Origin: Thermoplasmata archaeon | GTDB lineage: Archaea; Thermoplasmatota; Thermoplasmata; GCA-020350865 | Direction of reading: 5' to 3' | Assembly (NCBI GenBank): GCA_020348445.1 | Contig: CP070751.1 | Coordinates: forward strand, 692,421 to 756,420 | DNA: 64,000 nt | Shown: in pieces, positions 1 to 64,000 of the stretch | How positions within the stretch are numbered: the stretch's first letter is position 1 | How the letters are laid out: each line of letters begins with the position of its first letter | Translations under genes and position numbers: made by a program | Notes under the pieces: generated by a model | What the model saw: the letters and a program-made list of their open reading frames with translations, nothing else | Database searches by the model: none | Told to the model about the DNA's origin: nothing

Positions 1-2
1 GT

Positions 3-1814
3 GTGGTGCTGTATGGGAACGCCTATACGATAAGGGACTGCAATATCACATCCAATGGTGCTTATGGGATTTTTCTAATTTCGGCCACGAATTCTTTGAT
101 TTTCGGAACAAACATATCGAACAATTCCTACGGCATCAGAGTGCAAGATACATCAAATACTATCGTTATTAACTCAAGCATAAACAATAGTAATTCATAT
201 GATCTATATCTTAGAGACCGCTCGGAATTGGTATTATTGAACACAACATTCAATAAAACAAGCGTATATTTTTATGATGCTGAATCCGAGTTGACAGTGA
301 TGTGGTATATGCATGTTTATGTGAACGATACCCTTGGAAATCCTGTTTCTGATGCAAAGGTTATAGTAAGAAATGCAACCGGAGTGGTTGTCTTTGATAG
401 ATTGACAGATACAGAAGGGTACTGTAAGTGGATTGTAGTCACAGAGTACATTGAGAACCTAGAATATACAGATTATCATACACCACATAACGTCACGGCT
501 AGTAATGAAACATTGATAGGTAGAGCAACTCCAGAACCTAATATGGATAGAAGTAAATTAGAAAATATAATATTATACAAAAAACCCACTATAGATTTCA
601 TTGAAATCTCGGATGCTCTAGGTGGAACTCCGCTTACGGGTGGAACAGTGCCACCAAATTATCAGGAATGGGGTTACTGCTCGGCTTATAATTATACCTT
701 GGGATATATTGAAACTATATCTGCTAACTGGACTGCACAAGGAGGTGTGTGCTTCCTTCTCGGTCCAACACCCGCGGAAACAAACGGTATAGATGTGGGT
801 AATACACCAGGGAATGTTTGGTTGAACGCCTCTTATTTTAATGGAACATCATGGTATAATGACTCAGTTATGTATACCATACCTACCCCTCCTATTGTGC
901 CTGGTGCTCCACGGGAATTGAGGATTCACAGGGGTGGAGGCACCTGGCCTGCCACACAGGATGATTTGTACATCACATGGATCGCACCCACCGAGAATTG
1001 GGAACACCTTAAATACAATATTCTATACTACGACACCGATCTTTCAAATGGCTTTCAATATGACAATTATCTACTTCTCGGGCGAAATAGCAGCGGACCG
1101 GGAACCCAAGACTTCTGCGTACTTCAGGGTTGGTATGCAGATTCTTATAACTATGTCTTCAAGGTGAATACTACCAACGATACAAAAGGTTCGTATGAGA
1201 ACATGACGGGCACGAATGTGGGATACAAGTACGGGAAGGTTCTTGACTCAACCATGGACTTCGTCTGGGTATCTCTTCCCTATCATTGCGATTATACAAA
1301 TGCTACCCTTATCACAGATGATGCTTTTCCAGATGACACCCATATTTCGTCTATAAAAAAATGGAATTACACGACACAGAGTTACGAAGTGAGGACCTAT
1401 CTTTTGGGTAAATGGGAAGGTGACTTCAACATCGAACCTGGGGATGCAGTCCTTATCTTCGTGACAATTCCGTCCGGTTCATATAATTGGAAGATAGTAG
1501 GTGCACACGATCCAGACCTTGAGTTCGAATTGCATGAGAATCTGGGTACAACCGATTTCAAGATATTGTCACTACCTTACCATAGGTCATATCAAAATGC
1601 GACACATATTACAAATGAGTTTCCTGACAGATCAAAAATAGAGACTGTTGGTCAGTATAATTATACGAGCAATAAATGGGAAACTAGGCATAACTCTTTA
1701 ATTTTGGGTTGGATGGGCGATTTCGATGTTCAATCCTCACCAGTAGATGTTATATTACTCGATGTAACTTCAACTGTACCATATTACTGGAAACCACAGG
1801 TAATGGATTTCTAA
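3..1814 (+). CDS. 5'-truncated secreted/surface protein: end of parallel beta-helix (NosD/PbH1-like) region, one ~100-aa EWGxCS repeat, FN3-like domain, tandem C-terminal xxSLPY domains, no TM anchor
   Basis: ORF is open to the window edge. N/S/I-rich beta-helix repeats (ITSNGAYGIFL, ISNNSYGIRV), repeat TIDFIEISD..EWGYCSAYN..WLNASY, and two homologous C-terminal units (FVWVSLPYH / FKILSLPYH). Confidence 0.75.
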   Translation: MVLYGNAYTIRDCNITSNGAYGIFLISATNSLIFGTNISNNSYGIRVQDTSNTIVINSSINNSNSYDLYLRDRSELVLLNTTFNKTSVYFYDAESELTVMWYMHVYVNDTLGNPVSDAKVIVRNATGVVVFDRLTDTEGYCKWIVVTEYIENLEYTDYHTPHNVTASNETLIGRATPEPNMDRSKLENIILYKKPTIDFIEISDALGGTPLTGGTVPPNYQEWGYCSAYNYTLGYIETISANWTAQGGVCFLLGPTPAETNGIDVGNTPGNVWLNASYFNGTSWYNDSVMYTIPTPPIVPGAPRELRIHRGGGTWPATQDDLYITWIAPTENWEHLKYNILYYDTDLSNGFQYDNYLLLGRNSSGPGTQDFCVLQGWYADSYNYVFKVNTTNDTKGSYENMTGTNVGYKYGKVLDSTMDFVWVSLPYHCDYTNATLITDDAFPDDTHISSIKKWNYTTQSYEVRTYLLGKWEGDFNIEPGDAVLIFVTIPSGSYNWKIVGAHDPDLEFELHENLGTTDFKILSLPYHRSYQNATHITNEFPDRSKIETVGQYNYTSNKWETRHNSLILGWMGDFDVQSSPVDVILLDVTSTVPYYWKPQVMDF

Positions 1815-1983
1815 AATGTTCAATCTTTTAACCATTTTCATTTTTTATAATATATCATAAATATTTTTGTAATATTATCTTTAATACTCTATATTAGTAG
1901 GGATTATGGTTCCAGTAATATCTAAAAATTGGGATTAAAGTTGGGATTCAAGCCTAAATTGCATTGAATTATTGGGAATCCAG

Positions 1984-1998
1984 CGAAAGTTTTATTAA
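1984..1998 (+). promoter_or_regulatory. Candidate archaeal BRE-TATA promoter for the 3418-aa gene
   Basis: CGAAAG followed by TTTTATTAA about 60 nt upstream of the ATG at 2058; SD-like GAGGGGG at ~2044-2050. Confidence 0.45.
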
Positions 1999-2057
1999 TT
2001 CATTACCCCATCATTCCTATACTATCCACATATAAAAAATCCAGAGGGGGGTTTTTT

Positions 2058-5000
2058 ATGATAGAGAAAAAAATCAAGAGAACAGCCCAGATATTTTCGT
2101 TAGTGAGCATACTGTTTCTGATACAGATGTTGTCCATTGAGCAATCCATGGTGGGAAATGTCTCAGCAGGTTCCTCCTGGATCCAAACCACAGAGGCAGA
2201 CTTCAATGCAGGAACACTGGATAACGTTACCGTTACTGCCTCAGGGGATGTAAAGCTGATACTTGAGCCACAAAGTGTAGTAGATGAATTCACAAGTCAT
2301 TCAAAAATCGGTTCTAGCGATAGTGTAATTCTGGATATTACACCTGGTTATTTTATTATCAATAAATCCTATGGTGGATCTGGCACTGAATATGCTAGAT
2401 GTGTTCAGCAGACTTCCGATGGCGGCTATATTATTGCTGGATCCACTGGATCTTACGGTGGCCCGTTATATGAAGTATGGCTGGTTAAGACCGATTTTAT
2501 GGGAAATGAGGAATGGAATAAGACCTTTGGGGGGAGTAGCAGTGAATATGGTTTCTCGGTCCAGCAGACCTCCGATGGGGGTTATATAATTGCAGGATAC
2601 ACGTTTTCTTACGGTGCTGGCTCATATGATGTATGGCTGATTAAAACCGATAATAGTGGAAATGAGGAGTGGAATGAGACTTATGGTGGGAGCCAAGGTG
2701 ATTATGGTTACTCAGTCCAGGAGACTTCAGATGGTGGATTTATCATTGCCGGAACCACTTATTCCTACGGTCCTGGAGATATGGATATGTGGTTGATTAA
2801 GACAAATTACTTGGGTGTTGAGGAATGGAATAATACATTTGGATCATCTACAGAGGAAGATGAAGGTTATTCAGCAATAGAGGCTCCAGATGGTGGTTTC
2901 ATCATCACTGGAATCATGACACCCCCCATCATTGGGGGATCTACCGCGGCCTGGCTCATCAAAACAAATAGCACGGGAGATGAGAAGTGGAATAAGACCT
3001 TCGGCGGAACTTCTAATGATAACGCTAAGTCTGTTAGATTGACCTCTGACGGCGGTTTAATCTTGGTTGGTAGTACAGCCTCCTTCGGAGCAGGTAAGAA
3101 TGATGTTTGGCTTATCAAAACAGATATTGATGGAAATGAAATTTGGAATAGAACTTATGGTGGGGAAGCTATAGATAATGGTTATTCAGTCCAGGAAACA
3201 TCAGATGGCGGCCTTTTTGTTGCCGGAAGTACAAATTCTTTCGGCGATGGAAAGAGTGATTTATGGGTAATTAAAACCGAAAATTACGGAAACGAGATAT
3301 GGAATAGGAGTTTGGGCGGTAACAATGATGATGCGGGGTATTGGGCCCAGCAGACTTCTGACGGGGGCTTTATTATTACAGGGATAATCAATTCCTGGGG
3401 CTCCAGCGGCCAGGATGCGTGGCTAGTCAAATTGGACAAATCAGTGGGAATGACAAAACTCGTAAAAATTAACAGGACATACGGTGGTTCGCTAGCAGAT
3501 TATGGCTGGTCGGTTTTAGAGACAAGTGACGGTGGATTTATAGTCACGGGCTATACGCAAAATTATGGTGCTGGGAATTACGATGCATGGTTAATTAAAA
3601 CAGGTAAATATGGATACGAGAAGTGGAATAAGACCTTTGGTGGAGTCGAATCGGACGGAGCCTATGCATTCAACAAAACTTTTGATGGTGGTTTTATTAT
3701 TACTGGGTATACAAGATCTTGGGGTGCTGAAGATAGTAATGCATGGCTGATCAAAACAGATAAATACGGAAATGAGCAGTGGAACAAGACCTATGGAGGG
3801 CCCGGCCGCGATATTGGACGTTCAGTCAGACAGACCTCAGATGGGGGTTATATTATTTGTGGGCAAACAACTTCTTGGGGTGCTGAGGGTACTAATGCAT
3901 GGCTCATTAAAACCAGTGATATAGGAAAAGAGGAGTGGAACTTCACCTATGGAGGATCTAAAGGGGATTATGGCTATTCAGTGGTGGTAGCCAACGACTA
4001 TGGGTATGTAATTGCCGGGATCACAGAATCATTCGGTATTAATCCATCGGTAGACAATGCGTGGTTGATCAAGACCTACGCCAATGGTAAGGAACATTGG
4101 AACAGAACCTATGGGGGTGTCGATGATGATAGGGCCTATTGTGTCGACAAAACATCGGATGGAGGTTATGTTATCACTGGAGAAACATGGTCTTGGGGCG
4201 CAGGAAATTATGATGTTTGGCTTATTAAGACCGATTCTACAGGTGTGATAAAAGTCAACAAAACATTTGGCGGTTCCAGTACGGATAGTGCGAAATCAGT
4301 CGTAGAAACTTCCGATAAAGGCTATGCAATATTTGGAGAGTCATGGTCCTTTGCTAATGGTGGTTATGATTTCTGGCTCATAAAAACCGATTCTAGTGGT
4401 GGAATTATATTGAATAAAACCTTTGGCGGGAGCACCAACGAACAGGGCTACTCAATACAACAGACCACAGATGGCGGCTATGTTATCTTTGGTTATACCA
4501 GGTCATACGGTGCTGGGAATGCCGATTTTTGGCTTATCAAAACAGATTCAGCAGGCTCGATGGTATTTACCCAAGGTGAATTCACCTCCAAAAATTTGCT
4601 TGCAGGAAAAGCTTCCTATTCAATAACCAACTTTTCATGTGAAATATCAATACCATCCGGGACAAATGCCAGGGTTCAATTCTCCAAAAATTCCATTTCA
4701 TGGTATGATTCAGGTGGAATCCCAGGCCAGTGGGATGTGCTTTCAGACGGAATAAATTTAATTGATCTATTGTCTCTTGATTGGAATGGGTCCTATTTCT
4801 ATTATAGGGTAGAATTTGCATCTACATCAGATCTTTTCCCAATTCTTCATAATATAACCCTATCATATATACAATACATTGCCATGGGGACATTTATTTC
4901 TCAGCCCTTTGATTCGGGTGGTCCTGTTTCCTGGGATACGCTAGACTGGAATGCACAAACACCTCCTGACACAGATATCATATTTCAATTGAGGTCAGCT

Positions 5001-8000
5001 ACTACATTGGCAGGTTTATTTGGCAAGAATTTTGTAGGGCCTGGTGGGTTACCAATCACCTATTATACAAGTCCTGGATCCGTGATTTGGCCTGGTCATA
5101 ATAATGAAAGATGGATTCAATTTAAGGCATATTTTAGAACCACTAGCGGAAATGTCACACCGATATTAAATGATGTCACTATATCTTACAATCGCCTCCC
5201 TGATCCACCTGACCTGTCTCTCCCAACAAATTTCCAAATTACAAACGATAGCACTCCGCAATTTGAGTGGCACTTCCAAGATACGGATGGTACCCAAACA
5301 GGATTTCAGGTTTTAATTGATGATGATAACAATTTCGGGAGTGTAAACTACGACAGCGGAATGAATACCTCGTCCAATGAGAACTGGCAGTTCCCCCTAG
5401 GAACTGGTTATGCGGAAATAACTGACGGTATATGGTACTGGCAGGTGAGAACAAGGGATAATGATGGCGATTGGAGCCCGTACAGCATCAATTGGTCCTT
5501 TACTTTAGATACCACTATCTTGCCACCTGAAGACATATATGCAAATCCAGGTTCATGGACTGGCATAAATTCGTTTTCAGTGCATTGGACCAATCCATCA
5601 GATTTAACTGGAATTGCCGGTGCCTATTACAAGCTGGATTCTGCACCCACATCGAACACAGATGGTACCTATGAAATAGGATCAGGGATCACTTCTATTA
5701 GCGATATTTCAGTTAGCGGTGATGGTCCACACACGATCTACGTCTGGTTAAAGGATGACGCAAACAATATAAATTTCACCAATTACAATACAACAGTTTT
5801 TTACTATGATGGCTCGGCACCCTCTTCACCCACGGATGTTAAAGCCAATCCCAATGACTGGACCGCTACAGATTTGTTTACAGTTACATGGACCAATCCA
5901 AGCGAATTATCGGGAATAGCAGGAGCATATTACAAATTGGATTCCCCACCTACACACGAGACCGATGGAACTTATGTAGCAGGTTCTGATATCACTTCTA
6001 TCAATGGAATAACTGTCAGCGACGATGGTGCACATACAATATATATTTGGCTAGAAGACGAGGTGGGTAACATTGATCACACAAATTACGGAACAACGAT
6101 ATTATACCTTGATGCCACTCCACCTACCTCGCCCACAGATGTAACTGCCATACCAAGTTCCTGGACAAACACGAATTCGTATACTGTACAATGGACCAAT
6201 CCTGCTGACACGTCAGGTATAGCTGGTGTATATTACAAGCTATATTCCCAACCCACTTGGAATGGTGATGGAACATATGTCCCAGGCCCGGGAATTAATT
6301 CCATTAGCAGCATCTCTGTTTCAGGGGAGGGACAACATTCAATCTATATCTGGTTGGTGGATGGTGCAGGTAATGTTGATTATGCCTACAATGGTTCTAC
6401 ATTTTTGCACCTTGACACCACGCCGCCGGACTCGCCAATGGATTTAATACCCACACCAAACACATGGACATCCATAAACTCGTTTTCTGTGTCGTGGGTC
6501 AATCCCTCCGACTTATCAGGAATAGGTGGCGCTTATTACAAGTTGGATTTTGCTCCTTCACATGATACTGATGGAACTTTGATTTCAGGTCCTGGACTCA
6601 ATTCGATAAGCGGTATTACAGTAGGCAGCGATGGTGGACATACTATCTATATTTGGTTAAATGACAATGCAAGCAATGCAGATCATACCACCTATAACAC
6701 CACAACTCTATATTACGATGGTACTGCACCTAATTCGCCCAGTGGCCTTACAGCAACTCCCGATACATGGACGGCTACGAACTCATTTATGATTTCATGG
6801 TTCAATCCCGCTGAATTATCGGGAATAGCAGGAGCATATTATAAGCTGGATTCCGCCCCTACCTCAGATACTGACGGAACATATGTCGCAGATCCTGATA
6901 TTACAAATATCAACGGAATTACTGTTACTGGTGATGCACAGCATCCGATATATGTCTGGTTACAAGATAATGCAGGTAATGCAGATTTTACCACTAGTGA
7001 TATGACATTTCTGTATTACGATGGCACGGCACCCTCTTTACCTTTGGATTTGACAGCTACCCCCAGTACATGGACATCCACTAACTCGTTTTCTGTAGCT
7101 TGGACAAATCCAACTGAAGTGTCAGGCATAGCAGGGGCATATTATAAGTTAGATACTCCCCCCACATCTGACACAGATGGAATTTATGTTGCAGGATCAG
7201 ATATTACTTCCATCAGCAGCATAGCAGTAAGTGGCGATGGTGCGCATACCATTTATATCTGGTTAACAGATGAGGCAGGTAATGTTGATCACAACAATTT
7301 TAATACAACGATTTTATACTATGACGGTGGTGCTCCATCTCTGCCCATGGATGTCACAGCAGACCCTGACATATGGACATCCATTAATTTGTTTAATGTG
7401 TCATGGATAAATCCAAGTGACATAACAGGAATAGCAGGGGCATATTACAAATTGGATTCCCTCCCAACACACGATACCGATGGCACTTATGTTGCAGGAT
7501 CAGGAATTAACAACATCACCGATATAACTGTCAGCGGTGATGGTGCGCACACAATTTATATTTGGTTGGAGGATGGATTGGGTAATATAGATTTCAATAA
7601 TTACAATACAACGATTCTTTACTATGATGGGCCTGCCCCCTCCGAACCTTTGAATATAACTGCCATTCCAGATACTTGGACATCTATTAATTTATTTGAT
7701 GTTTTTTGGGATAATCCGTTCGAACCCTCAGGAATTGCAGGAGCTTATTACAAATTGGATTCTCCACCCACATCTAACACCGACGGAACCTATGTAGCAG
7801 GTTCTGACATCATTTCTATCACCGGAATAACTGTCAGCGGTGATGGTGCGCATACGATCTACGTCTGGTTAAAGAATGGTGCAGGTAACGTGGATTATAA
7901 TAACACCAATACTACAATTTTTTATTTTGATAGCACACCACCCTCACAACCAACAGGTATCACAGCCGATCCTATCTCATGGACATCTTTGAATTCGTTC

Positions 8001-11000
8001 TTAGTATCGTGGACCAATCCAAGTGATGATTCGGGAATCGCAGGAGCATATTATAAGTTGGATACTCCGCCTACATCGAACACCGATGGCACTTATGTTG
8101 CAGGCCCGGGAATTACTTCCATCAGCAATATTATGGTTTCTGGTGATGGTCAACATACGATTTATATCTGGTTAGTAGATAACGCCAGCAATGTGGATTA
8201 TATTAACAATGGTACCACATTTCTATACTATGACAGCACAGCGCCCTCACTTCCCACTGGTGTCGGGGCAACACCAAGTACTTGGACAGCTACGAATTCA
8301 TTTACAGTTACGTGGACCAATCCCAGCGATCTATCGGGAATAGGAGGTGTATATTATAAATTGGACACAGCACCTACCTCGGATACAGATGGCACCTTGG
8401 TTACAGGTCCTGGGATCAATTCCATAACTAATATCGTTGTTTCAAGTGACGGTGCACATACAATTTACATTTGGTTACTAGATAATGCGAGTAACGTTGA
8501 TCATAATAATTATGCTACAACGATATTATACTACGATGGGGCTCCACCCTCCTCGCCCACAAATGTTGTTGCCAATCCTAGTATTTGGACAGCTACGAAT
8601 TTGTTTTCTGTATCCTGGACCAATCCAACTGAACTATCTGGAATTGCGGGAGCTTATTACAAACTGGACTCTCTGCCTACATCAGATACAGATGGAACTT
8701 ATGTTGCAGGATCAGATATTACGTCCATTAGCAACATAGTCGTCACAGGTGATGGTCAACACCCGATATACATATGGCTAATTGATGAATTGGGCAATAT
8801 AGATTATAATAATTACGGTGAAACAAATCTGAATCTTGATAGCACCGCTCCATCTTCTCCCACGGGTGTAGCCGCCACACCCAGTTCTTGGACAGCTATC
8901 AATTCCTTTGATGTATCCTGGACTAATCCCAGTGATCTATCGGGAATTGCAGGGGCATATTATAAATTGGACTCTGCCCCCACCTCGGATACAGACGGTA
9001 CTTTGGTCTCTGGTTCTGGAATTAACTCATTCAACAACATCCCTGTATCAGGTGACGGCCAACATACGATATATATCTGGTTAATAGATGAGGTAGGTAA
9101 CATAGACTATAATAATCGTGATACCACGATTTTATATTATGATGGATCAGCCCCCTCGAAACCAACAGATATAACTGCCGATCCTGTTTCTTGGACAAGT
9201 ACAAATTCATTTACAGTTACATGGACAAATCCAAGCGATCTATCAGGAATTGCAGGGGCATATTATAAATTGGACTCGCAACCCACATCAAATACAGACG
9301 GTACTTTGGTCTCAGGTTCTGGGATTACCTCCATCAGCAGCATTGTTGTAACAGGTGATGGCCAACATTCTATCTATGTTTGGCTAATTGATGAGGTGGG
9401 TAATATAAACTATATTAATCGCAATTCCACTGTACTATATTATGATGGTTCTGCACCATCCTCTCCAACAAATGTCATGGCAGATCCCAATACTTGGACA
9501 TCCACTGATTTGTTCACAATATCATGGGACAATCCCCCTGAGCTATCAGGTATAGATGGTGCATATTACAAGCTGGATTCGGTACCTTCCACGAGCACGG
9601 ATGGTACCCTTGTATCTGGTTCTGGAATTACCTCTATCAGTAATATTGCGGTTTTGGATGATGGCCAACACACTATCTATATTTGGTTAATAGATAAAGC
9701 TGGTAATATAAATCATTTAAATCGTGGCTCTACGGTTTTGCAATACGACGCAACAGCACCTTCTTTACCCCAAACTGTGGAGGCAAATCCAAGTAGTTGG
9801 ACCTCGACAAATTCATTTACTGTATCATGGATCAATCCAAGTGAATTATCAGGTATAGCAGGAGCATATTATAAATTGGATTCGGAGCCTACTTCCAATA
9901 CAGATGGAACTTATGTTGCAGAAAATGATATAACATCGATAAGTAGCATTACAGTTAGCGGGGACGGTGAACACACCATCTACATATGGTTAAAAGATAA
10001 GGCAGGTAACGTGGATTATAATAACAATGCTTCCACAATTCTATATTATGACGGTTCGGCACCATCTAAGCCTGAAGGGATAGCAGCCAATCCCGATAAT
10101 TGGACTGCAGTCAATTCGTTCTCAGTGTCATGGACAAACCCAACTGATTTATCGGGTATTGTAGGAGCTTATTATAAGTTGGATACTCCCCCCTCGTTTA
10201 ATACCGACGGCACATACGCCCCTGGTGCAGGAATCAGTTCTCTGAGCAACATATTCGTTAGTGGTGACGGTCAACATACGATTTACGTCTGGTTAAAAGA
10301 TGGTGTAGATAACATAAATTACAATAATCACAACACCACGATATTGTATTATGATGGATCAGCTCCCTCGGTACCCACAGGAATATCAGTTAATCCAAAT
10401 ACCTGGACATCAGTCAATTCATTTACCATAAATTGGAATAATCCTTCAGATGTATCTGGGATCAAGGAAGGAGCGTACTATTATATAGGAACCTCACCTC
10501 CCACTTCCTCGGCAGATGGATCTTGGACATCTGATAAACCATTTACAATCACAAATGCACCCCAAGGTTCCAATAACATATATCTATGGCTCGAGGATAA
10601 TGTGGGAAATAAGAATCATTTGAATTACGGCTCCATAGTTTTGAAATTGGATAACACCCCTGCGACCATCCAGCATACATTTGTTACGGCCGGCACGATA
10701 AATGAACCAATAACAATTGAAGCCGAAGTTATAGACACTCATACCGGAGTCAACAGTGTTCTTTTGTACTGGAAGAAGAAATCGGATGATATATACATAT
10801 CAGAAATCATGGATGGCACAGGTGATACATACTCTGCTGAGATAACTACAGATTCAACAGAATCCCTTGAATATTATATCAAGGCAACTGACCAATCCCA
10901 ACCTCCCAATATCGGTTATTACAGCCTGTATGGGCAGGTTACAGATGAACCTGATTCCTCCAATGATATCGATATTACAATATCAGGTGTTGATAAGATA

Positions 11001-12314
11001 CCACCCACGGTTAGCACAATATCACCTTCAGATACCAGTACCAATGTTCCTGTTGGGACAAAAATCACCATAACATTTTCCGAGCCAATGAACAAGACAT
11101 CAGTTCAAAGCGCGTTTTCTATCAAGGACTCAGGAGGGAACTCTAAAACCGGGGATTTCTCCTGGAGCGGAAATACCATGACCTTTACACCTGATGGAAA
11201 GTTATACCCTGAGACACAATATACAGTTAGACTGGGTACAACCGCCATGGATTTAGCAGGCAATCCATTATCATCTGAATCTACTGTGCAATTTACAACT
11301 GGAGCAGATTCAACCCAACCCACTATCGTAGAGACAAGCCCAGGAGGATCAGATGTATCAATAGCAGAAATAATAACGATAAGATTCAGCAAAACAATGG
11401 ATGAAACTGCCACAGAAAATGCATTTTCCATATCGCCTCAGGTCTCAGGAAAATTCGAGTGGGAAGGCAACACACTTAAATTTATCCCAGATGATTTGCT
11501 CGTTCGTGGTAGAGTATACACCGTTACCATGGATTCCAGTGCAAAGGATTTGGATGGCAACAATGTGCTGGGATACTCATGGCAATTTACGACAAAATCT
11601 TCGGAGGACGTATCATTACCCTCCATAAAGACTAAATCACCAGATGGCTCCGGTGTACCTGTTGATACCGAGATAACCATTGTTTTCAGTGTAGAAATGG
11701 ATGAGAAAACCACAGAGAAAGCATTTTCCATTGAACCCTCAGTTGAAGGTGTGTTCACGTGGAAGTATGTTACTCTGACATTCATACCTAGCGAACCCCT
11801 CGATTATGAAACAATGTATACTGTAAGAATTAATTCCAGCGCAAAAGGCATCGATGGCAGATACCTGGATGAAGAAGAAGATTGGTCCTTCATAACAGAG
11901 AAGAAACCAGAAAAGACTGAGGCGGGCCTCTTTAGTTGGGAAAACCTGGAGCCCATCGTTACAGGGGTTACCATCCTTGTCACTTTCTTATTGGCCCTAT
12001 TTGGATTCTTACAGATTAGAAAGAAGCGTAACAAACTTCGCCAGTACTTGGAACAGATTGATGACACATTCAACGAATATAAAAAGAATTATCAAACTTG
12101 TGAACAAGAATTGATCACGCTTCGAGATAACATAAAAAGAGAAGTTAAGGAAGGTAGGTTGGAAGAAAATCATTTCCTAATACTGGATAAGAAAATCGAT
12201 GACTATTTATTGGAAATGAAAACCTTAGATAAAGGGTCGCCTTCCGATATAAACAAGATGCATCCCTTTGAGGAATTTGTGGAAGAAGAAACTGTTGATA
12301 TTAAGGAGGAATAG
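2058..12314 (+). CDS. Giant (3418 aa) membrane-anchored surface glycoprotein: signal peptide, two 7-blade beta-propellers, beta-sandwich domains, 17 FN3/Ig-like 101-aa repeats, three Big_5/SbsA-like Ig domains, TM helix, cytoplasmic tail
   Basis: 14 TSDGG-type blades (GGYIIAGYT..SYGAG..DVWLIKTD..GNE.WNKTFGG); repeated GAYYKLD units; three P.V....P....V.....ITITFSEPM-like Ig domains; hydrophobic IVTGVTILVTFLLALFGFL followed by RKKR. Confidence 0.9.
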   Translation: MIEKKIKRTAQIFSLVSILFLIQMLSIEQSMVGNVSAGSSWIQTTEADFNAGTLDNVTVTASGDVKLILEPQSVVDEFTSHSKIGSSDSVILDITPGYFIINKSYGGSGTEYARCVQQTSDGGYIIAGSTGSYGGPLYEVWLVKTDFMGNEEWNKTFGGSSSEYGFSVQQTSDGGYIIAGYTFSYGAGSYDVWLIKTDNSGNEEWNETYGGSQGDYGYSVQETSDGGFIIAGTTYSYGPGDMDMWLIKTNYLGVEEWNNTFGSSTEEDEGYSAIEAPDGGFIITGIMTPPIIGGSTAAWLIKTNSTGDEKWNKTFGGTSNDNAKSVRLTSDGGLILVGSTASFGAGKNDVWLIKTDIDGNEIWNRTYGGEAIDNGYSVQETSDGGLFVAGSTNSFGDGKSDLWVIKTENYGNEIWNRSLGGNNDDAGYWAQQTSDGGFIITGIINSWGSSGQDAWLVKLDKSVGMTKLVKINRTYGGSLADYGWSVLETSDGGFIVTGYTQNYGAGNYDAWLIKTGKYGYEKWNKTFGGVESDGAYAFNKTFDGGFIITGYTRSWGAEDSNAWLIKTDKYGNEQWNKTYGGPGRDIGRSVRQTSDGGYIICGQTTSWGAEGTNAWLIKTSDIGKEEWNFTYGGSKGDYGYSVVVANDYGYVIAGITESFGINPSVDNAWLIKTYANGKEHWNRTYGGVDDDRAYCVDKTSDGGYVITGETWSWGAGNYDVWLIKTDSTGVIKVNKTFGGSSTDSAKSVVETSDKGYAIFGESWSFANGGYDFWLIKTDSSGGIILNKTFGGSTNEQGYSIQQTTDGGYVIFGYTRSYGAGNADFWLIKTDSAGSMVFTQGEFTSKNLLAGKASYSITNFSCEISIPSGTNARVQFSKNSISWYDSGGIPGQWDVLSDGINLIDLLSLDWNGSYFYYRVEFASTSDLFPILHNITLSYIQYIAMGTFISQPFDSGGPVSWDTLDWNAQTPPDTDIIFQLRSATTLAGLFGKNFVGPGGLPITYYTSPGSVIWPGHNNERWIQFKAYFRTTSGNVTPILNDVTISYNRLPDPPDLSLPTNFQITNDSTPQFEWHFQDTDGTQTGFQVLIDDDNNFGSVNYDSGMNTSSNENWQFPLGTGYAEITDGIWYWQVRTRDNDGDWSPYSINWSFTLDTTILPPEDIYANPGSWTGINSFSVHWTNPSDLTGIAGAYYKLDSAPTSNTDGTYEIGSGITSISDISVSGDGPHTIYVWLKDDANNINFTNYNTTVFYYDGSAPSSPTDVKANPNDWTATDLFTVTWTNPSELSGIAGAYYKLDSPPTHETDGTYVAGSDITSINGITVSDDGAHTIYIWLEDEVGNIDHTNYGTTILYLDATPPTSPTDVTAIPSSWTNTNSYTVQWTNPADTSGIAGVYYKLYSQPTWNGDGTYVPGPGINSISSISVSGEGQHSIYIWLVDGAGNVDYAYNGSTFLHLDTTPPDSPMDLIPTPNTWTSINSFSVSWVNPSDLSGIGGAYYKLDFAPSHDTDGTLISGPGLNSISGITVGSDGGHTIYIWLNDNASNADHTTYNTTTLYYDGTAPNSPSGLTATPDTWTATNSFMISWFNPAELSGIAGAYYKLDSAPTSDTDGTYVADPDITNINGITVTGDAQHPIYVWLQDNAGNADFTTSDMTFLYYDGTAPSLPLDLTATPSTWTSTNSFSVAWTNPTEVSGIAGAYYKLDTPPTSDTDGIYVAGSDITSISSIAVSGDGAHTIYIWLTDEAGNVDHNNFNTTILYYDGGAPSLPMDVTADPDIWTSINLFNVSWINPSDITGIAGAYYKLDSLPTHDTDGTYVAGSGINNITDITVSGDGAHTIYIWLEDGLGNIDFNNYNTTILYYDGPAPSEPLNITAIPDTWTSINLFDVFWDNPFEPSGIAGAYYKLDSPPTSNTDGTYVAGSDIISITGITVSGDGAHTIYVWLKNGAGNVDYNNTNTTIFYFDSTPPSQPTGITADPISWTSLNSFLVSWTNPSDDSGIAGAYYKLDTPPTSNTDGTYVAGPGITSISNIMVSGDGQHTIYIWLVDNASNVDYINNGTTFLYYDSTAPSLPTGVGATPSTWTATNSFTVTWTNPSDLSGIGGVYYKLDTAPTSDTDGTLVTGPGINSITNIVVSSDGAHTIYIWLLDNASNVDHNNYATTILYYDGAPPSSPTNVVANPSIWTATNLFSVSWTNPTELSGIAGAYYKLDSLPTSDTDGTYVAGSDITSISNIVVTGDGQHPIYIWLIDELGNIDYNNYGETNLNLDSTAPSSPTGVAATPSSWTAINSFDVSWTNPSDLSGIAGAYYKLDSAPTSDTDGTLVSGSGINSFNNIPVSGDGQHTIYIWLIDEVGNIDYNNRDTTILYYDGSAPSKPTDITADPVSWTSTNSFTVTWTNPSDLSGIAGAYYKLDSQPTSNTDGTLVSGSGITSISSIVVTGDGQHSIYVWLIDEVGNINYINRNSTVLYYDGSAPSSPTNVMADPNTWTSTDLFTISWDNPPELSGIDGAYYKLDSVPSTSTDGTLVSGSGITSISNIAVLDDGQHTIYIWLIDKAGNINHLNRGSTVLQYDATAPSLPQTVEANPSSWTSTNSFTVSWINPSELSGIAGAYYKLDSEPTSNTDGTYVAENDITSISSITVSGDGEHTIYIWLKDKAGNVDYNNNASTILYYDGSAPSKPEGIAANPDNWTAVNSFSVSWTNPTDLSGIVGAYYKLDTPPSFNTDGTYAPGAGISSLSNIFVSGDGQHTIYVWLKDGVDNINYNNHNTTILYYDGSAPSVPTGISVNPNTWTSVNSFTINWNNPSDVSGIKEGAYYYIGTSPPTSSADGSWTSDKPFTITNAPQGSNNIYLWLEDNVGNKNHLNYGSIVLKLDNTPATIQHTFVTAGTINEPITIEAEVIDTHTGVNSVLLYWKKKSDDIYISEIMDGTGDTYSAEITTDSTESLEYYIKATDQSQPPNIGYYSLYGQVTDEPDSSNDIDITISGVDKIPPTVSTISPSDTSTNVPVGTKITITFSEPMNKTSVQSAFSIKDSGGNSKTGDFSWSGNTMTFTPDGKLYPETQYTVRLGTTAMDLAGNPLSSESTVQFTTGADSTQPTIVETSPGGSDVSIAEIITIRFSKTMDETATENAFSISPQVSGKFEWEGNTLKFIPDDLLVRGRVYTVTMDSSAKDLDGNNVLGYSWQFTTKSSEDVSLPSIKTKSPDGSGVPVDTEITIVFSVEMDEKTTEKAFSIEPSVEGVFTWKYVTLTFIPSEPLDYETMYTVRINSSAKGIDGRYLDEEEDWSFITEKKPEKTEAGLFSWENLEPIVTGVTILVTFLLALFGFLQIRKKRNKLRQYLEQIDDTFNEYKKNYQTCEQELITLRDNIKREVKEGRLEENHFLILDKKIDDYLLEMKTLDKGSPSDINKMHPFEEFVEEETVDIKEE
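2370..4560 (+). repeat. 14 coding beta-propeller blade repeats (~50 aa) in two groups of seven
   Basis: Seven TSDGG-like motifs, a short linker (DKSVGMTKLVKIN), then seven more. Confidence 0.8.
5508..10650 (+). repeat. Tandem coding repeat: 16 copies at an exact 303-nt (101-aa) period plus one degenerate copy
   Basis: The G(A/V)YYKL Gly codon starts at 5619, 5922, 6225, 6528, 6831, 7134, 7437, 7740, 8043, 8346, 8649, 8952, 9255, 9558, 9861 and 10164, then at 10470 (+306). Confidence 0.95.
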
Positions 12315-12451
12315 GGAAAGTAAATAGGTAATTGAAAATAGAAAACTTTCTTCCTAATATTATCACTGGTATCTTTTTAAGTAACATTTTAGATAGTTAT
12401 ATAAATAATGACCCTATTTTAGCTCTTGGATCGATAAATGGAGGAATTTTG

Positions 12452-15400
12452 ATGCCCAAAAAATGTATCGTGTTTTACCCATTAGGTCGTGAACATTATT
12501 TTAAAAGGAGCATCGCTTTGGCACTTCTTTTTATCATGATTGTCCAGGCATTTGCAGCCATTTGTTCTGCTGAGGTTTATTTTGATCCTTCAACTGGATA
12601 TTATCTCGATGATTTTGAGGGTGAGAATGAAACCCTGGGATTGAACTATATCACGGATGCTTACGTCCATGAGGGTAATATAACTCTAGAATACGACTAT
12701 TATCTTGGAACAGGCTCAGACGGGGACCTATATGTAACCTCACCGACTACATTATGGAGGGGCTCAAAACTACATGATGCCAATGCTAGTTCCAGTCAGA
12801 TCGAGCCATATAATATAGCAGTTTTTGAAGAAGGCGATGAGCTTCTTGTAATCAACATGATGTCTGGGATATGGGAGACAGTCTTCGTGAAGAATGTTTC
12901 ATCTCCATATCTTAACCTTGAAACTCCTCTAAGGAATTATTACTATGAGAACTCTAAGGCCCAGATCGTCCATATCTGGCACTTTAACAATGTGACGGTC
13001 AATGGTTCGACGTTAACCACACAGGCCTGGAATGGTGATACGGGGGGAATACTGGCTTTTAGAGCAACCGGCTCTGTGACTCTTAATTCCACTGGTTCCA
13101 TTATATCTGCAACAGGTAAGGGTTTCTCAGGTGGTGTTGGTGGAATGGGAGGATATGGAGGTGATAAAGGTTCTGGAGGCCTGGGCGCAGAGGCAGGTGA
13201 TACAAATACATATATGACTTTCAACGGGTTGGATGGTTCTCCTGGTTCGGGAGCCTCCGGGGGCAATGGATACAAGGGAGTTTTCCCGACAGGTCCCCCA
13301 GCAGGATACGATGTTTACGTTGGCGGGGGAAAGGGCGGTCGTGGTGGGAATTTTGGATACAGTGGATGGCTTGGTCAAATCGGTGTTAGTGGTAAAGGAC
13401 TGGGAGGTGGAGCAGGTGGTTACCCTGCAAACGGCGGCAATAATCCTACCTCCCCACAATTGACCATTATCAACATGGGTGGTGGCGGTGGGGGCGGTGG
13501 CGGTGGCGAGGGTGGTCAGGGTGGATGTGGAGGTGGAGGTGGAGGAGGTTCTATTAATGCGGGAAATGATGGCGAAGATGGTGGTCGAGGAGGTGAAGGA
13601 GGTAGTGGAGGAAATGGGGGAATTGGTGGAGGGATTATCTTTTATTCATGTAAAAGTTTGAACAATTATGGTATAATTTCCACCAATGGAACACAGGGTT
13701 CACCTGGATTAGCTGCAATTGGTGGTGAAGGAGGTGGCCACGGTGGTGCTGGAGCCCCAGCAATGGTATATATCAATGGAAGTGGAGACACAAGTCATTG
13801 GGGTGCTGGTGGCGGTGGTGGTGGAGGCATGGGTGGATCTGGAGGTGACGGTGGATATGGTGGTGGGGGTGGTGCAGGAGGTTCAATTTTGATTCAAGCT
13901 TATAATATCAACAGTTCTTATGGTAACATGTATGTCGGAGGGGGCTCAGGAGGTATTGGTGGGTCTCCAGGTGCTGGCGGTGTAGGCGGTTTGGGCGGTG
14001 CTGGTGGTATTGATACTTATGGCGGCTGGGATGGTGAGTCCGGCACGAGCGGTACAGGAGGTTCAATGGGTATAATGGGAGGAGATGGTTATGACGGTGA
14101 ATCTGGATTTATAAGATTGGATTATATTGATCTATCCGATGGTTTTACACCAAGCTCTCCAGTGCATCTCAATAATATTATCTACAAATCCTCAGGGGAG
14201 GCAAGAAGTCAAGTTATTTCACCACCAGATATCGTGAAATGGTGGAAGTTCACGGCAGATACAACTGTTCCTGACAACTGTTCTTTGGAATTCTACATTA
14301 TTGACCCTGTTAATGATACAGTTTTTGCATTTGGTGATTCTTCACAAGTATCCGAGACAAATGGAGGAATAGAACTAGATAGGATTCCAGTTTCTAGCCT
14401 TCAAATTTTGGCAATCCTTCAAACAGAAGATACATTGATTACGCCTGTAATCCATTCCTGGAATCTATCTTGGGAGGCCTCTTCTCCTCAAGCACCAGAA
14501 AATCTAGCCGCAAATCTATCAAAGGACGGGAGCTATATATCACTTTCCTGGGATGCAGTATCATTCTGGAAGGATTTGACAGGTTACAATATCTATCGGT
14601 CTGAGGATGGAGTGTCCTATACTTTATTCGATAGCGTGGATAACACGACTCTGATATACCAAGATACCCAGGTGGAAATTGGAAGAACATACAAATATAA
14701 AGTCACGGCAACCTCCTCCAATGATTTGGAATCCCCCTTTTCGAACCCGGTCCAGATATTTAATGACAAGGATTGGGATTTAGATGGGGTCGGTAATCTA
14801 TATGACGATGATGACGATGGCGATGGTGTCCATGACTTTTCAGATGCATTCCCACTGAACTCTTCGGAATGGCTTGACAGTGATTTCGATGGCATTGGGA
14901 ACGAGCTTGACGATGATGATGACAACGATGGTGTTCCTGACGGGATAGATCCCTATCCTTTGAATCCGTTAAACGAAATTCAAGCAGCACTTGATTACAT
15001 AAACACAACTGTGGAGGACATCCAATCCAGGGCAATTGATCTCGCTCTGCAGCTTTCGGGTGTGAACGATTCTATTTTCGGATGGATTTCAGGTTCAGAA
15101 TCCAACATATTAGATGAATTGGCGGAGATTAACACATCCTTGGCATCCGAGATTAAAACTCAGGCTGCAGGCATCACAAATGACATTATTGGTATGAATT
15201 CCTCGCTTTCAGATCAACTAAACAGCCTATTGAATAACCTTACCACCGAGGATGGGGCTTTCAGGGCATGGCTCGATTTGGTTCTTGACACAATAGATAA
15301 AAATCTAACAGCAACAAACGACTCTCTAGGGGCCCAATTGAGCTTCTTGGACACATATATTGCCGGATTTAATATCAGCTTACAGACCGAGTTGGGGGAT

Positions 15401-16120
15401 ATTTTATCGGAGCTTCAACAACATGATCAAGATACAGGACAGGATCATTCTGAGATAATTACCAAGCTCGATGATATATTGAGTGGAGGTGTGGGAGCTG
15501 ACAACCTAAATGAGTTGAAATCGATTTTGACGAACCTTTCAAATAACGTCTCAGTCCATGATCAGTCAATTGCAGATGATATCGATGAAGTTATAGGGGA
15601 TATAGAGGAATTTGAATTAAATACAAGCCAGAAAATGGAGTCAATTGACAGCACTTTGGACGATCTGGCCAAATTAGAGGACATCTTATCAGACTTAAAT
15701 GCTTTGAACAGGTCGCTTGCTGCCGCCCATGATCAATTGCAGGAATCGGTGGATGAGATACCAGCTGAAAAGGGAGAAAAAGAGGAGATCGGCATGACAG
15801 AGATACTCTTGATCGTAGTGATTGTTCTTTTAATTGTTAATCTGCTTGTCACTATGATGAGGGGAAAAAAGGAGGGAGCCAAAGGTGCGAAGGCTCTTTC
15901 TGAGGAGGAAGTTGAGCCAAAGAGCAGGGCTAAAGGAGAAGAGGAAGAATGGGAGGAGGAAGGAGAAGAAATAGAAGAGGACACTGAGGAAGAGCCAGAG
16001 GAGGAATACGAAGAGGATATCGAGGAGATATTCGAGTGTCCAGAATGCGGGGCTCATGTAGGCCCTACAGAGACCGCGTGTCCGAATTGCGGAGAAGAGT
16101 TTGAGGTGGATGAGGATTAA
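12452..16120 (+). CDS. Surface protein (~1222 aa): signal/TM, glycine-rich domain, beta-sandwich, FN3, thrombospondin type-3-like Ca-binding repeats, helical/coiled-coil stalk, TM, acidic tail, Cys4 zinc ribbon
   Basis: Start moved from 12332 to ATG 12452 (GGAGG SD at 12440). Poly-Gly tracts at 13105-14130; DWDLDGVGNLYDDDDDGDGV..DSDFDGIGNELDDDDDNDGVPD; TM ILLIVVIVLLIVNLLV; C-terminal FECPECG..CPNCG. Confidence 0.88.
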   Translation: MPKKCIVFYPLGREHYFKRSIALALLFIMIVQAFAAICSAEVYFDPSTGYYLDDFEGENETLGLNYITDAYVHEGNITLEYDYYLGTGSDGDLYVTSPTTLWRGSKLHDANASSSQIEPYNIAVFEEGDELLVINMMSGIWETVFVKNVSSPYLNLETPLRNYYYENSKAQIVHIWHFNNVTVNGSTLTTQAWNGDTGGILAFRATGSVTLNSTGSIISATGKGFSGGVGGMGGYGGDKGSGGLGAEAGDTNTYMTFNGLDGSPGSGASGGNGYKGVFPTGPPAGYDVYVGGGKGGRGGNFGYSGWLGQIGVSGKGLGGGAGGYPANGGNNPTSPQLTIINMGGGGGGGGGGEGGQGGCGGGGGGGSINAGNDGEDGGRGGEGGSGGNGGIGGGIIFYSCKSLNNYGIISTNGTQGSPGLAAIGGEGGGHGGAGAPAMVYINGSGDTSHWGAGGGGGGGMGGSGGDGGYGGGGGAGGSILIQAYNINSSYGNMYVGGGSGGIGGSPGAGGVGGLGGAGGIDTYGGWDGESGTSGTGGSMGIMGGDGYDGESGFIRLDYIDLSDGFTPSSPVHLNNIIYKSSGEARSQVISPPDIVKWWKFTADTTVPDNCSLEFYIIDPVNDTVFAFGDSSQVSETNGGIELDRIPVSSLQILAILQTEDTLITPVIHSWNLSWEASSPQAPENLAANLSKDGSYISLSWDAVSFWKDLTGYNIYRSEDGVSYTLFDSVDNTTLIYQDTQVEIGRTYKYKVTATSSNDLESPFSNPVQIFNDKDWDLDGVGNLYDDDDDGDGVHDFSDAFPLNSSEWLDSDFDGIGNELDDDDDNDGVPDGIDPYPLNPLNEIQAALDYINTTVEDIQSRAIDLALQLSGVNDSIFGWISGSESNILDELAEINTSLASEIKTQAAGITNDIIGMNSSLSDQLNSLLNNLTTEDGAFRAWLDLVLDTIDKNLTATNDSLGAQLSFLDTYIAGFNISLQTELGDILSELQQHDQDTGQDHSEIITKLDDILSGGVGADNLNELKSILTNLSNNVSVHDQSIADDIDEVIGDIEEFELNTSQKMESIDSTLDDLAKLEDILSDLNALNRSLAAAHDQLQESVDEIPAEKGEKEEIGMTEILLIVVIVLLIVNLLVTMMRGKKEGAKGAKALSEEEVEPKSRAKGEEEEWEEEGEEIEEDTEEEPEEEYEEDIEEIFECPECGAHVGPTETACPNCGEEFEVDED

Positions 16121-16245
16121 ATCAATTGTGCAAGATATTCCTTTTATGAATCCTCGTACCTATCTATTTATCATATTATTTATATGCTTGATATTGGGAG
16201 CAAAAATTTTATGTGATAGCGATTTCCTACTTAAATGGGGTCAAA

Positions 16246-16662
16246 ATGGAAATAAATGAGGCGATATCGGTTTTGGTCATAGGTTTTATGTTCATAAGCG
16301 GTATCTGGCTTACCGTTCTCACCTACCTTGTAGTCAAGAGACCTCAACAAAATAGGAAAAATGAAGGTGTTGAGAGTATAAAAGGCAAAGTAAATAAGGA
16401 AGAACTGGAAGGTTCTACTGAAGGAAAACAAAAGAAACAGATAGAGGGTGACAAAATGGAGCAAAAAGCCCAAATAGGTCCAGAAGAAAAAGAAGAAAAT
16501 CAGAGAAAAACACAGACTGAAGAAACAAAAGATGAGCAGGCAAATGAACCAGAAATGGTGGAAGAAGAGGTCTTCGAATGCCCAGTATGCGGTTTCGAAA
16601 CCCAACTTGAAGATAGTGAATGTCCAAGGTGCGGTGTGGACCTCGCTCCTGAAGAGGAATAG
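16246..16662 (+). CDS. Small single-pass membrane protein with charged linker and C-terminal Cys4 zinc ribbon
   Basis: N-terminal hydrophobic helix AISVLVIGFMFISGIWLTVLTYLVV, an E/K/Q-rich linker, then FECPVCG..CPRCG. Start ATG 16246 is in frame with track ORF 16213. Confidence 0.8.
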   Translation: MEINEAISVLVIGFMFISGIWLTVLTYLVVKRPQQNRKNEGVESIKGKVNKEELEGSTEGKQKKQIEGDKMEQKAQIGPEEKEENQRKTQTEETKDEQANEPEMVEEEVFECPVCGFETQLEDSECPRCGVDLAPEEE

Positions 16663-16866
16663 CTCCATCTCAAGTTCCGCAAGATAATACAAATATTATT
16701 GTTCTATTTATTTTAGGCCTATATAATAATTCAATATTAATTAAGAAGGCTTAATCAGAGATAAAGACCGATAAATTCAGATAAAGAAAGATTATTCTCA
16801 CCAAAACTTAAATATCAAATCCTGCTATTAGGGATATCTGTAGTATATAATAAAGAGGGGGAGAAC

Positions 16867-17775
16867 ATGTCCTTGGACCTCGATTTAACGAAATTAAGGC
16901 ACGGCACCGAGCTCCTTAAAAGAGGCTTTGCCAAGATGCAAAAGGGCGGCGTCATCATGGACGTCACCAACTTCCAGCAGGCAGGCATTGCAGAGAATGC
17001 AGGTGCTGTTGCAGTAATGGCCTTGGAGCGCGTGCCCGCAGATATAAGAGAGGCCGGCGGTGTAGCCAGAATGGCCGATCCCAAGGTAATTCAGGAGATT
17101 ATGGATGCTGTCACAATACCTGTCATGGCCAAGGTGAGAATAGGCCATTTCGTGGAGGCACAGGTTCTGGAGTCAATTGGTGTAGATATGATAGACGAAT
17201 CAGAGGTGCTTACCCCTGCAGACCCATTTTATCATGTGGATAAGTCCAAGTTCACTGTGCCCTTCGTATGCGGTGCAAGGAATTTAGGCGAGGCTCTGAG
17301 AAGAGTTGCCGAGGGCGCTGCCATGATAAGAACAAAGGGCGAGGCAGGAACAGGGAACGTTATAGAGGCTGTTCGCCATCAAAGGCTTATTTTGGGCCAG
17401 ATCAGGGAGCTTAAAGGTAAAGACCATGAGGAGATGACCTCAATTGCACGAAAAATCGAAGCTCCATTGGAGTTTGTAAAGGAGGTGGCAGAGCTTCAGC
17501 GTCTGCCAGTAGTGAACTTCGCCGCAGGAGGTATAGCCTCCCCCGCAGACGCCGCAATGATGATGCAGCTGGGCTCAGACGGTGTATTCGTGGGCTCGGG
17601 AATATTCAAATCCTCGGATCCGGAGCCAAGGGCCAGGGCAATCGTGGAAGCTGTGACGCACTTCGATGATCCCAAGGTGATAGCAGAGGTATCAGCAGGC
17701 CTGGGCGATGCCATGAAAGGCATAGAAATTTCTGAGATACCAAAGGAGCAGAGACTTCAGGAAAGGGGATGGTAG
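16867..17775 (+). CDS. pdxS: Pyridoxal 5'-phosphate synthase lyase subunit PdxS
   Basis: Signature segments [53 protein letters not shown] and terminal QERGW. Confidence 0.98.
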
Positions 17776-17862
17776 TCAGAAAAAAAATTCAGGACACAAA
17801 AAATATTTAAGGTAAATGGTGATTTCCAACTTCCCATCCTATTGAACTAGGAGAGAAAAGAC

Positions 17863-19023
17863 ATGGACAAGTTAAAATGTGTGGCTTTGGTTGTATCGCT
17901 TATCATGCTGAATATTGCATTAGCAGGCTGTTTTGAGGAAGAAGAAAAGAAAAAATCCATTGAAATTAAGATGGTAGGAAAGGGGCATAAGATTTACACT
18001 GGGGATTCCACCACGTACATTTTGCTAGTTACGAACAATCGCAATCAGAACGATACAGTCACACTCACTGTGGCTAGCCAGCCTACAGGATGGGTTGTGA
18101 CCCTGAACCAAACCGAGATCAACCTGTCAAAAAAGGGTTCAATGGGCATTTTTGTCATGATAAACGCCACTTCAGATGCTAAAATGGGTGATCATAAAAT
18201 CGAGGTCCATGCCACCTCCAAGTTGGATGGTAAAAAGTACTCGAAGTCATTTAAGGTAAAGGTGATCGGACCCAGTGACACAACGGCTCGTGTTGGGGAC
18301 AAGGTGGAAGTGGACTACATCGGGTATCTCACAAGTTACGAGATTTTCGATACATCCATCGAGGATATCGCAACAAATACCGCTATTAGAAAACAATTGG
18401 GCTACCCAACCCGGGGGGGTTACCAGCCCCTGAAAGTTTACGTAGGACCTGAGGATCCAGATCCGCAGGATCAATACACCAGTACAGTTGAGGGATTCTG
18501 GGAGGCTATCGAGGGTATGAGCGTGGGACAGTCACGTACGGTGATATTGCCTCCATCCAAAGCTTATGGTCAATACGAGAACGCAACATTGAACGTCACA
18601 GAGGACGTTTTCATTTTGGAAACCATGTCCTTTAGTGATTTTGACCTGAATTTCGGAGAGACCCCAAGGGAAGGTATGTTCTTAGAACATTACTTCTGGG
18701 GATGGAATGTCAGTATCGATTATGTGAACCAGACTGAAGATACCATTATAGTACGCAATGAACCGTACATAAACCAAATTGTGACCTCTTATGGATGGGA
18801 TTCTAAGGTAATATATAAGAATCAATCCGATAACGGTGGAAAAGGAAGCATTCATGTGGAGCATCACACCCAAAAAGGAGCAGAAGGAATCTATGAAAAT
18901 CACAGCGCCATCGTGAAAACAATTGAGGATGATCAAATCAAATTGGAGTACAACGTAAGCACCCACAATCTTGGTAATGAAATTCTAATATTTGACATCA
19001 CATTAATCGATATTCTCGATTAG
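17863..19023 (+). CDS. Lipoprotein-like FKBP-type peptidyl-prolyl cis-trans isomerase with N-terminal Ig-like (NEW3-like) domain
   Basis: Signal peptide ending LAGC. FKBP core GDKVEVDYIG..IFDTS..VEGFWEAIEGMSVGQSRTVILPPSKAYG, a long insert, and closing LIFDITLIDI. Confidence 0.85.
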   Translation: MDKLKCVALVVSLIMLNIALAGCFEEEEKKKSIEIKMVGKGHKIYTGDSTTYILLVTNNRNQNDTVTLTVASQPTGWVVTLNQTEINLSKKGSMGIFVMINATSDAKMGDHKIEVHATSKLDGKKYSKSFKVKVIGPSDTTARVGDKVEVDYIGYLTSYEIFDTSIEDIATNTAIRKQLGYPTRGGYQPLKVYVGPEDPDPQDQYTSTVEGFWEAIEGMSVGQSRTVILPPSKAYGQYENATLNVTEDVFILETMSFSDFDLNFGETPREGMFLEHYFWGWNVSIDYVNQTEDTIIVRNEPYINQIVTSYGWDSKVIYKNQSDNGGKGSIHVEHHTQKGAEGIYENHSAIVKTIEDDQIKLEYNVSTHNLGNEILIFDITLIDILD

Positions 19024-19152
19024 CTTTACTATCTTATCCTGCGCCAACACCCAGTTTTAAAGAGAAAACATATAGAAACTATCAAATATAATGAAGGGCT
19101 TAGGGACAGAACACCAAATTTCCAGTAACTTTCGAGAACCTGAGGTATGAGA

Positions 19153-19605
19153 ATGGTGAACGTTTATGATGTTCCCGCAGAGCAACTTGTAGGGAAGCTT
19201 GCTGAAAAGCTGAAAAGCGAAGGTAAGATCAAATCTCCTGAGTGGGCAGGTTATGTTAAGACAGGAGTGCATAGGGAAAAGGCCCCTAGCCAGGATGACT
19301 GGTGGTATCATAGGATCGCTGCTGTTCTTCGGAAAGTCTATGTAAAAGGCCCTATAGGTGTATCAAGACTGAGCTCGGAATTCGGTGGAAAGGTGGATCG
19401 CGGCTCAAAACCTTATAAAGCAAGAAAGGGAAGCAGGTCCATAACAAGAGCGGCTTTAAAACAGCTTGAAGAACAGGGGTATGTGGTGAATGAAAAGGGG
19501 AGAGGGAGGATGATATCTCCTATTGGCAGATCGCTTTTGGATAATGTTTCATATGAACTTTACAAAGAGCTGGCTAAGGATAATGTGGAACTCGCCAAAT
19601 ATTGA
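19153..19605 (+). CDS. rps19e: 30S ribosomal protein S19e
   Basis: MVNVYDVPAEQLV, PEWAGYVKTGVHREKAP, DWWYHRIAAVLRKVY, ALKQLEEQGYV; GAGGT SD before ATG 19153. Confidence 0.98.
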   Translation: MVNVYDVPAEQLVGKLAEKLKSEGKIKSPEWAGYVKTGVHREKAPSQDDWWYHRIAAVLRKVYVKGPIGVSRLSSEFGGKVDRGSKPYKARKGSRSITRAALKQLEEQGYVVNEKGRGRMISPIGRSLLDNVSYELYKELAKDNVELAKY

Positions 19606-19622
19606 CGTGGTATGTGATTACA

Positions 19623-19955
19623 ATGGAAGAAGACGAGGAATTGGAGGCCATAAGAAAAAAGAAGGTTGAGGAACTCCAATTTCAAGCCCAACAGCAAGAG
19701 GTACTTGAAGAACAACAACGTCTTATCGAAGCTGAAAGGCAGAATATCATGCGGCAGATTCTCACACCACAGGCGAGGGAGAGGCTGGGTAGACTGAAGA
19801 CGGCACGTCCCGAATTGGTCCAAAATATCGAGGATCAACTCATAGCACTGGCAAGAGCAGGTCGGGTGGCGGGTCAAATCAATGACGAGGAACTTCGTAA
19901 GCTACTTTCCAGACTCATGCCAAAAAAGAGGGAGATAAGAATCGAAAGGAGATGA
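19623..19955 (+). CDS. PDCD5-related DNA-binding protein
   Basis: [48 protein letters not shown]; conserved position between rps19e and rpl39e. Confidence 0.95.
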
Positions 19956-19963
19956 GGTTACAT

Positions 19964-20119
19964 ATGGCAAAAAATAAACCGTATGGTAAGAAGCTGAGGC
20001 TTATTGCGGCCACAAAAAGAAATCGAAGGGTGCCCACGTGGGTGATGATGCGGACAAATAGAAAATTTGCAAGGCATCCAAAGCGTCATTCCTGGCGAAA
20101 CTCAAAGCTGAAAAGATGA
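19964..20119 (+). CDS. rpl39e: 50S ribosomal protein L39e (51 aa, absent from ORF track)
   Basis: Read from DNA: [51 protein letters not shown]. Canonical L39e motifs and gene order; GAGGT SD upstream. Confidence 0.97.
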
Positions 20120-20135
20120 GCATAGGGTGAAAACA

Positions 20136-20408
20136 ATGCCAGAGGAAGAAGAGGAAGAGCACATATTCACGATATCCCTATCCAAATGCAAGAACCTGCC
20201 CAGAACCAAGCGAGCAAGGATCGCCATCAAGACCATAAAAACCTATATCGGATCCCATATGAAGGTCCCAATAAATGATGTGTGGGTCGATGCCAGCGTA
20301 AACAACTGTATCTGGGCAAGGGGGATAAAAAAACCCCCATCAAAAATCCGTGTTAAGGCCATAAAATTCGAGGATGGATTGGTCGAGGTGTCTACCCTCG
20401 AGGAATGA
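20136..20408 (+). CDS. rpl31e: 50S ribosomal protein L31e
   Basis: PRTKRARIAIKTIKTYI, VWVDASVNNCIWARGIKKPPSKIRVK. Confidence 0.96.
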   Translation: MPEEEEEEHIFTISLSKCKNLPRTKRARIAIKTIKTYIGSHMKVPINDVWVDASVNNCIWARGIKKPPSKIRVKAIKFEDGLVEVSTLEE

Positions 20409-20439
20409 TTCTTTAAATTTTCAAAAAGGTAGGGTGCTT

Positions 20440-21096
20440 TTGCTTAAGAAACTTGATATCAATGGAAATCCCTATATTGGTGTATACTGCCATGCCAACG
20501 AAGAATTCGCCCTAGTACCCCATGTTTTTTCCAAGAAGATGATATCCCAGGTTGAGGAATGTTTGGATGTGGAGGTTTTTAAGACCACCTGTGCAAACTC
20601 CTCGATTATCGGGGTTCTTATGACCTCCAATTCACACGGTATGGTGGTGACGAATTTTGCTGAGGAAAAGGAACTTGAGGCTATAAAAGACAGGCTCAAC
20701 ATTCTTTACATTCCAGATATTCTCAATGCAGTTGGTAACAATATACTGGTTAATGATAAATTTGCCATGGTCCACCCCGATATCAAAAAAGGAACCTTGG
20801 AAAGAATTCAAGACACTCTGGATGTAGAAGTCATCCCAGGAAAGATCGCTGGGCAAAAAACCGTTGGCGCGCAAGGAGTTGTAACAAATCGCGGACTGTT
20901 GTGCCACCCGCATACTACAAAGAAAGAACTTGAGCTTTTGAAAAAAAGATTTGGAGTGAATGCGGATATAGGGACCGCAAACTACGGTACCCCTCTCGTC
21001 GGAGCCTGTATGATCGCCAATTCAAAAGGAGCCGTGGTTGGATCCACAACAACACCTATTGAGCTTGGGAGAATCGAAGAAGCTCTTGAATTGTAG
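20440..21096 (+). CDS. eif6: Translation initiation factor 6 (aIF6)
   Basis: LDINGNPYIGVY, AVGNNILVND, GTANYGTPLVGACMIANSKGAVVGSTTTPIELGRIEEAL. Probable TTG start at 20440 (GTG 20434 is an alternative). Confidence 0.96.
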   Translation: MLKKLDINGNPYIGVYCHANEEFALVPHVFSKKMISQVEECLDVEVFKTTCANSSIIGVLMTSNSHGMVVTNFAEEKELEAIKDRLNILYIPDILNAVGNNILVNDKFAMVHPDIKKGTLERIQDTLDVEVIPGKIAGQKTVGAQGVVTNRGLLCHPHTTKKELELLKKRFGVNADIGTANYGTPLVGACMIANSKGAVVGSTTTPIELGRIEEALEL

Positions 21097-21108
21097 GGGT
21101 AAATATCT

Positions 21109-21747
21109 TCACAATGTAAATACCCAGATCTCCAGCTCTTCTGGTAGGTCCTCTTTTTCGAAGTCCATCTCGTTTCCCACTCTTATCACCCTATTTTCGT
21201 TTATATCTTGTAGAAAAGGCTCCACAGGTTTTATGGAAAGCGAAAGTCCTCCCACCCTATAATGCATTGGAATCGCTACATTTGGCGAAAGGGCCGAAAC
21301 GACCTTCCACGCCTCTTTTGGTCCGATTGTAAAAACATTTCCCACAGGAACGAATACAATATCGATTTTACCGAGCTTCCTAATAACTTCTTCATCCAAA
21401 AGATGTCCCAAATCACCGAGGTGGCATAGATTAATGCCATCTACAACGAATTTAAAAAGCAGGTTTTCACCGCGTTTATTTCCTTTGGAATCGTCGTGAT
21501 AGACCTTGATGCTTTTTATTGAAACACCATTTTTCGTTGTGTCCATTTCCTTATTTAAAATATTTGTTTTGCGCCCTTCTACTGCTTTAGGATGGTTATG
21601 ATCAAAATGATTGTGGCTGATTAATACTATATCTGCTTTCGTGTGTGGTGGTTTAATACCAATGGATTTTCCATCATGTGGATCTGTTACTATCGTCACA
21701 CCGTCGCCTATTTCAAAACATGCATGACCGTGCCACCGAATTTTTAT
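21109..21747 (-). CDS. MBL-fold metallo-hydrolase (Lactamase_B_3-like), probable non-canonical ATA start
   Basis: HxHxDH motif (SHNHFDH), HLGDLG, IPMHY. The conserved N-terminus (I)KIRWHGHACFEI lies in frame upstream of the track start 21699 with no ATG; GGGGGGAG precedes ATA 21747. Confidence 0.88.
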   Translation of the reverse strand: MKIRWHGHACFEIGDGVTIVTDPHDGKSIGIKPPHTKADIVLISHNHFDHNHPKAVEGRKTNILNKEMDTTKNGVSIKSIKVYHDDSKGNKRGENLLFKFVVDGINLCHLGDLGHLLDEEVIRKLGKIDIVFVPVGNVFTIGPKEAWKVVSALSPNVAIPMHYRVGGLSLSIKPVEPFLQDINENRVIRVGNEMDFEKEDLPEELEIWVFTL

Positions 21748-22144
21748 AGGGCTCCCCCCGATTATTTCATGTAACGTTTTATTGGTATATAATTTCTGCG
21801 ATGATAGTCATACAATTTTTTAATATCATTGTCATGATAGTATACGGGATTTTTTTGATATTTTTATGATATATTTTGGAGAATAGTAAAGCGAGCTTTT
21901 TTTCTGTTTTGATGTTAAAATATAGAAAATTCCCCAAAATTATTTGAAACATTCAGAACAAAACCTATATGTTTATATACCACAAGATACCTAAAACGTA
22001 TGAGATACTAAATCGAATTTGACGCTATTCGTCGTTTAATCCCGAAAAAATCGAGAAAAAAGAAAATAACGGACCAAATATTGGTATGCATTTCAAGGGG
22101 ATTGGGCGGTTTTACATAAAGCCGCTTAAATAGAGGCGAAAGAG

Positions 22145-25132
22145 ATGAAGAAAAAGGAACGTATGAGAGGCAATCATCCTATTCTCAGCAAGAGCTGTAG
22201 TTACTCTCACATTCCTTTACCTTGCTTATCAATAAGTAAACCGAAAATAAAACGTGTGGTTGCTTTATTGGTATTTTATATATTAATCTTCCCAGCTATA
22301 TTTCAATTTCAAACATTTGTGAGGGCTGATATTGAACCAACTATCACTGCCTCTGAAATTGATCCTGGGGAATTAACTGCTACATGGACCTTTGATTATC
22401 CAGATGCTTTCAATACAACAGAAACAGTCATTGCAAACAGTGAGGCAGTTTTAAAAACCTACGATTACCAATGGAATCAAAGCACTCAAAACGATTTTAC
22501 CCAAGGTGATTTGGATAATATTGTCGTCACCCAGAAACCTTTTGTAAAGCGTGTATATTCAGATGACTTCGAGTCCGGAAGTTGGGGTTGGGTGCACGGT
22601 ATATTGGATACAGGAAAGGACCATTGGGAGCTCGGTCATGTATCATATATACCTGGATTCATCGGCCCAAGGGATTCGGGCAGCTTTGTGTGGGGTACTA
22701 AATTGGACGGTAAATACGATGATGACACAGGTGTTCCCAGTGATTGTTTTTTACAATCCCCTTCCATTGACTTAAGCGATTCTGAAGAAACTAAGATGAC
22801 GTTTTGGCATTACTATGATTTTGAGAATGAAACTGTTTGGAATGATGGGGGTAGAGTCGAGATATCTGTGGATAATGGTGTGTCCTGGATACCCAAATTT
22901 CCCTTTGGAGGGGGATACCCGGATATTATAGTAAGTGAAGACAATCGCCTTCATGGGGAATGGTGTTTTGTTGGAAACAGCACAGCCTGGATCCAGGAGA
23001 CTTTTGATTTATCTTCATATGATGGAAAAGAGAGTCTAAAGATCAGGTTCCATTTTGCAACAGATGGTGTCATTTCTGCATATGGCTGGTACATTGATGA
23101 AATTGAAATCACCAGCACCACATATGGTGATGGAGAGTTAGAGCTTACTCCAAGGAGTGTGGAGATTGGTGTCGAGTCAGCGAACAGCATCCAGCGACCG
23201 CCGTTTGAAACAGTGATCGACATAAACAATCCTGCCAATGTGGATGGTGTACTGACTGAATGGTGGGTTCATATAACAAGTACCACTTTGAATGCAAAAG
23301 GTAAAATGAAGATATTTAGACCAAAAGGAGACAAGATTGTATTTGTAAATGAAACAGGATTTGTTGATATCTCTGTTGGAAGAAATGAATTTACATGTTA
23401 CATCGAAATCAGGGCTGGCGATTACATTGGTTGGTATGGAGAAGATGCATCGATATATGCAAAATCCGAGGGAGTGGCATATTCCATGCCGCAAGATATA
23501 TCCCAAAATCATTCAATGTCCAACTGGACCAAGACCACCTTAACTAATACATATTCAATAGGTGCAAGGGGCGCATCAAGGTTTCCTGTTGGCACTATAA
23601 TATCTCAGCCTTTTGATGCTGAGTCACCTGCCATGTGGGAGGAAATCAGGTGGAGTGAGACCTTACCTGTGGATGAGGTGGATATCTTTATCCAAACAAG
23701 ATCTGGGAATTCCTCTGATCCAGATGACGGCACCTGGAACCCATGGTCATCCCAACTTTCAAATCCCAACAGTTCGTCCATAAGGTCGTCAGATGCCCAG
23801 TACATACAATTTAAAGCTACCCTCAGCACAACAAAACAACCCTTCACCCCGACACTTTCCAGTGTCTCTGTTCTTTATGGTAAGTATTCAACCTACGGAG
23901 ATATAGAAACAAGCGATTTTGTCCCAGAGTTTGTGGTTCAATGGCAGGATTTCACTGTGGATGAAAGCCACAATGAGTTGATACAGGAAATTGATTATTT
24001 TTATTCCATTGATTCAGGGGAAAATTGGGATTCAGTTCCCGATGATGGTGATTTACGCTTCGTGAGTGTCCTTGAGGGAAAAATCCGTTTTAAAATGAAC
24101 CTCTCCACAGGTGATACAACATTATCACCGATAATCAGGGAGATGGGCATTTCATACACATCCAACAGGCCAGATATGGGATTGTATATAGCGTCTGATA
24201 AGGAGACTGCCAAACCCGGTGATATGGTATCGTTTTCAATTTTCTATGAAAATATGGGTGAGAGCAATGCCCAGGGAGTGAGCATAGCCCTGGAACTGGA
24301 CGACAACCTGACCTATAGAGGTGATAACAGCATTGTTCAACCCACTGTAGAAGAGGGCAATGTGATAAGATGGGACTTTTTATCCTTGGAACCTCCTCTA
24401 AACAGAACACTTTTGGTGGATACCAAGGTTAAAGACGATATTAACAAAGAAACAGTCATCGTGGTCAGGGCGGTTTTAAATTACTCTGACATAGGCGGAA
24501 ATCAATATGATAAAGTGTTTTCCAATGTCATAGTTATAAATATAAAAATAAGTCAGGCCTGGTATTCTGATTATCTGTATGTGAGTGCCGTTATAATAGT
24601 GATACTGATTGCTGCCATGATTTTGGTATTCCGCAGGTACAAATCCCTGAGGGATAGTGAGATAAAGATCAATTACAAGGATGTGGGTAATGGGATAGGA
24701 TATTTGGTCATGGAGGAGAATCCAACTATAAGCTACGGTATTTTCTCTGATCTCATTGATGAAGGGCATTCCGGATTGTGTATAACCAGGACTTTTCCCC
24801 AAAGGGTAAAAGCCAGCTATTACTTTGAAGGGGTCTCGATTCTATGGCTGAGCAGATCTAGGGATAAAAACAGCATTCTGCCCACTAACCTCGGTGGGGT
24901 TCTTAACTATGTCAAGGACTTCATGGAAGAGAATGAAAATCCTGTAATTCTGTTGGATGGATTGGAATATCTCATGGTGCATAACGACTTTCAAAGGGTG
25001 CTCAAATTGGTACATGGTCTAAACGAACTTGTAGCCATATATGATGCAAAGTTACTGATGCCCTTAAATCCCCTTACAATGGATGTGGACAAGGTGGCTC
25101 TCTTTAAAAGGGATTCGAAGATATTGGGTTGA
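22145..25132 (+). CDS. Receptor-like membrane protein: large extracellular beta-sandwich region (MAM/immune-inhibitor-A-like and DUF11-like), one TM, cytoplasmic DUF835 domain
   Basis: LQSPSIDLS..FWHYYDFE..DGGRVEIS..GWYIDEI; KETAKPGDMVSFSIFYEN; TM YLYVSAVIIVILIAAMILVFRR; GLCITR..SILWLS..VILLDGLEYLMVHNDF. Confidence 0.82.
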   Translation: MKKKERMRGNHPILSKSCSYSHIPLPCLSISKPKIKRVVALLVFYILIFPAIFQFQTFVRADIEPTITASEIDPGELTATWTFDYPDAFNTTETVIANSEAVLKTYDYQWNQSTQNDFTQGDLDNIVVTQKPFVKRVYSDDFESGSWGWVHGILDTGKDHWELGHVSYIPGFIGPRDSGSFVWGTKLDGKYDDDTGVPSDCFLQSPSIDLSDSEETKMTFWHYYDFENETVWNDGGRVEISVDNGVSWIPKFPFGGGYPDIIVSEDNRLHGEWCFVGNSTAWIQETFDLSSYDGKESLKIRFHFATDGVISAYGWYIDEIEITSTTYGDGELELTPRSVEIGVESANSIQRPPFETVIDINNPANVDGVLTEWWVHITSTTLNAKGKMKIFRPKGDKIVFVNETGFVDISVGRNEFTCYIEIRAGDYIGWYGEDASIYAKSEGVAYSMPQDISQNHSMSNWTKTTLTNTYSIGARGASRFPVGTIISQPFDAESPAMWEEIRWSETLPVDEVDIFIQTRSGNSSDPDDGTWNPWSSQLSNPNSSSIRSSDAQYIQFKATLSTTKQPFTPTLSSVSVLYGKYSTYGDIETSDFVPEFVVQWQDFTVDESHNELIQEIDYFYSIDSGENWDSVPDDGDLRFVSVLEGKIRFKMNLSTGDTTLSPIIREMGISYTSNRPDMGLYIASDKETAKPGDMVSFSIFYENMGESNAQGVSIALELDDNLTYRGDNSIVQPTVEEGNVIRWDFLSLEPPLNRTLLVDTKVKDDINKETVIVVRAVLNYSDIGGNQYDKVFSNVIVINIKISQAWYSDYLYVSAVIIVILIAAMILVFRRYKSLRDSEIKINYKDVGNGIGYLVMEENPTISYGIFSDLIDEGHSGLCITRTFPQRVKASYYFEGVSILWLSRSRDKNSILPTNLGGVLNYVKDFMEENENPVILLDGLEYLMVHNDFQRVLKLVHGLNELVAIYDAKLLMPLNPLTMDVDKVALFKRDSKILG

Positions 25133-25251
25133 GAAAGTCTTATGAAATGCATTTTAGAGATGGAGTTCTCGTGTATAAGACTTTATTGTGAGCCAAGTTT
25201 TTTTGTGGGTATGGGGAACCTTAAAATAACCCAAACTCTGTGTGGGAAAAC

Positions 25252-25872
25252 ATGGCCGATTTGAAGAGAGGAGTATTGATCACCATCGAGGGTATTGACG
25301 GTGTGGGCAAGACCACTCAGACCAAATTGCTTACCGAGTATCTGAGGGAAAAGGATTACCGGGTTGTGCAGCTTCGGGAGCCTACAGACGGTTTTTGGGG
25401 CAAGAAGATCAAGAACCTGACTAAACATGGCAGGACTGCTTCTCCAAAGGAAGAGTGCCAGTGGTTCCTAAATGACAGAAAGGAGGATGTAGAAAAAAAT
25501 ATCAATCCTGCATTATCCCAGGGAAAAATCGTGATCATGGACAGGTATTACTATTCCACAATTGCCTATCAGGGTGCATTGGGTCTTAACACAGAGAAAA
25601 TAAGGGAAGAAAACGAGAAGTTCGCGCCAAAACCCGATATGGTGATAATCCTGGATGCCCCTCCCAAGGTAGGATTGGATAGGATAACAGACAAAAGAAA
25701 AGAAGAATTGAACTATTTCGAGACACTTGAGTACCAGGAAAAGGTCAGAGCGCTTTTTTTGAGTATGAAAAATTATGACAATGTGAGGATATTGGATGGG
25801 AGCAAGAATGTGGAGGAGATTCAGGGGGATATCAGGAGGGTGGTGGAGGAGTTGATCAATATTATTGGATGA
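25252..25872 (+). CDS. tmk: Thymidylate (dTMP) kinase
   Basis: P-loop IEGIDGVGKTT, LREP, VIMDRYYYSTIAYQG, PKPD..IILD. Confidence 0.95.
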   Translation: MADLKRGVLITIEGIDGVGKTTQTKLLTEYLREKDYRVVQLREPTDGFWGKKIKNLTKHGRTASPKEECQWFLNDRKEDVEKNINPALSQGKIVIMDRYYYSTIAYQGALGLNTEKIREENEKFAPKPDMVIILDAPPKVGLDRITDKRKEELNYFETLEYQEKVRALFLSMKNYDNVRILDGSKNVEEIQGDIRRVVEELINIIG

Positions 25873-25925
25873 TGGAAATTCAAATTTTTGATAAATCTCA
25901 TTTTAATTAAGCAACTTCTATGATA

Positions 25926-26528
25926 TCATTTCTTTTTAATTATTATAAGTACCAGGTAGACAAGAGGGACAGAAACAAATATGAAAATCGGCATATATTT
26001 GGATTGTGTATCGGGTTTAGGAAGTTCATATTGTAGGGTTTGAATAGATACAGATTTATTAATAATAGTTACAGTAATCTCACCACTCCATATTGAAATA
26101 GTGCCACTTGTAGCGCCCTTTTCCCATATTCCGTTCCAGTGAATAATGTATGACAAATTTGTGTTATTTTCTAAGTTACTTGAAATATGGATCCTTTGTA
26201 CAACTTTTTTTCTTTCTCCAGGCCCAATAAAAAAGTGGGAGTTACTGAATTCTGTTTCAGGTTCGCTTTGCACTGTAACTTCAAAGGTTAGAAATGTTTC
26301 ATTATTGTAAACTGTCCAATTAAATATTGCATCCTCCTTAGGTGAAACATACTTATGCACACTATCTACAACAACCTCCAGCTTTGGCTGCCTTATAATG
26401 TCTCCAATAACCAGAGGATTCAATATCAAGAAAACTATAAGAAGAATTATCACTCCTCTAAAACTATTGGATATTTGTTTTTTATTTACTACAAATTTGT
26501 TATGGGTATCCCCTCCAAGCGATTTCAT
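25926..26528 (-). CDS. Small secreted Ig-like protein with C-terminal TM helix; paralog of the neighbouring gene
   Basis: Signal-like GVIILLIVFLILNPLVIG, a 110-aa domain colinear with 26636..27232, and C-terminal YMPIFIFVSVPLVYLVLIIIKKK. Confidence 0.75.
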   Translation of the reverse strand: MKSLGGDTHNKFVVNKKQISNSFRGVIILLIVFLILNPLVIGDIIRQPKLEVVVDSVHKYVSPKEDAIFNWTVYNNETFLTFEVTVQSEPETEFSNSHFFIGPGERKKVVQRIHISSNLENNTNLSYIIHWNGIWEKGATSGTISIWSGEITVTIINKSVSIQTLQYELPKPDTQSKYMPIFIFVSVPLVYLVLIIIKKK

Positions 26529-26635
26529 TTAATCACAAGGATACTATGTCTTAGGACTCAGATAAATAGTTTGGAGTGACATTTTGACAGTCAAAAATAT
26601 AGACCAAAAATGCTTTAAGAATCAATATATTTATT

Positions 26636-27232
26636 TCAGTCACGAGATTTTCTTCGTTTTTTTCTCAATATAATTAGAATAACAAAAATAGCAGCTAACA
26701 AAAAAATCGGTTCAAAGCCTGGTGTAGAGCCACCACCGTTATCATCATCTTCACCATTTTCAGCACCACTATTTCCATTTTCGTCGAGATTTGTATTGTT
26801 AATTACGGTAACACTTACAACTCCTTCGATGGGTACGATAGTCCCGCTGCTCATACCTCGATACCATGTTCCTTCCCATTTTACATGACGGAAATAATAT
26901 GTGTTATTTTCATCACTTGGCGAAGTCTCAATGGTTTGGGTGATGGTATGAGATTCGCCAGGTTCAAGTGTGAATGTGGATTCACTAAATTCTAAGGGCT
27001 CCTCGCTGGAAACAGATAAATCATAAGATGTTAAAGTGTCATTATTGTACGCAGTCCATAAAAATACAGCATCTTCTCCAGGTGAAACTTCCTTAGATGT
27101 GCTATCCACAACAATCTCTAAATTCCCATCAGGTGCCATAACTGGCATTGATAATATGTTCAACACCAGAAATAAGGTTATCATGAAAATAATAGTAGAT
27201 CTACCTTTTGTCCCTTCCATGAAATGCACCAT
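26636..27232 (-). CDS. Small secreted Ig-like protein with PGF-CTERM archaeosortase sorting signal
   Basis: Signal peptide, acidic Gly linker, then TPGFEPIFLLAAIFVILIILRKKRRK (PGF + TM + basic cluster). Confidence 0.85.
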   Translation of the reverse strand: MVHFMEGTKGRSTIIFMITLFLVLNILSMPVMAPDGNLEIVVDSTSKEVSPGEDAVFLWTAYNNDTLTSYDLSVSSEEPLEFSESTFTLEPGESHTITQTIETSPSDENNTYYFRHVKWEGTWYRGMSSGTIVPIEGVVSVTVINNTNLDENGNSGAENGEDDDNGGGSTPGFEPIFLLAAIFVILIILRKKRRKSRD

Positions 27233-27292
27233 CTAAGATTATGTGATTTAGTATATATATATTGTTTGGGGCGCAATTTTGACCAAGTAAAC

Positions 27293-29971
27293 CTACTCCT
27301 CTTTCTCCTCAACCTTCTTCTTCATCTCATTCAACTTGTTCAGAGCCTCCAAGGGCGTCATCTCATTCAAATCCAATTTTTTAATGTCATCAACTACAGG
27401 ATGTGGAGTTGGATTTGGCTCAAAAAGAACCAGCTGTGTTAACTTCCTCTTGGAGGGAAAAACATCCTTAGGATCCTTCCCACTTGTTTCATCGCTCACC
27501 CTTACTATGTTCTCCTCCTCGATGCTTCTTAGAACCTCATTTGCCCGGGCAATCACATCATGGGGAAGACCTGCGAGCTTTGCCACTTCAATTCCATAGC
27601 TTTTGTTGGTCCCACCAGGCACCACCTTTCTCAGGAATATTATGCCTTCCTTATCCTCCTTAATCGCGATATTGTAGTTAACCACTCCCTCGTAAATCTC
27701 GGCAAGCTCTGTTAGATTATGATAATGTGTGGCAAAAAGTGTCTTTGCCCCGATTTTATTCTTATTATGTATGTACTCAGCCACGGCCCAAGCTATGCTT
27801 AAGCCGTCGTAAGTGCTTGTCCCTCTGCCTATCTCGTCAAGTATTATAAGGCTTTTTTCTGTGGCGCAGTTGAGAATGTTTCCCAACTCCATCATTTCAA
27901 CCATGAAAGTACTCTGGCCCCGGCTCAGATCATCATATGCCCCTACCCTGGTAAATATCCTGTCAACCAGGCCTATGGATGCCGATTTTGCAGGAACAAA
28001 GCTCCCCATCTGGGCCATTATCGTGATCAAGGCCACCTGACGCATGTACGTGGATTTACCAGCCATGTTCGGGCCAGTTAAAATTATCAACCTGTTGCTT
28101 TTTCCATCGAGGTGAGAATCATTTGGGATGAAAGCCGAATACAGGGAATGCTCGATTACTGGATGCCTCCCCTCGATAATTACTATCTCCTCACCTTCAT
28201 TTACATCAGGTTTCGTATAATTGTTGTTGACAGCAACCTTTGCGAAGGCAGCCAAACAATCGAGTTCAGATATGGCGGATGCCGTGCTCCTTATATCAGA
28301 GGAGTGCTCTGCCACCTGCTCCCGAATATCAATGAACAGTTCGTATTCCAATGCATTCATTTTCTCTTGGGCACTTAAAATCAACGATTCCTTTTCCTTT
28401 AACTCGGGTGTTACAAACCTCTCCGAATTTGCTAGGGTCTGCTTTCTTATATAATCCTCAGGCACCTGGGATAAATTAGCCTTTGTGACCTCGATATAGT
28501 AGCCAAAGACCTTGTTGTATCTCACCCGAAGCGATTTAATACCTGTTCTTTTTTTCTCCTGTTTCTCAAGCTCTGCAACCCAGGTCTTGCCCCCCTTTGC
28601 AATCTCCTTGAGTTCATCCAGCTTTGTGTCAAAACCCTTTTTAATCAATCCCCCCTCTTTTACAGTCAAAGGAGGGTCATCAACTATTGCACAATCTATG
28701 AGCTTCACAACATCTTGAAAATCCAAGAGATCCTGAGCTATTCTCTTAAGTAGAAGTGATTTCATTTTGCTCTCTTTTAGGGTACTTCTTATTTGAGGTA
28801 TCAATTTCAAAGAATCAGATAATGCGATCAAATCCCTTGCATTTGCACTGCCGTACACTATCCTGCTGGTGAGTCTTTCCATATCCTTTAGCTCAACAAG
28901 GAAATCCAATAAATCCTGCCTGAGAAAGGTGTTTTGAAAGAGCTCCTCGCATGCGTTCTGGCGCATGGTAATTTTGCTCACCTTACGTTGAGGCTGAGAA
29001 AGCCATTTGCGCATCATCCTGCTGCCCATGGGGGTTGCGGTTCTATCCAGTATCTCCAACAACGTGCCATTTGAACTTCCATCTCTTACATTCCGGAAAA
29101 TCTCGAGATTCCGAAGTGTTGTTGCATCCAATATCATATAATCGGCTGTTGAATATGTGCTTACAACATCGATATGGTCCATATCTGCTTTTTGCGTCTC
29201 CTTAAGATAGCTTATTACAGCCCCAGAAGCCTCGATAGCCATGGGCAGTGATTCAGCACCCATACCCTCCAGGCTGATGGTTTTAAAATGCGAAAGCAAG
29301 GTCTGATAGGCTATATCATGGTGAAAGTGTTCATCCCCATAGGCACTGACAAGTATGTTCTTGCTTGCATCCTTTAAAATCTTAATCATTGCCTCATCCT
29401 TTTCAAGACTCTCGGGAAGAATGCACTCCGCTGGTTTAAATCGTGTAATCTCTGTTGTGAGCCTGGAGTTTAGATCCTCTCCTTCCAACTGAGTTGTTAA
29501 AAACTCTCCAGTTGACACATCCACAAAGGCAACTCCGAGCCCCTTATCTCCCTTGGATATCGCCATTAGAAAATTGTTTGTATGCTCATCGAGCATGCCG
29601 CTTTCAAGAACAGTACCTGGGGTAACGAGCCTCACAACCTCCCTTTTTACTATCCCCTTTGCTTCTTTTGGATCCTCCACCTGCTCGCAGATGGCAACCT
29701 TATACCCCTTTTTAATCAACTTAGCAAGATACGGCTCCAGTGCATGATACGGAATTCCAGCGAGTGGAATTCTCTTATCTGCTCCTTTATTTCTGGAGGT
29801 TAAGGCAATATCCAGCTCCTTTGAAACCAGCTTTGCGTCCTCGTAAAAGGTCTCATAGAAATCACCCATGCGAAAGAATAGAATGCTGTCAGAATATTCA
29901 TTTTTGATTCTGCTGTACTGTTGCATCATAGGTGTTGCTTTTGCCAAAACACTCCCCACCTTATTTGTCAC
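27293..29971 (-). CDS. mutS: DNA mismatch repair protein MutS (MutS1 type)
   Basis: [18 protein letters not shown], Walker [18 protein letters not shown], Walker [29 protein letters not shown]. Confidence 0.98.
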
Positions 29972-30062
29972 ACGTTGAATGGGCTTTTCAAATAGCCTTG
30001 TAATTAATGTATCTGTCGAAGGTATTAAAATATATCGATTTTAAAGTTAATGGAAACATCAG

Positions 30063-31736
30063 TTAAAAAATGTACATATCGTCCTGGCTTATTTCAATCT
30101 GCGGGAAATTGATCACAAATGTCCTTCCCATCCCCTCTTTGCTCTCGATATCGATGGGGGCATTGTGTTTTTTAAGGATGCTGGATATCGCATGCATCCT
30201 AAGACCGATTTTCATTTTATCATAAATGCTCTCCGAACCTTCGGTCTCTGGTGTGAAGGACGGATCAAACATCCAGGCAAGATGCCCATTTGGAACACCC
30301 TCTCCCTGATCCTTAAGGATAGCTTGAATTTTACCATTTTCAGTTCTAGTCGATATTTGGATTTTTCCTCCTTCTTCCATGGCCAGCTTTGAGTTTGTGA
30401 GAAGATATATGAAAACCTGCTGTATTTCCATTGGAATTCCCTGTATTTTGGGTATATGACTCAAGTCCTTCTCAACATCAACATTATCAAGCTTTCCACT
30501 CTCCTTCATGAGGGAAAGAGATTTTTCGATCATTTCGTTTAGGTCCAAGGTTTCCATTCCCTCTTTCTGTTGCCTCTGGGAGAACTTGGAAAGGGAGGAG
30601 AGAATCCTTTGGACCCTATCTGCCCCATCTTTAATCTCCTTGGAATAGAAACGCATCTTGATTGGGTCCTCCTCTTCCATCATGGCCTCGGCATAACCTA
30701 TCAAACCCCCAAGGGGATTGTTTATCTCGTGGGAGATTGCCGAAATCAGTGCGTCCATATCCCTCATCCTCTTTGGCTTTTGGGGGATGGTTTGGGGTGT
30801 ACTACTTTTTGGAATATCCCTGGCAATGATAATCGAACCTAAGAATTCTCCATAATCGTCATGGTACGGGAAGCATGAAATAAGTGTGGTTTCACCTGAA
30901 TCTGGATCCCTTACCTCCTCCGAGTACTCCCGTTCCGTATCGAAGGTATTTTTATGAAGACAGTTGTGAATTGGACTGTTTTTATTATGAAAGACATCGC
31001 AGCATTTCTTTCCAATTAGCTCTTCAGGTTGGGAATCGATCTTACTGGCATATGCATTATTGATTTTTAGTATCGTGTTTTCTTTGTTGATTATAATTAT
31101 GGGATCAGCAATTGAATTGAACGCGTTTTCCCACTCTTTCTCTGCAGCTGAATCCCCTTCAAATAGGGTTGAATCCTCAACCTGAATGCCAATTTGAGAG
31201 GGTTTTGCATTTAAAACCTTGTTATTTTCTGGGGCCAATTCAGCCAGTTCTCCCAAAGATTCAATGATCTCCTTTTCAGAGACATCACTTCCCACGAATA
31301 TTACACCGATTCTGTCATCACTTTCGTCTAACATCGGTCCTATGCACCAGGATATTAGACGCTCATCACCTTCCTTGTTAATTAGATGTCTTTCGATATT
31401 GTAGAAGGTTCCAATTTCTGTGGAAAGCGCAAATATCCCGGACGTATCCAGTCTTTCTTTTTCAGAAACCATAATCGAGGTAAAGCTCTTTCCTACCACC
31501 TTGTCGCTTGGAAGGCCTGATACCTTCTCAGCCTCAGCATTGAATATGGTGATGTTTCCTTGAAGGTCGGTCCCAACAATTATGCTTGGAGCGCTTATTA
31601 TGATCTTCTCTATAACATCCTTTTGTCTTCTTATCTCCTCAACCTCTGGATTTTCATGGGTCTGGGTTCCATCACTCTCCTTGTCATCCGGATATTCCTC
31701 CCCTGGATTTTCATATATCTCTTCTTCTTCACCCAT
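30063..31736 (-). CDS. Soluble PAS-PAS sensor histidine kinase-like protein with degenerate ATP-binding domain
   Basis: Two PAS domains (IVGTDLQGNITIFNAEAEK; FNSIADPIIIINKENTILKIN), H-box SHEINNPL, DQGEGV; atypical N, F and G2 boxes. Confidence 0.85.
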   Translation of the reverse strand: MGEEEEIYENPGEEYPDDKESDGTQTHENPEVEEIRRQKDVIEKIIISAPSIIVGTDLQGNITIFNAEAEKVSGLPSDKVVGKSFTSIMVSEKERLDTSGIFALSTEIGTFYNIERHLINKEGDERLISWCIGPMLDESDDRIGVIFVGSDVSEKEIIESLGELAELAPENNKVLNAKPSQIGIQVEDSTLFEGDSAAEKEWENAFNSIADPIIIINKENTILKINNAYASKIDSQPEELIGKKCCDVFHNKNSPIHNCLHKNTFDTEREYSEEVRDPDSGETTLISCFPYHDDYGEFLGSIIIARDIPKSSTPQTIPQKPKRMRDMDALISAISHEINNPLGGLIGYAEAMMEEEDPIKMRFYSKEIKDGADRVQRILSSLSKFSQRQQKEGMETLDLNEMIEKSLSLMKESGKLDNVDVEKDLSHIPKIQGIPMEIQQVFIYLLTNSKLAMEEGGKIQISTRTENGKIQAILKDQGEGVPNGHLAWMFDPSFTPETEGSESIYDKMKIGLRMHAISSILKKHNAPIDIESKEGMGRTFVINFPQIEISQDDMYIF

Positions 31737-31998
31737 GGTATCACCCCATTGTTTTTAAACATCAGGAATCCATTATTTGCCCATTATAGAATATCACTTT
31801 TGATTTCAAATCCCGTATATAACCATTTTTTTAATTACAGAATTGTATAGATTTTGACTGGCGCCATTTCTCTATATAGTAAAATCATTGGGAAGTATAT
31901 ATACAACTTTTCTTATAAATATCAAAATTGAAAAAGCCGAATATATCTATTTATAGTGTAACGAAAACGCCTTAACCAATAAAATCTATCCCGCAAAT

Positions 31999-32730
31999 AT
32001 GTCAGATGCCATATGCGACGCCCATGTCCATTTCGGCCCTTCCACCCAGTGGGTTCCATATATTAATCCCGTAGTTACGATAGAGGATGTACTGAAAAAA
32101 ATGGACCAGTACAACATACAAAGAACCATAGTCTTTCCCAATCCTCATATTGGAGACAAATATCCAGAACTCAACGATTTGATGGCTGAGGCACAAAAGA
32201 AATACTCGCAAAGGATCATAGGATTTGGGCGGGTGGACCCGAGAAGAGGTGAGGAGGCAGTATCAGAAATCAAACGCATCTGGGACATAGGGCTTTTTGG
32301 GGTCAAACTGCATCCCTATGTGGAGTGCTTCAGGCCTGATCATCCGTTTTTCGACGCCTTTTGGGGCACTATTTTCGAATTGGACCTGACAGTTCTAATT
32401 CATACAGGCACCATGTTCTCCTCCCCGGGGTACCTCAAACCCGTTTTAAAAAAATATCCTGCCATGAAGATCATCTTGGGCCATCTTCAGGAGGCCTGTA
32501 TATCACTTATGAGGGATTATGAGAATGTATATTCTGACACTTCTGGCTCCCGTGTAAAAATATTGGAATATGCGCAAGAAACCTGCCATGACAAGATAAT
32601 GTTCGGCTCTGATTATCCATATTTGAGCTACAGGGTGCAGATGGAGGTTGTGAGGGCCGCTGAAATATCAGAGAGCGTGAGAAACAAGATATTTTCCGGT
32701 AATTTTGAGAGACTATTTAAGGAAAAATAG
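31999..32730 (+). CDS. Amidohydrolase family protein (amidohydrolase_2-like metal-dependent TIM barrel)
   Basis: DAHVH, GVKLHP, LIHTG, ILGH, YSDTS, MFGSDYP. Confidence 0.9.
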   Translation: MSDAICDAHVHFGPSTQWVPYINPVVTIEDVLKKMDQYNIQRTIVFPNPHIGDKYPELNDLMAEAQKKYSQRIIGFGRVDPRRGEEAVSEIKRIWDIGLFGVKLHPYVECFRPDHPFFDAFWGTIFELDLTVLIHTGTMFSSPGYLKPVLKKYPAMKIILGHLQEACISLMRDYENVYSDTSGSRVKILEYAQETCHDKIMFGSDYPYLSYRVQMEVVRAAEISESVRNKIFSGNFERLFKEK

Positions 32731-32796
32731 AGGATTAATTACCTTTTGCCTACCCAAATGGATACCATGTTGTTATTTTGGTTGAGGCTGTTATTT

Positions 32797-33912
32797 TTAA
32801 GGTCCTATCGAGGTCTGCCCACCGCATAGAGGGCAGTTGATCACTACGTTCTGTTTTGGGGTCGGCACAGTAAATGGTTTTCTGCAATGGGGGCAGCTAA
32901 AAGTAGTTTCTTCAGGTTGAGTAGTTGGAGGTTTCGAAGGCGTAGGTGGTGGTTTAATCCCTTTTTTTGGAGGTGGTGGCGGCAGAGGTTTTTGGAGGGG
33001 AGGTCTTTGGGGTGGGGATTGTTGCAGTGTGGGTTGAATAGGTGGTGGTTGTTGGGGAGGAAGCGGTTGTTGGGGATATTGTGGTTGTACTGCGGGTGCG
33101 ATAGCAAGATTTTCTTGTTTGGAAGCAGCCATTAGCGAGAACGCGATTAATACAGAAATAAAGGAAATGAGAGAAATATACCAGCCTATATCTGGGTGCC
33201 ACGACCACTCATAGTTTCCTTCCATTGTTGTACCGTAAATTTCGGTATCAATCTTGGCCTTATCGCTGCCGTATAATGTGGGTTCGTATTTTAAATCTTC
33301 CATACCAATTTCTTCATAACTTTCTGTTATGTTACTTTCGTCCCAATTCTCCTCTATTGCAGCTGGTAAAGCTATTGCAAAGTATAATGGTATGATCAAA
33401 GATAATATCAATAATATTATAAGAGAAATCACTCCTCCTATTTTAGATATAGCACCAAAAAGGGATAGTGTTACAAAAATCGCAGATATAATTCCCATTA
33501 TGATAGCAATAATCACTAAAAAGAAGGTCACATCCATCACATGTTTGATTTCGTCATTATCCTCGTAATCGTCGGTATCATAATCCTTCGATTCATCGGT
33601 GACATCATCGGTTTGCCCTATTACTGATGTTTTAATCTCAGATTCTCTTAGATGCATTGCTATCTCAGCATCACCATTGATAGTGAATGGGGTTCCATAG
33701 GATTCGCCTTCCATATCCATTTCTATCTCAAAATAATACCATGAAAAAAACAGGGTATGTATCAAGAGCACGAGCACAACGATAATAAAAAATAAGCTAG
33801 TGGCTCTTTTTGGTGATATCTTTGGTCTTCCACTAGCCATCATAGGTGGCGTGTACATTGGTTGTTGAGGAATTTGCACACCTTGATATGGAGAAGTACT
33901 GTATTGTTGCAT
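32797..33912 (-). CDS. Four-TM membrane protein with Pro/Gln-rich cytoplasmic linker and C-terminal Cys4 zinc ribbon
   Basis: Four hydrophobic segments with two acidic loops; PQQPLPPQQPPP..PPPPPKK; CPHC..CPLC. Confidence 0.8.
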   Translation of the reverse strand: MQQYSTSPYQGVQIPQQPMYTPPMMASGRPKISPKRATSLFFIIVVLVLLIHTLFFSWYYFEIEMDMEGESYGTPFTINGDAEIAMHLRESEIKTSVIGQTDDVTDESKDYDTDDYEDNDEIKHVMDVTFFLVIIAIIMGIISAIFVTLSLFGAISKIGGVISLIILLILSLIIPLYFAIALPAAIEENWDESNITESYEEIGMEDLKYEPTLYGSDKAKIDTEIYGTTMEGNYEWSWHPDIGWYISLISFISVLIAFSLMAASKQENLAIAPAVQPQYPQQPLPPQQPPPIQPTLQQSPPQRPPLQKPLPPPPPKKGIKPPPTPSKPPTTQPEETTFSCPHCRKPFTVPTPKQNVVINCPLCGGQTSIGP

Positions 33913-34012
33913 AATAATCCCTTGCCTCTGTGACTATTGTACATATATTCTTCTAATTAAATATATTTTTTGTGGAGGGTAAAATCATAGTTTAAAGGAT
34001 ATTTAGCGAAAA

Positions 34013-34900
34013 TCACCCCGGCTCTTTCTCCCTCTTCCTTCCTATATATGCCAGATATATTCCAGGTAGTATCAAAGCACCCCCTATTATCGTGAATTGA
34101 GGGGGGACCTCCGAAAGAAGCACCAAGGCCAAAATCGAGGAGCCAATGGGCTCCCCTAACAGACTGACGGATACTATCTGCGCTTTCACATGCTTGAGGG
34201 CATAATTATAGAGGGTATGGCCTAGGATCGTGGGCACCAAGGCCATCAATATAAAGAGCGAGTATTCCTTCGCAGGCAGAGGATGAAGCGGTGCAGAAAT
34301 GAACAGACATGTGACCAGTAAAAATAGGGTGCATATTCCATATACAATAAATACATAAGGAAGGAGGGGAACAGTTCTTCTGGCCTTTCTGCCGCCTAAT
34401 ATGTATGTCCCTGCTGCAATGCTTCCGATAAGAGCAAGGATATCGCCTCTGAAATTCGAGCCTCCCAGGCCCAAATCCCCTACAGCCAGTATGATAATAC
34501 CACAAAATGCCACTCCGATTCCCAAATAACCCACTGTCTTCAGTTTTTCTCTAAATACATAATGGGACACGATGGCTACAAAAAGGGGATGTGAGGTGAC
34601 CAGGATGACTGAGCTTGCCACTGAGGTCTCTTTTAAAGATGTTATCCAGGTTCCAAAATGAAGTGCCAGAATCATCCCTATGGCTACCATGAATATAAAA
34701 TCTTCTTTTTCTATCTTTTTAATGTCATCAAAATTGAAAAGCAGAACTGCAGGAAGAAGGATGAGCGTGGTAATACCCATCCTATAGGTTGCAATAACCA
34801 GTGGATGCGCGTCACTCCATCTTATGAAGATCGCCGAGAAAGAAACGGCCACTACAGCCGTGATGATGGCCATGTTGCTTAGGTTCTGGTGCCTTTGCAT
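34013..34900 (-). CDS. DMT (EamA) family transporter
   Basis: Ten hydrophobic segments in two repeats; ALHFGTWITSL, SSVILVTSHPLFV, LGHTLYNYAL, LLGEPIGSSILA. Confidence 0.93.
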   Translation of the reverse strand: MQRHQNLSNMAIITAVVAVSFSAIFIRWSDAHPLVIATYRMGITTLILLPAVLLFNFDDIKKIEKEDFIFMVAIGMILALHFGTWITSLKETSVASSVILVTSHPLFVAIVSHYVFREKLKTVGYLGIGVAFCGIIILAVGDLGLGGSNFRGDILALIGSIAAGTYILGGRKARRTVPLLPYVFIVYGICTLFLLVTCLFISAPLHPLPAKEYSLFILMALVPTILGHTLYNYALKHVKAQIVSVSLLGEPIGSSILALVLLSEVPPQFTIIGGALILPGIYLAYIGRKREKEPG

Positions 34901-35014
34901 ATGCGAGATAAAGACGAGATGGTATATAATTGTATATTCAGATTTTGTTACTACTAGTTGGTACTAAATACAAATATAAGAAACACATTATATTGCTAAA
35001 AAAGGTGAGATCAA

Positions 35015-35158
35015 ATGAAGGTCTGGATATGTGATGACTGCGGAAAAGAGTTAGGTATCGGCTCAAAACCTGATAATTGCGATTGCGGTTCAAGCGTTAT
35101 CATTGAGGTAGAAAGAACCGATGAAAGTGGTTTTGGATGCAAGGGGCCCAGTGCCTAG
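35015..35158 (+). CDS. 47-aa rubredoxin-like/zinc-ribbon microprotein (absent from ORF track)
   Basis: Read from DNA: MKVWICDDCGKELGIGSKPDNCDCGSSVIIEVERTDESGFGCKGPSA. AGGTGA SD about 6 nt upstream; fills the gap between two minus-strand genes. Confidence 0.7.
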   Translation: MKVWICDDCGKELGIGSKPDNCDCGSSVIIEVERTDESGFGCKGPSA

Positions 35159-35170
35159 TCTATACAAAAA

Positions 35171-36211
35171 TTATCTTGTTATATCGATGGTTTTGACCTT
35201 CTCGTAGTTATCAGGATTCTTTTCAAAGTAGTCTCTTACAGAATCGAGAATATCTGTCAGGTACTGACCCACCGCATTTTTTAGATCCTGAGGGTGCAGC
35301 TGGCCTGATTCAAAAACATCCTTTAACTCCTCATAACCGTTTATCTCCAAATCCCCTCCAAATTTCTCGGGCCGGGAAATCGTTATGCTATCTAATCTAT
35401 TGAATATTATATATCTGCATAAATCTATGATGGGATTATCCTCTATCTGCCCCTCTGGACAGTAGGCCTTCTTTATCTTCTTTTTTATGTCCTCTGGAGA
35501 GTCGTGGATAAATATCGTGTTTTCGGGATTGGACTTGGACATTTTCGCCTCGATGGGATCCATTCTTCCCCAACCCTGTAAACCAGATAAAAGGGGTGTA
35601 TGGAGGGCCACAACCTTCTTCAGACCAAGTTTTTCAGAAACATCCCTTGCCAGCATATGAGCCTTTCTCTGGTCCATTCCCCCGTATGCCACATCTACAT
35701 CCAGCTGGAATATGTCAGCAACCTGCATTGCAGGGTAGATGAGCATTGATGCATCTATATTTGCCTCATCCTCCTTTCTCCCCATGATGGTCAGGGTCCT
35801 TTTGATTCTTGAGAGGGAGCTGTGCTTGGAGATTCTCATCACCTTTTCCCAGTATTCTATACCATTTAATAGGTCGGTGGCGTATACGAATTCCAAATCA
35901 TCAGAAGCAACGGAAAATGCTGAAAAACAGTCCTTGATGTACTCTCCGCAAGCCCTGATATTCTCGATATCACCACCAAGCTTGTCGTTGAGATAGGCGT
36001 GCCAGTCTGCAAGGAGAATGGTCACCTTAAAACCGGCATCTAAAAGATCTTTGACCTTATCAATGCAAATTATGGAGCCTATATGCACAAGACCAGAGGG
36101 CTCGATACCGATATATGCAGTGGGTTTTTTCTTCTCATCCAGTAATGCGGTAAGTTCTTCGTGGGTAACTATTTCCTCTGTGTTGTGGATTATCCTCTCC
36201 AATTGGCTCAT
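35171..36211 (-). CDS. tyrS: Tyrosine--tRNA ligase (archaeal type)
   Basis: YIGIEPSGLVHIG, YPAMQVADIF, GGMDQRKAHMLARD, KMSKS; probable start ATG 36211. Confidence 0.96.
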   Translation of the reverse strand: MSQLERIIHNTEEIVTHEELTALLDEKKKPTAYIGIEPSGLVHIGSIICIDKVKDLLDAGFKVTILLADWHAYLNDKLGGDIENIRACGEYIKDCFSAFSVASDDLEFVYATDLLNGIEYWEKVMRISKHSSLSRIKRTLTIMGRKEDEANIDASMLIYPAMQVADIFQLDVDVAYGGMDQRKAHMLARDVSEKLGLKKVVALHTPLLSGLQGWGRMDPIEAKMSKSNPENTIFIHDSPEDIKKKIKKAYCPEGQIEDNPIIDLCRYIIFNRLDSITISRPEKFGGDLEINGYEELKDVFESGQLHPQDLKNAVGQYLTDILDSVRDYFEKNPDNYEKVKTIDITR

Positions 36212-36343
36212 GATCCTCACGACGGGTGATATGTAAAAGGATGTAAAAGAGGGTTTTGGTTCGAAAGAACTCGAGAATCGGGAAGTTTTAAAAGGAAGAA
36301 AAACGATACAGGTTGCGGGTGCTAAAAAGAAGAGGTGATTTGA

Positions 36344-36586
36344 GTGAAAAGATTTGCAACCGAGCTAAGAGGAAAAACCGTTATGACGAACGATGGACAG
36401 ATCCTTGGTATGATAGAGAATTTCATTGTTGATACCGCAACAGGAGAGCTTCATCATGTGCTCGTTATTCCTGCAGAGGAAATTGAACCTAGATTGTACA
36501 AAACAGATGCCCAGGGAAGGCTAGTTCTGCCCTTCCAGAACATGAAGGCAGTAAGAGACGTCGTGGTAATGGACCTGTTGAAGTAA
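36344..36586 (+). CDS. PRC-barrel domain protein
   Basis: LRGKTVMTNDGQILGMIENFIVDTATGELHHVLV..LVLPFQNMKAVRDVVV; GAGGTGA SD before GTG. Confidence 0.9.
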   Translation: MKRFATELRGKTVMTNDGQILGMIENFIVDTATGELHHVLVIPAEEIEPRLYKTDAQGRLVLPFQNMKAVRDVVVMDLLK

Positions 36587-36727
36587 TTTATGGAATAAGA
36601 ATTATTGATGCACGATTTATGTCGTGCTCCCTGGATTTGAAATTTTCTTGGAAAACGAAAAACCCAGGTCTCATTTCCTGTGCAATCAACTTATATTTCA
36701 AAAACCTTTTAAGACTTAGGTGAACCT

Positions 36728-39343
36728 ATGAAAAAATACGTGCGGGGGTTCAAAGAGGTATCCAAATCTGATATTACCCTTGTTGGAGGAAAAGGAGCCA
36801 ATTTGGGAGAGCTGACAAAACTCGGTCTTTTGGTGCCCGAGGGTTTCTGTATTACTGCCGAAGCTTACTCAGATTATATTATGGATGTTAAGGACGAGAT
36901 TCTTAATATCGCGAATTCCATAAAAATGGAAGATCAATCTGATTTACAAAAGAAGGTCCAGGATATTAGAAGAACGATCTTATCAATTGAGCTTTCCAAG
37001 AAAATCTCACTTGATATTACCGAAGCGTTCATGAAGTTTGTTGCTAAGAACGAGAAATCAGTGGCTGTAAGATCCTCGGCCACAGCAGAAGACCTCCCAG
37101 ATGCCAGTTTTGCAGGACAGCATGAAACATACCTGAATGTAGTGGGTATTGATGACCTTCTAAACAAGGTAAAAGAATGCTGGGCCTCTCTGTGGACACC
37201 ACGGGCTATCCAGTATCGTAAAAAACATGGTTTTCGGCATTCGAAGGTTTCAATGTGTGTGGTTGTACAAAGGATGATATCGCCTTCAGTTTCTGGAGTG
37301 ATGTTCACCTACAATTCTTTGGAAGAAAAAGACGATGAAATTGTTGTAGAGTCAACGTTTGGATTGGGGGAAGGGCTAGTATCAGGACTTGTTACTCCAG
37401 ATACATACACTATTGAAAAGGATGGGCTAAAGATAAAAAGGAGAAGGATATCTAAAAAGGAGGTTATGGTGGTCCCTTCAAAGGAGGGAGTTACAAAGGC
37501 TTATGTGCCCAAGGAAAAACAAGAAGTTCCCACACTTTCAGATGAAAAAATAAAAAAGTTGGCAAAAATTGGCCTTGTCATTGAACAGCACTTCAAATCC
37601 CCCCAGGACATCGAATGGGGACTTAGCCAAGATAGGTTCTACATCCTCCAGTCAAGACCAGTGACAGGTTTGGGAAAAAAGGTACCTGCCCTTAGTCAGG
37701 AAGAACTTTCGGGTCTTAAGGGGGAATGGACAAAATCCCCTTTAGATGAGCGGGTCCAGGAGCCTCTTACACCATTTACATGGTCCATTGCCGAGGAGAG
37801 CATTCCCAGCTTCTTTGATGCCCTTTCAGCCTTTGGATTCAGGGTTCCTGAGGATGCAGATTTGGCCAGATTATTTTTCGGCAGACCCTATGTCAATAAA
37901 ACAGAGCTTGAGAAGATATTTTCAAATCTGCCTGGTGTTGTGGACGACTTCATAATGGGGGGCCAGGTGCAAATAGACAGGAAGAAAATCAAATTATCCA
38001 TGCTGCCTGTTTTTTTTAGGGCGTTTTTACTGGTGAACCAGGTACATAAGAATTGGGACTCAGAATTGCCCGAGATTCAAAAAAAGTTCGATGACCTAAA
38101 AACATTTCAAATAGAGGAGGCATCTACAGATGAATTACTTACCCAATTGGATTATATAGTTGGAATTGCACAATCAGTTGGTACGACTCATGCTTTGAGT
38201 ATCGTCTTTTGTGAAGCATTGTATCAGGTGCTTGCAATACTGGTTGAGAGGTATTCCCAAGAAGATTTCCACACCTTGTGTCCTAATCTCGTTTCGGGTC
38301 TGGAAAACAAGACCCTGGAAACCAACAAGAAACTATGGGAACTGGCAATGACGGCAAAAGAGATCCCCATAATTCAAAAAGAGATTTTAAAAGAGAATTA
38401 TGCTCATCTTGTCAAATCCTTGAGTACTACCAAAGAAGGAAAAGCCTTTTTAAATCGATTTCACGGATTCCTTGATTCATACGGCCATAGGTCTCCAAAG
38501 TACGACCTCTACTATCCTTCATGGGGCGATGATCCCAACCTCGTTTTAGAGATCCTGAGAACCTACCTGATAGGTGAAAAACACATGGACCCCAAGTCCA
38601 TGGAGAAAAAAAGTGTAAAAGAAAGGGAAAAAGCTGAAGAACTCGTTCTAGCAAGATTGAATACACACCTCTTAGACAACTTATTTCCCGTAAAGAGGTT
38701 TGCTTTTTTAAGACTTTTAAAACTCGCACAAAAGTACATGACCCTTCGGGAGAACCAGCAGTTCTACATAGGGCAGGGTTATCCCATCGCTAGGAGAATT
38801 GTTTTACAAATTGGCTCGCATTTAGTTGAAGTGGGAATCATCCATAAAAAGGAGGACGTGTTCTTCCTTACAATAGAGGAAATTCGGAGTATAAGTCTCG
38901 GAAAAAAAATAGAGGGTCTGGCGATCACAATAAATACGAGAAAATCTGAATTTGAATCGTTTTCGAGGATAAATCCCCCTCACCTTATTACCAGAGAAGG
39001 AGCCAAGGAAATGACAGGTAAAGAAATCCTGAAAGGTATAGGCGGTAGTCCGGGCAGAGCTTCCGGAAACGTGAAAATAATATCAAACATCACTGAATTT
39101 GGTAGATTCAAGGAGGGTGAAATCCTTGTGGCTCCCACAACAAATCCCTCCTGGACACCGCTTTTTTTGATGGCGGCTGGCATCGTCACCGAGGTTGGGG
39201 GTATGCTCTGTCACGGTGCAGTTGTGGCAAGAGAATACGGAATCCCCGCCGTATTAGGTGTAAAAAATGTCACTCAGATTTTAAAAGATGGACAGCATGT
39301 GACTTTGGATGGAACAAAGGGAATAATTTATACAAAGGACTGA
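36728..39343 (+). CDS. PEP-utilizing enzyme with rifampicin-phosphotransferase-like architecture (ATP-grasp, central substrate domain, C-terminal His swivel domain)
   Basis: VGGKGANLGEL, VAVRSSATAEDLPDASFAGQHETYLNV, QDIEW..LQSRPVT, central YGHRS, C-terminal GGMLCHGAVVAREYGIPAV; no C-terminal pyruvate-binding TIM barrel. Confidence 0.88.
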   Translation: MKKYVRGFKEVSKSDITLVGGKGANLGELTKLGLLVPEGFCITAEAYSDYIMDVKDEILNIANSIKMEDQSDLQKKVQDIRRTILSIELSKKISLDITEAFMKFVAKNEKSVAVRSSATAEDLPDASFAGQHETYLNVVGIDDLLNKVKECWASLWTPRAIQYRKKHGFRHSKVSMCVVVQRMISPSVSGVMFTYNSLEEKDDEIVVESTFGLGEGLVSGLVTPDTYTIEKDGLKIKRRRISKKEVMVVPSKEGVTKAYVPKEKQEVPTLSDEKIKKLAKIGLVIEQHFKSPQDIEWGLSQDRFYILQSRPVTGLGKKVPALSQEELSGLKGEWTKSPLDERVQEPLTPFTWSIAEESIPSFFDALSAFGFRVPEDADLARLFFGRPYVNKTELEKIFSNLPGVVDDFIMGGQVQIDRKKIKLSMLPVFFRAFLLVNQVHKNWDSELPEIQKKFDDLKTFQIEEASTDELLTQLDYIVGIAQSVGTTHALSIVFCEALYQVLAILVERYSQEDFHTLCPNLVSGLENKTLETNKKLWELAMTAKEIPIIQKEILKENYAHLVKSLSTTKEGKAFLNRFHGFLDSYGHRSPKYDLYYPSWGDDPNLVLEILRTYLIGEKHMDPKSMEKKSVKEREKAEELVLARLNTHLLDNLFPVKRFAFLRLLKLAQKYMTLRENQQFYIGQGYPIARRIVLQIGSHLVEVGIIHKKEDVFFLTIEEIRSISLGKKIEGLAITINTRKSEFESFSRINPPHLITREGAKEMTGKEILKGIGGSPGRASGNVKIISNITEFGRFKEGEILVAPTTNPSWTPLFLMAAGIVTEVGGMLCHGAVVAREYGIPAVLGVKNVTQILKDGQHVTLDGTKGIIYTKD

Positions 39344-39349
39344 AAATAT

Positions 39350-42241
39350 CTACTCCACAAAAATCGCAGGTCTTCTCGGTACAGCAAATCTGGCCTTGTC
39401 CTTGGGATCGTACCGCGAATCATCATCTGAAGTATATATTTCGATGTCACATTTGAATTCATGTTTTAAAAAGTCAGCAGCCTCTATCAGGTAGCTCCTT
39501 TCATCCATGGTCTTGGATAGCTGTAGGAGCTCATCTTGTCCTCTATTTGTCAAATTTTCCGCCAATTTCTTGGCATAAGCTGAGGCCTCCTTTGAATTCT
39601 TTTTAATAGACTCGCGGGTCATTGCTGATTTCATGAGGTTATTTATGTTCAGTTCCTTGGCAATGCTCATATCTATGGCTATTTGGTGCATTTCATATTT
39701 CCAGGAAGAAGGCGTATAGAGCACGATTTTATTGGGCGAGATTCCAGTCACCTTCAGAATCTCGTTTATATCGGACATGGTATCTATTAGGAACTCCTCT
39801 GACAGTTCGATTGTGTGATTGATTTTTTCAGAATCAGCTTTTGGATACTCGGCAAGAGAGATGAATCCATCAAAACCCAGTTTTTCCCATATCTCCTCGC
39901 AAATGTGTGGGGCAACAGGTGCAAGAATCTTAGTCTGGGCCGCAATAAGATCATTTATAAGATCCTTGTTTAAATCTCCAAGGCACCGTCTCTGATACCA
40001 TCTTAGGTGTCTTTGCAAATCAAAATATCCGATTTTCAATGCAGTTCTGAAGTTCATCTCCTCCATGGCAGCATCAGTTTCTGATATCGTCCTGTTTAAG
40101 ATCGATTCGAACCAGGTATCGATTCCGATTTCCTCCTTTCTACCTTTATCGTAATAGTTGATGGCAAAGTCCCTCCAGGCTTCAAGGCGAGCATATGCAC
40201 CTTTCGCAAAGTCCATGTTAAAGTTTGGGTCGTCTATTCCTTCACCGCTGTATGTTAAAGTCAGTCTCGTGCCATCGGTGCCAAATCTGTCAAGGATATC
40301 CCTGAGGGGATAGAAATTTCCAGCAGATTTGCTCATCTTGGCACCAGATACCAGAATCCAGCCGTTTAGGCCAAATCCCAATGGCCAGTACTCTTCAGGG
40401 AAGATGGCAACATGATTGAATAGACAGAAAGAAAGGTGATTCTGAACAAGATCTTTACCTGAAACTCTTAGATCGAAAGGATACCAGTACTTGAACTCAT
40501 TTCTCATTTCCTTTAATATAGATTCAGGTACGCCTGTGTTTTCAGAAATAGTCCTTATCTCACCCTCTTCCAGGAATACATAATCAAAAAAGGCATCGTC
40601 TATCTTATCTGCTGGAACTATTTTTTCGTGCTCCAGGTATTTTGATATCGTATAATAAGCCATGTATATCGTGGAATCGGAGAGGGACTCGATTACCCAG
40701 TTCTCGTCCCATGGAAGCCCGGTTCCCAGACCGAACTCCCTTGTACAGGCCCAGTCGTTGAGCCAGTCGATCACGTATGAAAATTGCTTCCTCACGGCCT
40801 CGGGATAGAGTTTCAATCTGTCTAAAGCCCGATGAGCACCATCTTTCCATTCCCTATTTCCATATGCGATAAACCACTGGTTTGATACCACCTTGACTAT
40901 GCTGGGGGTAAGGCATCTGCACACCACATCTCCAGAAAGCTCGTACATCAAGTCAGCTTCGCTGCCTTCTATTAGCTTCTCCTTTACAAGATCCTTTGCC
41001 TCTTCTACCTTCATACCTGCATATTCCCCGCAGTTCTCGTTCATAACCCCCGTATAGAATCCTGATTTGTAGATGATCTTCTTTGCCTCTTCCAGCTTTT
41101 CTCTGTCGTTTTGGCTCTCAATTTTCATATCCTCGCAGATTTTAACGGCAGGTAGATTTCCCCATCCGGGGGTTTCGATTATTGGAATGGGCTCGATCTT
41201 CCTGATTTTTTCGCAGTCCAATCCAAAGCGACTGCACATACCCTCGTCCCGAAGGTCATAAAGGCCCATCCAGTCGTCAGGTGCATCAGATGGGACGCTG
41301 GTTACAAGACCGGTTCCTTTGTTGGGATCGCAAAATTCCGAGGGCAGAATCAGAATCTCCCGATTTATGCCAGGTGCGATGCATGTTTTTCCTATCATCT
41401 GTCCTCCCCAGATTTCACCTACTATCTCTAGGCCCTCTCTTTGCTCCATCAATTTATCTGCGCACTCCTTACTTACTATCCAAATCTCATCCCCTACCTT
41501 GACCTTAACATACCTTAAGTCCACATCAACCCACATATTGGTCTGCCCATATACTGTCTCGGGTCTGAGTGTGGCTGCAATGATGTACGCGTCATTGAAC
41601 TTGAACTTAAGCAAAGTCATCTCGGTGGGAGTCTCACCTTCCCCTTTGATCCTTGCATGATCTCCCACAGGTGAATTGCATTTTGTGCACCACACCACAG
41701 GGTGCTCCCCAAGCACAACATATTCCTTGGACTTCAGCTTTCTAAACTGCCATTCTATGAACTTGTTATACAATGGATTCAATGATGTTGTGATGAAGCT
41801 CCTGCGCCAGTCAATTGAGCCTCCAAAACGATCTACATCCTTTATGTATTCATCTGGAAAATATTGTGTCCAATAGACTGGGTCAGCAAATTTTGGAATC
41901 ATATCATCAGGTATACCCATATCCTCCATGATCTTGAGCTGTTTCGGGTCCTTTTCTTTTATTCGGTCGGCTGCTGATACGATAGGAGATCCTGTGCAGT
42001 GAAATGCGAATGGAAACAGAACATTGTATCCTTTCATACGCTTGTAGCGGGCATACACATCCACTCGAAGCAGGGTGTAGGCATGGCCTAGGTGCATATA
42101 ACCGTTCATATATGGGTACGGAAAGTTGAGGAAATACTTCTTCATCCCCTGTTTAGGTTCTGCTTCGAAGATTTTTGCATCTTTCCATTTTCTTTGCCAT
42201 TTTTCTTCTATGAATCTTGCATCTTCTTGGCCTTGCTCCAT
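39350..42241 (-). CDS. leuS: Leucine--tRNA ligase (archaeal/eukaryotic type)
   Basis: [16 protein letters not shown]1 editing motifs [14 protein letters not shown] and [39 protein letters not shown]. Confidence 0.98.
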
Positions 42242-42365
42242 TTTTACGACCTTTGCCGTGCATAGATATTGTTAAATATAGGTTTTGTGGGAATTATCCT
42301 TGCATACTATTGTACATTTCATCAATATTGATAAGAAAATAACTTATTTAGTTGTTGATAAATCT

Positions 42366-42908
42366 TCAATCAGAAGACAAAATTTCCTCACCCAATGTGA
42401 AGAACCCCAGTTCAACATTCTTACCAGTTTTTGCGCTGGAAAGATAGGCATACGAGCGTTTGAATTTAGAGCAGAATTTATCAAGCTCTTTAATATTTAT
42501 TTCGGCTTCCTTCTTCAAATCGCATTTATTGGCGAGAAAAACTATAGGAACCTCGCCTGAAATGGAATACACGGCCTTGACCCAATCTTCAAGATACAAC
42601 ATGGTGTCGCGTCTTGTGATGTCGCAGACAGCCACAACGCCCTGACATCCGAAAAAATACGCATTCTGAAGCATCTGGCGAAAACCCTGCTGGCCCATGA
42701 TATCCCAGACGAGCATCCTAATATTTGTTGAGGTGCGTCTTCTTGGATGCTTGAGGGTCACCTCTTTTTTTGTGATTTTGGTGCCTAGGGTGGTGATGTA
42801 CTTATCAGAGAACTGATCGAAGACGAATCGTTTGATCAAACTGGTTTTACCTACCCCTCCTTCCCCTACGAGGCATATTTTAAAGGAGTAGTCCACTTCG
42901 TTGTTCAT
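42366..42908 (-). CDS. Rab-like small GTPase (Ras superfamily), copy 1
   Basis: G1 GEGGVGKTS, switch I FSDKYITTLG, G3 WDIMGQ, G4 NKCD, G5 SAKTG; start moved to ATG 42908 (GGGGGG SD). Confidence 0.93.
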   Translation of the reverse strand: MNNEVDYSFKICLVGEGGVGKTSLIKRFVFDQFSDKYITTLGTKITKKEVTLKHPRRRTSTNIRMLVWDIMGQQGFRQMLQNAYFFGCQGVVAVCDITRRDTMLYLEDWVKAVYSISGEVPIVFLANKCDLKKEAEINIKELDKFCSKFKRSYAYLSSAKTGKNVELGFFTLGEEILSSD

Positions 42909-43083
42909 CTCTTTCCCCCCCAAGAAATGGTTCTAAATAGGCATTTCAATGGCCTTTAGGGGGATTGCCTTCATCGTTTATAAAACCTTTCCAAAATCTC
43001 ATAAACCATCAAAAACATATAAAATAATGGAATAAAAACCCTTAATAATAGTAAAATATATTCGTTAATTCCGGGGAGTTCAG

Positions 43084-43575
43084 ATGAATAGGACAGAATT
43101 GATGGCAGAAGGCATGTCCCTCGTCGAAAGGGGGAAGTACAAGGAGGCTGTAGAGATTTTTAATGAGATATTAACAGAAGATCCCCAGGATGTTGAAGCC
43201 TGGATCAACAAAGGTTGTGCTTTGCTGTACTTGGAAAAGCCCAGGGAATCCCTACACTGTACAAACAAAGCATTGGAAATCGATTTAAACAACACCATAG
43301 CTTTAAATAACAAAGGAATTGCCCTATTTCGTATAAACGATTTTGAAGGTGCAGAAGACGCCTTTAATAAAACTTTAGAAATAGATCCGAAGTACGCAGA
43401 AGCCTGGTACAACAAAGCCTGTTTAGCATCCGAGCAAAAAAAAGTCTATGAAGCCTTAAGAAATCTTGAAAAGGCCTTGAGTCTTGATAGAAACAGATTC
43501 CTAACCCACGCAAAGATTGACAGACATCTTGACAACATCCGAAATGAAGCGAGATTCAAGGAACTTGTGGATTGA
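43084..43575 (+). CDS. Tetratricopeptide repeat protein (3-4 TPRs plus C-terminal capping helices)
   Basis: EAWINKGCALLYLEKPRESL, IALNNKGIALFRINDFEGAE, EAWYNKACLASEQKKVYEAL..ALSLD..D..LDNIRNEARFKELV. Confidence 0.92.
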   Translation: MNRTELMAEGMSLVERGKYKEAVEIFNEILTEDPQDVEAWINKGCALLYLEKPRESLHCTNKALEIDLNNTIALNNKGIALFRINDFEGAEDAFNKTLEIDPKYAEAWYNKACLASEQKKVYEALRNLEKALSLDRNRFLTHAKIDRHLDNIRNEARFKELVD

Positions 43576-43594
43576 TTGAAAAGGCGGGTTCTTT

Positions 43595-44254
43595 ATGCCT
43601 GGGATGAAATATTTCAGACGGAAGATATGCTTACTTGGTGATGCCGCAGTGGGAAAAACCAGCCTTATCAGAAGATACGTGGAGGACAAATTCGACGATA
43701 AATATGTGGTAACACTTGGAACAAAGGTGACAATGAGGGAACAGGTTATTCAAGACCCAAACAGTAATCAACCAATGAATATGACCCTGATGATTTGGGA
43801 CATATTGGGACAAAGGGAGTACAAGCGGCTTCAAACGAGCTTTTACAGGGGAGCGAACGGAGCTTTAGTTGTGGTAGACATTACAAGAAAAGAGACATTA
43901 GATAGTTTACACGGCTGGATACTATCCCTTTTCAATAGTGTGGGAAAAGTACCTATTCTCATCCTATTAAATAAAAACGATCTTACAGAGCAAACCGCGA
44001 TAAAATCCGAGGATATGGATGATGCGATCAAAAAATATGAGACATCGTATCTACTCACCAGTGCCAAGACAGGAGAAAATGTCGATTTAGCCTTTAAGAA
44101 AATGAGTGAGATGCTGTTATTTAGGGAGCAAAGTAAAGGATCACAAGAAGGGAATTCTAAATCTGACGAAATGAAACAATTTGCAGGCCCAGAAACCAAG
44201 ATTCCATCAGAAACTGGAGCTACCAGCGATAAAAACGACAATGATTCAGCTTGA
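43595..44254 (+). CDS. Rab-like small GTPase (Ras superfamily), copy 2, with ~40-aa polar C-terminal tail
   Basis: G1 GDAAVGKTS, switch I FDDKYVVTLG, G3 WDILGQ, FYRGA, VVDIT, G4 NKND, G5 SAKTG. Confidence 0.93.
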   Translation: MPGMKYFRRKICLLGDAAVGKTSLIRRYVEDKFDDKYVVTLGTKVTMREQVIQDPNSNQPMNMTLMIWDILGQREYKRLQTSFYRGANGALVVVDITRKETLDSLHGWILSLFNSVGKVPILILLNKNDLTEQTAIKSEDMDDAIKKYETSYLLTSAKTGENVDLAFKKMSEMLLFREQSKGSQEGNSKSDEMKQFAGPETKIPSETGATSDKNDNDSA

Positions 44255-44317
44255 GCAAAGGCCGATATGCTGTTTGAGATAGATAACCGGTACAACCAGG
44301 GTATCTGGAGTGAAGCC

Positions 44318-45622
44318 ATGATTGAAGCCGATAACATAGTAAAAAGGTATCCTATAAGAGGGGAAGGGTACAACTGGCGAAAAGCATTTATTTCCGCCAT
44401 CAAAAGGAGAAAGCAGGATGAATTAACGGCATTGTACAATGTGAGCCTGGATGTGCAAAAAAGTGAAATAGTGGGAATTTTAGGGCCCAACGGTGCAGGG
44501 AAGACCACCTTGATCAAGATTTTAGCAGGTCTCCTGGTTCCAGATTCAGGAAAAGCCAGTGTTAATTATTACGATGTGATCAAAAATAGAAAACAGGTGC
44601 GAACGTCCCTCAATCTGCTCAGAAGCGGTGGATGGGTAATGTTCGACTACAAGCTCACAGTATACAACAATCTGAAATACTGGGGTATTGTACAGGGATT
44701 GGGCTGGAATGAAATCAAACCGAGGATCGAAGAGGTCCTGGAAATCGTGAGATTGAAGGATAAAATCAACGAATATCCTGAAAACCTTTCTGCGGGGATG
44801 AGGCAGAAGATGTGCCTTGCGCTTTGCCTTCTCTCCGACAGGCCTATATATCTTCTGGACGAGCCAACCGCGAACATAGACCCGTACTCTGCAAATTTTA
44901 TTCGTGAGTTCGTACGGGATGAACTGGCAGGCAACGGAAAAACCGTTCTTCTGGCCACACATAACCTATGGGAGGCTGAGATGATATGCGACAGAATAGC
45001 CATATTGCTCAAAGGTTGTGTGGTGCTGTTCGACAAAACCGAGGTAATAAAAGGAAGGCGTGAGGGTGGATATATTCTGATAAACGTTTTGAACCTTTCC
45101 GATGATCTGGTGGAGGATCTTTCTTGCCTGGATTTTGTTAGATCTGTATTCCCAAGTTGTCTTCGCGACTCAAAAGGTGAGGACCAGTATCAGCTCGAGA
45201 TCCATGGGGATGTGGAGGAACATCTGCAGGAACTTCTTGAGGTTTGTTTTGGTCATACCGAAGTGGGGAGCATGGAAACCAAAGATCCCTCCCTAAACGA
45301 CATCTTCATGGAGATGATGGAAAGGATAGATTCAGATAAGGCGCAGATTTCAGATAGGTATAAACTCTACAAGAATGCGTTGATCGAGGCTTATGGGGAT
45401 TACGGTGTAATAATCAATGAAAAAAAGGAGTTGCTAAGGGAGATCAAAGAGAGACTCGATATCTCGGACGGGGAGCATAAACAGATAGATGCAATGGTCC
45501 AAGAGGAAATGAAACCAAAGTGGAAGAAAAAGGCAAGGGAGGATAAAAAAGCAGCAAAGCATCTTGACCCAGCAGTTGCTGAGCTGATAAAACTAAAGTC
45601 CGAGCTTGAGGAAGAGGACTAG
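44318..45622 (+). CDS. ABC-2 type transporter ATP-binding protein with extra C-terminal helical domain
   Basis: Walker A GPNGAGKTT, signature LSAGMRQK, Walker B LLDEPT, H-loop ATHN. Start probably ATG 44318 (GGAGTGA SD); track start is 44267. Confidence 0.93.
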   Translation: MIEADNIVKRYPIRGEGYNWRKAFISAIKRRKQDELTALYNVSLDVQKSEIVGILGPNGAGKTTLIKILAGLLVPDSGKASVNYYDVIKNRKQVRTSLNLLRSGGWVMFDYKLTVYNNLKYWGIVQGLGWNEIKPRIEEVLEIVRLKDKINEYPENLSAGMRQKMCLALCLLSDRPIYLLDEPTANIDPYSANFIREFVRDELAGNGKTVLLATHNLWEAEMICDRIAILLKGCVVLFDKTEVIKGRREGGYILINVLNLSDDLVEDLSCLDFVRSVFPSCLRDSKGEDQYQLEIHGDVEEHLQELLEVCFGHTEVGSMETKDPSLNDIFMEMMERIDSDKAQISDRYKLYKNALIEAYGDYGVIINEKKELLREIKERLDISDGEHKQIDAMVQEEMKPKWKKKAREDKKAAKHLDPAVAELIKLKSELEEED

Positions 45623-45669
45623 AGGAGTTAGATTTACCAGCGTATTCATATGAGGAGCAGTTGATTTAA

Positions 45670-46533
45670 ATGGCGGGTGCCAAGCGGAAAATTGGGAAGG
45701 TCAAGCACGGCCTCAACTTCAAAGAAACCATGCATGTAGTTGGCAGCTACATGGCCAAGAATTTCCGGCTTTGGTATCGATTCAAGGTGAGCTTTTTTTT
45801 CACGCTTATTTCCATGGTCGTGGCCATAGCAATATGGTATTTCATGAATAGGGTGCTGGAAATCGGTTTTATGGACGATTACTTCTCCTTCGTGCTAATA
45901 GGTATCGTGATAAACCAGTACGTGCTTACTACATTATCTACCTATCTTGAATCATTAAAGGAACTGTATTGGTCAAACCAGCTGGAATTCTATCTAACGT
46001 CACCATCCAGACTTAAAACCTTCTTTTTGTCATCATTAACCTGGACGTATACATATGCTACAATAAATGCCCTGCTTTATTTCGCTATTGGCATATTCAT
46101 ATTTGATGCCAACCTGATTGTAAATCCCGAGGCGATTCTGATCATTCCCATGCTGTTTCTTTTGATAGTAGGACTTTCGGGCTTTGGGCTTATTTCAGCC
46201 AGTATGTTTCTTCTTGTGGATGCAAAAGGGGAGATAGAGCCCATAAGCTGGGGGATTTCCACGCTCACTCTCCTGGTCTCAGGTGTTGTTTTTCCGTTCG
46301 AGGAGTTTCTCAATATATTCCCGCCCTTATATTATGTGGCCATTGTGCTACCCCAGACCTGGGCAATTCACGGTATCAGGGGATTGCTTCAGGGTGGGGG
46401 CATAGGAAATGCCATTCCCATAATGGGTATACTGGTGATATTTGCATTGATACTTTTTCCTCTTGGTGTTGCCATGTTCAGATTCGGGATAAGAAAGGGG
46501 GAGAGGGTAGGAAGCTTGGCCAAATGGGCGTGA
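45670..46533 (+). CDS. ABC-2 type transporter permease
   Basis: Six hydrophobic segments; YFSFVLIG, LE.YLTSP, LVSGVVFP, LPQTWAIHGIRGLL. Confidence 0.92.
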   Translation: MAGAKRKIGKVKHGLNFKETMHVVGSYMAKNFRLWYRFKVSFFFTLISMVVAIAIWYFMNRVLEIGFMDDYFSFVLIGIVINQYVLTTLSTYLESLKELYWSNQLEFYLTSPSRLKTFFLSSLTWTYTYATINALLYFAIGIFIFDANLIVNPEAILIIPMLFLLIVGLSGFGLISASMFLLVDAKGEIEPISWGISTLTLLVSGVVFPFEEFLNIFPPLYYVAIVLPQTWAIHGIRGLLQGGGIGNAIPIMGILVIFALILFPLGVAMFRFGIRKGERVGSLAKWA

Positions 46534-46621
46534 TTAGCACCGATGAAAAGATAATAAAGGTACGGATTAACTGATGACGATTCTCCCTATCTCTGAAAGG
46601 ATGATATTTGGATAGTATAAC

Positions 46622-46637
46622 CGAAAGATATAAAATA
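46622..46637 (+). promoter_or_regulatory. Candidate BRE-TATA promoter of the giant surface protein gene
   Basis: CGAAAG-ATATAAAATA lies downstream of the track start 46608, supporting a true start at 46680/46686 behind GGAGGAGGGA. Confidence 0.5.
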
Positions 46638-46679
46638 TCCGATTTGGATGGGGTGTCCACTTCCGTCATGGAGGAGGGA

Positions 46680-49600
46680 ATGTCCATGGAAAGAACGTTT
46701 AAGACAGTCATAATCGTGTGCTCGCTGGTGTTTGCTGGACTTTTTGGCATCATCAGCCTTGAAACTGAAATTGCGAGTGCTGGGACGATCCTTCACGTAA
46801 GAGGGGGTCCTCCAGGAAACTATTCAAATATCCAAGATGCTATTAATGCGAGTAGCGATGGGGATACTATTTTGGTTTACAACGGCACTTATTATGAAAA
46901 TATTGTGGTAAATAAGACAATTAATCTTATTGGTGCACATTGGAGTAACACAACAATCGTTGGTGATGGAACCGGTGATGTGGTTTATGTCAACAGAAGT
47001 TGGGTAAACATAACAGGTTTTACCATCACAAATGGCGGCCCTGCCCCGGGTGATGCAGGAGTTGAATTGGACACTGTGAACAACTGCAATATCTCATTTT
47101 GCAACATTTCTGATAACTTAGGCGATGGTATCTTTGTATCCACATCCACGAACAACAATATAAATAACAATTCTGTTCATGACAATGAATACGGCATATT
47201 TTTAGGTCAGGCTCCAGACAATATTCTTCGTGACAACACAATTGACAACAACGCTTACAATTTCGGAGTTCGAGGATTGGCTGTCTTGGATTATCATCAA
47301 GATATCGATATTTCCAACACAATCAACGGGAAACCCATATACTACATCATCGGGCAAAGCGGGCTCGTTTTTGATGAAACCACACCCGTTGGCTACTTGG
47401 GATTAATTTCCTGCGAGAATATAGAGGTAAAAAATCTCGTTCTCACCAATAATTACCATGGAATATTACTGGTGAACACCACAAACTCAACTATCACGAA
47501 CTTAACTTTATTTGATAATTATTATGGTGCTTACCTGTATCTTAATTCAATCAACAACAGCATCACAGATTCCTATATTCACGACAATTTCTGGGTGGGG
47601 ATAGGACTTGAGTTTTCCCATGATAACAGAATAGAATGGAATATGATTTCAAACAACGACTATGGTCTTCGCTTTTTAGTGACTGTAAATAATACCATTT
47701 ATCAAAATTACATTCAGGACAACAACTATGGAATATATCTAGGCTCCTCAATAAATATTACAGTGTATCACAACAACCTAATAAACAACACGATCCAAGC
47801 CATGGACGATGAAATCAACAAATGGAACATCGCCCCTCCTTTTGGTGGTAACTTCTGGTCTGACTGGTATTTCCCAGATGACGACTGCGACGGCTTTGTT
47901 GACTACCCACGAATCATCCCGATTTCCGAGGAAGCGATAATAATAACAGAGATCATGAAGAATCCTGTTGCAGTTGGTGACACGCAAGGAGAATGGTTTG
48001 AGATATACAACGCAGGAACGACAACAGTGGATATCAACGATTGGGAAATAAAAGATAGCGGGGTAATTGACAGCCACATAATTAACAACGGGGGACCCCT
48101 TACAATTGCTCCAGGTGAATATCTGGTACTTGGGATAAATGCAAGTTACTTTGAAAACGGCGGTGTTTTAGTGGACTACGAGTACTCCAATTTCGTCCTT
48201 GCCAATCTTGATGATGAGATAATTCTCATGGATGGTTTAGTTGAGATGGATAGGGTGGAATATGATGATGGCACAAATTGGCCAAGTCCCACAGGCGCAT
48301 CCATGGAGCTTTTGGATTACACTAAAGATAACAACGATTATACGAACTGGCAGGAAACTCCACCCTCTGAACCGTACGGAATGGGAGATTATGGAACACC
48401 TGGAAGGGATAATACTGGCCTTACCCATTCCCGTGACAATTTTGCCTACACATACGAAAACAGCTGGTATACGGGTTGGTTCAACAAATCCGTGTACATG
48501 AACTATGCCCCAATGGGCATGCCTGATTTTGATCAGCGCGAAAAGGCTCTGCGAACTGGACAAGATTATTGGAAGACCATTAATGCAGGTCAAAACGGTG
48601 TTTTAGACTCCGGGCCCCTTACGGGCGATGATGTCCTTGTAAATTCCTCTGCTGGACAAAACAATGTCAGCATTGCTCCTGGGGCAAACCATGTGATCGA
48701 TACACCGCTTGGTGGTGACGACACCTTAGAATACTCATATTGCGGGCCCACAGCTGCTGTTAATGGCTTGTGGTGGTTGGATTCCAAATTTGCAGATCCT
48801 ATTGGAACCCAGGGAGACGGAAATGACGATCATTCTCTTGTTCCAGACCTTGGTGGAGGCGATGACCATGCCCGTGATAATGTTCAATTTCTAATTGAAG
48901 AACTTGCTGAATTGTTCAAAACAAATGAAACAGGCTCCACTACCGTATCAAATATGGTTGACGGTCTCAACCAGTGGTTCGATCTTCAAGGTCAGAGAAT
49001 AAATTACACGGCCCATAGCATATCATGGCCAATGTGGGAGAAAGTGGCAGAAGAGGTGCGAAAATGTAACGTTGCAATACTCTTTTTAGGGTTCTATGAT
49101 GATGAAGGCAACAGAACATACGGGCACATCGTCACTGTCTCAGGGGTGAACCAGGGTGGCTTTATGATTGCAATCAGCGACCCCATAAAAAATGCAGCAA
49201 ATCCAATTGCCGACTTCTCATCGTACAACGATCCCCTCAATGTCTCTCACGATATATACATAGTCCTGCCAGGTCCTCCACCCATTGTAAATCCACCCCC
49301 CTCCTGGATGTTGCTCGAAAGTTACACCTCAGGGTACGGTTTTCCAATGCCTCCAATTTACTATGCAGTTGTCGAGGAAGTTGTTATTATCTCCCCCATA
49401 ATACCAACAGTGGATTATATCGAAATCACAGATGTTCCAGATGGTACACCCCTTACAGGGGGAATTATTTCTGTGGGTTTTTCAGAATGGGGCAATTGCT
49501 CTCTTTACAACAATACTGTAGGATATATGGGCACGGTAAATGCCAACTGGACAGTCCAAGGTGGCACATCCTCATTGCTTGGACCAACACCCGATGTGAC

Positions 49601-52600
49601 AAATGGAGTATATGTCGGGACCACGGGGGCCACAGTATGGCTCAACGTCAGCTATGATGTATTTAATGATAGTGTCCAATATGATGTGCTCTCCCCGACT
49701 GTGGATTATATGGAGATCACAGACACTCCTGGGGGAACACCACTTGGAGATAAAACAGTTATACTGGGCTTTTCTGAGTGGGGCAACTGTTCGTTGTACA
49801 ACAATTCAATAGGCTACTTTAAATCCGAGGATGCCGAATGGAGCGCTTTTGGAGGCAACTCAACCCTTCTCAATGTAACACCCACGGTGATGAATGGTAT
49901 CTACGTGGGTACAATTCCAGGAACCACAGTGTGGTTGAACGCTTCATATTATGATGGAAACAACTGGCACAACGACTCCGTTGTATACATTATCCCAACT
50001 GTGGACTACATAAACATCACGGACGCTCCTGATGGTACCACACTTTCAGGTGGAATCGTTCCAGTTTCATACCAAGAGTGGGGCTACTGTTCGGGTTACA
50101 ACATTACCGAGGGTTATATTGGGATTGTATATTCAGACTGGACTACTTTCGGTGGGGCTTCTTTGCTTCTCGGAACCACACCGGCAACGTTAAATGGCAT
50201 TGATGTGGGTGGCACAGCAGGTTTTGTATGGCTCAATGCAAGCTTCCAAGGACACAATGCCAGCGTGAAATACAATGTGAGCACGGCTACTATTGACTAT
50301 ATCAGAATCACGGATGTTTCTGGGGGGACTCCGCTTATGGGAGGAATTGTACCTATTGGCTTTTTGGAATGGGGCAACTGCTCGGCTTATAATGATACTA
50401 TAGGCTTCCTCTACGCGGTGAGCGCTGACTGGACTGCAGAAGGCGGAACCTCTCAGCTCCTCAATGTGACAACTCCAAAAATAAGAAACGGAATCGATGT
50501 AGGATCAACACTAGGATTTGTTTGGCTCAATGCCAGCTACAATGGGCATACGTACAGTGTCCGGTATAACGTTACCCTACCAACTCTGGATTATGTGGAG
50601 ATCACGGATACACCAGGTGGAACGCCACTTGAGGATGGAATAGTACCCTTAGACTATCAGGAATGGGGCAATTTTTCGTTGTATAACGATACCATAGGCT
50701 ACTATGGGATAGTTGCCGCTAATTGGACAGCCCAGGGTGGCTTGTCATCCCTTCTTGATATCCCTCAAGCTGTAATGAACGGAATCGATGTTGGCAATAC
50801 CTCAGGAACTGTTTGGCTCAATGCATCATATTATGATGGAATTAACTGGTATAACGATTCTGTAATTTACATTATTCCAACTATAGATTACATAGATATC
50901 ACAGATATTCCTAATGGGACTCCTCTATCAGGCGGTGTGGTCCCCATGGGATTTGAGCAATGGGGCAACTGTTCTGCATACAACGATACAGAAGGTTTTA
51001 TAGGGACAGTTGCTGCAGATTGGACTGCTCAGGGTGGAGGTGCTACGCTTCTTGGTCCAACACCTGGGCACAGAAACGGCATATATGTGGGTATTACGAT
51101 AGGAACCACATGGCTTAATGCGAGTTACCTCGGGCTTAATGACAGTGTAGTGTACATAATCCCATCACCGTACGATTTCATTAATATTACAGATATCCCA
51201 GACGGGACACCGCTTGTAAATAAGACTGTTCCAGTGGGTTATATTGAATGGGGCAATTGTTCTTTATACAATCTCACTGCAGGTTTTATAGGTGTAGTGG
51301 ATGCAGACTGGACAGTTGAGGGTGGAAATGCGACACTTCTTGGTAGTTCGCCCAATATAATGAACGGGATCGATGTGGGGACCATCCCGGGTTTCGTATG
51401 GTTGAACGCCAGCTATTATGGGATAAACGACAGTGTCCGTTTCTATGTTATTTCGCCAACTGTGGACTATATAAGAATTACAGACGTCCCTGATGGGACA
51501 TCACTTGCAGGCGGTAATGTCCCGGTAGGCTTTATAGAATGGGGCAACTGCTCAGCTTACAACAATACAGTTGGTTACATGGGCACCCTTAATGCGAACT
51601 GGACTGCCGAGGGCGGCACGTCAATACTTATCGGTAGTTCTCAAGGCCATGGAAATGGAATAGATGTGGGTTTAAGTGAGGGAGAAGTATGGTTCAATGC
51701 ATCGTACTTTGATGGAGTCGACTGGCACTACGATTCTGTAATATATATCTTGACACCAACTGTAGATTACATACAAATTACAGACATCCCCGATGGCTAT
51801 ATCTTGGGAGGTGGAATTGTGCCCATAAACTTTTCAGAATGGGGCAACTGCTCGGCGTACAACAATACAGCCGGTTTCCTTCAGGTCATGATCGCTAATT
51901 GGACTGTCGTGGGTGGAAATGCTATACTTACTGGTTCGGCACAGGCTGCATACAGCGGAATAGATGTTGGTACAGTACCAGGTTTAGTATGGTTCAATGC
52001 GTCCTACGATGTATACAACGCCAGCATTCAATATGAAGTCCTCTCCCAACAGGTGGATAGAATAGAAATAACGGACATCCCCAACGGTACGAATCTTACC
52101 GGTGGTTTTGTGATGCTGGGCTTTGTAGAATGGGGTAACTGCTCTGCATACAATGATACAGGGGATTATATAGGCACCGTCAATGCGAGATGGACTGTCG
52201 AAGGTGGATCTGCGCAACTTCTAGGACCTTCACCTGCCAAGATGAATGGAATCGACGGTGGCTTCACACCTGGAACAATTTGGTTTAAAGCATCATATTA
52301 TGATGGAACCAAATGGCACAACGATTCAGTGATGTACATCATACTAATAGTGGATAGAATAGAAATAACAGATACTCCAAACGGAACGATCCTCGAAGGT
52401 GGCCTTGTGATGGTGGGCTTTTTAGAATGGGGTAACTGCTCGGCTTACAATGACACAGAAGGTTTTATCAGCACAGTAATAGCAAATTGGACAGTAGAAG
52501 GCGGTTTGGCACAACTCCTTGGACCCACACCCTCTGAGACGAACGGAATTGATATTGGCACCACTCCAAGCATTGTTTGGTTTAATGCAAGTTATAATGG

Positions 52601-54431
52601 GCACAAAACAAATGTCGTCTATGTTCTGGCTTTGCCTTCTTCGCCACAGAATGTTAGCAAGGACTCAGGAAAATCTTTTATTCATCTATCTTGGAAAGCT
52701 CCTGAATCTAATGGAAGCGCCCCGATTACAGGTTATATAATTTACAGGGGTGATGCAGCAGATAATCTGACTAAAGTAACTGAAGTTGTAGATATATTTG
52801 ATTACAATGATACCGGCGTGGTAAACGGCGTTACATACTACTATGCCGTGAGCGCAAACACCAACATTGGTGAAGGACCAAAATCCGATGCGATCCCTAT
52901 TACGGCAGGATTAGTGCCATCTGCGCCATATGATTTAATGGTAACGCCAGGTACTGATCAAATAACCCTCACTTGGAAGGCTCCACTTGCTGATGGGGGG
53001 CTTAATATAACCAACTATCAGATATACAGGGGATATAATCCAAACGAAATAACGTTTTGGGAAAAGATTGGAAATGTAACGAGCTATACCGACTTTTTGG
53101 TGTTCAATGAGACTATCTATTACTACCAGGTGCAGGCAGTAAATGATCTAGGGGCTGGCCTATTATCTAATGCCGATAGTGCGGAGCTTATGGGTCTTCC
53201 TTCTGAACCAACGACATTAATTGCCACAGCAGGAGATTCTGTTGTTCACCTATCTTGGGGTGCCCCACATTTAATACGCGGTTCTGCCGTCACAAATTAC
53301 AGGATCTATAAAGGCGAATCACCAGATGATATGCCAACGATCATCGATATCGATGATTCCCTATTCTATGACGATTACGATGTAACAAATAATATCACCT
53401 ATTACTACAAAGTGTCGGCGATAAACGCAATAGGGGAAGGTCCATTTTCGAATGTGGACGATGCCACACCAACTGTCCCTCCCCTACCTGTAAATATGAT
53501 CCCCACATGCACGATCTCCACGCCATCTACAGAAGCCGTAGTAAATGGTACGATTTTAATAAATGGAACTGCATCTGACAGTGATGGTACAATCCAATTA
53601 ATTCAAATAAGAATTGACGAAAATGATTGGATAAATATAACAGGTAACGAATCTTGGAGTTATGAATTGGACACAACTGAATTACCCAATGGTAGACACA
53701 GTATAGCGGTAAGGTCATTTGATGGTGAGGATTACTCCCCAGCTGCCTCCATAAGTATTATTGTGGACAATCCTCCATCTCCGAAAGAGAAGTCCTTCTT
53801 CGAAGAAGCAGGACCTTGGCTCTTGCTTGTGGTCATCATTATACTTCTTCTTATATTGCTCCTACTTATATTAAGAAGAAGAAAGAAAGAAGAGGGAGAG
53901 GAGGAAGAGGAGGAACTTGAAGAGGAAGAAGAGGAGGAGCTTGATGAGGATTTGGTTGAGGAGTTACTGGAAGAGGATGAAGAGGAGCCCGAAGAGGAAT
54001 TAGATGAGGATTTTTTAGATGAAGAGGAGCCTGAGGAGGAACTCGAAGAGGAACTTATGGAGGAAGAAGAGGAAGAATTGGAGGATGAAGAAGAGCCAAA
54101 GGAGGAATTAAAAGAAGAAGAGTTGGATGAGGAGGCCGGTGAGGAGGCGGAAGAAGAGGCACCAAAAGAGGAATTGGAAGGGGAAGGATTAAAGAAAGAA
54201 GCAGAGGTAGATGAGGAACTGAAACCTCTTGGATACGAAGGAGCTACAGAGGACAAAGAAGAATCTGAGAAGGTGTCAGATGAAGAGGAAGCCGAATCTG
54301 ATAAAAAGGCTTCTTCAGAGGAAGAGAAAGGTGAAGATGAGACGGAAGTATTCGAGTGCCCTGAATGCGGGGCCAACATCTCCTCAACAGATTCTGTGTG
54401 TCCAAAATGCGGGACTGAATTCGTAGATTAA
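46680..54431 (+). CDS. Giant (~2580 aa) surface glycoprotein: signal peptide, NosD-like beta-helix, lamin-tail domain, papain-like (C39-like) Cys-His-Asp domain, 11 EWGxCS repeats, three FN3, Ig-like domain, TM, Glu-rich tail, Cys4 zinc ribbon
   Basis: GGNFWSD end of beta-helix; IIITEIMKNP..GEWFEIYN; YCGPTAA / GHIVTVSG / ISDP; YYYAVSA, YYYQVQA and YYYKVSA FN3s; TM WLLLVVIIILLLILLLLILRRRKK; FECPECG..CPKCG. Confidence 0.9.
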   Translation: MSMERTFKTVIIVCSLVFAGLFGIISLETEIASAGTILHVRGGPPGNYSNIQDAINASSDGDTILVYNGTYYENIVVNKTINLIGAHWSNTTIVGDGTGDVVYVNRSWVNITGFTITNGGPAPGDAGVELDTVNNCNISFCNISDNLGDGIFVSTSTNNNINNNSVHDNEYGIFLGQAPDNILRDNTIDNNAYNFGVRGLAVLDYHQDIDISNTINGKPIYYIIGQSGLVFDETTPVGYLGLISCENIEVKNLVLTNNYHGILLVNTTNSTITNLTLFDNYYGAYLYLNSINNSITDSYIHDNFWVGIGLEFSHDNRIEWNMISNNDYGLRFLVTVNNTIYQNYIQDNNYGIYLGSSINITVYHNNLINNTIQAMDDEINKWNIAPPFGGNFWSDWYFPDDDCDGFVDYPRIIPISEEAIIITEIMKNPVAVGDTQGEWFEIYNAGTTTVDINDWEIKDSGVIDSHIINNGGPLTIAPGEYLVLGINASYFENGGVLVDYEYSNFVLANLDDEIILMDGLVEMDRVEYDDGTNWPSPTGASMELLDYTKDNNDYTNWQETPPSEPYGMGDYGTPGRDNTGLTHSRDNFAYTYENSWYTGWFNKSVYMNYAPMGMPDFDQREKALRTGQDYWKTINAGQNGVLDSGPLTGDDVLVNSSAGQNNVSIAPGANHVIDTPLGGDDTLEYSYCGPTAAVNGLWWLDSKFADPIGTQGDGNDDHSLVPDLGGGDDHARDNVQFLIEELAELFKTNETGSTTVSNMVDGLNQWFDLQGQRINYTAHSISWPMWEKVAEEVRKCNVAILFLGFYDDEGNRTYGHIVTVSGVNQGGFMIAISDPIKNAANPIADFSSYNDPLNVSHDIYIVLPGPPPIVNPPPSWMLLESYTSGYGFPMPPIYYAVVEEVVIISPIIPTVDYIEITDVPDGTPLTGGIISVGFSEWGNCSLYNNTVGYMGTVNANWTVQGGTSSLLGPTPDVTNGVYVGTTGATVWLNVSYDVFNDSVQYDVLSPTVDYMEITDTPGGTPLGDKTVILGFSEWGNCSLYNNSIGYFKSEDAEWSAFGGNSTLLNVTPTVMNGIYVGTIPGTTVWLNASYYDGNNWHNDSVVYIIPTVDYINITDAPDGTTLSGGIVPVSYQEWGYCSGYNITEGYIGIVYSDWTTFGGASLLLGTTPATLNGIDVGGTAGFVWLNASFQGHNASVKYNVSTATIDYIRITDVSGGTPLMGGIVPIGFLEWGNCSAYNDTIGFLYAVSADWTAEGGTSQLLNVTTPKIRNGIDVGSTLGFVWLNASYNGHTYSVRYNVTLPTLDYVEITDTPGGTPLEDGIVPLDYQEWGNFSLYNDTIGYYGIVAANWTAQGGLSSLLDIPQAVMNGIDVGNTSGTVWLNASYYDGINWYNDSVIYIIPTIDYIDITDIPNGTPLSGGVVPMGFEQWGNCSAYNDTEGFIGTVAADWTAQGGGATLLGPTPGHRNGIYVGITIGTTWLNASYLGLNDSVVYIIPSPYDFINITDIPDGTPLVNKTVPVGYIEWGNCSLYNLTAGFIGVVDADWTVEGGNATLLGSSPNIMNGIDVGTIPGFVWLNASYYGINDSVRFYVISPTVDYIRITDVPDGTSLAGGNVPVGFIEWGNCSAYNNTVGYMGTLNANWTAEGGTSILIGSSQGHGNGIDVGLSEGEVWFNASYFDGVDWHYDSVIYILTPTVDYIQITDIPDGYILGGGIVPINFSEWGNCSAYNNTAGFLQVMIANWTVVGGNAILTGSAQAAYSGIDVGTVPGLVWFNASYDVYNASIQYEVLSQQVDRIEITDIPNGTNLTGGFVMLGFVEWGNCSAYNDTGDYIGTVNARWTVEGGSAQLLGPSPAKMNGIDGGFTPGTIWFKASYYDGTKWHNDSVMYIILIVDRIEITDTPNGTILEGGLVMVGFLEWGNCSAYNDTEGFISTVIANWTVEGGLAQLLGPTPSETNGIDIGTTPSIVWFNASYNGHKTNVVYVLALPSSPQNVSKDSGKSFIHLSWKAPESNGSAPITGYIIYRGDAADNLTKVTEVVDIFDYNDTGVVNGVTYYYAVSANTNIGEGPKSDAIPITAGLVPSAPYDLMVTPGTDQITLTWKAPLADGGLNITNYQIYRGYNPNEITFWEKIGNVTSYTDFLVFNETIYYYQVQAVNDLGAGLLSNADSAELMGLPSEPTTLIATAGDSVVHLSWGAPHLIRGSAVTNYRIYKGESPDDMPTIIDIDDSLFYDDYDVTNNITYYYKVSAINAIGEGPFSNVDDATPTVPPLPVNMIPTCTISTPSTEAVVNGTILINGTASDSDGTIQLIQIRIDENDWINITGNESWSYELDTTELPNGRHSIAVRSFDGEDYSPAASISIIVDNPPSPKEKSFFEEAGPWLLLVVIIILLLILLLLILRRRKKEEGEEEEEELEEEEEEELDEDLVEELLEEDEEEPEEELDEDFLDEEEPEEELEEELMEEEEEELEDEEEPKEELKEEELDEEAGEEAEEEAPKEELEGEGLKKEAEVDEELKPLGYEGATEDKEESEKVSDEEEAESDKKASSEEEKGEDETEVFECPECGANISSTDSVCPKCGTEFVD
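49404..52640 (+). repeat. 11 tandem coding repeats of ~97-100 aa (PTVDYIEITD..EWGNCS.YN..ANWT..GG..NGIDVG..WLNASY)
   Basis: Eleven (E/Q)WG(N/Y)(C/F)S motifs counted between ~49485 and ~52430. Confidence 0.9.
53885..54350 (+). repeat. Low-complexity purine-rich GAA/GAG tract encoding a Glu-rich cytoplasmic linker
   Basis: Runs such as EEEEEELEEEEEEELDEDL..EEEPEEELEEELMEEEEEEL. Confidence 0.85.
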
Positions 54432-54475
54432 TAATATAAGATGTTTGAGGAAAAAGATTAAAGGGAGGCTTAAAA

Positions 54476-55000
54476 ATGCAGGTATACAGATGTAAGATAT
54501 GCGGTGATCCATACCTAGGGGAAGAGAAGCCCACGAACTGTCCTTTCTGTGGAGCCCCGGCAGAGTACATGATATTTGCAATGGATTGGAGGGATCCTGC
54601 AATCGAGGATTTATCAAGTATTTCAAAGCAGAACCTCGAAATTGCCCTTGAGCTTGAGACTGAAAACACGAAATTTTATATGTGCGCATCAGAAATGACC
54701 TCTAATGTTGAGGGAAAGCAGTTGTTTCGTGCCTTGTCCAAGATCGAAAGTGAGCACGCCTCAGTGATAGCAAAGATTCTCAGGGTAAAAAAACCCCAGG
54801 TAGAACTGGATAAACTGGCCTGCTACCCTTCTTACAAGGATAATCTCAAAGATGCTCAAGATAGGGAGGAGAGGGCAATAAAAGAATACAGCAAGTTCTT
54901 CAAGGATGCAAAGGAACCCAGGCTAAAGGAGATATTCCAAGCCTTGGCCATGATCGAAAAGGATCACCTGACGCTTGCAAAGGAGAGGTTGAAGGGGTAG
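54476..55000 (+). CDS. Reverse-rubrerythrin-like protein (N-terminal rubredoxin-like CxxC..CxxC, C-terminal ferritin-like diiron domain)
   Basis: YRCKICG..CPFCG; ELETEN..FY, ESEH, EERA..Y, EKDH. Confidence 0.88.
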   Translation: MQVYRCKICGDPYLGEEKPTNCPFCGAPAEYMIFAMDWRDPAIEDLSSISKQNLEIALELETENTKFYMCASEMTSNVEGKQLFRALSKIESEHASVIAKILRVKKPQVELDKLACYPSYKDNLKDAQDREERAIKEYSKFFKDAKEPRLKEIFQALAMIEKDHLTLAKERLKG

Positions 55001-55120
55001 GTTTTTCGATAACTTTTTATTTTTATTCACGTATTTATGTTATCATCCTAAATAATAGAAGCGTGCCATACATTACTATTAAGTATCAAAACAACGATTC
55101 TCTAGACTGGAGGGTATCAA

Positions 55121-55291
55121 ATGGTAGAATATCCAATATGTCCAAAGTGTGAGACGAGCCTTAACAACAACATCGGCCATTTTTTTGATTATGTTCCTGA
55201 TGGACACGGCGGAACAATACAGATTTCAATTGATTTTTGTATAAGCTGCGGCTATCCCATAACATCCAAATCTGGTAAAAAAGTTAAGTAG
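55121..55291 (+). CDS. 56-aa Cys4 zinc-finger microprotein (absent from ORF track)
   Basis: Read from DNA: MVEYPICPKCETSLNNNIGHFFDYVPDGHGGTIQISIDFCISCGYPITSKSGKKVK; GGAGGG SD about 6 nt upstream. Confidence 0.72.
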   Translation: MVEYPICPKCETSLNNNIGHFFDYVPDGHGGTIQISIDFCISCGYPITSKSGKKVK

Positions 55292-55407
55292 AAAAAAAGA
55301 GTGGTAATAATCAAGATTTGGGACAAATATGAGAGCCTAGGGGTACTAAAAGAACAGCAACAGTAATAAACTCATTATACTATACGGGTTTTAGGGGGAG
55401 AGTCTAA

Positions 55408-58400
55408 GTGAAGTTCATCAAGATTAGAGCAGTATTCTTAATTCTCAGTTTGATATTCAGTATATTCATATTCATTCCAATGAAGGTAATGAAAGCCGAT
55501 GGGGGATCTATAGATGTGGTAATTAATGAGATCATGCATGACCCGCTGGGAATTGAAGTGGATGAAGAATATATTGAGCTTTACAATAATGGAAGTACCA
55601 CCGTAAACCTTGAAAACTGGACGTTAACCGATCAGGATGGTCCTGGGTACGATTTCACTTTTCCGAATATAGATTTTCCTCCAATGACCTACATGATACT
55701 GCACACTGGAGAAGGCTTAAATGATACAGATTTCTCTGATGGTGTTGCACATTTCTATCTCTGGAAAACTTCTGGAATATGGGGTCCATACGAAGATGAT
55801 GTACTTTTAAAAAATGATACAGGAATAGGAATTGATTATGTTGCATATGGTGACGAAGGTCTGGTAGATCCCCCTCCTGCTGACCTAACTTGGAGTGGAT
55901 CAAATCCTTCTGCCGTTGAAGGTGACTCCATATCCCTTCATCCAAATGGCTATGACAGTGATTCAGGATTAAGTTGGGAGAGATCGGATCCAACACCTGG
56001 GAGGACAAATGCACATCTATATGATGATCCCCCAGAGATAATGGAAGTAAGACATACTCCCTTAAATCCAACAACCTCGGAAGGCGTGACAATAATTACA
56101 AATGTTTCAGATGATTATTATTTAGAAACTGTAACCTTGATGTACAATGTCGATGGTTCTGGTTATACCTCATTACCCATGATATTTGAGAGCATGAATT
56201 ACTCAGTTCAACTTCCAGCGCAGACCGAAGGTACAATAGTCGAGTACTACATCCTGGCAATTGACGATGCACAGCAAAACTCAACTACCCAAGTTCATTC
56301 CTTTGCCCATAGTGATTTACCCATTTCCGTAGTTATCAACGAGTTCCTCCCCGATCCAGAGAGTGACTGGAACTGTGATGGATATTTTGATAGTGATGAT
56401 GAGTGGATAGAACTCTACAACCCAGGAGACTTGGTTGTCAATATCGGAGGATGGAAGATCGATGATGCACTGGGCAGTGTAGGCTCATCTGATCCATTCA
56501 CTATTCCGCAAGGAATAAGTATTGGACCTAGAGAATTTCTTGTATTCTATGGAAATGACACCGGGATATTGTTGAACAACAATGGGGATAATGTCACCTT
56601 ACTAAATGAAACTGATACGATAATCGATGTTCACACCTATTATACAAGCAAGGACGACACCACATGCGGGAGATTTCCGGACGGCACAGATGAAATAAAG
56701 GGTTTCCTTCTTCCAACTCCAGGCTACCAAAACCAATATACAGTGGATTCACTGCAAAATGTATCCTACATAAAGATAAACGAATTTCTGCCCACGCCAA
56801 AGACGGTCTTTTCCAATGAATGGATCGAACTCTATAATGCCGGTACAACTCCTGTTAGACTTGACGGCTTGTGGCTCGATGATATATTGGATAGCGGCAC
56901 CAAACCGTGGCAGATTCCTTTGAGCACCACAATCCAACCGCAGCATGTAATACTTTTCAACAGGAGCTTTGGATTGAACAATGCAGGTGATACAGTTAAT
57001 CTCTTATATGTAGATGGCACAACAGTTATTGACAGTTATTGCTATGACACGAGTGAGTACGACATCTCATTTGGCAGGAGCAGCGATGGGGAAGAGTCCT
57101 GGATTAGTTTCAGCCACCCAACACCCAATCAACTCAACACACCATTTGAGGAGCCCAGCTTTCAAGAAAGGAGCATTATAATAATAGAGCTTTTTTACAG
57201 AAGCACAGAAGAAGAATTTCTATGCCTTTTCAATCCATCTGAAACCCATGTCAACATCGGCGGATGGCGAATTTCGGACGGACAGGGTTCCTATTCTGGT
57301 ACCATCATATTTCCCGAAGGCACTATTATGGATTCAAAGGACCATATCTATGTTGCCAGCAGTGCTGTCATCTTTTATAACATTATGAATTTCTATCCCG
57401 ATTTCGAGTATGGTAACTCTTCAGATGCTGTCCCAGAAATGATAAAAAGGGAGATACCGAGCTTTTCAGTCTCAAAAGACGAGGCATTGCTCTTGGACGT
57501 TTTCGGGAATCTAATCGATATCGTGGTGTACGGGGATTCTGAATACAAAGATATAGGTTGGACAGGCTCCCCTATCAACGATGCGAAAAAAGGCGAAATA
57601 CTGAAGAGAAATTATGATGAAATAAATAAGGATTATTTAGATACCAATTCCTCTCTAGATTGGGAACATATAAGGCATTATAAGCCAGGCCAAACTGATT
57701 TCGAGTATGAGACCTTTACATATAACGGTAAAATGACCCTGTTCTCATCCCCTGATTCCAGTTATGATACCGTAGTTTGTGAAATTGAAGGTGCACAGAA
57801 TACGATCTACATAAGCTTGTATCAATTTACAAATTGGAACATTAGCGAGAAAATAATAGAGAAGTTGAATGCCAATGTGGATGTGAAGATTCTCATGGAA
57901 GGCGGCCCAGCTGACGGAATCGCCCAGGAGCAGAAATATATTCTCTCGAAGATTGTAGAAAATGGTGGAGACGTCAGATTCATGGTTACCAACTCCACAC
58001 TTGGAGCAAGATACCGCTATGTACATGCCAAATATGCCATAATAGATGATAAGAAAGTGATAATTTCGTCTGAGAATTGGAAATACACGGGCTTACCAGT
58101 GGACAATACATACGGAAATAGGGGTTGGGGAGTGGTTATTGAAAATACCGATGTGGCAGGATATTTTACAGATGTCTTTTTAGCTGATTGGAGTTCAGTT
58201 GGCTACGACATACTACCTTTCACACCTGATGATCCGACCTACGGAAATCCGTCCTCTAATTTTGAATTAGATGATTGGATTGAATATGGTTATTATGACC
58301 CGATCTTTACAAATGTAACGTTGGAAGGGGAATTTACAGTATCTCCTGTTATATCCCCTGACACGTCTCTCTTGGAGAATGAAGCGATTCTCGGTGCCAT

Positions 58401-59217
58401 AAAATCTGCTGAGGAATCCATTTACATTGAGCAGCTTGATTGCCACCTCAATTGGAACGAGGATGAGTTTGAATATGAGAATCTATTTCTTACGGCTGCT
58501 ATAGAAGCGGCAGAAGAAAGGCATGTGGATGTGAGGATTCTGTTGTCATCAAAGTACGCTTTTTCCGATGATACAGACCTTGATAATTACGATACATATG
58601 ACTATATCAACAAGTATGCACAAAACCATAACATTACTGATTACCTTGAAGCCAGGCTCGTTGATTACGATACACTGGGTCTTTCGAAAGTTCACAACAA
58701 GGGCATGATAGTGGATGGTAAATACACCTTGATCTCAAGCATCAACTGGAACAGGAATTCTGTAACACAGAACCGCGAGGTAGGGGTGATCATCGAAAGC
58801 GATGAGGTAGCTGATTACTTTACCCAGATTTTCCTTTGGGACTGGAACGAGCCACCTTTGGCTAAAATCGAAGTCAACACGACCGCAAGGGCATCCGAGG
58901 TTGTGCAATTCAGGGATTTATCCTTTGATTCAGATGATAATATCATCAGTTATTTCTGGGTTTTTGGGGATGGAACCAATTCCACAGAACCAAATCCTAC
59001 CCACATCTACAAGAAAGAAGGTGTATATGATGTGGTCTTAATAGTGTCCGATGGTCAATATTCTGACAGCTACACCATAACTGTTGTTGTCGGCAAGGCC
59101 GAAGAAGATGATACAGGTGTGAACGCAATCATATATATAGTTCTTTTAATTATCTTTATTATAATAATTGCAATCATAATAGTTTTCATAAGGAGAATGA
59201 GAGAGCTGTTTATCTAA
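55408..59217 (+). CDS. Membrane-anchored extracellular phospholipase D-superfamily enzyme with four lamin-tail domains and a PKD domain
   Basis: LTD starts VVINEIMHDP, VVINEFLPDP, IKINEFLPTP and IIIIELFYRS; two HKD motifs HAKYAIID and HNKGMIVD with SSENW/SSINW; PKD YFWVFGDG..HIYKKEGVY; C-terminal TM. Confidence 0.9.
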   Translation: MKFIKIRAVFLILSLIFSIFIFIPMKVMKADGGSIDVVINEIMHDPLGIEVDEEYIELYNNGSTTVNLENWTLTDQDGPGYDFTFPNIDFPPMTYMILHTGEGLNDTDFSDGVAHFYLWKTSGIWGPYEDDVLLKNDTGIGIDYVAYGDEGLVDPPPADLTWSGSNPSAVEGDSISLHPNGYDSDSGLSWERSDPTPGRTNAHLYDDPPEIMEVRHTPLNPTTSEGVTIITNVSDDYYLETVTLMYNVDGSGYTSLPMIFESMNYSVQLPAQTEGTIVEYYILAIDDAQQNSTTQVHSFAHSDLPISVVINEFLPDPESDWNCDGYFDSDDEWIELYNPGDLVVNIGGWKIDDALGSVGSSDPFTIPQGISIGPREFLVFYGNDTGILLNNNGDNVTLLNETDTIIDVHTYYTSKDDTTCGRFPDGTDEIKGFLLPTPGYQNQYTVDSLQNVSYIKINEFLPTPKTVFSNEWIELYNAGTTPVRLDGLWLDDILDSGTKPWQIPLSTTIQPQHVILFNRSFGLNNAGDTVNLLYVDGTTVIDSYCYDTSEYDISFGRSSDGEESWISFSHPTPNQLNTPFEEPSFQERSIIIIELFYRSTEEEFLCLFNPSETHVNIGGWRISDGQGSYSGTIIFPEGTIMDSKDHIYVASSAVIFYNIMNFYPDFEYGNSSDAVPEMIKREIPSFSVSKDEALLLDVFGNLIDIVVYGDSEYKDIGWTGSPINDAKKGEILKRNYDEINKDYLDTNSSLDWEHIRHYKPGQTDFEYETFTYNGKMTLFSSPDSSYDTVVCEIEGAQNTIYISLYQFTNWNISEKIIEKLNANVDVKILMEGGPADGIAQEQKYILSKIVENGGDVRFMVTNSTLGARYRYVHAKYAIIDDKKVIISSENWKYTGLPVDNTYGNRGWGVVIENTDVAGYFTDVFLADWSSVGYDILPFTPDDPTYGNPSSNFELDDWIEYGYYDPIFTNVTLEGEFTVSPVISPDTSLLENEAILGAIKSAEESIYIEQLDCHLNWNEDEFEYENLFLTAAIEAAEERHVDVRILLSSKYAFSDDTDLDNYDTYDYINKYAQNHNITDYLEARLVDYDTLGLSKVHNKGMIVDGKYTLISSINWNRNSVTQNREVGVIIESDEVADYFTQIFLWDWNEPPLAKIEVNTTARASEVVQFRDLSFDSDDNIISYFWVFGDGTNSTEPNPTHIYKKEGVYDVVLIVSDGQYSDSYTITVVVGKAEEDDTGVNAIIYIVLLIIFIIIIAIIIVFIRRMRELFI

Positions 59218-59654
59218 GGGGATTGGTTTTGGTGTGCATCTTGGGGCTCTTATTCAGCGGCTATAGCTTACAACTCTTTAAATTCCCTGGATAAATCAAA
59301 TCAGTAAATCTAAAACTTCTTAGGCTATTTGAAAATGCTTTTGCCCTGTATCTATCCCTCCACGATTTGAATTTATGTTCCAGTCTATCATTTTTCAATA
59401 GTTTTTCTACCATCGTAAACAACTTGTATAAAAAGCTTTTGTGAAAATTTACACAGTAAGTTTATATACAACTCTAAATAGTAGAATCTGAGGGTGAGGT
59501 GTAAAATATTACAAGCAATGATAACGAGATAACTTTGGAGGCAACATCTAAATATTAGGTTCGATCCGACCATTAAATTTCGTAATATTTTTTATCTCTA
59601 ATTATCCCTATAGAAATAGTCAGAATGTTGCGATATTTGCGAGGATTGACAGAA

Positions 59655-60140
59655 ATGCAAAGGCACAACAGCCTTATTTCAGCAGATATGAGGATTCTCC
59701 TCCATCTGTTGAACTGTCATGGTTCTATCAGTCAATTTGATGTATCAATTGATATAACAGAGATCGGCATTGTTCAAAAGGTAGGACTAAGTTATGGCTA
59801 CGCGTCTAGGCTTCTTAAAGGGCTGGTACACAATGGTTATATTCAAGAAGGTATCGGACACATAAAGGGTGGTCGAAGAAAACATAAATTTTATACTCTC
59901 ACAAATAAAGGAAAAAAATATGCGAGAAAAATAAAAAATGATTTATCAAAGTTGGTGATTACAGTGATACTATCAAATGAATCATCAAAAATAATGAAGC
60001 TCGATAACATAATACCTTATTTAGGTAAAAAGAAAATTTACCAAGGAGTTACAGAGATGGATATCTATACACTCTTAACAAAGGATGGTGTAATTAATAT
60101 TGAATCTCTGAAACAGATCAAGAAAAAATCAGGTCGTTGA
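59655..60140 (+). CDS. Winged-helix DNA-binding domain protein
   Basis: DMRILLHL..ITEIGIVQKVGLSYGYASRLLKGLVHNGYI..HIKGGRRKHKFYTLTNKG; ATG 59655 (GAGGA upstream) or 59625. Confidence 0.75.
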   Translation: MQRHNSLISADMRILLHLLNCHGSISQFDVSIDITEIGIVQKVGLSYGYASRLLKGLVHNGYIQEGIGHIKGGRRKHKFYTLTNKGKKYARKIKNDLSKLVITVILSNESSKIMKLDNIIPYLGKKKIYQGVTEMDIYTLLTKDGVINIESLKQIKKKSGR

Positions 60141-60173
60141 TTTTTCTACCATGGTACAGAGGGTCATAGATTT

Positions 60174-62807
60174 TCATAGAGGTACAATCCAGGTTTTATC
60201 AACCTTGGAGTGAATATAGTATCCTCTTCCAATCTCGAAATAATCAGATGGTCCCATCTTCTCCCATCTTTGGGATATGGAATTGAAGGTCCAAATCGCA
60301 TCGACATCAGATGGGAAGTCGATGTTGTTCAAGGCTGAGGTTCTGTCCCTATTGTTCAGTGAGGGGTAACCAACCATGTTCCAGCCTGGGTGTAAAGCAA
60401 TGTTTTGATTCTCGGTCAGTCTGGTTCCATTATAGAAGAAAATCGTGTCTCCTGGTTGAGTGATGTGAATCCAAATACCCATCTTCTCGTTTAGCTCGAA
60501 TAAATCGTTTCCATAGGGCTTACCTACTTTGTAATGCTTCCATTGGTCTTTTTTATCGGTGATATCATACCATTGGACAGCATCATATAAGCCATCGATA
60601 GAGGAGAGCACTTTGGTGAGGTTTTTTTCTTGCTGAATTATGGGTAAAGAAATAAGGTTCCAGCCCTGCTTTAAAATCATATAGTTCTTGTTGGGCTCGA
60701 TAAGGGGGTAATTATCCTTGGAATCCGAATCGATGACATAGGGATTCTTACCACCGCCTCCAATTGTCCCGTTATCAACGATACCGTCACTTCCCAATAT
60801 ATCCTGACCTTCTCCCTTATACTCATCATACGCCCCTTCGCTTGATTCATCGAAATCTGACCAGTAATTCCCTCCTGATGGATAGCCATCGTCCCATCGG
60901 TTTGCATTATTCGCGCCATCGTAAGCTTGATTTGTATTGTGTATGATGTTGTTGTGGTAAATACTGTTATTTGTTGAATCGTTTAAGTAGATACCAAAGT
61001 TGCTGTTTGAAAAAACGGTATTACCTATAATGCCATTCCAGTCGGAAGAAGAGAGTAAGCGGATACCATCCTCATTATTCAAAGAAACATTGTTACCTGT
61101 TATAGCATTGTTCAATGCTGAAGAAAGCCTGATGCCGTGAGTGTTGTTCGAAATGTTGTTGCCTGATATTATATTGCCATCCGATGATGAGACGTTTATA
61201 CCTTCTAAATTGTCGGAGATATCATTACCTGTTATTTTATTATTGGAGGAATACTCAAGAAGGATGCCATCATAAATGTTCGATGATATTATGTTGCCTG
61301 TTATTATGTTGTTGTCTGAAAATTGGAAAAGATACAATCCATGCTTATTATTCGTAACATTGTTGTCATGGATGGTGTGGCTCTCAGAATGATCGAGCAT
61401 GATGCCGGATTCTTCGTTCGAGTATAATTTATTGCCATAGAGATGATTCCCATGGGAATATTCGAATAAAATGCCGTAATCGGAATTCGAAAAGATAATA
61501 TTGTCTCTGATGATGTGTTGGGCACCGTAGACATGAATGCCGTCACGTCCGCTGTGCGAAATATTGTTACCTACGACGGTGGTCCCATTTGCTACAATCA
61601 TATAGATACCAAATATAGCATTCCAGTGAAGGTGATTGTTTCTAACGGTGTTTTTGAGGGAAAAGCTAGTAAGCGAAATACCATGAAAGCACCAATCACA
61701 TGTGTTATTTTCGAGTGTATTATTAGATGAATATGACAATCGGATGCCAATAGCACTGGTAGAAACGTTATTACCTATGATATGGTTCCCATCGGAATTT
61801 TCGAGATGGATGCCATCCCCCCCAATGGGTGAAGATATGAAATTTTCTGTGATGTTATTTCCATGGGAATTGATAAGACGGATGCTATCGGCACCATTAT
61901 TCGTAAATGTATTATTTGTTATATTGTTACCATTAGAATAGTGGAGATAGAGGGCATAGCTTGGATTACTATCGATAAAATTGCTTATGATATTATTCCC
62001 ACTAGAATAATATAGTTCTATACCATACAAATACTTGCATGAAAACACACTATTTGTAATAATGTTATTATTCGAAGAAAAACCCGATAAAATACCAACA
62101 GTAACAGTATTGATTATTTGTGCCTCTACAATGACGTTTGTGCAATTGGCAAGAATAACTTGTCCGGCATCAGATGGGACTATACCTTCTATTTGGTTCT
62201 TCCAATAATGAATCGGTTTATCATTGACAGTATTTGAAATGTCGATATTGTGCGTATTCCAGTGTTCAAGGGAATCACCCTCAATATAGATTCCGTTATC
62301 CGACATAATATTGTTCAGAACAGTTATACCACTGGATTTCCAGATATAAATACCGATCTTACTGGTAGAAAATTTATTGTCAGCAATAGTATTATTATCA
62401 GAATCTATAATTAATCCATCAACATTAGGATCGTCACCTGTTATTGTAAACCCAGTTATATTCACCCAATTAGCATTTACATAAACTGCCTCTCCAGCTC
62501 CACCGCCTTTTATTATAGTAAATTCCTTGTTTTCCCCGGTCAGATTTACTGTTTTATTCACCAAAACATTTTCATAATATGTACCACTGTAGACATAGAC
62601 CGTGTCCCCCCCTTTTGCTGCGTTTATAGCATCCTGTATTGTAGGATAATCATTAGGAACATAAATTGTTGCACCACTGGAGGTTGGTATCAGATTTTCA
62701 TCAGGAACAATAAACATCGTAATTGAAATGATAAAAAGCACGCTAACTATGACAGACGAGCGTTTTAGCAAAATAACTTTGTGCCTCCTCTTAAGGTTGC
62801 TATTCAT
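60174..62807 (-). CDS. Secreted right-handed parallel beta-helix (NosD/PbH1) protein with tandem C-terminal GWN domains
   Basis: Signal peptide; IYVPNDYPTIQDAINAA; many xxNxxGIxLxxSxxNxIxxN repeats; GGNYWSD; C-terminal LKQGWNLISLP and LHPGWNMVGYP units; no TM anchor. Confidence 0.9.
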   Translation of the reverse strand: MNSNLKRRHKVILLKRSSVIVSVLFIISITMFIVPDENLIPTSSGATIYVPNDYPTIQDAINAAKGGDTVYVYSGTYYENVLVNKTVNLTGENKEFTIIKGGGAGEAVYVNANWVNITGFTITGDDPNVDGLIIDSDNNTIADNKFSTSKIGIYIWKSSGITVLNNIMSDNGIYIEGDSLEHWNTHNIDISNTVNDKPIHYWKNQIEGIVPSDAGQVILANCTNVIVEAQIINTVTVGILSGFSSNNNIITNSVFSCKYLYGIELYYSSGNNIISNFIDSNPSYALYLHYSNGNNITNNTFTNNGADSIRLINSHGNNITENFISSPIGGDGIHLENSDGNHIIGNNVSTSAIGIRLSYSSNNTLENNTCDWCFHGISLTSFSLKNTVRNNHLHWNAIFGIYMIVANGTTVVGNNISHSGRDGIHVYGAQHIIRDNIIFSNSDYGILFEYSHGNHLYGNKLYSNEESGIMLDHSESHTIHDNNVTNNKHGLYLFQFSDNNIITGNIISSNIYDGILLEYSSNNKITGNDISDNLEGINVSSSDGNIISGNNISNNTHGIRLSSALNNAITGNNVSLNNEDGIRLLSSSDWNGIIGNTVFSNSNFGIYLNDSTNNSIYHNNIIHNTNQAYDGANNANRWDDGYPSGGNYWSDFDESSEGAYDEYKGEGQDILGSDGIVDNGTIGGGGKNPYVIDSDSKDNYPLIEPNKNYMILKQGWNLISLPIIQQEKNLTKVLSSIDGLYDAVQWYDITDKKDQWKHYKVGKPYGNDLFELNEKMGIWIHITQPGDTIFFYNGTRLTENQNIALHPGWNMVGYPSLNNRDRTSALNNIDFPSDVDAIWTFNSISQRWEKMGPSDYFEIGRGYYIHSKVDKTWIVPL

Positions 62808-62978
62808 TTGTATACACCTCTTCCATTATTTTGCACAATATTTATTGGTATATATAATTGATATGACTATGAAGGATTATAAAGATTCTGGGCTTAAAAA
62901 ATAAATGAGAAGATGCCAAGAAGAATGCCATATTCCCAGCATCTACATGTTTGGTTCGATAGGATATTTACTCTGGTT

Positions 62979-63482
62979 TTAAGGTGTGTAATAACCCACT
63001 GCATCTATTTCTGGTCCATAGATTGTATCGGTGGCGTCTGTTTCACCATCTTCACCGTTTATATTTACGTATCGCTATACTGTCGTAGGGCCAGATGTTC
63101 CTGTTGTAAAGTTGTTGTCAACTGTATCCTTATTATCGGTCCACTCGTCATAATAGGAAAAATCGTTAAGAAAAACACGCACTGTGTACTCTTCCTCTTT
63201 CCCCCAACCATTGGTCCCGAATACTGTAAATAATTGGCTGTCAGGTATCCCAGAAAATCCCATATCGAGCCAAAGGTCTCCGAGTGCTGGATCGGGTTCA
63301 TTTGTCCCGACAGTAGCATAAACACTGTCTGGGGCACCAAGTGCTTCTTCTGGATTCTCACAGTCTCCTGCAGAATATACAGAACCTGCATAGAACCAAG
63401 CTGCGACAGCTGAACCGCTCGATAGAATCGTTGCGATTAGTAATGTTACAAGTATTGTTCCGAATGTTTTCACTTTTCTCAT
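62979..63482 (-). pseudogene. Secreted beta-sandwich protein gene interrupted by an in-frame TAG at 63077-63075 (135 aa to TAG, 167 aa if read through)
   Basis: Signal peptide with AXA site and strong SD GGGAGGAGGTGA. The frame continues after TAG as RYVNINGEDGETDATDTIYGPEIDAVGYYTP to TAA at 62981-62979. Confidence 0.6.
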
Positions 63483-64000
63483 CCTTTATCACCTCCTCCC
63501 TTTCAGGATTTATATTTATACCTCACCCCACCTCGGCGCCTATCATCTCACAGCCCAAAAATATCAAGGACCAGTTCTAGAAAGTTTCAACTGGAATATC
63601 GTTTTATTGTCCTTCCTCTCCCACCTTTTATCACCTCCCCTTACTACAGCAACCTCATCTCCTCAATGATCATATATCAATAAAGAAATGCTCGTCCTTC
63701 TATAAATACCCCTTTAGTTAATAAACTAAAAAGGTATATATATTAGAAAAACAACCAGTTGATAGAAAGGTTTATATATGCAAGGTTTTCGTAAAAACAA
63801 AGATACTATCCAGACTCCATCATCATTAAAACTGATTAAGTATAGGACATATTACACAAAATCCAAAACAGTTTCTTGTCTCATGAAATATTTTTATTGT
63901 TCCTGTTTCTCGATAATCTTTACCTCTCGAAAATATTCTTTATTTAGTATGTTGTGCCCCCAATCCTCTCTCAAGTAAAATTTTTCGGGTCAGATAGTCG

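Follow-up and report, generated by a model that had tools for sequence, protein, structure and literature searches.

A five-gene cassette in Thermoplasmata combines TPR and Rab-like GTPase genes with those of an ABC-2 transporter and a giant surface protein with a NosD-type head

A TPR gene and a Rab-like small GTPase gene, gt2, head a conserved five-gene cassette in the genome of an uncultured Thermoplasmata archaeon. Genes of the same orientation for an ABC-2-type ATPase, an ABC-2 permease and a giant surface protein with a NosD-type head follow in that order. The locus lies in a window of 64,000 nucleotides, the whole stretch of DNA that was analysed. Rab-like GTPases of archaea are already known; the combination of a TPR protein, a Rab-like GTPase, an ABC-2 transporter and a NosD giant protein is new. 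On balance, and by a modest measure, the evidence suggests that this cassette is the functional unit, that the TPR protein is the partner of gt2 and that the pair is coupled to the transporter and surface-protein machine.

Intact genes for two small GTPases of the Ras/Rab type, gt1 and gt2, flank the TPR gene, and all three ORFs were confirmed (table 1). The gt1 ORF extends to a TTG at 42923; the ATG at 42908 is the most likely start and gives 180 aa. For the ABC ATPase, the ATG at 44318 is the probable start, matching the orthologues. The host genome measures 5.16 Mb. A first-pass annotation of this DNA had regarded the archaeon as non-Asgard-looking and gt1 as divergent from the TPR gene and gt2, and had seen no adjacent roadblock/MglB or longin gene. 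These observations hold. Homologues carry Thermoplasmata or Methanomassiliicoccales names, and the host genome gave no match to actin or Snf7. The gt1 gene lies on the minus strand, the TPR gene and gt2 on the plus strand. No roadblock or longin gene adjoins the GTPases at the locus, the genome having its six roadblock matches elsewhere. TPR genes adjoin GTPase loci above chance in this genome (4 of 25, against 0.68 expected, p 0.004). The genome-wide association of GTPase loci with giant ORFs is marginal (p 0.03–0.1), because 132 ORFs of at least 1500 aa are present.

Table 1. Features of the locus, in coordinates of the window.
Feature	Position	Strand	Details
gt1, Rab-like small GTPase	42366-42908	-	180 aa; Pfam Ras PF00071, E 1e-32
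Conserved block TTCATCGTTTATAAAACC with palindromic TATA box (TTTATAAA, 42977-42984)	42970-42987	.	intergenic conservation
TPR-operon promoter-like block: purine-rich BRE-like run and CTTAATA	43034-43047 (block 43032-43083)	+	
GGGGAG ribosome-binding site before ATG 43084	43073-43078	+	
TPR protein, first gene of the cassette	43084-43575	+	163 aa; four TPR repeats and three-helix C-terminal cap
gt2, Rab-like small GTPase	43595-44254	+	219 aa; Pfam Ras PF00071, E 2e-36
ABC-2-type (DrrA/ABCA/NosF-like) ATPase	44267-45622	+	Pfam ABC_tran, DrrA1-3_C; TIGR01188 drrA
Helical C-terminal extension of ABC ATPase	45314-45619	+	about 100 residues, acidic end
ABC-2 family permease	45670-46533	+	287 aa; weak Pfam ABC2_membrane_3 match, E 3e-4
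Giant surface protein	46608-54431	+	2607 aa; Pfam NosD, E 1e-33

Both GTPases belong to the Ras superfamily. They exceed the Pfam and TIGR cut-offs (PF00071; TIGR00231), and among Pfam families Ras outscores Roc and Arf for each. All five G-boxes and the catalytic Gln, previously read in both proteins, are invariant across 12 orthologues: G1 GxxxVGK[TS], the switch I Thr in TLGTK, G3 WDI[LM]GQ with the catalytic Gln, G4 NKxDL and G5 SAKTG. By these motifs, gt2 is a normal GDP/GTP switch with a catalytic Gln of its own. Purifying selection acts on both genes, with a dN/dS of 0.08–0.19 for gt2 where dS could be estimated. The G domain of gt2 spans about residues 1–178 and is followed by a variable polar tail. 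The earlier description of two proteins lacking a C-terminal Cys/CaaX motif, with a tail of about 40 aa in gt2, also stands: no C-terminal Cys prenylation motif (CC, CXC or CaaX) is conserved in the orthologues of either, and the gt2 tails, variable in sequence too, range from about 7 to 40 residues. By similarity ranking, the best solved relatives of the two overall are Thorarchaeota Rab 7ezb and the eukaryotic Rab21, Rab1 and Rab11. The solved structure closest to gt2 is 7ezb (E 6e-31); the best PDB matches of gt1 are Rab21 and Rab1.

Membership of a narrower family was considered in four cases, and the features examined speak against each. Pereira-Leal and Seabra reportedly defined five RabF motifs in 2000: IGVDF, KLQIW, RFRSIT, YYRGA and LVYDIT. 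Aligned by eye, gt2 has LGTKV, TLMIW, EYKRLQ, FYRGA and VVVDIT at these positions, of which only F2, F4 and F5 are close; the first-pass annotation had pointed to F4 and F5. By the same inspection, gt1 is further away (YFFGC, VAVCDIT). The motifs thus speak against a Rab in the strict eukaryotic sense, the set of five being incomplete and the C-terminal Cys motif missing. Roc/Roco proteins do not fit two stand-alone GTPases of 180 and 219 aa that score lower for Roc than for Ras and have no COR domain. The MglA family is characterized by a G3 of TVPGQ or GTPGQ rather than DxxGQ and by a coupled MglB/roadblock gene (PMC4316618), neither of which is found here. Group 1 Rup GTPases have Ras-like G boxes without the catalytic Gln of G3 and are encoded in a conserved neighbourhood together with coiled-coil and OmpA-domain proteins (PMC4316618); here the Gln is present and the neighbourhood consists of TPR and ABC-2 genes.

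The linkage of the TPR gene to gt2 is constant. Ten TPR-gt2 loci were found (the window, G002, G003, G004, L032, L033, L034, L057, L058 and L059), and in all ten the two genes are adjacent, with a gap of 16–20 nt; in the window gt2 begins 19 nt past the TPR stop. With the TPR protein as query, the contig scan returned a single locus and a word-based protein search five proteins, and the wider set of orthologues was reached via gt2. Synonymous sites are saturated between loci and dN is 0.19–0.34, so the linkage has been maintained and is not recent. The ABC ATPase, permease and NosD-type protein follow in every locus with sufficient sequence. In G002, G004 and L058 the permease is followed by a NosD/beta-helix protein, as it is in L057, where that protein is truncated. 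Genes upstream of the cassette vary, being either leuS/gt1 or giant proteins. A search for fused proteins (Rosetta-stone test) found no TPR-GTPase fusion among the 35 best longer homologues of gt2; these carry fusions with DUF835, M20 peptidase, STAND or second G domains.

The three downstream genes encode the predicted transporter and the surface protein. In the PDB, the ATPase matches ABCA1/4, 4yer and NosF. Its C-terminal tail occurs in the cassette orthologues and is missing from the paralogues of G020, which are not accompanied by TPR-gt2. Among 401 genomes of the class, the tail is present in four, and only in those that also hold TPR-gt2. The AF2 model of the ATPase is of moderate quality (pLDDT 66.6) and was used only to call the tail helical; four helices are modelled there. 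The permease is a single-copy gene whose product has about six hydrophobic segments in a hydropathy scan and is 71–80% conserved in cassette orthologues. A profile search against PDB sequences returned nothing for it, NosY included. In the giant protein, an N-terminal NosD-type beta-helix is followed by LTD, repeats, fn3, Big_7, a TM segment, an acidic tail and a zinc ribbon; beyond NosD it matches Pfam Beta_helix, LTD, fn3, Big_7 and Zn_ribbon and, partially, the NosD family TIGR04247. The TPR gene, gt2 and the ATPase with its tail occur together in G000, G002, G003 and G004, and G001, a closed genome of the same genus, has none of them. This co-occurrence counts as a single evolutionary event and not as independent support, because it is confined to one genus. 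In G020, two convergent GTPase genes lie downstream of an ABC and permease paralogue, an arrangement too weak to serve as an independent association.

Taken together, these data make the transporter and surface-protein machine the probable target of regulation by the TPR-gt2 pair. The five-gene order held in every locus of sufficient length, the short intra-cassette gaps (12–63 nt) without a T-run, and the restriction of the ATPase tail to TPR-gt2 genomes all argue against a self-contained switch and partner whose output lies elsewhere, in polarity, division or signalling, and whose shared transcript reflects mere co-regulation or historical accident. We consider this alternative rather unlikely, although three observations favour it. 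In CP070726.1 the ATPase gene is interrupted by an in-frame stop (nonsense codon) and just 174 aa remain of the giant protein, while TPR and gt2 are intact, a hint that the pair can persist after the transporter is lost. In G020 and G005, relatives of the ABC ATPase and permease are found unaccompanied by TPR-gt2. Most of the other GTPase paralogues of the host genome have no ABC neighbour.

The TPR protein itself is well defined. Tandem 34-residue helix-turn-helix repeats are found by Pfam (TPR_1/TPR_2, E 2e-28 for TPR_1) and in the AF2 model (pLDDT 96.7), which has 11 helices arranged as four repeats and a cap; NCBIfam TPR_END_plus matches with E 3e-20. The orthologues, each encoded directly upstream of gt2, are 56–69% identical, with 54 invariant columns. 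Fold and sequence searches returned generic TPRs only: designed CTPRs, OGT and MamA, with a TM of about 0.75–0.84 to CTPR and OGT in Foldseek. The protein is close to the TPR consensus, and nothing in these matches marks it as GTPase-binding. The C-terminus of the ABC ATPase, LEEED, raised the idea of an EEVD-type carboxylate clamp. This candidate was dropped, since the clamp positions of Hop TPR1 are not kept in the TPR alignment, judged by eye, and the G004 protein has no acidic end. The TPR operon has its own promoter-like block, apparently independent of gt1: the elements A(A/C)AAA(C/A)(C/A)CTTAATA and GGAGG/GGGGAG are conserved in six loci, whether or not gt1 lies upstream.

The TPR protein most likely serves as an effector or adaptor and would bind gt2 in one of its nucleotide states. 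It might instead be a GAP, GEF or GDI-like regulator, which would agree with the invariant Arg153 and Arg157 of its C-terminal cap. GTPases and their regulators, MglA-MglB among them, are likewise typically encoded by tightly coupled genes, and no other candidate regulator, roadblock or longin, is encoded nearby. Such a role is improbable given that gt2 supplies its own catalytic Gln and that the fold search returned only TPRs of the peptide-binding scaffold kind. To our knowledge, a plain four-repeat TPR is not a known GAP or GEF family.

The first-pass annotation had taken GTPase-TPR-GTPase as the unit, the TPR protein being an adaptor/effector or GAP/GEF of a paired switch, and had proposed synteny as one check. 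The link between the TPR protein and gt2 survived that check; the pairing of gt1 with gt2 did not, and the operon that is conserved instead, including the ABC-2 transporter and the NosD-headed giant protein, had been overlooked. Among nine related loci with upstream sequence, three (G004, L057 and L058) have no gt1 beside the TPR gene. In a fourth case, G002, a contig break conceals the join, and gt1 is found on a separate contig with an unrelated ORF after it. The gt1 orthologues adjoin leuS in G003, G002 and L059, and in G004 leuS and the TPR gene have no gt1 between them. At 42% identity and in different deep clades, the two GTPases are not a duplicated pair: gt1 sits in its own nine-member paralogue clade (SH-aLRT 97), and the gt2 orthologues form a separate one (SH-aLRT 99). 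The block TTCATCGTTTATAAAACC is invariant in the intergenic regions of the window, G003 and L059 despite saturated synonymous sites in the flanks. This block and its palindrome TTTATAAA form a candidate gt1 promoter, presumably used in that direction. On this comparison, gt1 travels with leuS and not with the TPR cassette, as a separate paralogue with its own candidate promoter. A switch in which gt1 and gt2 act together through the intervening TPR protein is therefore very unlikely, even though three species (the window, G003 and L059) have the triad, purifying selection acts on both GTPases and the shared intergenic region holds a conserved palindromic TATA element, as gt1 stays with leuS, is missing beside the TPR gene elsewhere and is not needed for the promoter-like block of the TPR operon. 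Because the conserved unit comprises TPR, gt2, the ABC-2 genes and the NosD protein, with gt1 variable, gt2 alone is left as a plausible partner of the TPR protein.

The following mechanism is proposed for the cassette. The soluble four-repeat TPR protein would bind gt2 physically as its dedicated partner, and the pair would couple the GTPase switch to the ABC transporter and surface-protein machine and control it. The lineage-specific tail of the ABC ATPase would be the most obvious docking site. A more specific form of the model is possible but tentative: the Rab-like GTPase and TPR adaptor might gate or position the ABC-2 (NosFY-like) transporter via the ATPase tail and thereby govern how the giant NosD-headed protein is deployed or how active it is.

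Large families of Ras/Rab-like switches are usually regarded as a hallmark of Asgard archaea and eukaryotes. Here they occur in a Thermoplasmata genus, with 26–37 members per genome. Almost nothing is known of the outputs of archaeal small GTPases, and the locus offers a simple, testable case with a single GTPase, a single partner of 163 aa and a single candidate output, the ABC-2 transporter with its giant surface protein. The soluble parts of the cassette are small and could be produced without difficulty. If the model is correct, this would be a first defined effector pathway of an archaeal Rab-like GTPase. Outside the Asgard archaea, a eukaryote-style small-GTPase switch would be connected to an envelope machine of prokaryotic type, and Rab-like switches would have been recruited to such machines outside the lineage leading to eukaryotes. 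The cassette was seen in a single genus, in four of the 401 genomes of the class, which restricts the reach of this conclusion.

Among the closest known systems, NosDFY compares with the transporter part. It consists of the NosF ABC ATPase, the NosY ABC-2 permease and the beta-helix protein NosD, which docks on NosY, and it functions in nitrous oxide reductase maturation. The cassette has a similar trio: an ABC ATPase with a DrrA-type C-terminus (NosF match over residues 39–350), an ABC-2 permease and an extracytoplasmic NosD beta-helix protein. The ATPase is nevertheless nearer to ABCA/DrrA than to NosF, the permease has no sequence match to NosY, and the NosD domain makes up just the N-terminal head of a surface protein of 2607 aa. 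NosDFY includes no GTPase or TPR protein, and no nosZ/nosL context was seen at the locus. In eukaryotes, the short TPR domain of p67phox binds the GTP form of Rac, a switch of the Ras superfamily. The TPR protein described here has no specific sequence or fold similarity to it, the fold search having returned generic TPRs.

The GTPases themselves correspond to the archaeal Rab-like or 'RasL' type, 7ezb included, in having a single G domain, DxxGQ, five G boxes, a short tail and no prenylation Cys (Klinger 2016; Vargova 2024, 10.1101/2024.02.28.582541). For Aciduliprofundum and a Thermoplasmatales archaeon, single Rab-like genes are already on record (Surkont and Pereira-Leal 2016, PMC4915359). 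The present case differs in its non-Asgard lineage and in copy number, with about 34 Ras-family genes in the host genome. The fixed TPR neighbour and ABC-2 operon of gt2 are not described in the work of Surkont and Pereira-Leal, Klinger or Vargova. In Myxococcus xanthus, the Ras-like GTPase MglA acts on a surface machine via the TPR effector SgmX (PMC7519303, PMC7668184). SgmX is a large multi-TPR protein, in contrast to the 163 aa here, and the machine is a type IV pilus rather than an ABC-2 transporter; gt2 also differs from MglA in its DxxGQ G3 and in lacking an MglB neighbour. MglA-SgmX is nonetheless a precedent for the proposed model and may serve as its nearest working analogy, in which a prokaryotic Ras-like GTPase, a TPR protein and an ATPase-driven surface machine are combined.

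The TPR gene of the window lies between two Rab-like small GTPase genes, gt1 and gt2, and all three ORFs were recovered where the first-pass annotation had placed them. The most likely start of gt1 is the ATG at 42908. Both GTPases pass the TIGR00231 small-GTP cut-off and score far higher against Pfam Ras than against Roc, Arf or Gtr1/RagA; they are 42% identical to each other. The solved structure nearest to gt2 is a Thorarchaeota Rab (7ezb, E 6e-31), followed by eukaryotic Rabs, and those nearest to gt1 are Rab21 and Rab1. Across 12 aligned orthologues (eight of gt2, four of gt1), the invariant features are the P-loop, the Thr of switch I, the motif WDI[LM]GQ that contains the catalytic Gln, NKxDL and SAKTG; this bears out the complete G-boxes described for both proteins. 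Judged by its sequence, gt2 holds all residues required for a normal GDP/GTP cycle. No C-terminal Cys is conserved in these 12 orthologues, in agreement with the reported lack of a prenylation motif in either GTPase. The polar tail of about 40 residues noted for gt2 is the upper end of a range that runs down to about seven among orthologues, and no motif is kept within it. In the TPR protein, the final 56 residues match NCBIfam TPR_END_plus. It is a soluble protein, modelled with high confidence as four repeats and a three-helix cap (pLDDT 96.7), and sequence and fold searches place it near the TPR consensus and near peptide-binding scaffolds such as OGT.

Features of the GTPase–TPR region of the window
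Feature	Coordinates	Strand	Description
gt1 ORF, 185 aa	42366-42923	minus	Pfam Ras (PF00071), E 1e-32
Block nearer gt1	42970-42987		TTCATCGTTTATAAA, palindromic TATA box inside; conserved
Block before TPR gene	43032-43078		AAAAACCCTTAATA, then GGGGAG ahead of TPR start codon; conserved
TPR ORF, 163 aa	43084-43575	plus	TPR_1, E 2e-28
gt2 ORF, 219 aa	43595-44254	plus	Pfam Ras (PF00071), E 2e-36

The two GTPases had been proposed to act as a paired switch through the TPR protein between them. Phylogeny and gene neighbourhood argue against this. In a tree of the 34 paralogues of this genome (G000) together with orthologues, gt1 falls within a nine-member short-form clade (SH-aLRT 97), and the gt2 orthologues form a separate clade (99) on the opposite side of the tree. 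Orthologues of gt1 adjoin leuS in the same-genus genomes G003 and G002 and in metagenome contig L059; the gt1 contig of G002 runs on into an unrelated ORF. In G004, leuS directly abuts the TPR gene, gt1 being absent between them, and in L057 (CP070726.1) and L058 the gene found upstream of the TPR gene encodes a giant protein. The GTPase–TPR–GTPase synteny survives only in part: gt1 is missing beside the TPR gene in these three loci, whereas the TPR gene is followed by a gt2 orthologue after 16–20 nt in 10/10 recovered loci (the window, G002, G003, G004, L032, L033, L034, L057, L058 and L059). On these comparisons, gt1 and gt2 do not form a pair. The divergent gt1–TPR intergenic region (175 bp) contains two conserved promoter-like blocks. 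A purine-rich run with CTTAATA about 35–45 nt upstream of the TPR start codon and a GGAGG-like site 6–8 nt upstream of it are kept in six loci, where the TPR-side block and the GGAGG-like site persist with or without gt1.

The TPR proteins of the loci are true orthologues (56–69% identical, 54 invariant columns). Wherever sequence reaches, the next genes downstream of gt2 are an ABC ATPase (72–86% identical between loci), an ABC-2 permease (71–80%) and a NosD-type beta-helix protein. Gaps within this cassette are short and lack a T-run. Because synonymous sites between loci are saturated (dS >1.5 or not computable) and dN is 0.12–0.34, gene order is kept by selection rather than by recency. 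A search of 401 species of the class confined the cassette to one genus. In the closed same-genus genome G001, the TPR gene, gt2 orthologue and ATPase are all missing together. That genome also matches leuS twice, far apart, at 1715130-1716629 and 842158-843732 on C1 (residues 2–501 and 439–963), which may reflect a split or duplicated gene or wrong assembly.

The cassette ATPase falls in the DrrA/ABCA/NosF (ABC-2) group. About six hydrophobic segments are seen in the permease, whose match to ABC2_membrane_3 is only a weak one. The giant downstream protein, of 2607 aa, begins with a NosD domain (E 1e-33), which is followed by LTD, repeats, fn3 and Big_7 and finally by a TM segment, an acidic tail and a zinc ribbon. 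In the cassette ATPases the C-terminus is extended by about 100 residues; four helices are modelled there, and the extension terminates in an acidic tail. It is absent from paralogues in G020, a genome of another Thermoplasmata family, which lack TPR–gt2, and is found in 4/401 species of the class, only in genomes that also hold the TPR orthologue. All four belong to one genus, so this co-occurrence counts as one evolutionary event and not as repeated evidence. At the G020 locus L052 (1345-9324), an ABC ATPase–permease pair of 50% identity lacks the tail; its neighbours are two convergent Ras-like GTPases and a surface protein of 1358 aa with CBM96, a disaggregatase repeat and LTD.

We lean slightly towards a model in which the TPR protein is dedicated to gt2, with no such link to gt1, and serves it most likely as effector or adaptor. 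In it, gt2 would cycle between GDP and GTP as a normal switch, and the pair would regulate the machine formed by the ABC-2 transporter and the surface protein, perhaps by way of the ATPase tail. At L057 (5711-8548; CP070726.1, GCA_020350865.1), the ATPase orthologue carries a single in-frame TAA where its G-K-T/S-V motif has the invariant Lys, and the NosD-headed giant protein is shortened to 174 aa, yet the TPR and gt2 orthologues are intact. This is consistent with a TPR–gt2 pair able to work in the absence of the transporter, or with an error of sequencing or assembly. Counting against the proposed TPR–gt2 partnership, no TPR–GTPase fusion was found among the best 35 longer homologues of gt2. 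Many relatives of gt2-type GTPases are fused to DUF835 (PF05763; database proteins P0009–P0023), which may be another GTPase-linked signalling domain.

The host genome is a single contig of 5.16 Mb. Searches of it for actin and Snf7 gave no match, and database homologues bear Thermoplasmata or Methanomassiliicoccales names; the description of the host as non-Asgard therefore holds. The absence of an adjacent roadblock gene was likewise confirmed, all six in the genome lying away from the locus. Ras-family genes number 34–35, in 25 loci, compared with 26–37 in four other species of the genus and 0–20 in other Thermoplasmata families. They take a short form (180–220 aa) and a long form (277–310 aa), the latter frequently in tandem arrays and with about 110 final residues that match no Pfam family. 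Six, three and two long-form genes stand in tandem at genome positions 3131528-3137291, 3703376-3706222 and 5073501-5075465, respectively, all beyond the window. TPR genes directly adjoin 4/25 GTPase loci, an enrichment over chance (0.68 expected, p 0.004); those apart from the TPR gene of the window encode large STAND-TPR proteins of 522–1146 aa. The genome also bears an unusual load of giant proteins (132 ORFs of at least 1500 aa, 22 of at least 3000 aa), which occur near GTPase loci just marginally above chance.

Single Rab-like genes were reported in 2016 in a Thermoplasmatales archaeon and Aciduliprofundum (PMC4915359), and some homologues are already labelled 'Rab family GTPase [Thermoplasmata archaeon]' by NCBI. 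In recent work on Asgard archaea, proteins of this kind fall into a broad 'RasL' cluster (10.1101/2024.02.28.582541). The literature searched yielded no description of a TPR–GTPase–ABC cassette or of large Thermoplasmata families of GTPases, and TPR neighbours do not figure in the MglA and Rup groups as defined by prokaryotic surveys (PMC4316618). Identity of gt2 as an MglA is ruled out by its G3 motif, DxxGQ versus TVPGQ/GTPGQ. The ATPase, permease and giant protein recall NosF/NosY/NosD; by sequence, no match of the permease to NosY was found. The nearest working precedent for the proposed action of TPR–gt2 on an ABC transporter is MglA, which acts on the machinery of type IV pili via SgmX, itself a TPR protein (PMC7519303, PMC7668184).

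Follow-up and report, generated by a model that had tools for sequence, protein, structure and literature searches.

DrrAB/ABC-2 (type V) exporters are encoded by two genes, one for an ATPase in which the nucleotide-binding domain is followed by a DrrA C-domain and one for a permease of the six-TM type. NosDFY is the ABC complex of nitrous-oxide reductase maturation, in which NosF and NosY dock NosD. The motif set of Ras GTPases consists of G1 (GxxxxGK[ST]), the switch-I Thr, G3 (DxxGQ, with the catalytic Gln), G4 (NKxD), and G5 (SAK). The conserved gene neighbours of the MglA and Rup groups have been surveyed by Wuichet and Sogaard-Andersen (PMC4316618), and no transporter was found among them in the surveyed portion of that paper. 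In the parts of the literature covered, we also found no description of an ABC-2 exporter directly preceded by genes for a Rab-like GTPase and a TPR protein.

Gene content of the locus

In the window (the whole 64,000-nt stretch of Thermoplasmata archaeon DNA that was analysed), genes for a TPR protein, a Rab-like GTPase (GTPase1), an ABC ATPase, and an ABC-2-type permease lie in a row (43084–46533; hereafter, the cassette) and are followed by surface-protein genes (46608–59217). The features are as follows.

42366..42923, − strand: GTPase2, a Ras/Rab-like small GTPase of 185 aa (Pfam PF00071, Ras, E = 1e-32)
42924..43083, no strand: divergent A+T-rich intergenic region with TATA-like TTTATAAAA and ATATAAAATAA (read from sequence)
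43084..43575, + strand: TPR protein of 163 aa with about four TPR units (Pfam TPR_1/TPR_2, E = 2e-28; NCBIfam TPR end-of-group domain)
43595..44254, + strand: GTPase1, a Rab-like small GTPase of 219 aa (Pfam Ras, E = 2e-36)
44267..45622, + strand: ABC ATPase, DrrA/ABCA-like, with ABC_tran and DrrA1-3_C domains and a tail (PF00005, PF13732)
45320..45619, + strand: C-terminal tail of the ATPase, about 95 aa, genus-specific (conserved in genomes G002–G004)
45670..46533, + strand: ABC-2-type permease of 287 aa with several hydrophobic segments (hydropathy; PF12698 at 20.3 bits, under the cut-off)
46608..54431, + strand: giant type-I membrane surface protein (Pfam domains, TM segments)
54476..55000, + strand: rubrerythrin of 'reverse' order, with the rubredoxin-like domain N-terminal (PF21349, PF02915)
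55121..55291, + strand: Cys-rich ORF of 56 aa, a doubtful gene (weak DZR match, E = 0.0019)
55408..59217, + strand: surface protein of LTDx4-PLDx2-PKD architecture, with a signal at the N-terminus and a TM segment at the C-terminus (Pfam)

The gene positions and strands given in the original prediction were confirmed, with everything from 43084 to 59217 on the + strand. Most of its domain assignments also held, the exceptions being the 'protease-like' and 'glycoprotein' labels of the giant protein and the zinc microprotein proposed for the 56-aa ORF. On balance, we lean towards reading this 17-kb 'locus' as two separable, unrelated units that lie side by side, namely the cassette and the surface-protein genes.

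Conservation of the cassette within the genus

The cassette genes are co-oriented and as tightly packed as had been predicted, with gaps of 19, 12, and 47 nt (TPR–GTPase1, GTPase1–ATPase, and ATPase–permease, respectively). Two of the three ATPase orthologues begin at the equivalent of Met18 (ATG at 44318), which is probably the true start and would widen the second gap to 63 nt. The 12-nt gap before the annotated ATPase start is too short to hold a promoter. The cassette would most likely be transcribed as one unit from 42924–43083, where the TATA-like elements are presumed to be the promoters of GTPase2 and the cassette.

The order TPR–GTPase1–ATPase–permease recurred in five of the six genus-level lineages with usable context. 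The block, including its short gaps, was conserved in G002, G003, G004, and the metagenome contig L057, with protein identities of 57–86%, and another contig (L056) showed ATPase–permease–giant. The TPR orthologues were 58–69% identical and unchanged in position in G002–G004, and the gene was also present in L057. In the closed genome G001, no match to the permease was found, the best GTPase1 match was at the level of a paralogue (48% identity vs 57–68% for orthologues), and no cassette gene lay between the leucyl-tRNA synthetase (LeuRS) gene and the giant. As all four genes are missing in G001 and are jointly kept elsewhere, the cassette genes are present or absent together. We consider the cassette to be an accessory restricted to one Thermoplasmata genus, a reading that we hold with slightly better than even confidence.

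The order of the flanking PPDK, LeuRS, and class-I tRNA synthetase (35171–36220) genes was also kept in these genomes, and the synteny could therefore reflect inherited gene order alone, with no shared function behind it. According to this explanation, the TPR protein and GTPase1 are functionally unrelated to the ABC-2 exporter and are chance neighbours, the order of which has been retained in close relatives. The synteny of these non-operonic neighbours in the same genomes speaks in its favour, but the same-strand gaps of 12–63 nt are typical of co-transcription, and the four genes are jointly absent in G001 while both flanks stay in place.

GTPases and their association with ABC genes

Both GTPases passed the PF00071 cut-off of 21.6 bits (125.4 for GTPase1 and 113.4 for GTPase2). 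Among solved structures, GTPase1 matched the Thorarchaeota Rab 7ezb best (E = 6e-31) and eukaryotic Rabs next. Like MglA/MglB, Rup, and the Asgard Rab-like GTPases, GTPase1 is a single-domain Ras-like protein with intact G1–G5 motifs, which appear in alignment A3 as GDAAVGKTS, TLGT, WDILGQ, NKND/NKSD, and TSAKTG. These motifs and the switch-II Gln73 were invariant in all four orthologues, save the N/S position of G4. In contrast to MglA/MglB, no roadblock/MglB-type gene lies beside GTPase1, the neighbours of which are the TPR protein, in which no TM segment was found, and the ABC ATPase. Unlike eukaryotic-type Rabs, GTPase1 has no C-terminal Cys prenylation motif (CC, CxC, or CaaX) in the C-termini of the four orthologues, which are of low complexity, one of them with an internal Cys (...SKSCESV). 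By analogy with the prokaryotic Ras examples, GTPase1 probably acts with a partner whose gene lies close by.

In the phylogenetic tree, GTPase1 fell in a genus-only clade (support 100/97), and no orthologue was found outside the genus. GTPase2 belonged to another clade; its orthologues occurred in G004 (82% identity) and L057 (61%), and it was not present between the TPR and LeuRS genes in G002. The divergent GTPase2 is an optional extra to the cassette. The genome that contains the window (G000) has at least 35 Ras-family GTPase genes, and Ras GTPase matches were detected in 137 of the 201 sampled genomes of the class. Both the dozens of Ras-like GTPase genes in the lineage and the restriction of GTPase1 to the genus are consistent with chance neighbours. 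In G000, two of 31 ABC ATPase loci lay within 2 kb of a Ras gene, compared with about 0.9 expected by chance according to rough arithmetic for that genome, a figure that also counts for inherited adjacency; at the second of these loci, an Na/Ca exchanger gene separates the two genes.

Outside the genus, the cassette arrangement was not kept. Relatives of the ABC pair stood alone in genomes of Thermoplasmata, Bathyarchaeota, Chloroflexi, and Bacillota, and no GTPase or TPR gene was found near them in 11 further loci or at loci L023–L026. The ABC pair without its cassette partners occurs in many archaea and some bacteria, which is again what inherited adjacency would lead one to expect. By the terms of the original prediction, unrelated contexts of the ABC pair and the GTPases in close relatives would count against it; beyond the genus, such contexts were observed. 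In G005 and G020, which belong to two other families, Ras GTPases are encoded within about 1.5 kb of the orthologous ABC pairs, in convergent orientation with the pair and not co-oriented. These GTPases form one clade (support 98/90) that represents a paralogue other than GTPase1, and no ABC genes lie near their closest relative in G000, which is located at 527 kb. G005 and G020 represent a second, older GTPase–ABC adjacency, and its presence next to an orthologous pair in two other families argues against chance neighbours.

ABC pair and ATPase tail

The ATPase matched ABC_tran (PF00005; 102.8 bits, cut-off 25) and DrrA1-3_C (PF13732; 28.9 bits, cut-off 27.4). Its top NCBIfam model was TIGR01188 (drrA), with a score of 224.7 bits, under the cut-off of 312.45. 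The permease, present in a single copy in G000, matched ABC-2 only weakly (PF12698; 20.3 bits vs a cut-off of 31.6) and scored below the cut-off of every curated family. PF01061 was matched by three of the eight aligned permease orthologues and paralogues (best score 48.1 bits, cut-off 26.9), and when the profile of these eight sequences was compared with the PDB, it matched ABCG alone (E = 0.04). Thus, the pair resembles DrrAB in its two-gene composition, six-TM-type permease, and ATPase domain order, but differs from it in these sub-threshold scores, in the additional tail of the ATPase, and in the TPR and Rab-like GTPase genes directly upstream. These comparisons tip modestly towards an ordinary DrrAB/ABC-2 (type V) exporter.

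The extra domain attributed to the ATPase is real and comprises about 95 C-terminal residues beyond ABC_tran and DrrA1-3_C. It consists of a single TerB/ENT-like helical repeat with a Lys-rich patch and an acidic end, and it had no over-threshold match in Pfam; its only remote relatives were archaeal wHTH proteins with two or three copies of the repeat. The tail was kept in G002–G004 and missing from the G020, G053, and G005 homologues, and the tailed ATPase was seen only where TPR–GTPase1 sits upstream. This co-occurrence is a further point against inherited adjacency, which we regard as rather unlikely.

Neighbouring surface-protein genes

The giant protein begins with a signal/anchor segment, followed by a NosD-type beta-helix, an LTD, a region with conserved Cys/His, and many repeats of about 95 aa, and ends with three FN3 domains, Big_7, a TM segment, an acidic cytoplasmic tail, and a Zn-ribbon. 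TM segments were located at residues 33–51 and 2404–2422. No Pfam peptidase domain supported its description as 'protease-like'; an ESM-Atlas lead pointed at 0.87 to C39_2/IdeS-type cysteine peptidase clusters, a Cys and a His were conserved in three orthologues, and the AlphaFold model (pLDDT 36.8) was too poor for use. The term 'glycoprotein' had 97 N-x-S/T sequons as its sole basis and was not confirmed. The promoter-like element predicted for the giant is present, as the TATA-like GATATAAAATAT at 46627–46638, ahead of ATG codons at 46668 and 46686. The length and architecture of the giant vary widely (1211, 1390, 1703, and 2607 aa). In the rubrerythrin, PF21349 covers residues 4–31 and PF02915 covers residues 53–169. 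Searches of all fetched loci and of the rest of G000 gave no homologue of the 56-aa ORF, and the zinc microprotein was not confirmed. The PLD protein gave weak NucT/DrmC-type matches and has predicted TM segments.

The original prediction proposed a single machine spanning all 17 kb, with a GTPase switch and an ABC-2 system that export, assemble, or release the giant and PLD proteins. The uniform strand fits this idea, as do the beta-helix giant that follows the permease in G002, G003, L056, and L057 and, in G005 and G020, the large LTD-bearing proteins encoded at most about 5 kb from the orthologous ABC pair. However, G001 keeps a giant orthologue (1390 aa) about 215 bp from LeuRS, followed by a rubrerythrin (71% identical), with no GTPase, TPR, or ABC genes there and no permease match genome-wide. 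Besides its variable architecture and its own TATA-like element, the giant has inconstant companions, as no rubrerythrin match was found in the G003 locus, where an orthologue of the PLD gene follows the giant. Moreover, ORFs of at least 1200 aa occupy 23.6% of the genome, and about 40% of its positions have such an ORF within 3 kb; NosD-domain matches number 202 in G000. Giant and NosD-type genes are so frequent that their adjacency to the cassette is expected by chance. Proteins with N-terminal signal/anchor segments normally use the general secretion route, and the segments of the giant and PLD proteins are of this ordinary kind. A single machine is therefore very unlikely. Because G001 keeps the giant and rubrerythrin without the cassette, the giant has its own TATA-like element, and the base rate is high, these genes are independent of the cassette; the giant, rubrerythrin, and PLD protein are neighbours and not cargo. 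The same three observations speak against the proposal that the cassette localises or releases giant surface proteins.

A NosDFY-like complex, in which the giant docks with its NosD-type beta-helix head onto the ATPase and permease, which drive conformational work on it, is suggested by the gene order, since the gene for a NosD-matching beta-helix protein follows those for a DrrA/NosF-like ATPase and an ABC-2-type permease. Residues 75–420 of the giant matched NosD (PF05048, 117 bits; TIGR04247, 93.3 bits), and the alignment of the ATPase with solved NosF covered the full length (E = 2e-27). However, the TIGR04247 score is far below the 300-bit cut-off, ABCA and a Thermotoga ABC protein resemble the ATPase more closely than NosF does, and neither the permease nor its eight-sequence profile matched a solved NosY chain or any family of the NosY type. 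A match to NosD is generic in this genome, making the adjacency unremarkable, and in G005 and G020, no NosD domain occurs in the neighbours of the orthologous pair. Unlike NosD, the beta-helix protein is a multi-domain membrane protein of about 2600 aa that persists in G001 without the ABC pair. No NosZ (PF18764) match was found in G000, but none was found in any of 14 control genomes either, so this search carries no weight. We regard a NosDFY-like complex as very unlikely.

Proposed function of the cassette

A surface-protein export machine is not supported, and the giant, rubrerythrin, and LTD-PLD genes would be separately promoted genes in a genome about one-quarter of which is made up of giant-protein ORFs. 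We consider a GTPase-regulated exporter plausible. In this genus, the ATPase would have gained its TerB/ENT-like, Lys-rich tail of about 95 aa, and the TPR–GTPase pair would have appeared upstream. GTPase1 would cycle between GTP and GDP states and, because it lacks a lipid anchor, would be cytosolic, with the TPR protein acting as an adaptor or regulator that works with it. GTPase1 and the TPR protein may then switch or localise the exporter through the new ATPase tail, a coupling that we propose tentatively, at somewhat less than even confidence.

Gene content of the locus

The original prediction placed a run of GTPase, ABC-2 and surface-protein genes in this part of the window, and its gene content was borne out by an ORF listing combined with Pfam and NCBIfam scans.

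Features of the locus (window coordinates, strand, description)
39350-42241, -, LeuRS
42366-42923, -, GTPase2, Ras family
43084-43575, +, TPR protein, 163 aa
43595-44254, +, GTPase1, Ras family
44267-45622, +, ABC ATPase, 451 aa, with ABC_tran, a DrrA C-domain and ~95 extra residues
45670-46533, +, divergent ABC-2-like permease
46608-54431, +, giant ORF, 2607 codons
54476-55000, +, rubrerythrin with the rubredoxin-first order
55121-55291, +, Cys-rich ORF, 56 aa
55408-59217, +, LTDx4-PLDx2-PKD protein

Among solved structures, GTPase1 is closest to a Thorarchaeota Rab and next closest to eukaryotic Rabs. Across four aligned orthologues, its G1-G5 motifs and the switch-II Gln are invariant, and no prenylation motif was found. 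The permease had no match in the PDB in a single-sequence search, and a profile search led to ABCG (E 0.04). The Rfam and tRNA scans over the window returned zero matches, and the Cys-rich ORF had no detectable relative in the fetched loci or in G000, the genome of the window. The PLD part of the 55408-59217 protein weakly matched nuclease-type PLD models (NucT, DISARM DrmC), and this protein may be a surface nuclease instead of a phospholipase.

A cassette conserved within one genus

The TPR protein, GTPase1, ATPase and permease genes form a cassette that is real and conserved within one genus. When the permease was used as a probe, matches were found in five of the six genomes of the order, G000 included, and two metagenome contigs were added by a metagenome scan with the C-terminal tail of the ATPase as the query.

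Other copies of the cassette
G004 (same genus): GTPase2 (-), then TPR, GTPase1, ATPase and permease (+); adjoins LeuRS
G003 (same genus): contig begins at TPR; TPR, GTPase1, ATPase, permease, 1211-aa beta-helix giant, PLD protein
G002 (same genus): cassette present; TPR-LeuRS interval without GTPase2
L057 (metagenome contig): complete arrangement with GTPase2 and a 1703-aa giant
L056 (short metagenome contig): ATPase, permease and giant only

The intergenic gaps are short in all copies of the cassette, which is probably a single operon, judging from gene order and spacing. Protein identities to the window were 57-68% for GTPase1, 57-69% for the TPR protein, 73-86% for the ATPase and 75-80% for the permease, in shallow alignments of four to six rows with all copies from one genus-level clade. 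Positions 42300-47300 of the window are represented, in whole or in part, in three DNA runs from two sediment-metagenome studies, and one of these runs may be the source of the window's genome; no RNA runs with this region were listed.

The closed genome G001, from the same genus, gave no permease match, and its best GTPase1 match was at the level of a paralogue (48% identity). In this genome, the N-terminal half of LeuRS lies ~215 bp from a giant orthologue, which is followed by rubrerythrin. G001 thus lacks GTPase2, TPR, GTPase1, ATPase and permease as a single block but keeps the flanking genes, which shows that the five genes are gained or lost together. The G001 giant orthologue (1390 aa) has the Cys/His region, FN3 domains and acidic tail seen in the window, and its retention without the block indicates that the giant protein does not depend on these genes. 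By the N-terminal half of LeuRS (87% identity to G000) and the neighbouring tRNA synthetase (84.5%), G001 is no more distant from G000 than the cassette-bearing genomes are (79-82.5%); the block may have been lost from G001 or may never have been present there. The cassette is dispensable.

The LeuRS match in G001 falls into two distant pieces, G001:C1:1715130-1716629 and G001:C1:842158-843732 (loci L051-L053), which correspond to residues 2-501 (87%, in a 565-aa frame) and residues 439-963 (74%, in a 581-aa frame), each retaining one side of the window synteny. Either this essential gene is split or rearranged in G001, or the assembly contains an error.

Surface-protein genes as neighbours

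The original prediction had included the giant and the other surface-protein genes in an export module with a proto-trafficking character. The giant protein begins with a signal or anchor sequence, a NosD-type beta-helix with LTD, a conserved Cys/His region and a long run of ~95-aa repeats, and continues with three FN3 domains and Big_7, a transmembrane helix, a poly-acidic cytoplasmic tail and a terminal Zn-ribbon; it contains 97 N-x-S/T sequons. Its description as protease-like is no more than a lead: neither the Cys/His region nor the ~95-aa repeats had a Pfam match at threshold (scan with E up to 5), but the ESM Atlas linked the former to clusters of C39_2/IdeS-type cysteine peptidases (best score 0.87). 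At window positions 48375-49502 (giant residues ~590-965), the motifs YCGPTAA.NGLWWLDS and GHIVT.SGVN contain an invariant Cys and an invariant His, respectively. The Cys/His block may be a papain-like domain beyond Pfam recognition; its AlphaFold2 model, built on a three-row alignment, was unusable (pLDDT 36.8).

G000 devotes an extreme share of its sequence to giant surface proteins. Stop-to-stop frames of at least 1200 aa number 201 and cover 23.6% of the genome, 74 frames reach at least 2000 aa, and 40% of positions lie within 3 kb of a frame of at least 1200 aa. The window itself contains seven ORFs of at least 600 aa with beta-helix, Ig-like, LTD-type or no recognised domains. The giant and other surface-protein genes are therefore neighbours by abundance and not part of an export module, as is also seen in G001, which keeps the giant without the cassette, and the 17-kb locus as first reported is a composite. 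With the surface-protein genes outside the module, the proto-trafficking reading is not carried forward, and this negative result matters in that it argues against such a reading. An analogy with NosDFY also failed, because the permease is not NosY-like and the NosD match is generic (202 NosD-domain matches in G000). A profile search for nos_propeller found no match in G000 and none in the control genomes either.

The ABC pair and GTPase1 beyond the genus

Gene-neighbourhood conservation held only in part: the cassette order is kept within the genus but not beyond it. Within the class, the permease family has a narrow distribution: 15 of 201 sampled genomes gave matches at E<=1e-10, and about half of these matches were weak. 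Orthologous ABC pairs occur in G005 (another family) and G020 (another order), where the permeases are 55-58% identical and the ATPases are without the tail. These pairs have no TPR-GTPase genes upstream; downstream, on the opposite strand, are Ras GTPases of 283-294 aa. In a maximum-likelihood tree, these ABC-adjacent GTPases formed their own clade (support 98/90), whose sister is a G000 gene at 527 kb and which is unrelated to GTPase1 or GTPase2. No ABC genes surround the 527-kb gene, near which CAP/CARDB secreted proteins are encoded. If GTPase and exporter are true partners, the second GTPase clade next to the orthologous ABC pair in two further families of Thermoplasmata hints that their partnership predates the genus and was later re-formed around a new paralogue.

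No GTPase1 orthologue was found in G005, G020, G006, G053 or G145 (best match 43-50%). No GTPase or TPR neighbours were seen at the paralogous ABC pairs of G020, G053 and G145, nor at 11 further ABC-pair loci from Thermoplasmata, Bathyarchaeota, Brockarchaeota, Chloroflexi and Bacillota. On these comparisons, the ABC part of the cassette appears to be an ordinary DrrAB/ABC-2 exporter, and the GTPase/TPR part a lineage-specific addition. In a Bathyarchaeota contig (L043, 1750-9156), two tandem related ABC pairs adjoin a convergent LeuRS gene, an adjacency whose resemblance to the LeuRS neighbour in the window is probably coincidental.

The C-terminal tail of the ATPase

ATPase residues ~355-451 are conserved in the genus, missing from the G020 and G053 homologues, and had no Pfam match at threshold in a scan with E up to 5. 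When 1.84 billion representatives were searched exhaustively with phmmer, the matches were one orthologue, six archaeal proteins (P0011-P0016) and one coiled-coil protein, the last probably spurious. Five of the six archaeal relatives have a winged-helix Pfam match and one is 110 aa long. A ~50-aa helical repeat is present once in the tail and 2-3 times in each of the six, and Pfam matches of the repeat proteins to ENT/TerB/Tic110 were weak. This repeat constitutes an uncharacterised repeat family. The tail is therefore an interaction-type module that was borrowed, and the lineage that gained it also gained the TPR-GTPase pair upstream; this concurrence is one evolutionary coincidence rather than a statistic.

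Possible coupling of the GTPase to the exporter

Of the 31 ABC-ATPase loci in G000, two have a Ras gene no more than 2 kb away, against a rough expectation of ~0.9 (34 genes x ~4.5 kb / 5.16 Mb x 31). The case outside the window, at 3.5175 Mb, was judged to be due to chance, with a Na/Ca exchanger between divergent genes. Three of the 16 TPR loci have a Ras gene within 1.5 kb (G000:C1 735504, 3698837-3702708 and 4038405), against roughly 0.5 expected, which mildly suggests that TPR proteins repeatedly partner GTPases in this genome. One of the three is a large TPR gene directly upstream of a three-GTPase array. Complex predictions for the ATPase, the TPR protein and GTPase1 as the partner, made from shallow alignments, scored 0.23 and 0.17, against a mark of 0.32.

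Functional coupling of the GTPase/TPR part to the ABC exporter is plausible, with a probability that we place slightly below even. More tentatively, and on balance doubtfully, the Rab-like GTPase and its TPR partner may be true subunits or regulators of the ABC-2 exporter. GTPase1 and the TPR protein would then dock on the newly acquired TerB-like tail of the ATPase, and the outcome would be a membrane transporter gated or positioned by a GTP switch. To our knowledge, such wiring has not been described for prokaryotic Ras-superfamily proteins, and no description of a GTPase-ABC-2 cassette was found in the literature searched.

Ras-family GTPases in Thermoplasmata

Rab/Ras-like GTPases are usually treated as a eukaryote-like trait of Asgard archaea. 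The host here is a member of the Thermoplasmata, not an Asgard archaeon, and its closed 5.16-Mb genome has 35 Ras-family matches, among them a cluster of six Rab-like genes at another site. There were 24-32 matches in the same-genus genomes and 10-13 in two neighbouring families; at least one match was present in 137 of the 201 sampled class genomes, many with 5 to at least 17 copies. No paper describing this expansion was found in the literature searched. A large subfamily of ~280-310 aa, often in tandem arrays, has a conserved ~100-aa helical C-terminal domain, as in the fetched loci L009:2694-3545(-) and L022:7859-8743(-) and in G000 clusters near 3.131-3.137, 3.703-3.706 and 5.07 Mb; this C-terminal domain had no Pfam match at threshold (E up to 5).

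Rab/Ras-like GTPases are thus abundant in Thermoplasmata, beyond the Asgard archaea. The cassette, with its GTPase switch, TPR adaptor and transporter on a probable single transcript, provides a concrete and testable effector candidate for an archaeal small GTPase and, if the coupling is true, would represent a membrane transporter under the control of a GTP switch in a non-Asgard archaeon.
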